Shown here: in pieces, positions 1 through 64,000 of the stretch
Layout of the letters: each line of letters opens with the position of its first letter
How positions within the stretch are numbered: the stretch's first letter is position 1
Assembly (NCBI RefSeq): GCF_964355755.1
Contig: NC_092678.1
Coordinates: forward strand, 16,349,881 to 16,413,880
Source of the DNA: Antedon mediterranea
Lineage: Eukaryota > Animalia > Echinodermata
DNA: 64,000 nucleotides
Direction: 5' to 3'
The notes under the pieces: model-generated
What the model was told of the DNA's origin: nothing
Databases searched by the model: none
What the model saw: only the letters and a program-made list of their open reading frames with translations
Made by a program: the position numbers and the translations under genes

Positions 1-60
1 CGGACGTGAATTTGGACTGCTCTACCTGACCTTTGTACCGAAACGCAAATAGCCTTTGTA
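1..60 (-). promoter_or_regulatory. Upstream/promoter region of an H4 gene lying just left of the window
   Basis: Nearly identical to 12160-12220 and 57226-57285, which lie directly upstream of the two H4 genes. Confidence 0.85.
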
Positions 61-834
61 TATATTTTTGGTGGGAAAAAAGCCTACAAAAACACGGTAC
101 TTTCTCGTTATCTTTTGTCATCAACGTAAACGGAAAGCAGTTGTTTTTGTATTGAATTTTGGTGGGAAATACAAGGTGTTTTTTTTGACAGGCAATTCAG
201 ATTCAGAATCTCTTAGCTTTCTATATACAGTACTGTATTTCCTCCACGGTTTCAACGTATTTATTTTGTCGAAATCAAATTTGTTTCATTGCAGCTGTGT
301 TTGTGCGATATTCGGAAGCGATTCTTCTATATGTTGATAAAAATATATAACAGCAGTTGCATTAATTTCTTTCAAGATATTAAACATTATAAAAGATGTA
401 CAATTTCTTTCATAAACATAATTATATATTATAATATTTACATTTTAAAGATATGCAATTTAGATTAAATAAATAAAATACATATAAAAGTACATTCTTT
501 GATTCTTTAGTATAAACACCTCAGCTTGTATCATATAATGATGACACGAGATAAGGATGATCAAATGTTCAACCTGGTTCATTCAGTAGATTAACTTTTC
601 ATTTGTCAAAATTAAAGGTTCAAACATTTGTTCATAAATTATAATAAATTTTATACAGTTTATGTTAACAGTAATTTACAATCAAATTATACCCGTGTAT
701 ACGGTGAAAGGAATAGCTATCCAATCGAACCTAAAAACAACGTAGGAGGGCGATTAATTGATAATCAACACCAGTTGCATTTAATTAGTTGCATGCACTC
801 AATCAAAGCATCTCAAGATAGTTATGTTTTAATT

Positions 835-2708
835 ATTATTATTATTATTTATTGCCAAAAACCAGTTACAAAAAAACAAAACACAGAAACTAAGGGAGTA
901 GGCAGGAACCTAAAAGTGAACCTAATCACTATAACAAGAGTTCAGGTTCCGTACTCCCAAAGTAACAACAATGATATAAAATAAACTATATAAAAATATT
1001 TAAAAAACAAATAGACGAATCAACAGTGTCAATATAAAATAAACGGATAAAATACATAATAGTCGATTCAACAAAGTCAATATAAAACATGTGATTTAAG
1101 TGAATTTAAAAATATTTGAAAACTGTCTAAAATTAAAGAATTTTTAATCATTTCCGGTAATTCTTCCCACAACCTAGGGAATATATTAATAGCGGAATGA
1201 TGAAGACAATTGGTTCGAGCATAGTGATGAATGAACTTAAGTGTATCAAGGTGACGGCCATTAACAACTAAAGATTGACGAACACTACTACAATCAACCG
1301 TTCCAATAAGTGATTTACAAACAAAGGATAACAGAAGATAATTTCTTCGATTAGATAGTGTAGGCCAATTTAGCTTAGTGAGACGTTCCTCGTATTCCAT
1401 TTCACCTCTTGTTTGTTTAAGGACAAGCCTAGTAGCCCTTCGCTGGACTGCCCCGATACGTTCTGTAAGTTTTTTGGTTCGAGGCAACCACGCTGGGACA
1501 CCATATTCAAATCATCAAATTCAATGAGAGCTTTATAGAGTGAGAAAATAGCTGAAGGGGATGATCCTCCTGCAATACTAGTAATAAAACCCAACATTCG
1601 ATTTGAACGAGAAATAATTAAGTTTACATGGTCATCCCAAGTAAGTTCACTATTAATCGTGACCCCCAGATGACAATGACTAGATACGGATTTAATAGGC
1701 AAGTCATTTATACGATAAACAGGTCTATACTCTTTCCTTGATCTTGTAATGTGGAGAACCTTGGTTTTATTTAAGTTAAGCTCCATTTCATTTAGATCAC
1801 ACCAAGAGGAAAGCCTGATCAGATCGCACTGAAGAACAACTTCATCGTCTACAGTAAATATATTTCTATAAATTATCGTGTCATCGGCAAACAATGCACA
1901 TGGAGAAATAATAGATGAGGGAAGGTCATTTATAAATAAGTTAAAAATAAGGGGTCCAAGTACGCTGCCCTGTGGTATGCCAGAGGTAACTGGGGATGAT
2001 GGGCTAATGGATCCTTGATACAAGACTCTTTGGGAACGTCCCAATAGAAATGACTTGATCCATTTCCAGACATTGCCTCTGATATTAAAGTGGCTAGCCA
2101 GCTTATTTAAAATAATATGGTGAGGCAGTTTATCAAACGCTTTGGCATAGTCGAGAAAGATAACATCAATTCTGGGGGCTTTAGTTTTATCTAGCGAAGA
2201 TGCCCAGGAATGAGTTAGGTTGGTAAGTTGGGTAACACAGGAACGTGAGGGGAAAAACCGTGCTGGACATCAGTAATTGGACAATTATAAGCAACGTGAT
2301 CAGATATACTTGAAAACAGTATTTTTTCAAGCAGTTTCGAACAAATAGGGGTAAGGGATATTGGTCTGTAATTACAAATTGCATTTTTATCACCAGATTT
2401 AAATACAGGAGTGATATGGGACATTTTCCACTTAGCGGGGATTTCCCCCATACGCAGGGACAAGTTAAACAAATTAAATAATGGTGGAGCAATAAATTCG
2501 GAAGCAGATTTCAATATGTATGGATGCACGGAATCAGGACCTAGAGATTTATTAGATGAAAGTCCATTAATCACCTTCTCAACATTGTAGACGTTAAAGT
2601 TAAGTTGAGAAAGTTCAGGGATTGGGACATTACAAACCAGAGGTTCACAGCTGGGAATTATGGGTGAGTTAAAAACAGAAACAAAAAAATCATTAAATGA
2701 TAATTTAA
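835..2708 (-). mobile_element. 5'-truncated non-LTR retrotransposon (CR1/L2/Jockey-group LINE) with a frameshifted RT
   Basis: RT motifs NYRPISLT, GIPQGSVLGP and FADD are split over ORFs 2215-2574, 1370-2044 and 1077-1487. There is a 3'UTR hairpin at 894-958 and AATAAA plus a (TAA)n tail. The element is absent from the equivalent spacer at about 13140. Possible TSD TTAATT (829-834/2709-2714). Confidence 0.9.
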
Positions 2709-2942
2709 TTAATTTAGTATGCTATAATTATTAGGAATCATCTTTTATATACATAACTGTAATATTATGTTCAACTTTTTGCAATTTTTATAACAAAAGC
2801 AAATGATTGCACTATTGTTTCGTAAATGGATTATAAATAAATGTGGTGTATATCCAAATCATCTCGCTATGCATTCATAATATTTTAATAATTCAGTAAA
2901 GACTATACGTGAAAGCAATCAAATCTCTTTAGGATATTTGGT

Positions 2943-2958
2943 GGCTCTGAAAAGAGCC
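2943..2958 (-). terminator. Histone 3' stem-loop (H1)
   Basis: GGCTCTTTTCAGAGCC followed by ACCA and a purine-rich AAAGAGA downstream element. Confidence 0.95.
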
Positions 2959-2986
2959 GTTTGGTTTAAATTTGGGCGTAAATATT

Positions 2987-3553
2987 TTACTTCTTTGCAG
3001 CCGCCTTCTTTGGTGATTTTGAAGCCTTTTTAGTTTTCGGCTTTTTAGGCTTCTTGGTTTTTGGCTTCTTTGCAGGAGATTTAGCCTTAGAAGATGGCTT
3101 CTTTTTCTCCGACTTCTTTGCCTTTTTAGGTGACTTGGTAGCCTTCTTTGCAGCTGGTTTCTTCGCCTTCTTTGCAGCTGGTTTTTTGGTCTTCGTTGCT
3201 TTCTTCTCCTTATCTGTAGCTGCCTTCTTCTTAGCTTTTTCCTTCTTTGCCTTTGCAGCCGCATCAGCTTTTGCTGCAGCCTGGTTTAGCTTGAATGAAC
3301 CACTGGCTCCAGTACCCTTAGGCTGGACCAGTTTGTTGCTCTCGACTCCGCGTTTCAACGCCATACGGAGATGGGTTTTCATGTTGGCGGGATCTACTTT
3401 GTAGTTGGCTAGAATGTACTTAGCAATAGCCTGACGAGATGAACCGTTTCTTTCCTTCAAAGCACCAATTGCTGCCGAAATCATGTCGATGTAAGTAGGG
3501 TGAGCAGCAGGCTTCTTTGCTGCAGCCTTCTTAGTTTTAGTTTTATCAGCCAT
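2987..3553 (-). CDS. H1: Histone H1 (188 aa), copy 1
   Basis: Globular domain (HPTY...GSSRQAI...[10 protein letters not shown]) and a K/A/P-rich tail. First ATG at 3553; stem-loop follows. Confidence 0.95.
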
Positions 3554-3634
3554 CTGAGATAGGTAACACACTTTTAGCACGAATCAAATAGCAGGTTAAA
3601 ATATTATGATAAAAGTTCAAAATTGAAAGCTAGC

Positions 3635-3744
3635 TTTATATCGATGTTGCGGACCTATACTAAAGCAACCGTATTGTTTCCCAGACCGCCTTTTTGTGTT
3701 GCAATATTTAAAATGATTTTTACAAATATTGTGTTTGTTATTGG
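3635..3744 (-). promoter_or_regulatory. H1 promoter: TATA, GGTCCGC, H1-box AAACACA, CCAAT
   Basis: TATAAA at about 3635-3640, GTCCGC 3649-3654, AAACACA 3730-3736, CCAAT 3740-3744. Conserved upstream of H1 copy 2. Confidence 0.65.
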
Positions 3745-5163
3745 CTTAATTGTTGCTAAAATAATCAATTAATATTCATATTTTTTCGTTCCTGTTGAAC
3801 TACAATAAATTACAATATATTCTTTTTATATATCCGAGTTTTTAACCGAATATTCGGCTAGGTTACAAACATATATACAGTCAACATGTAAGTTTGTGTT
3901 TTGAAAACCATATTTATTTCACAAAATAATGAAATTGGCAAGAAATTAGAAATATTTTTAAATAAAAAATATTAATATAACAAAATCATTATTATATACT
4001 TAAATACTGAATAGAAATTTAAAAATATATTTCAGTTTTTCTGTTTAGTTTTGAGTCAATAATATCAGTTACTTGAACACAATTGTACTAATCTCATCCA
4101 CTATATATTTTTGACTAAATATTATATTCGGGATATTTCTACTGTATTTAATTCGTACAACTTGGGTACCAAATACATTTTCAAACATGTTTGATATACC
4201 GAAAGATTGAAACTTCTTTTTAGTTGCTTTTTTTTATTTAATACTTTATTTTCTTTGAGATCCAATTACTGTAATTTTTTATCCAGATTGTTGGATTTAA
4301 TATATGTCAACATTATTCAGTAAGTGGGGTTCTTACAACCAAAAATCTGTTCTGAATACAGTGTTAGGGTTTCGGTTTTTTTTAAATATAAAAAAATAGC
4401 ATCTAAATGGTTCGCTAACGTTGAATAAAATAGTTTATTGGTTAGGACATCTATATTTATGTTGTTTGAATATTTTCTCATTCTCACAGATTTCCTCATC
4501 TCTTTATCGTTGAAATTAATTTATCAAACAATTTATAAAAACAATGTCAATCGATTATATATTTTAAAGTGTAACATTCACCAGGTTCACCGATTTTAGA
4601 TAAGTTCAGTGGTTTTTATAAAGACACTTAAATATCATGGAGTTGGTACACATACATAATTCCAGACTCATTAAATAAGTTCAACAGAGTATTTAGTACA
4701 ATTCCCTTTAACACATGAGTTGCCATTTAATACCATACTTTTTGGAGGTCTGAAATTTATGAATGATACATGAACTATATTTGTTAAATAAACTATACAG
4801 AAAAATAAAGGATTAAAAATAGATTTTATGGATTAAATCTATTCTTCAAAAATGGGAGCAGACAAAACACATGAAAACAGCAACAAGTTAGAAAATAGGC
4901 AAACTTCAAATCAAACTTGTCATTATATTATATAGACAAATCATGGAAAGAGAAATGCCAATGGTAAATCAATGAGGCCGGATAACCTATATTATTGGCT
5001 TATTGGTGAAAACATTGTTTGAAACGATTCAATTGTGTAATCATGGATTCATGGTATTTAAAAAACAAAAAAAGAAACTCAGTTTTTTGTTAAAAGCAAA
5101 TAAAATAGTTTATACATTTCATTTACCGGTTTAGCTAATAAAATCTCTTTTGGGACATGTGGT

Positions 5164-5179
5164 GGCTCTGAAAAGAGCC
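5164..5179 (-). terminator. Histone 3' stem-loop (H2B)
   Basis: GGCTCTTTTCAGAGCC plus a downstream AAAGAGA. Confidence 0.95.
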
Positions 5180-5208
5180 GTTTGGTTTGAGATTCAGCAA
5201 AATGATGT

Positions 5209-5577
5209 TTACTTGGAGCTGGTGTATTTGGTGACAGCCTTGGTACCCTCAGAGACAGCATGCTTAGCCAATTCACCAGGAAGCAATAGACGGACAGCGG
5301 TCTGGACTTCCCTGCTGGTGATGGTCGATTTCTTGTTGTAGTGAGCAAGACGAGATGCTTCTCCTGCAATACGTTCGAAGATGTCATTGACGAAACTGTT
5401 CATGATTCCCATGGCTCTGCTGGAGATACCAGTGTCTGGGTGAACTTGCTTCAACACCTTGTAGATGTAGATGCTGTAGCTTTCCTTTCGCTTACGTTTC
5501 CTCTTCTTGTCAGTAGTTCTTACAGCCTTAGCCTTACCGGCTTTCTTGGCAGCTTTTCCTGAAGTTTTTGGTGGCAT
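5209..5577 (-). CDS. H2B: Histone H2B, copy 1
   Basis: Canonical H2B sequence ([23 protein letters not shown]...[10 protein letters not shown]). Confidence 0.98.
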
Positions 5578-5640
5578 GATTTTAGTAACTACGATACGAC
5601 GAGTAAAGTAATCAAGTGAAGATTTTCATATCGCCCAGTG

Positions 5641-5708
5641 TATTTATAGAGTTTGATATGCAAATGTGGTTTTCCAGTTAGGCTCGCTTGTCGACGCCAT
5701 TCAATTGG
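5641..5708 (-). promoter_or_regulatory. H2B promoter: TATA, octamer ATTTGCAT, CCAAT
   Basis: TATAAATA 5641-5648, octamer 5658-5665 (the classic H2B element), CCAAT 5704-5708. Confidence 0.75.
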
Positions 5709-6160
5709 TTGTTGACTGCGCGCAATTTATTGAATGTACAAAACAAAAGCTTACTTGTTCTTTGTTAACATTTGGAGGGAAGAAGACAAGTAAAACACCT
5801 TATCTTTTTACAGTACTGTATTGAGTATTTGTAATTTTTGTATGTATGCTTCATTTTGTACCTACCACCAATACAATGGTGTACTTTACGAACACAAAAG
5901 GTAGGATAAAAATTGAAAATGTACCTCACAATGTGAACTATTTGGTGTATATTGTAATAAATAATCTGATATTTTGTCCTTACATAACATAAATACAGTA
6001 CAACTTCAAGTGGTTTTTCAATATATTAATATAAAATAATATCAATCAATTGAAAAAATAATTTTTTTATATAACAAAAAAATGTTTAGTAAATCGTTTT
6101 TAATAATGTATGAAAACAACCAGTACATTTATTTTATTCTTATGTGCGTGTTTAATAAAA

Positions 6161-6922
6161 CGCCGTGGCTAAAGATACGGTACCGTATTCTAACTTCTGT
6201 TTACTAAAGGTACGGTAAAATTGCATTACGTCATAACCAGCCAATGGGGTGCTGGTACGTGTGTGACGTCATCGTATAAGGACTTCGTGGATTTTTTTCA
6301 TATCGCGAAAACAGTGATCAACCGCATTTTCTTTATGCTTCATTCATCGCTATTATCGCCGTCGTGTGTGAAAAAAACTAAATGTAGCCTACGTCTGTTA
6401 TTATTATTGAAAAGCCAAAACATTGATTTTAATTCTAGAAAACCGTTTCAACAGAGGCCTAGGCCTACTTACTACGTACTATAACCTCATGAGTTTGTTT
6501 GTGTAGTAGGGAAAGCGATGCCAGGCTGGAGCCAGCTGCATGTGTGCGCTGCTTTCTGTGACTCGTCAGCCCTGGGGCTACTGTCTAAATTATAGTATTT
6601 GAGGGCCCCTTTATTGTCCGCATTTGCTTGTTGTTTATGGTCACCATTGTAAACAAAGTTTAATAAAAAATTATTATAGGCCTAAATAGGCCATTTGGAA
6701 TAAAAATAAAACCCTCATCTGCAGCGCACACACATCCACGCAGCCTGGCGCCGCCGATAGGAATTCTCTACATATACAACAGACGCGATATGAAAAAAAG
6801 TCCTTATACGATGACGTCACACACGTACCAGCACTCCATTGGCTGATTATGACGTAATGCAATTTTACCGTACCTTTAGTAAACAGAAGTTAGAATACGG
6901 TACCGTATCTTTAGCCACGGCG
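6161..6922. mobile_element. MITE with ~140-bp TIRs (CGCCGTGG...), probably Mutator-like
   Basis: Long terminal inverted repeats and a 9-bp TSD TTAATAAAA. The empty site is visible at about 51261-51269 in the second histone repeat. Confidence 0.9.
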
Positions 6923-7491
6923 TTAATAAAATGGTGTGGTACGTCATTCATTTTAAAATACCTGTAGTAACAAATGTAATTCTCATCCCGAATACTGTAT
7001 AGTACATGTACAAATAATTTCAAGAGGTGGAAAATGAAAGGTTGTACAGTACATGTATTATTATTACAGTAGAGCAACAAGGCAAACATCAAACTAAACT
7101 TTCTAGAAAGGCCATCAGCCTTCATTGCAAAGTTCACATTCATGTTGATTCGCTTTAACTGTCTGTAGTACTTTGTGTATTTTATATGTAAACTGACTTT
7201 GGGGTTGGGTTAACCAACTCAGCTATAGAGTGAGTGATTATAGACGGAATAAAAAACTAAATGAAAGTTATAATTTATATAGACAATTCATGAGAAAAAA
7301 AATTGCAATTACAGTAGTAAGTATACTTAATGTATGTACTGTATTTTTACCTGTTTTTCATATTAGATTATAATGTAGGCCTATCAGTTTATATACTAAG
7401 CTTGACTTGATGTATATTAAATATTATATGGTAGAGAAACACAACAAATAAAGTAGACAATTGCTAATTTAATCTCTTTTGTACATATTGT

Positions 7492-7507
7492 GGCTCTGAA
7501 AAGAGCC
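7492..7507 (-). terminator. Histone 3' stem-loop (H3)
   Basis: GGCTCTTTTCAGAGCC. Confidence 0.95.
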
Positions 7508-7535
7508 TTTTGGTTTGACAAAACGGAGAATTGTC

Positions 7536-7955
<420 letters not shown>

Positions 7956-8950
7956 TCAACTAATAAAATTGATATCAAAATTGTTTAAATTCTTGCGTTT
8001 ATATAAGGACCTGTGTTTGCAAGGGTAATTAACTACAAGCAATACGATTGGCTAAATGGAAACTTGTGTTTCTTTGTTATATTCAATCAGCAATCAAGTG
8101 ATTGGCTAAATTTTACTGTTTAGAACACGTCCGCAGTTTCGTTTTCAATAATGTGGCGGGGGTTCCACAGATTAACAAAACGAATTCTATTGGTTGAAAT
8201 CTGTGGCTAAGAACACGTCCGGAGCTCACCAAAATATTGCGCCTTTTTTGTTTTTTTTATTTGCAGAATTTATTAAACTGCATAATGGCCTTTTAAAGTG
8301 TGATTTTATTAATCTTCATTTTTTATGTTTTTTGGGGATGAGTTATTTTGTATTTTAGGCCTCTGCTATCTGATAATAATGTAGAAATTAAAAAAAAACC
8401 TTTGATATATCCATTTTTCTATTTATTTTTAAATCAGGCCCATATCTTTGCATTTTTTATCCAAACAATGATGCATCTCTTTTTATATTTAATTCATTGT
8501 TTGTTGCAAACATGTCACTCTTCTTTGTGTAATCGATTCTGTTTTATGCAACTACAGTATTTATTTCTACAATGTTTACAAAATATGATATAGCCTATAC
8601 AGGGGTTCATGTGTATAATAATAAGTGTAAGCATGGATTTAATCCATGCTTACACTTAAGTAATTAGAAACGTGGTTTATTTTGTGTGTTAAAAGTGAAC
8701 ATTTCATACGTACTTTCTATGTTCTATATAATATGGAAATATATATCTATCCATTATAATAGTACTGTAAATGATGTTAAGTCGAGGATAATAAATAATA
8801 CACACTACAAGAAACTTTTTGTCTAATTTGATGGTGAAAGCAAAATATTGAAATAACCCCAATTTACACATAAATTAGCTTTTTGGTGTTAAGTACCGTG
8901 TTGTTATATTGTTACTTTGTGCTAATTCAATTTCTTTTGGACAAAATGGT

Positions 8951-8966
8951 GGCTCTGAAAAGAGCC
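8951..8966 (-). terminator. Histone 3' stem-loop (H2A)
   Basis: GGCTCTTTTCAGAGCC. Confidence 0.95.
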
Positions 8967-8999
8967 GTTTGGTTTGAGAATGCGGTAAGCAATACGAAT

Positions 9000-9389
<390 letters not shown>

Positions 9390-9755
9390 CTAATTGTATT
9401 TCGGTATATTCGATAATAATGAAGATTCAAACAGTACCTGGTGTTTTATAGCCACCTGTGGTTCGCCCTACGGAAATCTTGTACTGATGTGACCAATCAC
9501 GGTCGTCCGCGCTGTAGGCGGTAATCGCTTCTATTGTGTTGTTCTATTGGGTAGACGTTCTTTGTTATTTTGGCGCAAATTTACAAAATATCATCACAAC
9601 AGTTATTTGTTATACAGTACTGTATACAATACATACAAATACTGTACATTCATAATATTTAGCAGCAGGAAAAAAGTAACATTTTCAGCTGATTTGCACT
9701 TTTTTATATTACAATAAAAAATAAACACATTATAAATTTAACAACGGTTAAATTT

Positions 9756-10097
9756 CAAGTTAAAAAAACATTTATTTAATCAACAATGGCATTATACAGT
9801 ATAATATAATTATAGGTAGTACATAAATGAAAACATAGTAATAAGCCATCATTTGGGGTCTTCTCTAGAAGAAAACAAGTTTCTTGTCTCGAGAAAGACC
9901 CCAGAAACAATACACATACATTTAAACTAATATAATTTACTACTAAATAATAAATAAAAACAAAAACGATGAAATAAAAATAGATAACTTTCAGTGTACT
10001 ACAATCATAATAATATTAAAATTAGTATAAAGAAATAAGATACTTTTTAAAATTTTTACGAAAAGTATAAAGAGATTTAAAATGCTTTAGTTTAAAT
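9756..10097 (-). mobile_element. Severely 5'-truncated LINE 3' end
   Basis: Absent at about 55740 in repeat 2; TSD TTAAATTT. The minus strand reads LKHFKSLYTFRKNFKKYLISLY*, resembling a LINE ORF2 C-terminus. It also has a 3'UTR hairpin at 9854-9903 and AATAAA. Confidence 0.7.
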
Positions 10098-11711
10098 TTA
10101 AATTTGAATTCATCGTAACATTTTAATCTGTAAATTTGAAAAACAATAAAGTAAATTGACATTTATAAAACAATTTTTTTCATAAATGTAATACTGTATA
10201 AGAGACCAGTTAAAAATATCCAAAATTCAACCTGATCCTACCAAAGTACATAATACTACTGTATTACAAAGTACCTTATCGATTTTATGCTCACATAAAT
10301 AATGATTAACCTGGGTAATAAATATTAACTATCCCGCACTGAAACAATTACAAGCATGTACTTTTATGAACATTTGGCAAACACCATGCATAGCTTCTTA
10401 AAAATGTCTTATATTAAATAACATTGTGAAAGAGTCCAAATTATATTTGTTATACAATAACAATATTATATAGGCCAATGTGAACATGAGCATCATGATG
10501 TAATTATATTGTTAAAATATGTTTTCGGATACTCAGATAATTTACTTGATGAAGAGTGTAAAATAGTAAAATAGTGTGAAAATATTTTGGATAGTTTTTA
10601 TAAAAGATACCTAAAAAGAGCATGGAAATTTCGAAATGCTATCTACTTTGCTACATTAAGTAAATTGAAAAGGAGTGGGGAGGAGGTTGGTGGGTTTTCG
10701 TAATAAGTTGTGTTTATCAGTGGATTTTATTTAATACACTTTTACTACAGTATATTTAGTTTTGTATTCATTTGTGTAAAGTAATGATCTACTGTATGTA
10801 TCGATTTAAATTGAGGGATTGGTGGGGGAAGAGGGGTAGGATAGGGGTTGATAGTTGTTTGTTTTTGCCTTTATTTTATACTTTTCTATATATAATTAAT
10901 TGTTAAATTGTTATTGTGAAGGATGCACCGTTGTGCTAAGTGTGCCATCGATCTAAAGGTGTAATTCCAAATAAATTGTTTGCATGGTGAAATCAAATGT
11001 TGATATAATAGTACCGTATTTATTGACAAAACGGCCTGGGCTGTTTATTGTTTAGGTGGTTTTTAGGTGGACATTTATTGGAAGAAAGTTGTTTATTCAA
11101 TGGGAGGGGGTCTAATCTAATGGAAATAGACGCCGATTATTCCATATGATGTTTCATGGGAGTGACATTATCACCGTTTATTTGAAGGGAATTTATTTAA
11201 AGATCGCCGTTTATTCGGTGAGTGAACATTGAGGTCAAATATCAAAAGTGATATTATTCTTCAAGTGTACAAAAATACATATATGACAAATTTGAGACAA
11301 AAATTAATTCTTTTAAGACCAGTGGTTATCGAAGCATTGTCCTGACGCAAAAATTATTATTATTATTAGCGAACCCAGTCTTTACAGTAAATACAGGGAG
11401 TACTATATAATACGTTCGACTATCCTATGATCATGTGTGACAATCTTCAGTTTAAACCAGGCTATATTTATGTTCAATCTTTTACTTTTGTTTACAATAA
11501 TAATGAATAGTAATTCGTCAAAGTAACGAATTAAAATATAGTTATTAATTCCTATTATACACTGTTGCAGAGTCAGGTTGTTGAATGGTCTGGGTGGTAT
11601 CAATTGTAATGGCTAATGTGAACATGATGTAGATTCACGTTGTGAATCAATGTTGATTTGGATTATTCATATTATAGATATTAGCAAACAAATCTCTTTT
11701 GCACATGTGGT

Positions 11712-11727
11712 GGCTCTGAAAAGAGCC
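11712..11727 (-). terminator. Histone 3' stem-loop (H4)
   Basis: GGCTCTTTTCAGAGCC. Confidence 0.95.
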
Positions 11728-11761
11728 GTTTGGTTTGAAATGTGTTGAACTGTATAACTGC

Positions 11762-12115
<354 letters not shown>

Positions 12116-12690
12116 TTATGCTAACCGTTTTGAAAATAGACGTAGTTATATAGCAAATGCGGACGTGAATTTGGACTGCTCTACCTGACCTTTGTACCAA
12201 AACGCAAATAGCCTTTGGATTTAGTTTTGGTGGGAAATACAATAACACTGTACTTTCTCGTTATTTTTTGTCTACGTATAAACGGAAAGCAGTTGTTTTT
12301 GTATTGAATTTTGGTGGGAAATACAAAGTGGGTTTTTTGACTGGCATTTCAGATTCAGATACTGTATTTCCTCCACGGTTCAACGCATTGATTTTGTCCA
12401 AAATTCATTGCAACTGTGTTTGTGTGATATTCGGAAGCGATTCTTCTATTTATATTGATAAAAATATATAACACCAGTTGCATTAATTTCTTTCAAGATA
12501 TTAAACATTATAAAAGATGTACAATTTCTTTCATAAACATAATTATATATTATAATATTTACATTTTAAAGATATACAATTTAGATTAAATAAATAAAAT
12601 AGATATAAAAGTACATTCTTTGATTCTTTAGTATAAACACCTCAGCTTGTATCATATAATGATGACACGAGATGAGGATGATCAAATGTT

Positions 12691-12878
12691 ATATGATAAA
12701 CAATAAAAGCAATTGATTTTGTATTTTTGTGAAATATAAAAGTTGGTTTTTCTTTGTCATGCATTCCTGAAGATGAACAAATAAAGTTCGAAATATTGAA
12801 TCATAACATGTGTTGCCTCATTTTATCGTCGTTTGTTTTATATTGTCATAAATAAAAATATTAGTTGAACCTCCAGTT
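12691..12878 (+). mobile_element. Probable solo Penelope-like pLTR fragment containing a minimal hammerhead ribozyme motif
   Basis: A 188-bp segment absent from the homologous spacer at about 569. It contains ATTC-CTGAAGA-T-GAAC/GTTC-GAAA-TATT-GAAT (12763-12801) and a downstream AATAAA. Confidence 0.5.
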
Positions 12879-13339
12879 CAACCTGGTTCATTCAGTAGAT
12901 TAACTTTTCATTTGTCGAAATTAAAGGTTCAAACATTTGTTCATAAATTATAATAAATTTTATACAGTTTATGTTAACAGTAATTTACAATCAAATTATA
13001 CCCGTCTGTATAAGGTGAAAGGAATAGCTATCCAATCGAACCTAAAAACAACGTAGGAGGGCGATTAATTGATAATCAACACCAGTTGCATTTAATTAGT
13101 TGCATGCACTCAATCAAAGCATCTCAAGATAGTTATGTTTTAATTTAGTATGCTATAATTATTAGGAATCATCTTTTATATACATAACTGTAATATTATG
13201 TTCAACTTTTTGCAATTTTTATAACAAAAGCAAAAAAATGTGGTGTATATCCAAATCATCTCGCTATGCATTCATTATATTTTATTAATTCAGTAAAGAC
13301 TATACGTGAAAGCAATCAAATCTCTTTAGGATATTTGGT

Positions 13340-13355
13340 GGCTCTGAAAAGAGCC
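13340..13355 (-). terminator. Histone 3' stem-loop (H1)
   Basis: GGCTCTTTTCAGAGCC. Confidence 0.95.
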
Positions 13356-13383
13356 GTTTGGTTTAAATTTGGTCGTAAATATT

Positions 13384-13959
13384 TTACTTCTTTGCAGCCG
13401 CCTTCTTTGGTGATTTTGAAGCCTTTTTAGCTTTCGGCTTTTTAGGCTTCTTGGTCTTTGGCTTCTTTGCAGGAGATTTAGCCTTCTTAGGCTTAGAAGA
13501 TGGCTTCTTTTTCTCCGACTTCTTTGCCTTTTTAGGTGACTTGGTAGCCTTCTTTGCAGCTGGTTTCTTTGCCTTCTTTGCAGCTGGTTTTTTGGTCTTT
13601 GTTGCTTTCTTCTCCTTATCTGAAGCTGCCTTCTTCTTAGCTTTTTCCTTCTTTGCCTTTGCAGCCGCATCAGCTTTTGCTGCAGCCTGGTTTAGCTTGA
13701 ATGAACCACTGGCTCCAGTACCCTTAGGCTGGACTAGTTTGTTGCTCTCGACTCCGCGTTTCAACGCCATACGGAGATGGGTTTTCATGTTGGCAGGATC
13801 TACTTTGTAGTTGGCTAGAATGTACTTAGCAATAGCCTGACGAGATGAACCGTTTCTTTCCTTCAAAGCACCAATTGCTGCCGAAATCATGTCGATGTAA
13901 GTAGGGTGAGCAGCAGGCTTCTTTGCTGCAGCCTTCTTAGTTTTAGTTTTATCAGCCAT
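13384..13959 (-). CDS. H1: Histone H1 (191 aa), copy 2
   Basis: Near-identical to copy 1 with 3 extra tail residues (PKK); ATG at 13959. Confidence 0.95.
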
Positions 13960-15715
13960 CTGAGATAGGTAACACACTTTTAGCACGAATCAAATAGCAG
14001 GTTAAAATATTATGATAAAAGTTCAAAATTGAAAGCTAGCTTTATATCGATGTTGCGGACCTATACTAAAGCAACTGTATTGTTTCCCAGACCGCCTTTT
14101 TGTGTGCAATATTTAAAATGATTTTTACAAATATTGTGTTTGTTATTGGCTTAATTGTTGCTAAAATAATCAATTAATATTCATATTTTTTCGTTCCTGT
14201 TGAACTACAATAAATTACAATATATTCTTTTTATATATACGAGTTTTTAACCGAATATTCGGCTAGGTTACAAACATATATACAGTCAACATGTAAGTTT
14301 GTGTTTTGAAAACCATATTTTTTTCACAAAATAATGAAATTGGCAAGAAATTAGAAATATTCTTAAATAAAAAATATTAATATAACAAAATCATTATTAT
14401 ATACTTAAATACTGAATAGAAATTGAAGAATATATTTCAGTTTTTCTGTTTAGTTTTGAGTCAATAATATCAGTGACTTGAACACAATTGTACTAATCTC
14501 ATCCACTATATATTTTTGACTAAATATTATATTCGGGATATTTCTACTGTATTTAATTCGTACAACTTGGGTACCAAATACATTTTCAAACATGTTTGAT
14601 ATACCGAAAGATTGAAACTTCTTTTTAGTTGCTTTTTTTAAATTTAATACTTTATTTTCTTTGAGATCCAATTACTGTCATTTTTTCTCCAAATCGTTGG
14701 ATTTAATATATGTTAGTCAACATTATTCAGTAAGTGGGGTTCTTACAACCAAAAATCTGTTCTGAATACAGTGTTAGGGTTTCGTTTTTTTAAAAATATA
14801 AACAAACAGCATCTAAATGGTTCGCTATTACGTTGAATAAAATAGTCAAAATAGTTTATTGGTTAGGACATCTATATTTATGTTGTTTGAATATTTTCTC
14901 ATTCTCGCAGATTTCCTCATCTCTTTATCGTTGAAATTAATTTATCAAACAATTTATAAAAACAATTTCGATCGATTATATATTTTAAAGTGTAACTTTC
15001 ACCAGGTTCACCGATACAGTATTTTAGATAAGTTCAGTGGTTTTTATAAAGACACTTAAATATCATGGAGTTGGTACACATACATAATTCCAGACTCATT
15101 AATAAGTTCAACAGAGTATTTAGTACAATTCCCTTTAACACACGAGTTGCCATTTAATACCATACTTTTTGGAGGTCTGAAATTTATGAATGATACATGA
15201 ACTATATTCGTTAAATAAACAATACACAAAAATAAAGGATTAAAAATAGATTTTATGGATTAAATCTATTCTTCCAAAATGGGAGCAGACAAAACACATG
15301 AAAACAGCAACAAGTTAGAAAATAGGCAAACTTCAAATCAAACTTGTCATTATATTATATAGACAAATCATGGAAAGAGAAATGGCAACAAATCATAGAA
15401 AAAGAAATGGCAGTTAATATTAGGTATGTCATAATTATATATTGAAAGGCTTAGTGGTGAAAATGTTATCTTAAAATGTTTGAAATGTGTATGTATGTTA
15501 ACTGTATATTTAAAAAGAATAGATAATTAATAATTCCGAATAGGATTGTATTTCAAAATATTGTAGATATAATAAAATTCTATTTTAAGTCAATCATGTT
15601 TTAATTTTTTTTAAATACATATGTATATACTGTATATATATAGATATGACAGTAGTACTGTATTTCTAATCTTTAGGCTGGTTTATTTTGCAAATCCAAT
15701 AATAATATACTGTAA

Positions 15716-17256
15716 CTAGAATTTAATTCGTCACTTTGACGAATTATAGGTGATCATTTTTATCATTTTAATGAAATTAACATTTTTTAAACATGCACGT
15801 ACGTTAACATACGATCGTAAAAAGCTGATGTACGCCATCCTATGACATGATGCATATACACTTATAGTGCTGAGTTGTACCTATTATGTACAGTATATAC
15901 TGTATCTATATACAGTGTAGCATAGGTGAAATTACTGGACCCACATCATGTTCAAATTTTTCGGTATGATGGAATTATCAAAATAAACTCGAAGATGACA
16001 GTTTCGAACGATAATGAATTGAGCAAATAAATATAAGGATTGGAAGAGAATTTGGCACGAAGAAGCGCAATGCGCGCTCTTTGAAATTTGTATAACTTCG
16101 ACTAAAGAAATTGAAAAACAACGTTTTAACTTCAACTGGCCATATGAAAACATCACAACATCAGATAGGCTTAATTTTTATATTAATTCATATCTTCATT
16201 TCATCAGCTTTCATAATAAGTTATAATCTTCAAGGTCACCTTTAATTCTGAAGAGCTATAATATATTCAAATGTAAGGTGTAGCTGAAATTACACGACCT
16301 ATGTTATTCAAGTTTTTACGCGTGATAATGTCATCAAAATAAAAATATTGACAACTCCTGAGAAAGATAATTAATTGAGCAAGCACATACTAAAACTTCT
16401 TCGAAAATCGAGCTAAAATAACGGAGATGCGCTCTATTGAATGTGAAAACCCATACAAAAAGATAAAAATTACTAATTTTTAAATTGAAGTGGCCATTTG
16501 ATGACGTCATACCATTTTGTACGTCTAATGTGTACATGAATATGTTTCTACAACCCAATGGCTTCCCGAATAATTTAAAAAAATTGGGGGTCACCTGTCA
16601 TTCTGAAGAGTTATATTCATTTTAAAAAGGCCTTATTTTTCACCATTTTCATCACTTTGATGCAATTAATTTGCGCATTTTGATATTTTTAACCTGCTCG
16701 TATACCGTTATTTTAAGTCGGAACTGACTCAAATTTGGTGAATGTACTAAGGATGGTGAGTAGAATGCGATTTGTATAAAAAATTGCAATTTTTACACTT
16801 TGTAAGTATCGCGCGCGCAAAATAATTTTTTTGCGCAGTAATTTTTTGAAACACGCAAATGGCCTAATTCATGCTCTAAATTGATTAAAACGTAATTTTG
16901 AGCTTTTTAAATTTTTAATGCGCGATTTCACGCGCATGACCCTACGTGCGCGCGCGTTTTTATTTGATAATATTTTTACCCTTGACCTGAAGTTTACGTG
17001 TAGTGAATTTCATTAATATGTGATAATTAATTATGGAGATATGATTGATATTGCGATTTCACAAAATGGCGTATAAATGACGTCACGGGTGAGGGATCAC
17101 GCTGAAAAGCTTATTAGGACTAAGTTAAATTATTTGAAAGACATTCTGAAATTTTGGTAATCATTGACATTAAACTTTTTGAGATATTTGTTACACAAAA
17201 TCTGTACAGAAAGAAATTGCAAAGAAACATTTTTTTTTTACAAAAACAATTTCTCA
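15716..17256 (-). mobile_element. Family A unit A1 (lacks 5' hairpin)
   Basis: Starts on + with CTAGAATTTAATTCGTCACTTTGACGAATTATAGGTGATCAT and ends ...CAAAAACAATTTCTCA. Confidence 0.8.
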
Positions 17257-18799
17257 CTAGAATTTAATTCGTCACTTTGACGAATTATAGGTGATCATTT
17301 TTATCATTTTAATGAAATTAACATTTTTTAAACATGCACGTACGTTAACATACGATCGTAAAAAGCTGATGTACGCCATCCTATGACATGATGCATATAC
17401 ACTTATAGTGCTGAGTTGTACCTATTATGTACAGTATATACTGTATCTATATACACTGTAGCATAGGTGAAATTACTGGACCCACAGCTGATGTTCAAAT
17501 TTTTCGGTATGATGGAATTATCAAAATAAACTCGAAGATGACAGTTTCGAAAGATAATGAATTGAGCAAATAAATATAAGGATTGGAAGAGAATTTGGCA
17601 CGTAGAAGCGCAATGCGCGCTCTTTGAAATTTGTATAACTTCGACTAAAGAAATTTAAAAACAACGTTTTAACTTCAACTGGCCATATGATAACATCACA
17701 ACATCCGATAGGCTTAATTTTTATATTAATTCATATCTTCATTTCATCAGCTTTCGTAATAAGTTATAATCTTCAAGGTCACCTTTAATTCTGAAGAGCT
17801 ATAATATATTCAAATGTAAGGTGTAGCTGAAATTACACGACCTATGTTATTCAAGTTTTTACGCGTGATGATGTCATCAAAATAAAAATATTGACAACTC
17901 CTGAGAAAGATAATTAATTGAGCAAGCACATACTAAAACTTCTTCGAAAATCGAGCTAAAATAACGGAGATGCGCTCTATTGAATGTGAAAACCCATACA
18001 AAAAGATAAAAATTACTAATTTTTAAATTGATGTGGCCATTTGATGACGTCATACCATTTTGTACGTCTAATGTGTACATGAATATGTATCTACAACCCA
18101 ATGGCTTCCCGAATAACTTAAAAAAATTGGGGGTCACCTGCCATTCTGAAGAGTTATATTCATTTTAAAAAGGCCTTATTTTTCACCATTTTCATCACTT
18201 TGATGCAATTAATTTGCGCATTTTGATATTTTTAACCTGCTCGTATACCGTTATTTTAAGTCGGAACTGACTCAAATTTGGTGAATGTACTAAGGATGGT
18301 GAGTAGAATGCGATTTGTATAAAAAATTGCAATTTTTACACTTTGTAAGTATCGCGCGCGCAAAATAATTTTTTTGCGCAGTAATTTTTTGAAACACGCA
18401 AATGGCCTAATTCATGCTCTAAATTGATTAAAACGTAATTTTGAGCTTTTTAAATTTTTAATGCGCGATTTCACGCGCATGACCCTACGTGCGCGCGCGT
18501 TTTTATTTGATAATATTTTTACCCTTGACCTGAAGTTTACGTGTAGTGAATTTCATTAATATGTGATAATTAATTATGGAGATATGATTGATATTGCGAT
18601 TTCACAAAATGGCGTATAAATGACGTCACGGGTGAGGGATCACGCTGAAAAGCTTATTAGGACTAAGTTAAAGTATTTGAAAGACATTCTGAAATTTTGG
18701 TAATCATTGACATTAAACTTTTTGAGATATTTGTTACACAAAATCTGTACAGAAAGAAATTGCAAAGAAACATTTTTTTTTTACAAAAACAATTTCTCA
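17257..18799 (-). mobile_element. Family A unit A2 (lacks 5' hairpin; near-identical to A1)
   Basis: Same termini as A1 with few SNPs. Confidence 0.8.
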
Positions 18800-20349
18800 C
18801 TAGAATTTAATTCGTCACTTTGACGAATTATAGGTGATCATTTTTATCATTTTATTGACATTAATATTTTTTAAACATGCACGTATGTTAACATACAATC
18901 GGAAAATGTTGATGTATGCCATACTATTATACGCTATAGTACTGAGTTGTGCCTATTATATGCCATATACATTATGTACAGTATATACTGTATATCTATA
19001 TACAGTGTAGCATTAGTGAAACTACGGACACACATCATGTTCTAATTTGTTGGCACTGATGACATTATCAAAATAAACTTGTGGATAACAATATCGAAAG
19101 ATAATGAATTGAGCAATAAAATATAGCAATTGGAAGAAAATTTGGCACGTAGAAGCGCGGTGCGCGCTCTTTATAAAATTTGTATAACTTTGACGAAAGA
19201 GATGAAAAAATTGCTTTTAACTTCAACTGGCCATATGATAACGTCACTAGATTCGATAGGCTTAATTTTTATATGAATTCATATCTAAATTTAACCAGCT
19301 CTCTTAATAAGTTATAATTATCAAGGTCAACTTTAATTCAGAAGAGCTGTAAAGTATTCAAATATACGTTGTAGGTGAAATTACCTAACCATCGTTATTC
19401 AAATTTTAAGACGTGATGACGTCATCAAAATGAAAATATTGGAAACACATGAGTAACATAATTGGTTGAAGTAGAATATATTAAAAATTAAAAGAAAATC
19501 GATCACAGATTAGCGAGTTGCGCTCTGTTGAATATGGTAGTCTATAACAAAAGGGGAAGAAACCCTGTTTTAAAAATCCATGTGGCCAAATGATGACGTC
19601 ATACCATTTTGTACGTCTAATGTGTATATACATTTATATCTACAACTCATTGGCTTCCATAATAAGTAAAAAAAATTGGGGGTTACCTTCCATTCTGAAG
19701 AGTTATATTCATTTTAAAGAGGCCTTATTTTTTACCATTTTTAGCACTTTTGTACAATTAATGTGCGCATTTTGTCATTTTTAACGTGCTCGTATAGCAC
19801 TATTTTAAGTCGAAATGGACTCAAATTTGGTGAATGTACTATGAAAGATGAGCAGAATGCAATTTGTACAAAAAAATGTTATTTTTTTACGCTTTCTATG
19901 TACGCACGCGCAAAAACGTGTTTTTACGCAGTAATTTTTTAAAACACGTAAATGGCCTAATTCATGCTCTAAATTGATCAAAACTTAATTTTGAGCTTTT
20001 TAAATTTTTAACGCGCTATTTCATGCGCAAGACCCTACGTGTGCGTGCGTTTTTATTTGCTAATATTTTTACGCTTTACCTGAAGTTTACGTGTAGTGAA
20101 TTTCATTAATATGTGATAATTAATTATGGAGATATGATTGATAATGTGATTTCACAAAATGGCGTATAGATGACGTCACGGATGAGTGATCACGTTGAAA
20201 AGCTTATTAGGACTAAATTAAAGTATTTGAAACACATTCTGAAATTTTGGTAATCATTGACATTAAACTTTTTGAGATATTTGTTACACAAAATCTGTAC
20301 AGAAAAAAATTGCAAAGAAACATTTTTTTTTTACAAAAACAATTTCTCA
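18800..20349 (-). mobile_element. Family A unit A3 (divergent; lacks 5' hairpin)
   Basis: Same termini as A1; the body is clearly more diverged. Confidence 0.8.
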
Positions 20350-23300
20350 CTAGAATTTAATTCGTCACTTTGACGAATTATAGGTGATCATTGTTATCAT
20401 TTTAATGAAATTAACATTTTTTCAACATGCACGTACGTTAACATACGATCGTTAAAAGTTGATATACGCCATCCTATGTCATGATGCATATACACTCATA
20501 CTGAGTTGTACCTATTATGTGTCATACAATATGTACAGTATATACTGTATATCTATATACAGTGTAGCATAGGTGAAATTATGGGACACACATCATGTTC
20601 TAATTTTTTGGTAAGATGGAATTATCAAAATAAACTCGAAGATCACAATTTCGAAAGATAATGAATTACGCAAATAAATATAAAGATTGGAAGAGAATTT
20701 GACACGTAGAAGCGCAATGCGCGCTCTTTGAAATTTGTATAACTTCGACTAAAGAAATTTAAAAACTACGTTTTAACTTCAACTGGCCATATGATAACAT
20801 CACAACATCCGATAGGCTTAATTTTTATATTAATTCATGTCTACATTTTATCAGCTTTCATAATAAGTTATAATCTTCAAGGTCACCTTTAATTCTGAAG
20901 AGCTATAATATATTCAAATTTACGGTGTAGCTGAAATTACACGACCTACGTTATTCAAGTTTTTACGCGTGATGATGTCTTCAAAATAAAAATGTTGACA
21001 ACTCCTGAGAAAGATAATTAATTGAGCAAGCACATACTAAAACTTCTGCGAAAATCGAGCTAAATTAACGGAGATGCGCTCTATTAAATGTGATAACCCA
21101 TACAAAAAGATAAAAATTACTAATTTTTAAATTGAAGTGGCCATTTGATGACGTCATACCATTTTGTACGTCTAATATGTACATGAATATGTATCTACAA
21201 CCCAATGGCTCCCCGAATAACTTAAAAAAATTGGGGGTCACCTGCCATTCTGAAGATTTATATTCATTTTAAAAAGGCCTTATTTTTCACCATTTTCATC
21301 ATTTTGATGCAATTAATTTGCGCATTTTGACATTTTTAACCTGCTCGTATACCGTTATTTTAAGTCGGAACTGACTCAAATTTGGTGAATGTACTAAGGA
21401 TGGTGAGTAGAATACGATTTGTATAAAAAAATTGCAATTTTTACACTTTGTAAGTATCGCGCGCGCAAAATAATTTTTTTGCGCAGTAATTTTTTGAAAC
21501 ACGCAAATGGCCTAATTCATGCTCTAAATTGATCAAAACGTAATTTTGAGCTTTTTAAATTTTTAATGCGCAATTTCATGCGCATGACCCTAAGTGCGCG
21601 CGCGTTTTTATTTGCTAATATTTTTACCCTTGACCTGAAGTTAACGTGTAGTGAATTTCATAAATATGTGATAATGAATTATGGATATATGATTGATAAT
21701 GTGATTTCACAAAATGGCGTATACGTGACGTCACGGGTCAGTGATCACACTGAAAAGCTTATTATGGCTAAGTTAAAGTATTTGAAAGACATTGTGAAAT
21801 TTTTGTGATCATTGTTATTCAACTTTTTGAGATATTTGTTACACAAAAAGTGTACAGAAAGAAAAAAAACTAGACATGTAACTCGTCACTTTGACGAGTT
21901 TGGTTATCCGCAGCGCAAGTGGTGCAACATTAACATTAAGGGAATAGGTTGAGGACAAAAGGAAGTGTTCACGTTGGCATTATGACCTGAACTGAAGAAT
22001 ATGATATGTTGTTATTGCTGAATTTTATTATTTAAATTCATATATAGTATACACAGTATAATCTGTATCCATATCACATACAGTGTAGAATAGGTGAAAT
22101 TACGGGACCCGCTATTTATTGCAATTTTTAACATGTTGACGGTTTTAAAATGAAACGCGAAGGTAGCAATTCCGAAAGGAAATTATCTCAGCAACAACGT
22201 ATTAGCGTGTAGAAGAAATTTGAATACGTGAAATATTGATGCGCGCTCTTTTAAATGTAATGAATTATGACGCAAAAGATGAAAATACGACCTTTTTTAT
22301 TTAACTGGCCATATGATGACGTCACAACATCCGATTGGCAACATTTTAACATAATTTCGTATCTACAATCCAATAGCTTCCAGAAAAAGTTTTAATCGTG
22401 ATTATCACATTTTATTCTTACGAGCTATAACAGATTAAAATTTACTGTAAAGATGAAATTGATGCCACACGTGATTTCAATTTTTAGGCATGATGACGTC
22501 ATAAAAATTAAAATATTTTTCACTCATGCGAAAGATAGTTGATTGACCTAGACAATATCAAAATCGGGGTGAAAATGGAAAACGGATAAGTGGAGATGCG
22601 CTCTATTCAATGTGATGAGCTATGACGAAAGATACAAAAATCCTAAATTTTATATTCGCGTGGCCATACGATGACGTCACAATGTCCGGTTAGCCATATT
22701 AATACCTGATCCGATATCTACAACTCATCTACTTCCAGAATATGCCATCCACAAAAAGTTGACCTTCTAGTTTAGAAATTACGACTGTTTAAAAAAAGGC
22801 ATATTTTAAACGAATTTTTTAACCTTTTCATAAAAAACGCGCGCAAATTGTCCAATTCGACGTGCTCGTATCACGTATCTTTAAGTCGAAATTGTTAAAA
22901 ATTTGGTAAAATTACATGAAAAGGCTGGAAAAACATAAATCACGCAAAAAAAATACGTTTTCAATGCTACGTGCGCACCGCACACGTAAAAATGTGCGCA
23001 CGCGTGGGAATTTTTGACATGCTTAAAACGACATGAAACACGTAGAAAGTTGATTATAAATTAATTTCGCGCATTTTGAAATTTTAAATGCGCGTGCGCG
23101 CGTAACTTTGTGTAAAACACGCAATTTTTTTTCAACAGAAAGTTAGCGCATGATATAAATTAAACTTTTGCAAAGTTTCACTTTAAAATGTTATTTGGTT
23201 TTTGACATATGTTAAATACGAGAAAATCGTTAAATCGCGCGTACGTCACGTTGCGCAATTGTAAACATCATGAAAAGCTTCGCTTGACGACGTTACATAA

Positions 23301-23522
23301 ATGTCAAAATGTTAACATAGTTAACAAAATGTTATGTTTGCAAGTTTCAGAGAAAAGCGTTACACAAAAATCATACAGAAAGAAAGAAGAAAAATAAAAA
23401 GTTGATGTTGATGATTTCGTACAATCACAAGAGGTTATCCTGCAACTTCGTTGCGGATAACCAATAATAAAGATTTCATACAATAACAATAGGTGATCAT
23501 TTTATTCTAAATGATCACCTAA
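20350..23522 (-). mobile_element. Family A element A4, interrupted by B1
   Basis: The A-type closing hairpin TAGGTGATCATTT-TATTCT-AAATGATCACCTAA ends at 23522, after B1. Confidence 0.8.
21870..23464 (-). mobile_element. Family B element B1 (complete, 1595 bp)
   Basis: CTAGACATGTAACTCGTCACTTTGACGAGTTTGGTTATCCGC ... GGTTATCCTGCAACTTCGTTGCGGATAACCAA. Confidence 0.85.
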
Positions 23523-25076
23523 CTAGAATTTAATTCGTCACTTTGACGAATTATAGGTGATCATTGTTATCATTTTAATGAAATTAACATTTTTTAAACA
23601 TGCATGTACGTTAACATACGATCGTAAAAAGTTGATGTACGCCATCCTATGACATGATGCATAATCTTATATCGCTGAGTTGTGCCTATTATATGCTATA
23701 TACAATATGTACAGTATACTGTATATCTATATACAGTGTAGCATAGGTGAAATTACGGGACACACATCATGTTCTAATTTTTTGGTATGATGGAATTATC
23801 AAATTAAACTCAAAGATGACAATTTCGAAAGATAATAAATTGAGCAAATAAATATAAGAATTGGAAGAGAATCTGGCACGTAGAAGCGCTGTGCGCGCTC
23901 TTTGAAATTTGTATAACTTTGACGAAAATGATGAAAAAACTACTTTTTAACTTCATCTGGCCATATGTTAACGTCACAACATCTGATAGGCTTGGTTTTT
24001 ATATGAATTCATATCTACATTTCATCAGCTTTCATAATAAATTATAATCGTCAAGGTAACCTTCAATTCTGAAGAGCTGTAAGATATTCAAATTTACGGC
24101 GAAGGTGAAATTACACGACCTACGTTATTCAAGTTTTTACGCGTGATGACGTAATCAAAATGAAAACACTGACAACTTATGAGAAAGATAAATAATTAAG
24201 CAAGCACACACTGAAATTTGTGCGAAAATCGGGCTCAAATAGCAGAGATGCGCTCTATTGAATGTGATAACCTACACAAAACGGAAAAAAATCCTAATTT
24301 TTAAATTCAAGTGGCCATTTGATGACGTAATACCATTTTGTACGTCTAATGTTTATATACATTTATATCTACAACTTATTGGCTTCCATATTAAGTTAAA
24401 AAAATTGGGGGTCACCTGCCATTCTGAAGAGTTATATTCATTTTAAAAAGGCCTTAATTTTTACAATTTTTTGCACTTTTGTGCAATTAATGTGCGCATT
24501 TTGTCATGTTTAACGTGCTCGTACAGCGTTATTTTAAGTCGGAATGGACTCAAAATCGGAGAATGTACTAAGGATTGTGAGTAGAATGTGATGTTTACAT
24601 CAAATTTTATTTTTTACGCTTTTTACGAATTGAGTGCGCAAAAACACGTTTTTGCGCAGTAATTTTTTAAAACACGCAAATGGCCTAATTCATGCTCTAA
24701 ATTGATCAAAACATAATTTTGAGCTTTTTAAATTTTTAACGAGCGATTTCACGCGCATGACCCTACGTGCGCGTGCATTTTTATTTGCTAATATTTTTAC
24801 CCTTGATCTGAAGTTTACGTATAGTGAATTTCATTAATATGTGATAATTAATTATGGAGATATGATTGATAATGTGATTTCACAAAATGGCGAATAGATG
24901 ACGTCACGGATGAGTGATCACGCTGAAAACTTTATTAGGACTAAGTTAAAGTATTGGAAAGACATTCTGAAATGTTGGTAATCATTGACATTAAACTTTT
25001 TGAGATATTTGTTACACAAAATCTGTACAGAAAGAAATTGCGAAGAAACATTTTATTTTACAAAAACAATTTCTCA
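23523..25076 (-). mobile_element. Family A unit A5 (lacks 5' hairpin)
   Basis: Ends ...CAATTTCTCA, directly joined to A6. Confidence 0.8.
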
Positions 25077-28000
25077 CTAGAATTTAATTCGTCACTTTGA
25101 CGAATTATAGGTGATCATTGTTATCATTTTAATGAAATTAACATTTTTTAAACATGCACGTACGTTAACATACGATCGTAAAAAGTTGATGTACGCCATC
25201 CTATGACATGATGCCTACGCTTATATCGCTGAGTTGTGCCTATTATGTGCCATATACAATATGTACAGTGTATACTGTATATATACAGTGTAGCATAGGT
25301 GAAATTACGGGACACACATCATGTTCTAATTTGTTGGTATGATGGAATTATCAAAATAAACTCAAAGATGACAATTTCGAAAGATAATGAATTGAGCAAA
25401 TAAATATAAGAATTGGAAGAGAATCTGGCACGTAGAAGCGCTGTGCGTGCTCTTTGAAATTTGTATAACTTTGACGAAAAAGATGAAAAAACTACTTTTT
25501 AACTTCATCTGGCCATATGTTAACGTCACAACATCCGACAGGCTTGGTTTTTATATGAATTCATATCTACATTTCATCAGCTTTTATAATAAATTATAAT
25601 CATCAAGGTAACCTTCAATTCTGAAGAGCTGTAAGATATTCAAATTTACGGCGAAGGTGAAATTACACGACCTACGTTATTCAAGTTTTTACGTGTGATG
25701 ACATCATCAAAATGAAAATGTTGACAACTCATGAGAAAGATAAGTAACTGAGCAAGCATATACTAATATTTGTGCGAAAATCGGGCTCAAATAGCGGAGA
25801 TGCGCTCTATTGAATGTGATAAACTACACAAAACGGAAAAAAATCCTAATTTTTAAATTGAAGTGGCCATTTGATGACGTAATACCATTTTGTACGTATA
25901 ATGTGTATATACATTTGTATCTACAACTTATTGGCTTCCAAATTAAGTTAAAAAAATTGGGGGTCATCTGCCATTCTGAAGAGTTATATTCATTTTAAAA
26001 AGGCCCTACTTTTTACCATTTTTAGCACTTTTGTACAATTAATGTGCGCATTTTGTCATTTTTAACGTGCTCGTATAGCGTTATTTTAAGTCTGAATGGA
26101 CTCAAAGTCGGAGATTGTACTAAGGATTATGAGTAGAATGTGATGTATACATCAAATTTTATTTTTTACGCTTTTTAAAAATCCTGTGCGCAAAAATCTA
26201 TTTTTGCGCAGTAATTTTTTAAAACACGCAAATGGCCTATTTTATGCTCTAAATTGATCAAAACTTAATTTTGAGCTTTTTAAAATTTTAACACGCGATT
26301 TCACGTGCATGACCTTGAAACACGTAAGTTTTTATTTGTTAATATTTTTACCCTTCACCTGAAGTTTACGTATAGTGAATTTTATTGATATGTGATAAAG
26401 AGTTATGGAGATATGATTGATAGTGTGATTTCACAAAATCGCGTATACGTGACGTCACGGTTGAGTGATCACGCTGAAAAGCTTATTATGGCTAAGTTAA
26501 AGTATTTGAAAGACACTGTGAATTTTTTGTGATCATTGCCATTCAACTTTTTGAGATAATTGTTACACAAAAAGTGTACAGAAAGAATAAAAAAAATAAA
26601 AACTAGAATTTAATTCGTCACTTTGACGAATTATAGGTGATCATTGTTATCATTTTAATGAAATTAACATTTTTTAAACATGCATGTACGTTAACATACG
26701 ATCGTAAAAAGTTGATGTACGCCATCCTATGACATGATGCATACACTTATATCGCTGAGTTGTGCCTATTATATGCCATATACAATATGTACAGTATATA
26801 CTGTATATCTATATACAGTGTAGCATAGGTGAAATTACGGGACACACATCATGTTCTAATTTTTTGGTATAATGGAATTATCAAAATAAACTCAAAGAGG
26901 ACAATTTCGAAAGATAATGAATTGAGCAAATAAATATAAGAATTGGAAGAGAATCTGGCACGTAGAAGTGCCGTGCGCGCTCTTTGAAATTTGTATAACT
27001 TTGACGAAAAAGATGAAAAAACTACTTTTTAACTTCATCTGGCCATATGTTAACGTCACAACATCCGATAGGCTTGGTTTTTATATGAATTCATATCTAC
27101 ATTTCATCAGCTTCCATAATAAATTATAATCATCAAAGTAACCTTCAATTCTGAAGAGCTGTAAGATATTCAAATTTACGGCGAAGGTGAAATTACACGA
27201 CCTACGTTATTCAAGTTCAAAATGAAAATGTTGACAACTCATGAGAAAGATAAGTAACTGAGCAAGCATATGCTAAAATTTGTGCGAAAATCGGGCTCAA
27301 ATAGCGGAGATGCGCTCTATTGAATGTGATAAACTACACAAAACGGAAAAAAATCCTAATTTTTAAATTGAAGTGGCCATTTGATGACGTAATACCATTT
27401 TGTACGTATAATGTGTATATACATTTGTATCTACTACTTATTGGCTTCCAAATTAAGTTAAAAAAATTGGGGGTCACCTGCCATTCTGAAGAGTTATATT
27501 CATTTTAAAAAGGCCCTACTTTTTACCATTTTTAGCACTTTTGTACAATTAATGTGCGCTTTTTTTCATTTTTAACGTGCTCGTATAGCGTTATTTTAAG
27601 TCTGAATGGACTCAAAGTCGGAGATTGTACTAAGGATTATGAGTAGAATGTGATGTATACATCAAATTTTATTTTTTACGCTTTTTAAAAATTCCGTGCG
27701 CAAAAATATATTTTTGCGCAGTAATTTTTTAAAACACGCAAATGGCCTATTTTATGCTCTAAATTGATCAAAACTTAATTTTGAGCTTTTTAAAATTTTA
27801 ACGCGCGATTTCACGTGCATGACCTTGAAAGACGTAAGTTTTTATTTGTTAATATTTTTACCCTTCACCTGAAGTTTACCTATAGTGAATTTTATTGATA
27901 TGTGATAAAGAGTTATGGAGATATGATTGATAGTGTGATTTCACAAAATCGCGTATACGTGACGTCACGGTTGAGTGATCACGCTGAAAAGCTTATTATG

Positions 28001-28106
28001 GCTAAGTTAAAGTATTTGAAAGACACTGTGAATTTTTTGTGATCATTGCCATTCAACTTTTTGAGATAATTGTTACACAAAAAGTGTACAGAAAGAATAA
28101 AAAAAA

Positions 28107-30966
28107 CTAGAACTTAAACTCGTCACTTGAGGACGAGTTTGGTTATCCGCCCGCAAAAAAAACGTATCTTGTGCATTCAAGTACTTTTCAATCATGACTT
28201 TTCCAAAAAGTAGCCTATTCGAAATTAAAACTGCCCTTTCATTGTAATAACCATATAAATCATTTTATTTAATTGGTTTCCCGTGACGAGATTCGATCCC
28301 GGTACCTCTGATACCAAAGTCGGTTGCACTACACATCGAGCCATATGAGCACCTGCCGAAGGAAATCCGAAGAAAGTTTACACGTTCATTCGGTATGTCG
28401 TGAACCACTCGATGCAAATAGATTATTACTTAGCAAACTAAATCATAATTTTTACTATGATGAAATCTTCAAAAATGTTAAACAGTGACATATTATGAAA
28501 GTGCATACTTTTAAGTTGTATATATTAACATGTGAAGAAAAAAGATAAACGTTATATTTATTGTTTTGCTCCTTGAAAACGTTTATGTTTGTTTGATGAT
28601 AAATATTTCAAAAATTATATTTAATATGCAAATAATGTAGCCATCAAACACGTTTTAGCATTCAACACTATAATAAATCAGACCTATGATTCATACACTG
28701 CAAGAAATTAAAATAAAAAATGGGGGTAACCTTGCATTCTGATGAACTGTATCATTTTTAAAAGTAAAAAAAATCCAAATAAAGAGTGCCAAGCCTTGAT
28801 TCAACGTTTCGATCTTTATTTGATCATCATAAATATCATCATCAGGTGTAACTAAAAAAACAAACTTATGTTTTAACGTTGTTTCCCATGCTGGGATTCG
28901 ATCCCTGTGCGGCTAATAGCAAAGTCGGTGGCACTACACATCGAGCCATAAGGACACCCGTTACATATGTCACGAAGAAAGATTCCTTGTCCATTTGCTA
29001 TTTCATGAACCCCTTGATGGAAATAGATTATTACATACCGAATTAAATCATGATTTATACTATGATGGCATTTTCAACAAAATAAAAAAGTCACATATTT
29101 TTTTTATAAAATAATATTGACGGGAAAAACTACGTTTATTGTTTCACGCTTACAAAACAATTGTTATTTTTATATCATTTTATTTAAATGTTTTCCCGTG
29201 ATGGAATTTGATCCCGGTATCTCTGATACCAAATTCGGTTGCACTAACACATCGAGCCATATGAGCACCTGCCGAAAAAAATCCGAAGAAAGAGTCCTCG
29301 TGCATTCGGTATGTCGTGAACACCCCTCGATGCAAGTTGATTATTACATATCAAACTAAATCATAATTTTAACTATGAAGAAATCTTCACAAATTTTAAA
29401 CAGTGACACATTACAAAAGTGCGTATCTTGCGCATTCAAGTACTTTTCAGTTGTGACTATTCAAAATTAAAACTGCCCTCTCAGTGTAATAACCAACTAA
29501 ACCCTTTTAATTAATTGTTTTCCCGTTACGGGACTCGAACCCGGTACCTCTGATACCAAAGTCGGTTGCATTACACATCGAGCCATATGACCACCTGCTG
29601 ACGAAAATCCGAAGAAAGAGTCCTCGTTCATTCGGTATGTCGTGAACCCCCTCGATGCAAGTTGATTATTACATATCAAACTTAAATCATAAATTTTACT
29701 ATGATGAAATCTTCAAAAATTTTAAACGCTGATATTTTATGAAAGTACATACTTTCAAGTTTTATATATTAACATGTAAAGAAAAAAGATAAATGTTATG
29801 TTTATTGTTTTGCTCTTTGAATAAGTTTATGTTTGTTTGATGATAAATATTTCAAAAATTATATTTAATATGCAAATAATGTAGCCATCAAACACGTTTT
29901 AGCATTCAACACTATAATAAATCAGACCTATGATTCATACACTGCAAGAAATTAAAATAAAAAATGGGGGTAACCTTGCATTCTGATGAACTGTGTCATT
30001 TTTAAAAGTAGACATATTTTGGAACATTTTCACAATTTGTTGACGTTTTCGTGCGCAACCTGTCATGTTTAACGTGCTCGTAGAACGCCATTTCAAGTTG
30101 AAAAGTGAATAAAATAACGTAAAATTGTTAACAGAAGATTTAAAAACACAAATCGTGTAAAAGAAATGCTCTTACCTGTTCCCTGCGCCATGCGCGCGTA
30201 AAAATGTGCGCACCAGTGGCAATTTTTTAAACGCTTAAAATGACCTGAATCGTGCTCTAATTTAATCAGAAATTGATTTGAAGCATTTTAAAATTTCAAA
30301 CGCCATTTACGCGCGCACTTTCTAATGTTACAAATTGCGATAGCGTTAAAAAAGTTAACTATTGATGTGAAGCAAACGTGGCTGAAAATGACGTTAAAAA
30401 ATATTCATTTGTTTCGAAGTTATTACCAATTTAAGATTTTCAGAAAATCACGCGTAACTTACGCTACGCGGCTCTGACATCGTCAAAAAGCTTGGCTGGA
30501 CAACTTCAGTAAAATGTCTATATGTTGAACAAGTTACAAAATGTTATGTTAACGCGTTACAGAGAAACAGCGTGCACAAATTAGGAGCATTTTAAAATTT
30601 CAAACGCAGTTTACGCGCAGACTTTCTAGTGTTCAAAAATTTGCTGAAGAGCGAAAAAGTTAGCCATTGATGTGAAGAAAACGTGGCTGAAAATTTCGTT
30701 AAAAAATATTTATCGGTTTCGAAGTTATGACCGATTTAAGATTTTCAGAAAATCGCGCGTAACTTACGCTACGCGGATCGGACATTGTCAAAAAGCTTCG
30801 CAGTACATCTTCAGTTAATTGTCTATATGTTGACCAAGTTACAAAATGTTATGTTAACACGTTCAAGAGAAAACGCGTACACAAAATCTGAGAAAGAAAG
30901 AAGAATAATAAAAAAAAAAAGTAACACTACAATAACAAAGGTTATCCGCTTGAGGCGGATAACCAA
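28107..30966 (-). mobile_element. Family C element C1 (2860 bp, four tRNA-like modules)
   Basis: CTAGAACTTAAACTCGTCACTTGAGGACGAGTTTGGTTATCCGC ... GGTTATCCGCTTGAGGCGGATAACCAA. Confidence 0.85.
29521..29592 (-). ncRNA. tRNA-derived (SINE-head-like) module with Pol III A/B boxes; other copies at 28279-28350, 28884-28955, 29194-29266 and 42366-42437
   Basis: Minus strand GGTCATATGGCTCGATGTG...CGACTTTGGTATC...CCGGGTTCGAGTCCCG. The acceptor stem does not pair, so it is not a functional tRNA. Confidence 0.6.
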
Positions 30967-30978
30967 TAAAAATAAAAA

Positions 30979-33900
30979 CTAGACATGTAACTCGTCACTT
31001 TGACGAGTTTGGTTATCCGCCGCGCAAGTGGTGAAACATTAACATTAAGGGGATAGGTTGAGGACAAAAGGAAGTGTTCACGTTGGCATTATGACCTGAA
31101 CTGAAGAATATGATATGTTGTTATTGCTGAATTTTATTATTTAAATCCATATATAGTATACACAGTATAATCTGTATCCATATCACATACAGTGTAGAAT
31201 AGGTGAAATTACGGGACCCGCTATTTATTGCAATTTTTAACATGTTGACGGTTTTAAAATGAAACGCGAAGGTAGTAATTCCGAAAGCAAATTATCTCAG
31301 CAACAACGTATTAACGTGTAGAAGAAATTTGAATACGTGAAATATTGATGCGCGCTCTTTTAAATGTAATGAATTATGACGCAAAAGATGAAAATACGAC
31401 CTTTTTTATTTAACTGGCCATATGATGACGTCACAACATCCGATTGGCAACATTTTTACATAATTTCGTATCTACAATCCAATAGCTTCCAGAAAAAGTT
31501 TTAATCGTGATTATCACATTTTATTCTTACGAGCTATAACAGATTAAAATTTACTGTAAAGATGAAATTACTGCCACACGTGATTTTAATTTTTAGGCAT
31601 GATGACGTCAAAAAAATTAAATTATTTTTAACTCATGCGAAAGATAGTTGATTGACCTAGACAATGTCAAAATCGGGGTGAAAATGGAAAACGGATAAGT
31701 GGAGATGCGCTCTATTCAATGTGATGAGCTATGACGAAAGATACAAAAATCCTAAATTTTATATTCGCGTGGCCATACGATGACGTCAAAATGTCCGGTT
31801 AGCCATATTAATACCTGATCCGATATCTACAACTCATCTACTTCCAGAATATCCCATCCACAAAAAGTTGACCTTCTAGTTTAGAAATTACGACTGTTTA
31901 AAAAAAGGCATATTTTAAACGAATTTTTTAACATTTTCATAAAAAACGCGCGCAAATTGTCCAATTCGACGTGCTCGTATGACGTATCTTTAAGTCGAAA
32001 TTGTTTAAAATTTGGTAAAATTACTAGAAAAAGCTGGAAAAACATAAATCACGCAAAAAAAAATCGTTTTCCATGCTACGTGCGCACCGCACACGTAAAA
32101 ATGTGCGCACGCGTGGGAATTTTTGACATGCTTAAAACGACATGAAACGCGTAGAAAGTTGATTATAAATTAATTTTGCGCATTTTGAAATTTTAAATGC
32201 GCGTGCGCGCGTAACTTTGTGTAAAACACGCAATTTTTTTTCAACAGAAAGTTAGCGCATGATATAAATTAAACTTTTGCAAAGTTTCACTTTAAAATGT
32301 TATTTGGTTTTCGACATATGTTAAATACGAGAAAATCGTTAAATCGCGCGTACGTCACGTTGCGCAATTGTAAACATCATGAAAAGCTTCGCTTGACGAC
32401 GTTACATAAATGTCAAAATGTTAACATAGGTAACAAAATGTTATGTTTGCAAGTTTTAGAGAAAAGCGTTACACAAAAATCATACAGAAAGAAAGAAGAA
32501 AAACTAGACATGTAACTCGTCACTTTGACGAGTTTGGTTATCCGCCGCGCAAGTGGTGCAACATTAACATTAAGGGGATAGGTTGAGGACAAAAGGAAGT
32601 GTTCACGTTGGCATTATGACCTGAACTGAAGAATATGATCTGTTGTTATTGCTGAATTTTATTATTTAAATTCATATACAGTATACACAGTATAATCTGT
32701 ATCCATATCACATACAGTGTAGAATAGGTGAAATTACGGGACCCGCTATTTATTGCAATTTTTAACATGTTGACGGTTTTAAAATGAAACGCGAAGGTAG
32801 CAATTCCGAAAGGAAATTATCTCAGCAACAACGTATTAGCGTGTAGAAGAAATTTGAATACGTTAAATATTGATGCGCGCTCTTTTAAATGTAATGAATT
32901 ATGACGCAAAAGATGAAAATACGACCTTTTTTATTTAACTGGCCATATGATGACGTCACAACATCCGATTGGCAACATTTTTACATAATTTCATATCTGC
33001 AATCCAATAGCTTCCAGAAAAAGTTGTAATCGTGATTATCACATTTTATTCTTACGAGCTATAACAGATTAAAATTTACTGTAAAGATGAAATTGATGCC
33101 ATACGTGATTTAAATTTTTAGGCATGATGACGTCAAAAAAATTAAAATATTTTTAACTCATGCGAAAGATAGTTGATTGATCTAGACAATATCAAAATCG
33201 GGATGAAAATGGAAAACGGATAAGTGGAGATGCGCTCTATTCAATGTGATGAGCTATGACGAAAGATACAAAAATCCTAAATTTTATATTCGCGTGGCCA
33301 TACGATGACGTCACAATGTCCGGTTAGCCATATTAATACCTGATCCGATATCTACAACTCATCTACTTCCAGAATATGTCATCCACAAAAATTTGACCGT
33401 CTAGTTTAGAAATTACGACTGTTTAAAAAAAGGCATATTTTAAACGAATTTTTTAACCTTTTCATAAAAAACGCGCGCAAATTGTCCAATTCGACGTGCT
33501 CGTATGACGTATCTTTAAGTCGAAATTGTTAAAAATTTGGTAAAATTACATGAAAAGGCTGGAAAAACATAAATCACGCGAAAAAAATACGTTTTCAATG
33601 CTACGTGCGCACCGCACACGTAAAAAGGTGCGCACGCGTGGGAATTTTTGACATGCTTAAAACGACATGAAACGCGTAGAAAGTTGATTATAAATTAATT
33701 TCGCGCATTTTGAAATTTTAAATGCGCGTGCGCGCGTAACTTTGTATAAAACACGCAATTTTTTTTCAACAGAAAGTTAGCGCATGATATAAATTAAACT
33801 TTTGCAAAGTTTCAAGTTGAAATGTTATTTGGTTTTCGACATATGTTAAATACGAGAAAATCGTTAAATCGCGCGTACGTCACGTTGCGCAATTGTAAAC

Positions 33901-34171
33901 ATCATGAAAAGCTTCGCTTGACGACGTTACATAAATGTCAAAATGTTAACATAGTTAACAAAATGTTATGTTTGCAAGTTTCAGAGAAAAGCGTTACACA
34001 AAAATCATACAGAAAGAAAGAAGAAGAATAAAAAGATGATGATGATGATGATTTCGTACAATCACAAGAGGTTATCCTGCAACTTCGTTGCGGATAACCA
34101 ATAAAAAGTTGATGTTGATGATTTCGTACAATCACAAGAGGTTATCCTGCAACTTCGTTGCGGATAACCAA
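30979..34171 (-). mobile_element. Family B element B2, containing B3
   Basis: Body runs to 32503; closing segment 34102-34171. Confidence 0.8.
32504..34101 (-). mobile_element. Family B element B3 (complete, 1598 bp)
   Basis: Both B termini are present. Removing it restores GAAGAAAAA|TAAAAAGTTG as seen in B1. Confidence 0.85.
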
Positions 34172-35824
34172 TAATAAAGATTTCATACAATAACAATAGG
34201 TGATCATTTTATTCTAAATGATCACCTAATAATAAAGATTTCATACAATAACAATAGGTGATCATTTTATTCTAAATGATCACCTAACTAGAATTTAATT
34301 CGTCACTTTGACGAATTATAGGTGATCATTTTTATCATTTTAATGAAATTAAATTTTTTTAAACATGCACGTACGTTAACATACGATCGTAAAAAGTTGA
34401 TGTGCGCCATCCTATGACATGATGCATACGCTTATAGTGCTGAGTTGTGCCTATTATATGCCATATACAATATGTACAGTATTTACTGTATATCTATATA
34501 CAGTGTAGCATAGGTGAAATTACGGGACCCACATCATGTTCTAATTTTTTGGTATGATGGAATAATCATAATAAACTCGAAGATGGCAATTTCGAAAGAT
34601 AATGAATTGAGCAAATAAATATAAGGATTGGAAGAGAATTTGACACGTAGAAGCGCAATGCGCGCTCTTTGAAATTTGTATAAATTTGACGAAAGAGAGA
34701 AAAAAACTACCTTTTAAATTAAACTGACCATTTCATAATGTCACAACATCCGATAGGCCTAATTTTTATATGAATTCATATCTACGTTTCATCAGCTTTT
34801 ATAATAAATTATAATCTTCAAGGTCACCTTTAATTCTGAAGAGCTGTAAGATATTCAAATGTATGGTGTAGCTGAAAATACATGACCTAGGTTATTCAAG
34901 TTTTTACGCATGATGCCGTCATCAAAACAAAAATGTTGACAACTCCTGAGAAAGATAATTAATTGAGCAAGCACATCCTAAAATTTGTGCGCAAATCGAG
35001 CTCAAATAACGGAGATGGGCTCTGTTGAATGTGATAACCCACACAAAAACATAAAAATTACTAATTTTTAAATTCAAGTGGCCATTTGATGACGTCATAC
35101 CATTTTTTACGTCTAATATGTATATATATTTATATCTACAACTTATTGGCTTCCATAATAAGTTAAAAAAAATGGGGGTCACCTGCCATTCTGAAGAGTT
35201 ATATTCTTTTTAAAAAGGCCTTAATTTTTACCATTTTTAGCACTTTTGTACAATTAATGTGCGCATTTTGTCATTTTTAACGTGCTCGTATAGCACTATT
35301 TTAAATCGAAATGGACTCACATTTGGTGAATCTACCAGGGAAGATGAGTAGAATGCAATTTGTACAAAAAAAATTGTATTTTTTACGCTTTCTAAGTACG
35401 CACGTGCAAAAACGTGTTTTTGCGCAGTAATTTTTTAAAACACGCAAATGGCCTATTTTATGCTCTAAATTGATCAAAACTTAATTTTGAGCTTTTTAAA
35501 ATTTTAATGCGCGATTTCACGTGCATGACCTTGAAACACGTAAGTTTTTATTTGTTAATATTTTTATCCTTCACCTGAGGTTTACGTATAGTGAATTTTA
35601 TTGACATGTGATAAAGAGTTATGGAGATATGATTGATAGTGTGATTTCACAAAATCGCGTATACGTGACGTCACGGTTGAGTGATCACGCTGAAAAGCTT
35701 ATTATGGCTAAGTTAAAGTATTTGAAAGACACTGTGAATTTTTTGTGATCATTGCCATTCAACTTTTTGAGATAATTGTTACACAAAAAGTGTACAGAAA
35801 GAATAAAAAAAAAAAAAAAAATAA

Positions 35825-37422
35825 CTAGACATGTAACTCGTCACTTTGACGAGTTTGGTTATCCGCCGCGCAAGTGGTGCAACATTAACATTAAGGGGAT
35901 AGGTTGAGGACAAAAGGAAGTGTTCACGTTGGCATTATGACCTGAACTGAAGAATATGATCTGTTGTTATTGCTGAATTTTATTATTTAAATTCATATAC
36001 AGTATACACAGTATAATCTGTATCCATATCACATACAGTGTAGAATAGGTGAAATTACGGGACCCGCTATTTATTGCAATTTTTAACATGTTGACGGTTT
36101 TAAAATGAAACGCGAAGGTAGCAATTCCGAAAGGAAATTATCTCAGCAACAACGTATTAGCGTGTAGAAGAAATTTGAATACGTTAAATATTGATGCGCG
36201 CTCTTTTAAATGTAATGAATTATGACGCAAAAGATGAAAATACGACCTTTTTTATTTAACTGGCCATATGATGACGTCACAACATCCGATTGGCAACATT
36301 TTTACATAATTTCATATCTGCAATCCAATAGCTTCCAGAAAAAGTTGTAATCGTGATTATCACATTTTATTCTTACGAGCTATAACAGATTAAAATTTAC
36401 TGTAAAGATGAAATTGATGCCATACGTGATTTAAATTTTTAGGCATGATGACGTCAAAAAAATTAAAATATTTTTAACTCATGCGAAAGATAGTTGATTG
36501 ATCTAGACAATATCAAAATCGGGATGAAAATGGAAAACGGATAAGTGGAGATGCGCTCTATTCAATGTGATGAGCTATGACGAAAGATACAAAAATCCTA
36601 AATTTTATATTCGCGTGGCCATACGATGACGTCACAATGTCCGGTTAGCCATATTAATACCTGATCCGATATCTACAACTCATCTACTTCCAGAATATGT
36701 CATCCACAAAAATTTGACCGTCTAGTTTAGAAATTACGACTGTTTAAAAAAAGGCATATTTTAAACGAATTTTTTAACCTTTTCATAAAAAACGCGCGCA
36801 AATTGTCCAATTCGACGTGCTCGTATGACGTATCTTTAAGTCGAAATTGTTAAAAATTTGGTAAAATTACATGAAAAGGCTGGAAAAACATAAATCACGC
36901 GAAAAAAATACGTTTTCAATGCTACGTGCGCACCGCACACGTAAAAAGGTGCGCACGCGTGGGAATTTTTGACATGCTTAAAACGACATGAAACGCGTAG
37001 AAAGTTGATTATAAATTAATTTCGCGCATTTTGAAATTTTAAATGCGCGTGCGCGCGTAACTTTGTGTAAAACACGCAATTTTTTTTCAACAGAAAGTTA
37101 GCGCATGATATAAATTAAACTTTTGCAAAGTTTCAAGTTGAAATGTTATTTGGTTTTCGACATATGTTAAATACGAGAAAATCGTTAAATCGCGCGTACG
37201 TCACGTTGCGCAATTGTAAACATCATGAAAAGCTTCGCTTGACGACGTTACATAAATGTCAAAATGTTAACATAGTTAACAAAATGTTATGTTTGCAAGT
37301 TTCAGAGAAAAGCGTTACACAAAAATCATACAGAAAGAAAGAAGAAGAATAAAAAGATGATGATGATGATGATTTCGTACAATCACAAGAGGTTATCCTG
37401 CAACTTCGTTGCGGATAACCAA
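35825..37422 (-). mobile_element. Family B element B4 (complete; near-identical to B3)
   Basis: Both termini present; same length and diagnostic SNPs as B3. Confidence 0.85.
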
Positions 37423-40400
37423 CTAGACATGTAACTCGTCACTTTGACGAGTTTGGTTATCCGCCGCGCAAGTGGTGCAACATTAACATTAAGGGGATAG
37501 GTTGAGGACAAAAGGAAGTGTTCACGTTGGCATTATGACCTGAACTGAAGAATATGATCTGTTGTTATTGCTGAATTTTATTATTTAAATTCATATATAG
37601 TATACACAGTATAATCTGTATCCATATCACATACAGTGTAGAATAGGTGAAATTACGGGACCCGCTATTTATTGCAATTTTTAACATGTTGATGGTTTTA
37701 AAATGAAACGCGAAGTTAGCAATTCCGAAAGCAAATTATCTCAGCAACAACGTATTAGCGTGTAGAAGAAATTTGAATACGTTAAATATTGATGCGCGCT
37801 CTTTTAAATGTAATGAATTATGACGAAAAAGATGAAAATACGACCTTTTTTATTTAACTCGCCATATGATGACGTCACAACATCCGATTGGCAACATTTT
37901 TACATAATTTCATATCTACAATCCAATAGCTTCCAGAAAAAGTTTTAATCGTAATTATCACATTTTATTCTTACGAGCTATAACAGATTAAAATTTACTG
38001 TAAAGATGAAATTGATGCCACATGTGATTTAAATTTTTAGGCATGATGACGTCAAAAAAATTAAAATATTTTTAACTCATGCGAAAGATAGTTGATTGAC
38101 CTAGACAATATCAAAATCGGGGTGAAAATGGAAAACGGATAAGTGGAGATGCGCTCTATTCAATGTGATGAGCTATGACGAAAGATACAAAAATACTAAA
38201 TTTTATATTCGCGTGGCCATACGATGACGTCACAATGTCCGGTTAGCCATATTAATACCTGATCCGATATCTACAACTCATCTACTTCCAGAATATGTCA
38301 TTCACAAAAATTTGACCGTCTAGTTTAGAAATTGCGACTGTTTAAAAAAAGGCATATTTTAAACGAATTTTTTAACCTTTTCATAAAAAACGCGCGCAAA
38401 TTGTCCAATTCGACGTGCTCGTATGACGTATCTTTAAGTCGAAATTGTTTAAAATTTGGTAAAATTACTAGAAAAGGCTGGAAAAACATAAATCACGCGA
38501 AAAAAATACGTTTTCAATGCTACGTGCACACCGCACACGTAGAAATGTGCGCACGCGTGGGAATTTTTGACATGCTTAAAACGACATGAAACGCGTAGAA
38601 AGTTGATTATAAATTAATTTTGCGCATTTTGAAATTTTAAATGTGCGTGCGCGCGTAACTTTGTGTAAAACACGCAATTTTTTTTCAACAGAAATTTAGC
38701 GCATGATATAAATTAAACTTTTGCAAAGTTTCACTTTAAAATGTTATTTGGTTTTCGACATATGTTAAATACGATAAAATCGTTAAATCGCGCGTACGTC
38801 ACGTTGCGCAATTGTAAACATCATGAAAAGCTTCGCTTGACGACGTTACATAAATGTCAAAATGTTAACATAGTTAACAAAATGTTATGTTTGCGAGTTT
38901 TAGAGAAAAGCGTTACACAAAAATCATACAGAAAGAAAGAAGAAGAATAACTAGACATGTAACTCGTCACTTTGACGAGTTAGTTATCCGCACGACAAAG
39001 GTCACGTAGACGTCATACGTTAGAATATTGCACACAGAAAAAGATTGTGGCAATATGACCTGATCTGAAGAATATGATATGTTGTTATTGCTGAATTCTG
39101 TTATTTTGTGTCATATTATATATACAATATAATCTGTATACACATTACATACTGTGTAGAATAGGTGAAATGACTGGACACGCCATTTAATCCAATTTTT
39201 AACATAGCAACGGTATCAAAATGAAATACTAAGATAGCAATTTCGGAAGGAAATTATCTCGGCAACAAAATATTAATGTGTAGAAGAAATTTAAATACGT
39301 AAAATATTGATGCGCGCTCTTTTAAATGTGATGAATTATGACGCAAAAGATGAAAATACGACTTTTTTTATTTAACTGGTCATATGATGACGTCACAACA
39401 TCCGATTGGCAAAATGTTTACATAAATTCGTATCTACTATCCAATAGCTTCCAGAAAACGTTTAATCATGATTATCACGTTTTATTCTGACGAGCTATAA
39501 CAGATTGAAATTTACTGTAAAGACGAAAATAAGTGACCCACGTTATTTACATTTTTAGACATGATGACGTCATAAAAATTAAAATATTTTTAACTCATAC
39601 GAAAGATAGTTGATTGACCTAGATAATATAAAAATCGGGTAAAAATGGAAAACAGATAATTGGAGATGCGCTCTATTAAATGTCATGCGCTATGATGAAA
39701 GATACAAAAATCCTATATTTTATATTCGCGTGGCCATACGATGACGTCACAATATCCGGTTAGCCATATTATTACATGATCCGATATCTACACCTCATCA
39801 ACTTCAAGAATATGTCATCCACAAAAAGTTGACCGTCCAGTTTAGAAATTACGACTGTTTAAAAAAAGGCATAATTTTGACAAATTTTAACGAATTTTTT
39901 ACCTTTTTCATCAAAAACCCACGTAAATTATCCAATTCGACGTGCCTGTATGACGTAATTTTAAGTCTAAATCGTTTAAAAGTTGGTAAAATTACTACAA
40001 AAGGCTGGAAAAACATAAATCACGTGAAAAAAATTGTTTTCAACGCTACGTGCGCACGGCGCGCGTAAAAAATGCGCACGCGTGGGAATTTTTTACCTGC
40101 TCAAAATGACATGAAACGCGTAGAAAGTTGATTAGAAAGTGATTTTTCGCGTTTTGAAATTTTAAACGCGCGTGCGCGCGTAACTTCGTGTAAAACATGC
40201 CATTTTTTTTACAAAGTCAGTTAGCGCAAGATATAACTAAAACTTTTGTTAAGTTTCAATTTAAATTCTTATATGGTTTTCGATGTATGTTAAATACGCG
40301 AAATTCGTTAAAACGCGCGTAAGTCATGTTGTGCAATTCTGACGTCATTCAAAAATAGAAAAGCACAACTTCAGGTGAATACCCATATGTTGACAAAGTT

Positions 40401-40609
40401 ATGAAATGTTAACTTTACACGTTTTTGAGATATGCTCTGCACAAAAATGACAGAAAGAAAGAATAATACAGAAAAAAAAAAAAGATGATGAAACAGGACA
40501 GTTACAAGGAGTTATCCGCTGAGTGCGGATAACTAAAAAGTTGATGATGATGATGATGATTTCGTACAATCACAAGAGGTTATCCTGCAACTTCGTTGCG
40601 GATAACCAA
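37423..40609 (-). mobile_element. Family B element B5, containing D1
   Basis: Body runs to 38950; closing segment 40537-40609. Confidence 0.8.
38951..40536 (-). mobile_element. Family D element D1 (diverged relative of B)
   Basis: SubTIR TTAGTTATCCGC at one end and GCGGATAACTAA at the other; closing hairpin GTTATCCGC-TGAGT-GCGGATAAC. Confidence 0.85.
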
Positions 40610-42192
40610 TAATAAAGATTTCATACAATAACAATAGGTGATCATTTTATTCTAAATGATCACCTAACTAGAATTTAATTCGTCACTTTGACGAATTATA
40701 GGTGATCATTTTTATCATTTTAATGAAATTAATTTTTTTTAAACATGTACGTACGTTAACATACGATAGGAAAATGTTGATGTATGCCATCCTATTATAC
40801 GCTTATATTGCTGAGTTATGCCTATTATATGCCATATACAATGTACAGTATATACTGTATATCTATATACAGTGTAGCATAGGTGAAATTATGGGACACA
40901 CATCAAGTTCAAATTTTTTGGTATGATGGAATTATCAAAATAAACTCGAAGATGACAATTTCGAAAGATAATGAATTGAGCAAATAAATATAAGGATTGG
41001 AAGAGAATTTGACACGTAGAAGCGCAATGCGCGCTCTTTGAAATTTGTATAACTTCGACTAAAGAAATTTAAAAACTACTTTTTAACTTCAACTGGCCAT
41101 ATGATAACATCACAACATCCGATAGGCTTAATTTTTATATGAATTCATATCTACATTTCATCAGCTTTCATAATAAATTATAATCTTCAAGGTCACCTTT
41201 AATTCTGAGGAGCTATAAGATATTCAAATGTATGGTGTAGCTGAAATTACACGACCTAGGTTATTCAAGTTTTTACGCGTGATGACGTCATCAAAATAAA
41301 AATGTTGACAACTTATGAGAAAGATAATTAATTGAGCAAGCACATACTAAAATGTGTGCAAAAATTGGGCTCAAATAACGGAGATGCGCTCTATTGAATG
41401 TGATAACCCACACAAAAAGATAATAATTACTAATTTTTAAATTCAAGTGGCCATTTCATGACGTCATACCATTTTGTACGTCTAATATGTATATATATTT
41501 ATATCTACAACTTATTGGCTTCCATAATAAGTTAAAAAAATTGGGGGTCACCTGCCATTCTGAAGAGTTATATTCATTTTAAAAAGGCCTTATTTTTTTA
41601 CCATTTTTAGCACTTTTGTACAATTATTGTGCGCATTATGTCATTTTTAACGTGCTCGTATAGCGTTATTTTAAGTCGGAATGGACTCAAAGTCGGAGAA
41701 TGTACTAAGGATTGTGAGTAGAATATGATGTATACATCAAATTTTATTTTTTACCCTTTTTAAAAATCGCGTGCGCAAAAATGTGTTTTTTCGCAGTAAT
41801 TTTTTTAAACACGCAAATGGCCTATTTCATGCTCTAAATTGATAAAAACTAAATTTTGAGCTTTTTAAAATTTCAACGCGCGATTTCACGCGCATGACCT
41901 TGAAACGCCCGAGTTTTTATTTGCTAATATTTTTTACCTTGACCTCAAGTTTACGTGTAGTGATTTTCATTAATATGTGATAATGAATTATGGAGATATG
42001 ATTGATAATGTGATTTCACAAAATGGCGTATACGTCACGTCACGGATGAGTGATCACGCTGAAAAGCTTATTAGGACTATGTTAACGTATTTGAAAGACA
42101 TTGTGAAATTTTGGTAATCATTAACATTAAACTTTTTGAGATATTTGTTACACAAAATCTGTACAGAGAGAAATAAATAATAAGAATAAGAA

Positions 42193-43811
42193 CTAGAACT
42201 TAAACTCGTCACTTGAGGACGAGTTTGGTTATCCGCCAGCAACAAAGCGTATCTTGCGTATTCAAGTACTTCCAAGTTATGACTTTTCCAAAAAAAGTAG
42301 GCTATTCAAAATTAAAACTGCCCTCTCAGTGTAATAACCAACTAAACCCTTTTAATTAATTGTTTTCCCGTGACGGGACTCGAACCCGGTACCTCTGATA
42401 CCAAAGTCGGTTGCATTACACATCGAGCCATATGACCACCTGCTGACGAAAATCCGAAGAAAGAGTCCTCGTTCATTCGGTATGTCGTGAACCCCCTCGA
42501 TGCAAGTTGATTATTACATATCAAACTTAAATCATAAATTTTACTATGATGAAATCTTCAAAAATTTTAAACGCTGATATTTTATGAAAGTACATACTTT
42601 CAAGTTTTATATATTAACATGTAAAGAAAAAAGATAAATGTTATGTTTATTGTTTTGCTCTTTGAATAAGTTTATGTTTGTTTGATGATAAATATTTCAA
42701 AAATTATATTTAATATGCAAATAATGTAGCCATCAAACACGTTTTAGCATTCAACACTATAATAAATCAGACCTATGATTCATACACTGCAAGAAATTAA
42801 AATAAAAAATGGGGGTAACCTTGCATTCTGATGAACTGTGTCATTTTTAAAAGTAGACATATTTTGGAACATTTTCACAATTTGTTGACGTTTTCGTGCG
42901 CAACCTGTCATGTTTAACGTGCTCGTAGAACGCCATTTCAAGTTGAAAAGTGAATAAAATAACGTAAAATTGTTAACAGAAGATTTAAAAACACAAATCG
43001 TGTAAAAGAAATGCTCATACCTGTTCCCTGCGCCGTGCGCGCGTAAAAATGTGCGCACCAGTGGCAATTTTTTAAACGCTTAAAATGACCTGAATCGTGC
43101 TCTAATTTAATCAGAAATTGATTTGAAGCATTTTAAAATTTCAAACGCCATTTACGCGCGCACTTTCTAATGTTACAAATTGCGATAGCGTTAAAAAAGT
43201 TAACTATTGATGTGAAGCAAACGTGGCTGAAAATGACGTTAAAAAATATTCATTTGTTTCGAAGTTATAACCAATTTAAGATTTTCAGAAAATCACGCGT
43301 AACTTACGCTACGCGGCTCTGACATCGTCAAAAAGCTTGGCTGGACAACTTCAGTAAAATGTCTATATGTTGAACAAGTTACAAAATGTTATGTTAACGC
43401 GTTACAGAGAAACAGCGTGCACAAATTAGGAGCATTTTAAAATTTCAAACGCAGTTTACGCGCAGACTTTCTAGTGTTCAAAAATTTTCTGAAGAGCGAA
43501 AAAGTTAGCCATTGATGTGAAGAAAACGTGGCTGAAAATTTCGTTAAAAAATATTTATCGGTTTCGAAGTTATGACCGATTTAAGATTTTCAGAAAATCG
43601 CGCGTAACTTACGCTACGCGGATCTGACATTGTCAAAAAGCTTCGCAGTACATCTTCAGTTAATTGTCTATATGTTGACCAAGTTACAAAATGTTATGTT
43701 AACACGTTCAAGAGAAAACGCGTACACAAAATCGGAGAAAGAAAGAAGAATAATAAAAAAAAAAAGTAACACTACAATAACAAAGGTTATCCGCTTGAGG
43801 CGGATAACCAA
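42193..43811 (-). mobile_element. Family C element C2 (1619 bp, one tRNA-like module)
   Basis: Both C termini present; near-identical to C1 29420-30966. Confidence 0.85.
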
Positions 43812-45336
43812 CTAGACATGTAACTCGTCACTTTGACGAGTTTGGTTATCCGCCGCGCAAGTGGTGCAAGATTAACATTAAGGGGATAGGTTGAGGACAA
43901 AAGGAAGTGTTCACGTTGGCATTATGACCTGAACTGAAGAATATGATATTTTGTTATTGCTGAATTTTATCTAAATATAAATTCATATATAGTATACACA
44001 GTATAATCTGTATCCATATCACATACAGTGTAGAATATGTGAACTTACGGGACCCGCTATTTATTGCAATTTTTAACATGTTGACGGTTTTAAAATGAAA
44101 CGGGAAGGTAGCAATTCCGGAAGGAAATTATCTCAGCAACAACGTATTAGCGTGTAGAAGAAATTTGAATACGTGAAATATTGATGCGCGCTCTTTTAAA
44201 TGTAATGAATTATGACGCAAAAGATGAAAATACGACCTTTTTTATTTAACTGGCCATATGATGACGTCACAACATCCGATTGGCAACATTTTTACATAAT
44301 TTCGTATCTACAATCCAATAGCTTCCAGAAAAAGTTTTAATCGTGATTATCAAATTTTATTCTTACGAGCTATAACAGATTAAAATTTACTGTAAAGATG
44401 AAAGTGATGCCACACGTGATTTAAATTTTTAGGCATGATGACGTCAAAAAAATTAAAATATTTTTAACTCATGCGAAAGATAGTTGATTGACCTACACAA
44501 TATCAAAATCGGGGTGAAAATGGAAAACGGATAAGTGGAGATGCGCTCTATTCAATGTGATGAGCTATGACGAAAGATACAAAAATCCTAAATTTTATAT
44601 TCGCGTGGCCATACGATGACGTCACAATGTCCGGTTAGCCATATTAATACCTGATCCGATATCTACAACTCATCTACTTCTAGAAAATGTCATCCACAAA
44701 AATTTGACCGTCTAGTTTAGAAATTACGACTGTTTAAAAAAAGTCATATTTTAAACGAATTTTTTAACCTTTTCATAAAAAACGCGCGCAAATTGGCCAA
44801 TTCGACGTTCTCGTATGACGTATCTTTAAGTCAAAATTGTTTAAAATTTGGTAAAATTACTAGAAAAGGCTGGAAAAACATAAATCACGCGAAAAAAATA
44901 CGTTTTCAATTCTACGTGCGCACCGCACACGTAAAAATGTGCGCACGCGTGGGAATTTTTGACATGCTTAAAACGACATGAAACGCGTAGAAAGTTGAGT
45001 ATAAAGTAATTTTGCGCATTTTGAAATTTTAAATGCGCGTGCGCGCGTAACTTTGTGTATAACACGCAATTTTTTTTCAACAGAAAGTTAGCGCATGATA
45101 TAAATTAAACTTTTGCAAAGTTTCAAGTTGAAATGTTATTTGGTTGTCGAGCTATGTTAAATACGACAAAATCGTTAAATCGCGCGTAAGTCACGTTGCG
45201 CAATTGTAAACGTCATGAAAAGCTTCGCTTGACGACGTTACGTAAATGTCAATATGGTAAGATAGTTACCAAAATGTTATGTTTGCGAGTTTTGGAGAAA
45301 AGCGTTACACAAAAATCATACAGAAAGAAAGAAGAA

Positions 45337-46928
45337 CTAGACATGTAACTCGTCACTTTGACGAGTTTGGTTATCCGCCGCGCAAGTGGTGCAACATTAA
45401 CATTAAGGGGATAGGTTGAGGACAAAAGGAAGTGTTCACGTTGGCATTATGACCTGAACTGAAGAATATGATCTGTTGTTATTGCTGAATTTTATTATTT
45501 AAATTCATATATAGTATACACAGTATAATCTGTATCCATATCACATACAGTGTAGAATAGGTGAAATTACGGGACCCGCTATTTATTGCAATTTTTAACA
45601 TGTTGACGGTTTTAAAATGAAACGCGAAGTTAGCAATTCCGAAAGGAAATTATCTCAGCAACAACGTATTAGCGTGTAGAAGAAATTTGAATACGTTAAA
45701 TATTGATGCGCGCTCTTTTAAATGTAATGAATTATGACGCAAAAGATGAAAATACGACCTTTTTTATTTAACTGGCCATATGATGACGTCACAACATCCG
45801 ATTGGCAACATTTTTACATAATTTCGTATCTACAATCCAATAGCTTCCAGAAAAAGTTTTAATCGTGATTATCACATTTTATTCTTACGAGCTATAACAG
45901 ATTAAAATTTACTGTAAAGATGAAATTAATGCCACACGTGATTTCAATTTTTAGGCATGATGACGTCATAAAAATTAAAATATTTTTAACTCATGCGAAA
46001 GATAGTTGATAGACATAGACAATATCAAAATCGGGGTGAAAATGAAAAACGGATAAGTGGAGATGCGCTCTATTCAATGTGATGAGCTATGACGAAAGAT
46101 ACAAAAATCCTAAATTTTATGTTCGCGTGGCCATACGATGACGTCACAATGTCCGGTTAGCCATATTAATACCTGATCCGATATCTACAACTCATCTACT
46201 TCCAGAATATGTCATCCACAAAAATTTGACCGTCTAGTTTAGAAATTACGACTGTTTAAAAAAAGGCATATTTTAAACGAATTTTTTAACCTTTTCATAA
46301 AAAACGCGCGCAAATTGTCCAATTCGACGTGCTCGTATGACGTATCTTTAAGTCGAAATTGTTTAAAATTTGGTAAAATTACTAGAAAATGCCTGAAAAA
46401 CATAAATCACGCGAAAAAAATACGTTTTCAATGCTACGTGCGCACCGCACACGTAGAAATGTGCGCACACGTGGGAATTTTTGACATGCTTAAAACGACA
46501 TGAAACGCGTAGAAAGTTGATTATAAATTAATTTTGCGCATTTTGAAATTTTAAATGCGCGTGCGCGCGTAACTTTGTGTAAAACACGCAATTTTTTTTC
46601 AACAGAAAGTTAGCGCATGATATAAATTAAACTTTTGCAAAGTTTCATTTTAAAATGTTATTTGGTTTTCGACATATGTTAAATACGAGAAAATCGTTAA
46701 ATCGCGCGTACGTCACGTTGCGCGATTGTAAACATCATGAAAAGCTTCGCTTGACGACGTTACATAAATGTCAAAATGTTAACATAGTTAACAAAATGTT
46801 ATGTTTGCAAGTTTTAGAGAAAAGCGTTACACAAAAATCATACAGAAAGAAAGAAGATTAAGAAAAAGATGATGATGATTTCGTACAATCACAAGAGGTT
46901 ATCCTGCAACTTCGTTGCGGATAACCAA
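45337..46928 (-). mobile_element. Family B element B7 (complete)
   Basis: Both B termini present. Confidence 0.85.
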
Positions 46929-46939
46929 AAATAAAAAGA

Positions 46940-48546
46940 CTAGACATGTAACTCGTCACTTTGACGAGTTTGGTTATCCGCCGCGCAAGTGGTGCAACAT
47001 TAACATTAAGGAGATAGGTTGAGGACAAAAGGAAGTGTTCACGTTGGCATTATGACCTGAACTGAAGAATATGATATGTTGTTATTGCTGAATTTTATTA
47101 TTTAAATTCATATATAGTATACACAGTATAATCTGTATCCATATCACATACAGCTCAGTGACATACAGTGTAGAATAGGTGAAATTACGGGACCCGCTTT
47201 TTATTGCAATTTTTAACATGTTGACGGTTTTAAAATGAAACGCGAAGGTAGCAATTCCGAAAGGAAATTATCTCAGCAACAACGTATTAGCGTGTAGAAG
47301 AAATTTGAATACGTGAAATATTGATGCGCGCTTTTTTAAATGTAATGAATTATGACGCAAAAGATGAAAATACGACCTTTTTTATTTAACTGGCCATATG
47401 ATGACGTCACAACATCCGATGGGCAACATTTTTACATAATTTCGTATCTACAATCCAATAGCTTCCAGAAAAAGTTTTAATCGTGATTATCACATTTTAT
47501 TCTTACGAGCTATAACAGATTAAAATTTACTGTAAAGATGAAATTGATGCCACACGTGATTTAAATATTTAGGCATGATGACGTCAAAAAAATTAAAATA
47601 TTTTTAACTCATGCGAAAGATAGTTGATTGACCTAGACAATATCAAAATCGGGGTGAAAATGGAAAACGAATAAGTGGAGATGCGCTCTATTCAATGTGA
47701 TGAGCTATGACGAAAGATACAAAAATCCTAAATTTTATATTCGCGTGGCCATACGATGACGTCACAATGTCCGGTTAGCCATATTAATACCTGATCCGAT
47801 ACCTACAACTCATCTACTTCCAGAATATGTCATCCACAAAAAGTTGACCGTCTAGTTTAGAAATTACAACTGTTTAAAAAAAGGCATATTTTAAACGAAT
47901 TTTTTAACCTTTTCATAAAAAACGCGCGCAAATTGTCCAATTCGACGTGCTCGTATGACGTATCTTTAAGTCGAAATTGTTTAAAATTTGGTAAAATTAC
48001 TAGAAAAGGCTGGAAAAACATAAATCACGCGAAAAAAATACGTTTTCAATGCTACGTGCGCACCGCACACGTAAAAATGTGCGCACACGTGGGAATTTTT
48101 GACATGCTTAAAACGACATGAAACGCGTAGAAAGTTGATTATAAATTAATTTTGCGCATTTTGAAATTTTAAATGCGCGTGCGCGCGTAACTTTGTGTAA
48201 AACACGCAATTTTTTTTCAACAGAAAGTTAGCGCATGATATAAATTAAACTTTTGCAAAGTTTCACTTTAAAATGTTATTTGGTTTTCGACATATGTTAA
48301 ATACGAGAAAATCGTTAAATCGCGCGTACGTCACGTTGCGCAATTGTAAACATCATGAAAAGCTTCGCTTGACGACGTTACATAAATGTCAAAATGTTAA
48401 CATAGTTAACAAAATGTTATGTTTGCAAGTTTTAGAGAAAAGCGTTACACAAAAATCATACAGAAAGAAAGAAGATTAAGAAAAAGATGTTGATGATTTC
48501 GTACAATCACAAGAGGTTATCCTGCAACTTCGTTGCGGATAACCAA
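46940..48546 (-). mobile_element. Family B element B8 (complete)
   Basis: Both B termini present; inserted at A|T with no TSD. Confidence 0.85.
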
Positions 48547-48602
48547 TGATGATTTCGTACAATCACAAGAGGTTATCCTGCAACTTCGTTGCGGATAACC
48601 AA

Positions 48603-50197
48603 CTAGACATGTAACTCGTCACTTTGACGAGTTTGGTTATCCGCAGCGCAAGTGGTGCAACATTAACATTAAGGGAATAGGTTGAGGACAAAAGGAAGTG
48701 TTCACGTTGGCATTATGACCTGAACTGAAGAATATGATATGTTGTTATTGCTGAATTTTATTATTTAAATTCATATATAGTATACACAGTATAATCTGTA
48801 TCCATATCACATACAGTGTAGAATAGGTGAAATTACGGGACCCGCTATTTATTGCAATTTTTAACATGTTGACGGTTTTAAAATGAAACGCGAAGGTAGC
48901 AATTCCGAAAGGAAATTATCTCAGCAACAACGTATTAGCGTGTAGAAGAAATTTGAATACGTGAAATATTGATGCGCGCTCTTTTAAATGTAATGAATTA
49001 TGACGCAAAAGATGAAAATACGACCTTTTTTATTTAACTGGCCATATGATGACGTCACAACATCCGATTGGCAACATTTTAACATAATTTCGTATCTACA
49101 ATCCAATAGCTTCCAGAAAAAGTTTTAATCGTGATTATCACATTTTATTCTTACGAGCTATAACAGATTAAAATTTACTGTAAAGATGAAATTGATGCCA
49201 CACGTGATTTCAATTTTTAGGCATGATGACGTCATAAAAATTAAAATATTTTTCACTCATGCGAAAGATAGTTGATTGACCTAGACAATATCAAAATCGG
49301 GGTGAAAATGGAAAACGGATAAGTGGAGATGCGCTCTATTCAATGTGATGAGCTATGACGAAAGATACAAAAATCCTAAATTTTATATTCGCGTGGCCAT
49401 ACGATGACGTCACAATGTCCGGTTAGCCATATTAATACCTGATCCGATATCTACAACTCATCTACTTCCAGAATATGCCATCCACAAAAAGTTGACCTTC
49501 TAGTTTAGAAATTACGACTGTTTAAAAAAAGGCATATTTTAAACGAATTTTTTAACCTTTTCATAAAAAACGCGCGCAAATTGTCCAATTCGACGTGCTC
49601 GTATCACGTATCTTTAAGTCGAAATTGTTAAAAATTTGGTAAAATTACATGAAAAGGCTGGAAAAACATAAATCACGCAAAAAAAATACGTTTTCAATGC
49701 TACGTGCGCACCGCACACGTAAAAATGTGCGCACGCGTGGGAATTTTTGACATGCTTAAAACGACATGAAACACGTAGAAAGTTGATTATAAATTAATTT
49801 CGCGCATTTTGAAATTTTAAATGCGCGTGCGCGCGTAACTTTGTGTAAAACACGCAATTTTTTTTCAACAGAAAGTTAGCGCATGATATAAATTAAACTT
49901 TTGCAAAGTTTCACTTTAAAATGTTATTTGGTTTTTGACATATGTTAAATACGAGAAAATCGTTAAATCGCGCGTACGTCACGTTGCGCAATTGTAAACA
50001 TCATGAAAAGCTTCGCTTGACGACGTTACATAAATGTCAAAATGTTAACATAGTTAACAAAATGTTATGTTTGCAAGTTTCAGAGAAAAGCGTTACACAA
50101 AAATCATACAGAAAGAAAGAAGAAAAATAAAAAGTTGATGTTGATGATTTCGTACAATCACAAGAGGTTATCCTGCAACTTCGTTGCGGATAACCAA
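48603..50197 (-). mobile_element. Family B element B9 (complete; apparently identical to B1)
   Basis: 1595 bp; shares B1-specific variants. Confidence 0.85.
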
Positions 50198-50318
50198 TAA
50201 AGATTTCATACAATAACAATAGGTGATCATTTTATTCTAAATGATCACCTAATTACTTTAATAAATAAATCACGAAAATGAAATACAAGCTAATAAAATC
50301 TCTTTAGAGACATGTGGT

Positions 50319-50334
50319 GGCTCTGAAAAGAGCC
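50319..50334 (-). terminator. Histone 3' stem-loop (H2B)
   Basis: GGCTCTTTTCAGAGCC. Confidence 0.95.
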
Positions 50335-50363
50335 GTTTGGTTTGAGATTCAGCAAAATGATGT

Positions 50364-50732
50364 TTACTTTGAGCTGGTGTATTTGGTGACAGCCTTGGTA
50401 CCCTCAGAGACAGCATGCTTAGCCAATTCACCAGGAAGCAATAGACGGACAGCGGTTTGAACTTCCCTGCTAGTGATGGTAGATTTCTTGTTGTAGTGAG
50501 CAAGACGAGATGCTTCTCCTGCAATACGTTCGAAGATGTCGTTGACGAAACTGTTCATGATTCCCATGGCTCTGCTGGAGATACCAGTGTCAGGGTGAAC
50601 TTGCTTCAACACCTTGTAGATGTAGATGCTGTAGCTTTCTTTTCGCTTACGTTTCCTCTTCTTGTTAGTAGTTCTTACAGCCTTAGCCTTACCGGCTTTC
50701 TTGGCAGCTTTTCCTGAAGTTTTTGGTGGCAT
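50364..50732 (-). CDS. H2B: Histone H2B, copy 2
   Basis: Intact H2B with one D/N difference from copy 1. Confidence 0.97.
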
Positions 50733-51526
50733 GATTTTAGTAACTACAATACGACGAGTAAAGTAATCAAGTGAAGATTTTCATATCGCCCAGTGTATTT
50801 ATTGAGTTTGATATGCAAATGAGGTTTCCCAGTTAGGCTTGTTTGTCGACGGCATTCATTGGTTGTTGACTGCGCGCAATTTATTGAATGTACAAAACAA
50901 AACCTTACTTGTTTTTTCTTTGTTAACATTTGGAGGGAAGAAGACAAGTAAAACACCTTATCTTTTTACAGTAATGTATTGAGTATTTGTAATTTTTGTA
51001 TGTCTGCTTCATTTTGTACCTACCACCAATACAATGGTGTACTTTACGAACACTAAAGGTAGGATAAAAATTGAATGGTGTCTATTGTAATACATAACAT
51101 AAATACAGTACAACTTCAAGTGGTTTTTCAATATATTAATATAAAATAATATCAAACAATTGAAAAAATATTTTTTTTATCAACAAAAAAATGTTTAGTA
51201 AATCGTTTTTAATAATGTATGAAAACAACCAGTACATTTAGTTTATTCTTATGTGCGTGTTTAATAAAATGGTGTGGTACGTCATTCATTTTAAAATAGT
51301 AAAAAATGTAATTCTCATCCCGAATACTGTATAGTACATGTACAAATAATTTCAAGAGGTGGAAAATGAGGCCATCAGCCTTCATTACAAAGTTCACATT
51401 CATGTTGATTCTGATTGTACTTTGTGTATTTTATATGTAAACTGACTTTGGGGTTGGGTTAACCAACTCAGCTATAGAGTGAGTGATTATAGACGGAATA
51501 AAAAACGAAATGAAAGTTTTAATTTA

Positions 51527-52311
51527 CGCCGTGGTTAGGATTCCGGCACCGGAACTCAACTGCTCACCGTTAGGGAATCCGACACGCTATTGCGCATGCC
51601 CAGAGCTCTGGGAAGTGAATTATAGCTTGCACTAATAGTGTGCCACACCACGGAGAGTCGGAGTGTTATAGGGATTTACTGTAGCCTAGATAGTCGTTGC
51701 GCGAGCGAGAGAGCGATGGATGAAACTTGGCCTATGCCATACATGAATTAATAATTAAAATACGACTACGCCACGCGTTAAAATAAATATAATGGTATTA
51801 ATAAGTATCAGTATCTATCTAAGAATCGTAATGCTGTTTTTAGCGTTGCGACCCTGACTTCCCGAACAGTTTTTTTCACATTCACGCGGTGGCTGCCGTC
51901 AACAAATCAACTTGTGATTGCATGTTGTTATGTAGAGAGTAACTATAATGCGTTATGAAAAATCATAAAACTAGTCATGTAATTATATAATTCATAATGA
52001 TATGAAGTTTATATATGAATGAAGCAACCACTTTTTAATTACAAAATAAATACTATAGGACCACTGGCCACGTCTAACTGGTAGCCCTAGCCTAGATTAG
52101 TGGATCCCATATTAGTAGGCATCTAGGCTAGTTCGCCGTGTGGCGCAGCTATGAAATGATCCATCGCTGTTGATAAGAACAAAGAGAACTAAGTTCTTTG
52201 ATAAGAAGTATAGAGTCGCCCCGATTACCTCGCTCTGGGCATGCGCAATAGCGTGTCGGATTCCCTAACGCTGGGCAGTTGAGTTCCGGTGCCGGAATCC
52301 TAACCACGGCG
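51527..52311. mobile_element. MITE with ~78-bp TIRs (CGCCGTGG...), probably Mutator-like
   Basis: TIRs plus a 9-bp TSD TTTAATTTA; empty site at about 7269-7277 in repeat 1. Confidence 0.9.
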
Positions 52312-52543
52312 TTTAATTTATATAGACAATTCATGAGAAAAAAAATTGCAATTACAGTAGTAAGTATACTTAATGTGTGTTACTGTATTTTTACCTGTTT
52401 TTCATATTATATTATAATGTAGGCCTATCAGTTTATATACTAAGCTTGAATTACTTAATGTATATTAAATATTATATGGTAAAGAAACAACAAATAAAGT
52501 AGGCCTAGACAAGTGCTAATTTCATCTCTTTTGTACATATTGT

Positions 52544-52559
52544 GGCTCTGAAAAGAGCC
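52544..52559 (-). terminator. Histone 3' stem-loop (H3)
   Basis: GGCTCTTTTCAGAGCC. Confidence 0.95.
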
Positions 52560-52587
52560 TTTTGGTTTGAGAAAACGGAGAATTGTC

Positions 52588-53007
<420 letters not shown>

Positions 53008-53942
53008 TCAACTAATAAAATTGATATCAAAATTGTTTAAATTCTTGCTTTTATATAAGGACCAATGTTTGCAAGGGTAATTAACTACAAGCAATACGAT
53101 TGGCTAAATGGAAACTTGTGTTTCTTTGTTATATTCAATCAGCAATCAAGTGATTGGCTAAATATTACTGTTTAGAACACGTCCGCAGTTTCGTTTTCAA
53201 TAATGTGGCGGGGGTTCCACAGATTAACAAAACGAATTCTATTGGTTGAAATCTATGGCTAAGAACACGTCCGGAGCTCACCAAAATATTGCGCCTTTTT
53301 TGTTTTGTCTTTTTTTTTTTTGCAGAATTTATTAAAACTGCATAATGGTCTTTTAAAGTGGGATTTTATTAATCTTCATTTTCTATGTTTTTTGGGGATG
53401 AGTTATTTTGTATTTTAGGCCTCTGCTATCTGATAATAATGTAGAAATTAAAAACAACCCTTTGATATATCCATTTTTCTATTTATTTTTAAATCAGGCC
53501 CATATCTTTGCTTTTTTTATCCAAACAATGATGCATCTCTATTTACATTTAATTCATTGTTTGTTGCAAACATGCCACTCTTCTTTGTGTAATCGATTCT
53601 GTTTTATGCAACTACAGTATTTATTTGTACAATGTTTACAAAATATGATATAGCCTATACAGGGGTTCATGTGTATAATAAGTGTAAGCATGGATTTAAT
53701 CCATGGTATAAGTAATAAGAAACGTGGTTTATTTTTGTGTGTTAAAAGTGAACATTTCATTCGTACTTTGTATGTTCTATATACAGTATTATATAATATG
53801 GAAATACTGTATATATCTATCCATTATAACAGTATAATAGTACTGTAAATGATGTTAAGTCGAGGATAATAAATAATACACACTACAAGAAACTGTTTTG
53901 TCTAATTTGTAGATGATGGTGAAAGCAAAATATTGAAATAAC

Positions 53943-54831
53943 GGCGCTAGTTCCGTTTCGCACCTGTCGTTTATTTCGACTCAAAATTGGTTAAGTAACT
54001 TTATCGTGAGTACCACACCTTAGAATTAAGCCTCTTTAATACTTTTACGAAGGAGATCACACAAAAAGTAAAAAATAAATCCTTTAAATTGATGAATTTA
54101 CAGACGTGTTTCTCGCAAATCGGTTCGTGAATTTCGCATACTCGATGTTCAATGTTGTTGTTTCTATGGAGCGCCAAAAAAGCAATCATAATAGAGGGCT
54201 AAAAACTCAGTAAATTGTGTATATTTAATGCATTTATTGGTGAAAATTACGTTCAATTTTATCATATTTTGTCAATGCAACAAAAATATTACTGTTGATA
54301 CTGTACATGGTTTTTTCAGGAGCTTTTAGTTAGGAATGAAAATCGACAAATTCATCATCATATTACATGTACTGTAGGGGTATACCTTAATCTAAATAAT
54401 ATGCCTCTTAGTCTTAGTCTTACTCTTAGGTTGGTTGCTATTTGAAAACAGCAAATTATTAGCAGTAAAATGTTACAGCATTTTTATTGACAAAATATAT
54501 TACAATTAAACGTGTATTTCAATAATAAATGCATTAAAAGAAGACGCATTCCACTGAGGTTTTAACCATCTATTGTTGTTGCTCTTTTGGCGCTCCATAG
54601 AAAGGAAAATATTGAACTTCGAGTATGCTAAATTCGCGGCGAACGGTATGCGAGAAACATGTCTGTAAAATCATCAATTTAAGGATTTATTTGTTACTTT
54701 TTATGTGATTCTTCTTCATAAAAGTACTTATGAGGCCCAATTTTAAGGTGTGGTATTCACAATAAGTTGCTTAACAATTTGGAGTCAAAAGGAAGTCGAA
54801 ATAAAAACAGGTGCGAAACGGAACTAGCGCC
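53943..54831. mobile_element. Foldback MITE with long imperfect inverted arms
   Basis: TIR GGCGCTAGTTCCGTTTCGCACCTG; the arms pair imperfectly for about 350 bp. TSD is GAAATAAC (8 bp), or AAATAA if the ends are one base further out. Empty site at about 8850. Confidence 0.9.
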
Positions 54832-54928
54832 GAAATAACCCCATTTTACACATAAATTAGCTTTCTGGTGTTAAGTACCGTGTTATATTGTTACTTTGTG
54901 CTAATTCAATTTCTTTTGGACAAATGGT

Positions 54929-54944
54929 GGCTCTGAAAAGAGCC
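54929..54944 (-). terminator. Histone 3' stem-loop (H2A)
   Basis: GGCTCTTTTCAGAGCC. Confidence 0.95.
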
Positions 54945-54980
54945 GTTTGGTTTGAGAATGCGGTAAGCAATCCCGGGAAT

Positions 54981-55409
<429 letters not shown>

Positions 55410-56777
55410 TTAAACAGTACCCGGTGTTTTATAGCCGCCTGTGGTTCGCCCTACGGAAATCTTGTACTGATGTGACCAATCACGGTCGTCCGCGCTGTAG
55501 GCGGTAATCACTTCTATTGTGATTGTTCTATGGGGTAGACGTTCTTTGTTATTTTGGCGCAAATTTACAAAATATCATCACAACGGTTATTTGTTATACA
55601 GTACTGTATACATACAAATACTGTCTGTACATTCATAATATTTAGCAGCAGGAAAAAGTAACATTTTCAGCTGATTTGCACTTTATGATAACATAAAAGG
55701 ATTACAATAAAAAATAAACACATTATAAATTTAACAACGGTTAAATTTGAATTCATCGTAACATTTTAATCTGTAAATTTGAAAAACAAAGTAAAGTAAA
55801 TTTACATTTATAAAACAATTTTTATCATAAATGTAATATACAAGACCAGTTAAATATCCAAAATTCAACCTGATCCTACCAAAGTACATACTACTACTGT
55901 ATTACAAATGACCTTATCGATTTTATACGGACATAAATAATGATTAACCTGGGTAATAAATACAGTATTAACTATCCTGCACGGAAACAATTACAAGCAT
56001 GTACTTTTATGAACATTTGGCAAACACCATGCATAGCTTCTTTAAAATGTTTTATATTAAATAACATTGTGAAAGAGTCCAAATTATATTTGTTATACAA
56101 TAACAATATTATATAGGCCAATGTGAACATGAGCATCATGATGTAATTATATTGTTAAAATATGTTTTCGGATACTCAGATAATTTACTTGATGAAGAGT
56201 GTAAAATAGTGTGAAAATATTTTGGATAGTTTTTATAAAAGATACCTAAAAAGAGCATGGAAATTTCGAAATGTTGTTATCTACTTTGCTACATTAAGTA
56301 AATTGAAAAGGAGTGGGGGAGGAGGTTGGTGGGTTTTCGTAATAAGTTGTGTTTATCAGTGGATTTTATTTACGCCATACACTTTTACTACAGTATATTT
56401 AGTTTTGTATTCATTTGTGTAAAGTAATGATCTACTGTATGTATCAATTTAAATTGAGGGATTGGTGGGGGAAGAGGGGTAGGATAGGGGTTGATAGTTG
56501 TTTGTTTTTGCCTTTATTTTATACTTTTCTATATAATTAATTGTTATTGTGAAGGATGCACCGTTGTGTGTAATTCCAAATAAATTGTTTGCATGGTGAA
56601 ATCAAATGTTGATATAGACACACTTTCATTTAATCTACGACATTTATTTTGTTATACAGTATCAATTGTAATGGCTAATGTGAACATGATGTAAATTCAC
56701 GTTGTGAATCAATGTTGATTTGGATTATTCATATTATAGATAGATATTAGCAAACAAATCTCTTTTGCACATGTGGT

Positions 56778-56793
56778 GGCTCTGAAAAGAGCC
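56778..56793 (-). terminator. Histone 3' stem-loop (H4)
   Basis: GGCTCTTTTCAGAGCC. Confidence 0.95.
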
Positions 56794-56827
56794 GTTTGGT
56801 TTGAAATGTGTTGAACTGTATAACTGC

Positions 56828-57181
<354 letters not shown>

Positions 57182-57621
57182 TTATGCTAACCGTTTTGAA
57201 AATAGACGTAGTTATATAGCAAATGCGGACGTGAATTTGGACTGCTCTAACTGACCTTTGTACCGAAACGCAAATAGCCGTTGGATTTAGTTTTGGTGGG
57301 AAATACAATAACACTGTACTTTCTCGTTATCTTTTGTCTACGTAAAACGGAAAGCAGTTGTTTTTGTATTGAATTTTGGTGGGAAATACAAGGTGGTTTT
57401 TTTGACTGGCAATTCAGATTCAGCATCTCTTAGCTTTCTATATACAGTACTGTATTTCCTCCACGGTTCAACGTATTTATTTTGTCGAAAATTCATTGCA
57501 ACTGTGTTTGTGCGATATTTGGAAGCGATTCTTCTATATATATTGATAAAAATATATAACAGCAGTTGCATTAATTTCTTTCAAGATCTTAAACATTATA
57601 AAAGATGTACAATTTCTTTCA

Positions 57622-58845
57622 TCTATATATAAATTTACGTAAGGGCAAAATTCGGTAAATCGCGCGTTATTTCTAGAATGTGTACTCGATGGTATATAAA
57701 GTTGGTTATAATCTCGGTACTGATTTTAACCACCTGATGTAACCCTGTTTACTAATTAAATTTAGTTAGATAATTAGTTGTTGACAATTAAAACGAATTT
57801 AGGTTCAACCATTTGCCCCAAATAGGGGTGTTTTCCGATCGTGGTATACACTGTCTAATGGATGTCCTCATGAAAAATACCTGTACACAATAATACGAGG
57901 ATACTTCGCATTTTCCTATCTCCTCCTACGATAATTGTTTTTAATAGCTGAAAACCGGTTGAACAGCTCGAGTAGAGTATCATAATGTTGAAGACAGGCC
58001 GATTTTCTTAAAAAAATACTATTTTGATAGATTTAATATACGTTTATACAAATGTATTGATTTGCGATGAATGGAACATTCCAAATTATTTGGTTTAACC
58101 ATGCTTGCATACCTCCATGATTTAACACAAGTAGGTCAATTTATGGGCCCTTTGAGAATAAACATAAATAGTATTGTAGAGCTATACAATACTGTAAATA
58201 GGTATTAACCACTTTTGATAGCCATTTGAATCGCAAATTTCTTATTGTGTGGGTTGGTAGGCCTACTGTTTATTATAATATAAACAAATATACTAATAAA
58301 CTTTATTACTGTGAGTGTGGGTAGCCCCTACTTTTAGATTATAAACACATAATAATATAATACTTTATTACTGACAGTTGCTTCTCAACGTTTGTATTAA
58401 TTAATAATTACAAAAAAATATAAACGTCGTGGTGGTGTATCGTTACATGTACTTTACTATTTCAATCGACTATGACAGTGACAATTTTAACAGTTATTAA
58501 ATCGGAAATGTTTTACTCTATTTAGTGTTATGTTATTTATAGGCCTATTAAAAAAAACCCAACCCTCAATAATGTTAGATACAAAATACAAATTGGGTTT
58601 GTTTAAATGAGTCCAAATGAAACATTTGGACTCATTTTGTGAGAAGTTTCTCTTTTGGAAGTAATTCGCACGGTGCTGATTTTGGTTGACTACATAAATA
58701 CATAAATAAATGTTTTATAGTCATGCGGTACGTAGGCCTACATTTTGAAATCGCCAGTTTTTTTACGCTGAAATTACTATGTATTCGAGAACCATATGTG
58801 GGCACGACCTAGATGGTACGCGAGCGAAGCGAGCGTACCATCTAG
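57622..58845 (+). mobile_element. Non-autonomous canonical Helitron (HLE1)
   Basis: 5' TC and 3' hairpin CTAGATGGTACGC...GCGTACCATCTAG. Inserted at TTTCA|TAAAC with no TSD; empty sites at about 412 and 12533. Confidence 0.88.
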
Positions 58846-58917
58846 TAAACATAATTATATATTATAATATTTACATTTTAAAGATATACAATTTAGATTA
58901 AATAAATAAAATACATA

Positions 58918-59331
58918 TGTAGCAGGTCACTCACTCTCCTGGAATTCATGTGGTTTTCCATACTTAACTAATGTAGACTATAGACCTGGGCTGTAACCAC
59001 TAAGGTGTCAACTCCTAATAATTAATTGCCTTATTCTATGGAATGGGTAATAACTTACTAATGATTACTTGGGTGTGATCTTAATGGATATACCAGCTCT
59101 TGGGAGGGGACAAGGAGGGTCACTGAACTGATAAGTCACCTCACTGGGCTACTCCTTAAATAGTCATGTATGTTCTGTAATTAACACTTCTTGTAGATTA
59201 ACACAATTTGGAAATAACTTGAACCGATAGCTACAACTTAATCACTCTCTGTGTACCTGTATATAGTGTAAATAAAGTACCATTGAGAGAATATAACAAC
59301 AGTCTGTGTCATTTATATAAAGAGTGCTACA
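58918..59331 (+). mobile_element. 5' LTR of a Ty3/Gypsy retrotransposon
   Basis: TGTAGCA...TGCTACA termini and an internal AATAAA; followed by a PBS and gag. Confidence 0.85.
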
Positions 59332-59334
59332 AAT

Positions 59335-59351
59335 TGGAGGTTCTACCGAGA
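59335..59351 (+). promoter_or_regulatory. Primer-binding site, tRNA-Gln-like
   Basis: TGGAGGTTCTACCGAGA is complementary, with one mismatch, to the typical metazoan tRNA-Gln 3' end TCTCGGTGGAACCTCCA. Confidence 0.7.
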
Positions 59352-59439
59352 CATTGACACAGCAGATTTTTAATTTTGTTTCTTTAATTGTACGGACAAG
59401 TTTATTTCTTTAATTCATTGTACGGAAAATAGCGATAGA

Positions 59440-60064
59440 ATGGATTACACAATTGTAGACATGGTCAACGATACTTCTTCTTCATCACATTTTGAAAGGA
59501 CTCCATCACATTCAACACCACGAAGGGTAAGCGAACGTCATAATAATATTTCAAATGTATATACTCCAATTCAGCGGAATAATGTGGGTGCTGGGTATAT
59601 GCCATACAACCCAGTGCATCAACTGAAAAGTGTTCCAATATTCACAGGAACAACAGGGGGTATATTAATAGAGGACTGGGTTCGAGATATGGAGTATTTA
59701 CTATCAGCTAGTACCATGCCAGTGACATTACAATTTGCAACAATTGTAAGGAACTTAGGGGGCTCAGCAAGAAAATTGGTTTTGAACATCCCAGTAGAAT
59801 GGCAAAATCCCCAGACAGCATTTGCCGAATTAAAACAGCAGTTTGGCGATATTTGCAGTGGGGACCCACTCGCCAATTTCTATGCTCGGTTCCAAGGACC
59901 TAATGAAGGCGGATCCATATTCGCAATTGAATTGGATTCCAAATTGAGGCGAGCCGAAACCATCATGGGCAGAGGTCCAATGCCAGACAGGGACCGAATT
60001 TTAATAAACCAGTTTTTGCGAGGCATAGTCAACATTGAACTTCGCAATAGAATTGCGCCGATGA
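59440..60064 (+). pseudogene. Gypsy gag (capsid, PNMA-like), truncated by a DNA transposon insertion
   Basis: Motifs PIFTG..IEDW..ME, L.GSA, F.ELKQQFG, QGPNE and ILINQFLRG. The last residues of ORF 59440-60126 read into the inserted element. Confidence 0.75.
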
Positions 60065-60794
60065 TAGTCAGGTTCCATTTCTCAAAAAACGGCCTAGAAA
60101 ACGAATCAAGAAGCATTTTTGGGTAGAAGCTGGGATCCACTTGATTTAGGATATTTCGACCTCGCTGATTACGAATATGGCGGATCCCAAGCGAAATTCG
60201 GCCATCTAAGCCCTTAATTTGCATAATTAAAAATGGCGGCCATTTTTTATAATTACCCTATATCTCGAGAACCACTAGTCACAGATAATTAATTTTGGTG
60301 TCAAAATGTTTTAAATATATGTTTTTATATTCACTTTAATGACACATTTTCTCAAAAAATTGATGCAAGTCTTATTTCTGACATTTTGACCTTTGACCTT
60401 GATTTATCGTATCTCAGTAACCAATAATCGGAGAGACACGAAATAGGGCTCAAATTGTTCAGAAACTATACATTCATATTTATTATAATGAAATGTTTTT
60501 ACAAAAAATGGCCGATTCTACAACTATTGACCTTTGAACTATTAGTCAAATATAATAATATAATAATAATATAACTTTGAAAATTGTGGTCTTATGAATT
60601 TTTGTTTCTTTTTAAATTGTTTAAAACATGTGTGTTTCTATCCAGTCTAATTGCATATTTTGTAAAAGAATGGCCGATAGTATGGTTATTGACCTTTTAA
60701 CTACAGCATAGGCCTACTGTATACTAAATATAATATAATTGCATAACTATGAAATTATTTATACACAATAATAATTAGTAAAATTATAAAATTC

Positions 60795-61290
60795 ACTGCC
60801 ATCAAATATGATGTGTTATGATTTATATAGATTTAAAAAAAAATTTGAATACGCAAGTTACATTTGTTGAAATTTGAAATTACCTGCCATCAATATGATG
60901 GAGTATGATTATAGATTTTCTAAAATGTGAACATGTCAGCTACATTTGGAAATTACCTGCCATCAATATAATGGATTATGATTATAGATTTAAAAAAGAA
61001 TTTGAACACGTAAGCTACATTTGAAAATTACCTGCCATCAATATGATGGATTATGATTATAGATTTAAAAAAGAATTTGAACACGTCTCAGCTACATTTG
61101 GAAATTACCCGCCATCAATATGATGGATTATGATTGTATAGTACCTGCCATCAATATGATGGATTATGATTATAGATTTAAAAAAGAATTTGAACACGTA
61201 AGCTACATTTGAAAATTACCTGCCATCAATATGATGGATTATGATTGTATAGATTTAAAAGAAAATGTGAACACGTAAGCTACATTTGGA
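60795..61290. repeat. ~75-bp minisatellite (TACCTGCCATCAATATGATGGATTATGATT...), mirrored at about 62805-63320
   Basis: Tandem copies are visible in both arms of the foldback. Confidence 0.85.
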
Positions 61291-61827
61291 ATGAACATGT
61301 TAAGGGCATCAGTTAAGATCATTCATGCAAAGGTTTCCGTCATCTTTAGCGTTGTTACAGCGGCATAAAGCTGTACATGGTAGTTTTGACTTCTTGCACC
61401 TATCTATTGGTTATGCATCGTGTCTTGCATCCACAATAAATCATCTCTAACGAAGCAGTAGGAATAGCTTCATTTTTCAGAAGCACTGGTTGAAGTTTAC
61501 CATTAGATAGCTCCCAACCAATATGTTGGTGATGGCAAATGCTGGATTGGCGATATAGCTTTTTTCCATACGAGTGCTTGGAAGTGTGCTCTTTTTATAT
61601 GTTGGTGCACTGCATCGCTTGTTGGAGGTAATGCCTCTGGGTTTTTTTAAAAGCCTAACTTCATTGGTACTTTTAACTTGACCAACACCGTAAACGTAGC
61701 AAATGAATCTTTCCGATTTCATAATAACTTGGTCACTGACAGGTTTTCTCCCAGGTCTTTAATTAGTTCATACTTTTTTTTTAATACTTCCCATGCCGAT
61801 GCCTTTGAGTGACCACTTAGATATGAG

Positions 61828-61886
61828 CAGTGAAGAGTTAAATTACTATATGTATGTATGTATTAATGTAATTTAACTCTTCCCTG
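61828..61886. mobile_element. 59-bp mini-MITE, hAT-like
   Basis: TIR CAG(T/G)GAAGAGTTAAATTAC (18/19 match) and 8-bp TSD GATATGAG. Confidence 0.75.
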
Positions 61887-63321
61887 GATATGAGTAGTAT
61901 GGCATCCACTAATAGTGTGGAATGGAATCAGTGCTTTTGTAGAACCCTCGGGCAAGGCTTGAAAAATATCTTTTATAGATACTTTCTTTTTTTGGATGTC
62001 CCTGTCATCATCCATTTGGATACCATGCTTTGGTAGTGAGACACTAGAATCACTAGTACGTCTGTATCCCTAGAAGCAACTACAACTGTGTCGTATCGGA
62101 CATTGGCAGCATGACAAGTCTCGTGTCCGATTCTTCATGGTCTGCTACCAGAGACAACGTATTCGTGTAGACTTTTGATGATTTAACAACTGATTCTTTC
62201 ATAAATCCACCAGCTGTGACAATTTCTTTGTCTATAGGAGCTTGACGAATCAACTCCTCTGATAGAAATCGTGTCAGATCTGCATTATTATCTTGTAATG
62301 CCAAAAAGTTTGACCAGCAATTTGGCAGCGGTATTTCACCACTTTCTATAATTCGACGAATTGGTCTCTGTGTTTTGGTTCATCTTTGTCTGGTGGTGTC
62401 CTTTATCGACAGTTTTAAGTTAGGCATGCCATGTTAAAAAAAAAAAAAACCAGAGCCATTACCTCCAACAAGCGATGCAGTGCACCAGCATATAAAAAGA
62501 GCACACTTCCAAGCACTCGTATTGAAAAAAGCTGTATCGCCAATCCAGCATTTGCCATCACCAACAGATTTTGGGGGGGAGCTATCTAATGGTAAACTTC
62601 AACCAGTGCTTCTGAAAAATGAAGCTATTCCTACTACTTCGTTTTAGATGATTTATTGTGGATGCAAGACACGATGCATAACCATATAGATGTAGGTGCA
62701 AAAATTCAAAACTACCATGTACAGCTTTATGCTACTGTAACAACGCTAAAGATGACGGAAACCTTTGCATGAATGATCAAAACTGAAGCCCTTAACATGT
62801 TCATTCCAAATGTAGCTTACGTGTTCACTTTTCTTTCAAACCTATAGGCCTACAATCATAATCCATCATATTGATGGCAGGTAATTTACAAATTTCCAAA
62901 TGTAGCTGACGTGTTCAAATTATTTTTTAATTCTATAATCATAATCCATCATATTGATGGCAGGTTCTATACAATCATAATCCATCATATTGATGGCAGG
63001 TAATTTCCAAATTTCCAAATGTAGCTGACGTGTTCAAATTCTTTTTAAAATCTATAATCATAATCCATCATATTGATGGCAGGTAATTTTCAAATGTAGC
63101 TTATGTGTTCAAATTCTTTTTTAAATCTTTAATCATAATCCATCATATTGATGGCAGGTAATTTCCAAATGTAGCTGACATGTTCACATTTTTAAAAATC
63201 TATAATCATACTCCATCATATTGATGGCAGGTAATTTCAAATTTCAAATTTCAACAAATGTAACTTGCGTGTTCAATTTTTTTTTTTTAATCTATATAAA
63301 TCATAACACATCATATTTGAT

Positions 63322-63801
63322 ACTCCTTCACCTGTAGTTAAGATACTGATGTCATGGTATAGGAATCAGGAATTTGTTGTCAGGTGGGGAAGTTCCGTTT
63401 CCGATTCTTTCAATGTTCGTAATGGGGTTCGCCAGGGAGGCGTTATGTTCCCTCTACTTTACAATGTGTACACTGATCCGTTAACTGTTGAACTGACTAA
63501 GTCAAAAGAAGGTTGTGAAATTAACAGTCTTAAACTGAATTGCCTAAGCTTTGCCGGTGACTTGGTCCTTTTGGCTCCGTCAGTGACTGGCTTACAAAGC
63601 CTAATTGGACTCTGTGAAGGTTTTGCTAGTGACCATGATATTACTTTTAATGAAACCAAATCCAAATGCTTGCTATTTTGCCCGAAAGTCTGCAACCTCA
63701 AAGGTGTTCCACATATTACCTTAAATGGGGCACCTCTAATCGTTGATAATTCAATAACCTATGTTACCATGATATTCCGAAATAAAAAGATAAATGAATG
63801 A
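63322..63801 (+). mobile_element. Internal LINE RT fragment (RTE/RTEX-like) within the right foldback arm
   Basis: VRNGVRQGG..PLLYNVY.D and FAGDLVLLAPS (degenerate YADD box); absent from the left arm. Confidence 0.8.
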
Positions 63802-64000
63802 ATTGTGTATAAATAATTTCATAGTTATGCAATTATATTATATTCAGTACGGTATACAGTAGGCCTATGCTGTAGTTTAAAGGTCAATAACCATACTATC
63901 GGCCATTCTTGTACAAAATGTGCCATTAGACTGAATAGAAACACACATGTTTTAAACAATTTAAAAAGAAAAAAAAATTCATAAGACCACAATTTTCAAA

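Follow-up and report, generated by a model that had tools for sequence, protein, structure and literature searches.

Nested Helitron2/HINE-ended elements between two Antedon mediterranea histone genes: a 21-member stack probably grown by repeated insertion at resident 5′ ends

How does a 34.5-kb block of similar, roughly 1.6-kb elements come to lie between histone genes, and did it grow as a satellite or by insertion of the elements into one another? We examined this in a window of 64,000 nucleotides on contig NC_092678.1, in which the block is bounded beyond its 3′ end by a histone H1 gene and beyond its 5′ end by a core histone gene that we take, by its sequence, to be H2B (Table 1). The 3′ stem-loop match of the latter (50293-50339) is some 40 nt away from the 5′ boundary of the stack, and both flanking genes are still open and keep their 3′ stem-loops despite the 34.5 kb added between them. 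A paralogous histone unit (2709-6168) was considered as an empty site, but its spacer differs, so it does not stand in as a clean empty counterpart of the entire block. The block holds no open reading frame of at least 120 aa, and across six representative sequences stop-free stretches reach at most 107 aa; the 21 elements are gene-less and non-coding. An internal repeat of family C has a tRNA-like appearance, for which ARAGORN and Rfam gave no support.

The original prediction, made from the letters of the DNA, was that the block is a last-in/first-out nest of rolling-circle elements with balanced ends; it overlooked the histone surroundings. A CTAG-hairpin pattern matched 21 times between 15716 and 48603, always on a single strand as predicted, and had no match in any of 100 shuffles. 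The element strand is the minus strand, with CTAG as the 3′ end and the "closing" hairpin as the 5′ end, and the elements fall into four related families, A to D. The openings comprise 9 A, 9 B, 2 C and 1 D; head hairpins form the closings, of which there are 17 (5 A, 9 B, 2 C, 1 D). Once four A copies with an alternative tail (A′: A1, A2, A3 and A5) had been removed, a stack parse assigned each of the 17 closings an opening from its own family; for a random order of the 17 labels, the chance of such a match is 1 in 4,084,080. The parse reproduced the proposed arrangement, A1 A2 A3 A4[B1] A5 A6[A7[C1,B2[B3]]] A8[B4,B5[D1]] A9[C2,B6[B7,B8],B9], and hairpins were found at each expected pile of closing ends: 23431-23522 (B,A), 34068-34287 (B,B,A,A), 40508-40667 (D,B,A), 48514-48602 (B,B) and 50165-50252 (B,A). 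The lengths of the 21 elements total 34,537 bp, which is the entire block with no remainder, and nesting reaches a maximum depth of 4. When inner elements are deleted, the host tails resemble uninterrupted copies, again as proposed. Balanced ends were found for B, C, D and five of the nine A elements; the four A′ copies end instead in a different tail that has no terminal-repeat match and does not serve as a replacement hairpin head, folding like its shuffles (z -0.07 to -1.2).

Table 1. Positions of the stack, its elements and the neighbouring histone genes in the window
Feature	Position	Strand	Remarks
Histone H1 gene	13384..13986	-	PF00538 match; beyond stack's 3′ end
Whole stack	15716..50252	-	21 co-oriented non-coding elements; outer site A|T on element strand
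A1, 1541 bp	15716..17256	-	normal 3′ end, alternative head (A′)
A2, 1543 bp	17257..18799	-	alternative head; 99.1% to A1
A3, 1550 bp	18800..20349	-	alternative head; most divergent A copy
A4	20350..23522	-	body 20350-21869, head 23465-23522; B1 inside, 58 nt from 5′ end
B1, 1595 bp	21870..23464	-	intact; same sequence as B9
A5, 1554 bp	23523..25076	-	alternative head; mosaic
A6	25077..34287	-	body 25077-26602, head 34230-34287; A7 inside at 58 nt
A7	26603..34229	-	segments 26603-28106, 30967-30978, 34172-34229; C1 at 70 nt, B2 at 58 nt
C1, 2860 bp	28107..30966	-	internal duplications
B2	30979..34171	-	30979-32503, head 34102-34171; B3 inside at 70 nt
B3, 1598 bp	32504..34101	-	depth 4; single mismatch to B4
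A8	34288..40667	-	34288-35824, head 40610-40667; B4 and B5 head-to-tail inside at 58 nt
B4, 1598 bp	35825..37422	-	intact
B5	37423..40609	-	37423-38950, head 40537-40609; D1 inside at 73 nt (T|T)
D1, 1586 bp	38951..40536	-	83% to B
A9	40668..50252	-	40668-42192, head 50198-50252; C2, B6 and B9 head-to-tail inside at 55 nt
C2, 1619 bp	42193..43811	-	98.9% to C1 over aligned columns
B6	43812..48602	-	43812-45336, 46929-46939, head 48547-48602; B7 at 67 nt (T|T), B8 at 56 nt
B7, 1592 bp	45337..46928	-	inside B6
B8, 1607 bp	46940..48546	-	inside B6; 3′ flank TC
B9, 1595 bp	48603..50197	-	same sequence as B1, other junction
Core histone gene	50364..50732	-	H2B by its sequence; beyond stack's 5′ end

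The elements had also been assigned to the Helentron type, and their repeats and hairpins support ends of the Helitron2/HINE kind. In the available text of PMC3627910, Helitron2 is defined by an asymmetric repeat of 8-15 bp that lies 0-2 nt from the 5′ end and forms a head hairpin, with a 3′ partner repeat that immediately precedes a hairpin, some 20-30 nt short of the 3′ end. In the stack, 17 of 17 closed elements start with TT, the terminal repeat lies at offset 0-1 from the 5′ end (A4, B1, C2, D1), and the asymmetric terminal inverted repeats (12, 13, 13 and 14 bp) have their 3′ partner 29-32 nt from the 3′ end. These repeats co-vary by family, the best match of each family's 5′ end being its own 3′ subterminal repeat. 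Except in the four A′ copies, the head hairpin takes in the terminal repeat in all families (z against shuffles -5.4 for A, -4.9 for B, -9.3 for C and -6.5 for D), and directly after the partner repeat each family has a 3′ hairpin with a 9-10 bp stem (z -4.7, -2.7, -1.7 and -2.7, respectively); all 21 elements finish in hairpin-CTAG. The predicted insertion step, A|T or T|T, is present at the 11 of 21 insertions where it can be read (9 A|T, 2 T|T); head-to-tail junctions make up the remaining 10. The expected absence of a target-site duplication was confirmed in that host tails are restored without surplus bases. One duplicated T remains compatible with this, while a TT duplication fails at the four A′ junctions and at B8, where the 3′ flank, TC, rules it out.

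Compared by their ends alone, the elements share with Helitron2/HLE2 the 5′-T, terminal repeat, head hairpin, partner repeat, 3′ hairpin and lack of duplication (PMC3627910 and PMC11417382, available text), but they end in CTAG and, like canonical Helitrons, are mostly inserted at A|T (9 of 11 readable sites). Since the HLE2 description places insertion "generally" between T and T (PMC11417382, in the part available), the A|T bias marks a variant. Canonical Helitrons (HLE1) likewise have a 3′ hairpin followed by CTRR, but start with TC and lack the terminal repeat and head hairpin that the stack elements combine with 5′-TT. As described in excerpts of PMC4067079 and, for the oyster Cg_HINE, PMC7492417, HINE/DINE-1 elements are similarly non-coding, with a 5′ subTIR that has an inverted repeat close by, a tract resembling a microsatellite after the head, a 3′ subTIR and stem-loop, T-rich targets and no duplication. 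HINE ends, however, have T on either side where the stack elements finish in CTAG, and these excerpts mention clustering and tandem arrays but not ordered nests. Proto-Helentron-Pi of Phytophthora, compared by description, is reported to have 5′-TT, 3′-CTAG, A|T insertion and no duplication (PMC4067079, excerpt), yet it is an autonomous 14-kb oomycete element whose repeats and stem-loop are otherwise arranged (PMC11417382, excerpt).

Self-insertion itself has already been proposed, for Fusarium Helitron2 (PMC5148889) and maize Helitrons (PMC3288121), both cited from the text available, and smaller cases of it are known from fungi. For FoHeli of Fusarium, the accessible parts of PMC5148889 and PMC13342296 report joined-end circles and up to five repeated short 5′ termini (31-85 nt), ascribed to self-insertion near the 5′ end, as well as a three-copy tandem in Metarhizium that may have formed when copies entered a 5′ end. 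Insertion of Helitron2-type elements close to their own 5′ ends is thus proposed for FoHeli (PMC5148889) as it is for the stack. In contrast, the FoHeli nest is mostly deduced there from extra heads on a single body, and its ends are TCAG...ATTTT, whereas the stack retains bodies and heads, four deep and in four families, and has a second, head-to-tail class. In maize, nesting was proposed as the origin of multiple termini (PMC3288121), and bat Helraiser favours AT-rich sequence on the 3′ side of its insertions (PMC4778049). A preference for landing in the neighbourhood of other Helitrons, 5′-to-3′ abutment and an AT-rich 3′ flank, described for these canonical Helitrons, resemble the stack, but the available portions of these two papers describe no fixed target window inside the element. 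Those of PMC12001565 and PMC13085455 make no mention of ordered self-nests.

Copies outside the window were sought in public contigs, from four of 11 runs, and by pattern scans. Runs X8 and X9 are one sample, and contig depth is not equal to copy number; two tables of contig joints list 15 of 355 and 15 of 62. Among the joints listed in X8 and X9 were four kinds absent from the window (A inside a C linker or an A linker, the head of A joined to the end of B, and the head of B joined to the end of A) and also solo sites, where 24 and 18 X9 contigs enter long, unlike flanks at the A 3′ end. Uninterrupted A linkers are present in the public contigs, and a circularly permuted contig (X5 record 9) contains an exact head-to-tail join, equal to a Helitron circle junction. 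The A′-to-A junction, found four times in the window, has a depth of 2731 in X9; given its abundance elsewhere, some junctions may have been imported as composites. In metagenomes, the strict end pattern had 0 matches and a relaxed pattern nine, of which six have no similarity to the window and three are true relatives: L002, at an A|T step 69 nt into a linker, and L005 and L006, both head-to-tail. The end pattern matched three viral contigs, none similar to the window elements, and no prokaryote genome, and no transposase or coding partner was found among the matches from the metagenome, viral and prokaryote scans.

We conclude that the 21 gene-less elements, with ends of the Helitron2/HINE type, form a nest that probably grew by repeated, mostly independent rolling-circle insertion at the 5′ ends of residents. 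Ten insertions lie 55-73 nt inside the host head and ten abut head-to-tail. All ten internal sites, at six offsets, fall within 19 nt of an available ~1,590 nt, and each has 13-19 T in the 20 nt on its 3′ side, within a T-rich tract that every copy carries just behind its head hairpin. Could a T-tract-loving enzyme that does not recognise residents have produced the stack through rich-get-richer growth, in an extreme window that was, moreover, chosen because it was a stack? Under a rule of 13+ T and 16+ pyrimidines in 20 nt, with thresholds chosen after seeing the sites, all ten internal sites qualify, eligible sites number 220 on the same strand versus 18, and nearly all those in a host are in the linker, so that position and orientation are covered without recruitment. 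Under A-rich 10-nt target models a strong positional enrichment persisted (log10 P -3 to -13), and it was gone under the 20-nt tract model, which is a fair null for target position. Because the tract is carried by the element, it explains much of the site-direction within it, and self-targeting is partly plain sequence preference. The solo flanks, among the joints listed, are A-rich on the plus strand, and excerpts of the literature report T-rich targets for HINEs (PMC4067079) and no local hopping by Helraiser (PMC4778049). However, the 29.5 kb of flanks contain 46 tracts that satisfy the same rule, yet no full element, while the block gained 20 later elements. On the assumption that the older head was the target, the 20 nt that follow the ten head-to-tail junctions contain no more than 6-9 T; the outer site of the stack has no long T-rich tract, and 3 of 3 outside relatives adjoin another copy. 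The tract thus accounts for position and orientation within the element but not for the 46 empty flank tracts, and we consider sequence preference alone unlikely. The proposed site-directed self-targeting survives as a bias to resident heads, with much of the site-direction within an element explained by the tract, and solo insertions occur alongside.

Growth mainly by duplication from a few founders (through unequal crossover, gene conversion, rolling-circle concatemers, or composites moved by 3′-end read-through, as demonstrated for Helraiser in the available text of PMC4778049) appears improbable. It would suit A1 and A2, 99.1% identical with a common junction, the patchwork A copies, the recurrence and X9 depth of the A′ junction, and the offset of 58 common to four insertions in A hosts. 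Nevertheless, B1 matches B9 at each of its 1595 bp, B3 and B4 are one base apart and C1 and C2 are 98.9% identical, and each pair differs in host or junction, so that most insertions in the stack are likely independent. Other head-to-tail neighbours are 84-98% alike or of different families, and the four offset-58 sites hold different elements. A reciprocal crossover between A4 and A5 was rejected, as their switch points do not coincide (~columns 1340-1470 versus ~1140-1250). A satellite made by unequal crossover, with head-to-tail units and one common junction, is at odds with ten nested sites, six offsets and identical copies at different junctions. Its dismissal in the original prediction therefore stands as regards nesting by repeated insertion, but among A copies the patchworks and the shared A1/A2 junction indicate that recombination or duplication contributed. 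We regard as very improbable a different enzyme, such as a tyrosine recombinase or another HUH transposase, recombining at element ends. The pattern scans yielded no partner transposase, and 3′ CTAG and A|T sites deviate from the HLE2 T|T rule (PMC11417382, excerpt), but the 5′-T, head hairpin, asymmetric repeat and 3′ hairpin fit the Helitron2 definition (PMC3627910, excerpt), there is no terminal direct repeat and no common core beyond A/T, and the permuted contig has a Helitron-type circle junction. More improbable still is that misassembly of a repeat-rich region produced the order. That order is the assembly's, the contigs compared with it are short, and B1 and B9 are identical; yet mis-joins would not yield 17 of 17 family-matched heads with base-exact tails, most copies differ by 1-17%, and other data contain junctions of these types.

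How might repeated insertion at resident heads have operated? By analogy with Helraiser, a RepHel enzyme made elsewhere would peel one strand from the 5′-TT hairpin to the 3′ hairpin-CTAG, and the peeled strand would become a circle and be joined, without duplication, at an A|T step or sometimes at T|T; the enzyme is one that we infer, since the pattern scans turned up no RepHel that shares these ends. The local T-rich tract behind the head hairpin would set position and orientation, while recruitment of the enzyme to the resident's head hairpin or terminal repeat likely sets the locus; a nick at the resident head could serve as acceptor and give head-to-tail junctions as well. Because every insertion would supply a further head and tract, the stack would feed itself, with duplication and sequence exchange among A copies layered over the insertions. 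More tentatively, a CTAG-ended Helitron2 lineage may be widespread in animals and have a transposase that recognises resident head hairpins, of its own and sister families, and integrates at a head nick or in a target tract that the elements maintain to that end. If so, a rolling-circle transposon would possess a built-in, cross-family safe haven, stacking in order over tens of kilobases, and satellite-like arrays could arise without unequal crossover.

Helitron target choice is poorly known beyond the AT step, and a natural system in which the element bears its own fixed landing window opens it to tests with short substrates. Such stacks display intact the intermediate that, in fungi and maize, was deduced from multiplied 5′ ends, and their nesting records the order in which the families were active. 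A warning follows as well, since blocks of this kind will get annotated as 1.6-kb satellites. As to the order of head-to-tail insertions, the identity of B9 with B1 fits landing at an older head, and the match of B4 to B3 fits the opposite.

The stack is a real feature of the window, and its first parse was correct. A pattern for the CTAG hairpin, the 3' end of an element, gave 21 matches in the window, all inside the block and on a single strand, and none in 100 shuffles; the co-orientation claimed in the original prediction thus holds for every element (21/21). Parsing the block as a stack reproduced the predicted bracketing of its 21 gene-less elements (A1-A9, B1-B9, C1-C2 and D1, named by family): the family agrees for 17/17 head hairpins, the 5' ends, an agreement that random order would give about once in four million. 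No base of the block is left over by the elements, which nest to a depth of four. Balanced ends, also predicted, were found in families B, C and D; family A departs from this, since A1, A2, A3 and A5 lack the normal head and carry a common alternative tail (A') instead.

The surroundings are AT-rich animal DNA with two histone gene units, in which Pfam assigned two ORFs to H1 and six to core histones, and Rfam recognised ten 3' stem-loops of histone genes. The fifth stem-loop of each unit likely marks H4. The block lies between an H1 gene and a core histone gene that we take, by its sequence, to be H2B, all in the same orientation, and begins about 40 nt beyond the H2B stem-loop match. A comparable block is absent from the second histone unit of the window. 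A palindrome further along may be what is left of a different small mobile element.

Coordinates of the stack and of other features in the window
Feature	Position	Strand	Remark
Stack	15716-50252	minus
Histone H1 gene beside stack	13384-13986	minus	Pfam
Core histone gene beside stack	50364-50732	minus	Pfam
Histone gene units	2709-12690; 13140-57622		H1-H2B-H3-H2A and fifth stem-loop each
Reverse transcriptase fragment and three inverted-repeat (MITE-like) insertions	1370-2044; 6159-6924; 51526-52312; 53942-54832		in histone spacers
Large inverted repeat	60576-64000		arms of ~880 bp, 92%; encloses 75-bp minisatellite
Reverse transcriptase fragment	63349-63801		within large inverted repeat region
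Perfect palindrome	58808-58846		CTAG-bounded, GCGAGCGAAGCGAGC core
A' tails	17210-17256; 18753-18799; 20303-20349; 25030-25076
Linker absent from B variant	23379-23411		T-rich
Family C internal repeat	28163-29746; 42247-42560		expanded in C1
Degenerate family A 3' end	11511-11541	minus	31 bp, 90%; histone spacer

On the minus strand, closed elements start with TT and the head hairpin (z -4.9 to -9.3 against shuffles), followed by a T-rich, microsatellite-like linker and a non-coding body of about 1.5 kb; towards the 3' end, a stretch of 12-14 bp repeats the element's 5' terminus in inverted form and is followed by a hairpin of 9-10 bp and by CTAG. This terminal repeat differs by family, changing jointly at both ends. 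The families are nevertheless related: the agreement is 83% between B and D along their full length, about 70% between A and B across 640 bp, and about 66% between B and C across 550 bp. The A' tail terminates in a sequence that repeats, inverted and almost without mismatch, a 13-nt stretch of the A body lying about 60 nt upstream, a sign that the tail may have arisen by template switching; copies that carry it may depend wholly, for their movement, on read-through that starts at a neighbouring head.

Two classes of site occur within the stack. In the first, with ten cases, an element has entered its host 55-73 nt from the 5' end, eight times at A|T and twice at T|T. In the second, also with ten cases, neighbours join exactly head-to-tail, and in four of these the join is made to the alternative tail. 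At its outer border the stack occupies an A|T site. As predicted, no target-site duplication was seen at the stack insertions, and a TT duplication fails at B8. Sequence preference alone could account for part of this pattern. A rule fitted to the observed sites (at least 13 T and at least 16 pyrimidines in the 20 nt 3' of the nick) describes 10/10 internal sites, almost all qualifying host positions fall in the linker, and same-strand sites outnumber opposite-strand sites by 220 to 18; sequence thus accounts for position within the element and for direction. With a 10-nt A-rich model, in turn, the clustering of sites in linkers remains strong. However, in this one window, itself selected as a stack, the 29.5 kb of flanks hold 46 tracts that satisfy the 20-nt rule and, of elements, only two minus-strand remnants of about 30 bp, so that the choice of locus is left unexplained, as are the head-to-tail joins if these are insertions at an older head. 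An origin of the pattern in AT content therefore fits position and direction but not locus, and as a full account we consider it unlikely. One family A 3' end in a histone spacer is oriented opposite to the stack, and the spacer adjoining it also occurs in a low-depth contig of the public run X5.

Duplication as the main builder appears less probable still. B1 and B9 do not differ at any of 1595 bp, yet the first occupies an A linker and the second follows B6; B3 and B4 differ by one base and have B and A, respectively, as hosts; and C1 lies at offset 70, C2 at offset 55. Except for A1/A2, head-to-tail neighbours are 84-98% alike or from different families, a divergence that no single rolling-circle concatemer would produce. 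A1 and A2, however, are 99.1% alike with one junction in common, and A copies are patchworks of one another, which counts against a purely insertional history.

A relaxed 3'-end pattern, for which nesting was not a criterion, gave nine matches in metagenomes. Six were rejected as relatives, having no resemblance to the block; the other three (L002, L005 and L006) resemble it and carry their own terminal repeats. In all of these few relatives (3/3) the 3' end adjoins a further copy: L005 and L006 show head-to-tail contact, and in L002 the site is A|T, 69 nt inside a linker. The head of the complete L005 copy adjoins unrelated DNA. Bodies without a CTAG-hairpin end directly follow another copy in L002 (435-1623) and L006 (961-2000), indicating 3'-truncated units here too.

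Eleven public runs match part of the sequence, and contigs of four were compared; none spans the stack locus. X8 and X9, from one sample, yielded thousands of variant contigs covering all four families. Among the matches listed, these include uninterrupted A linkers, and junctions new relative to the window comprise A and a C variant in a C linker, A in an A linker, A head/B end, C head/C-variant end, B head/A end and new B-head spacings. The alternative-tail junction was recovered from X9 as well as from X2, which belongs to a second study. Some sites are solo: at least 24 and at least 18 X9 contigs pass from an A 3' end into long unlike DNA, with an A-rich consensus. One X5 contig, 1594 nt long, represents a B element in circular permutation: its head joins its tail exactly and the linker tract is missing, as either a circle or a tandem array might produce. 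A B variant of this form, from which the entire linker is missing, is frequent in X8, with a joint depth of 21,115 (not a copy number); having no internal target, it may form plain arrays or circles.

Rolling-circle insertion aimed at resident heads is the probable explanation, in which we infer the enzyme, its recruitment and the order at head-to-tail joins. By analogy with Helraiser (PMC4778049, PMC5876387), a Rep/helicase transposase (RepHel) supplied from elsewhere would peel off a single strand, beginning at the head and ending at CTAG, close it into a joined-end circle and transfer it to an AT step whose 3' side is AT-rich. Because heads must presumably be bound to begin transposition, RepHel may also be retained at resident heads, and integration would then occur at the head nick or in the tract directly behind. 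Every insertion would bring another head and tract.

The ends match the layout described for Helitron2 (PMC3627910) and for HINEs, the non-autonomous Helentrons (PMC4067079, PMC7492417), but have a CTAG end and A|T sites as in canonical Helitrons, a combination first reported for the proto-Helentron. Judged by their ends, the elements work like non-autonomous Helitron2, with CTAG and A|T as a variant. Self-insertion is already known: it is proposed for Fusarium Helitron2 (FoHeli) from repeated 5' ends of 31-85 nt (PMC5148889), at most five (PMC13342296); nested Helitrons are proposed in maize, citing a preference for landing near one another (PMC3288121); and 5'-to-3' abutting is possible in bats (PMC4778049). 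No intact multi-family stack with a fixed target window was found in the titles, abstract openings and passages surveyed, mostly of papers outside subscription; supplements to the FoHeli and Helraiser papers may show such nests. What appears new is the combination of a preserved nest of four families, two classes of site and comparable behaviour in distant relatives.

The element bodies show further repeats. The family C internal repeat, about 300 bp, contains, on the minus strand, words that resemble the A box and B box; neither ARAGORN nor Rfam called a tRNA in it. Across element bodies and the three metagenome relatives, distant families retain short words such as TGACGTCA (between 0 and 4 copies in each) and AAAATGGCG; a module of 140-190 bp is present in duplicate, about 355 bp apart, in A, B and D.
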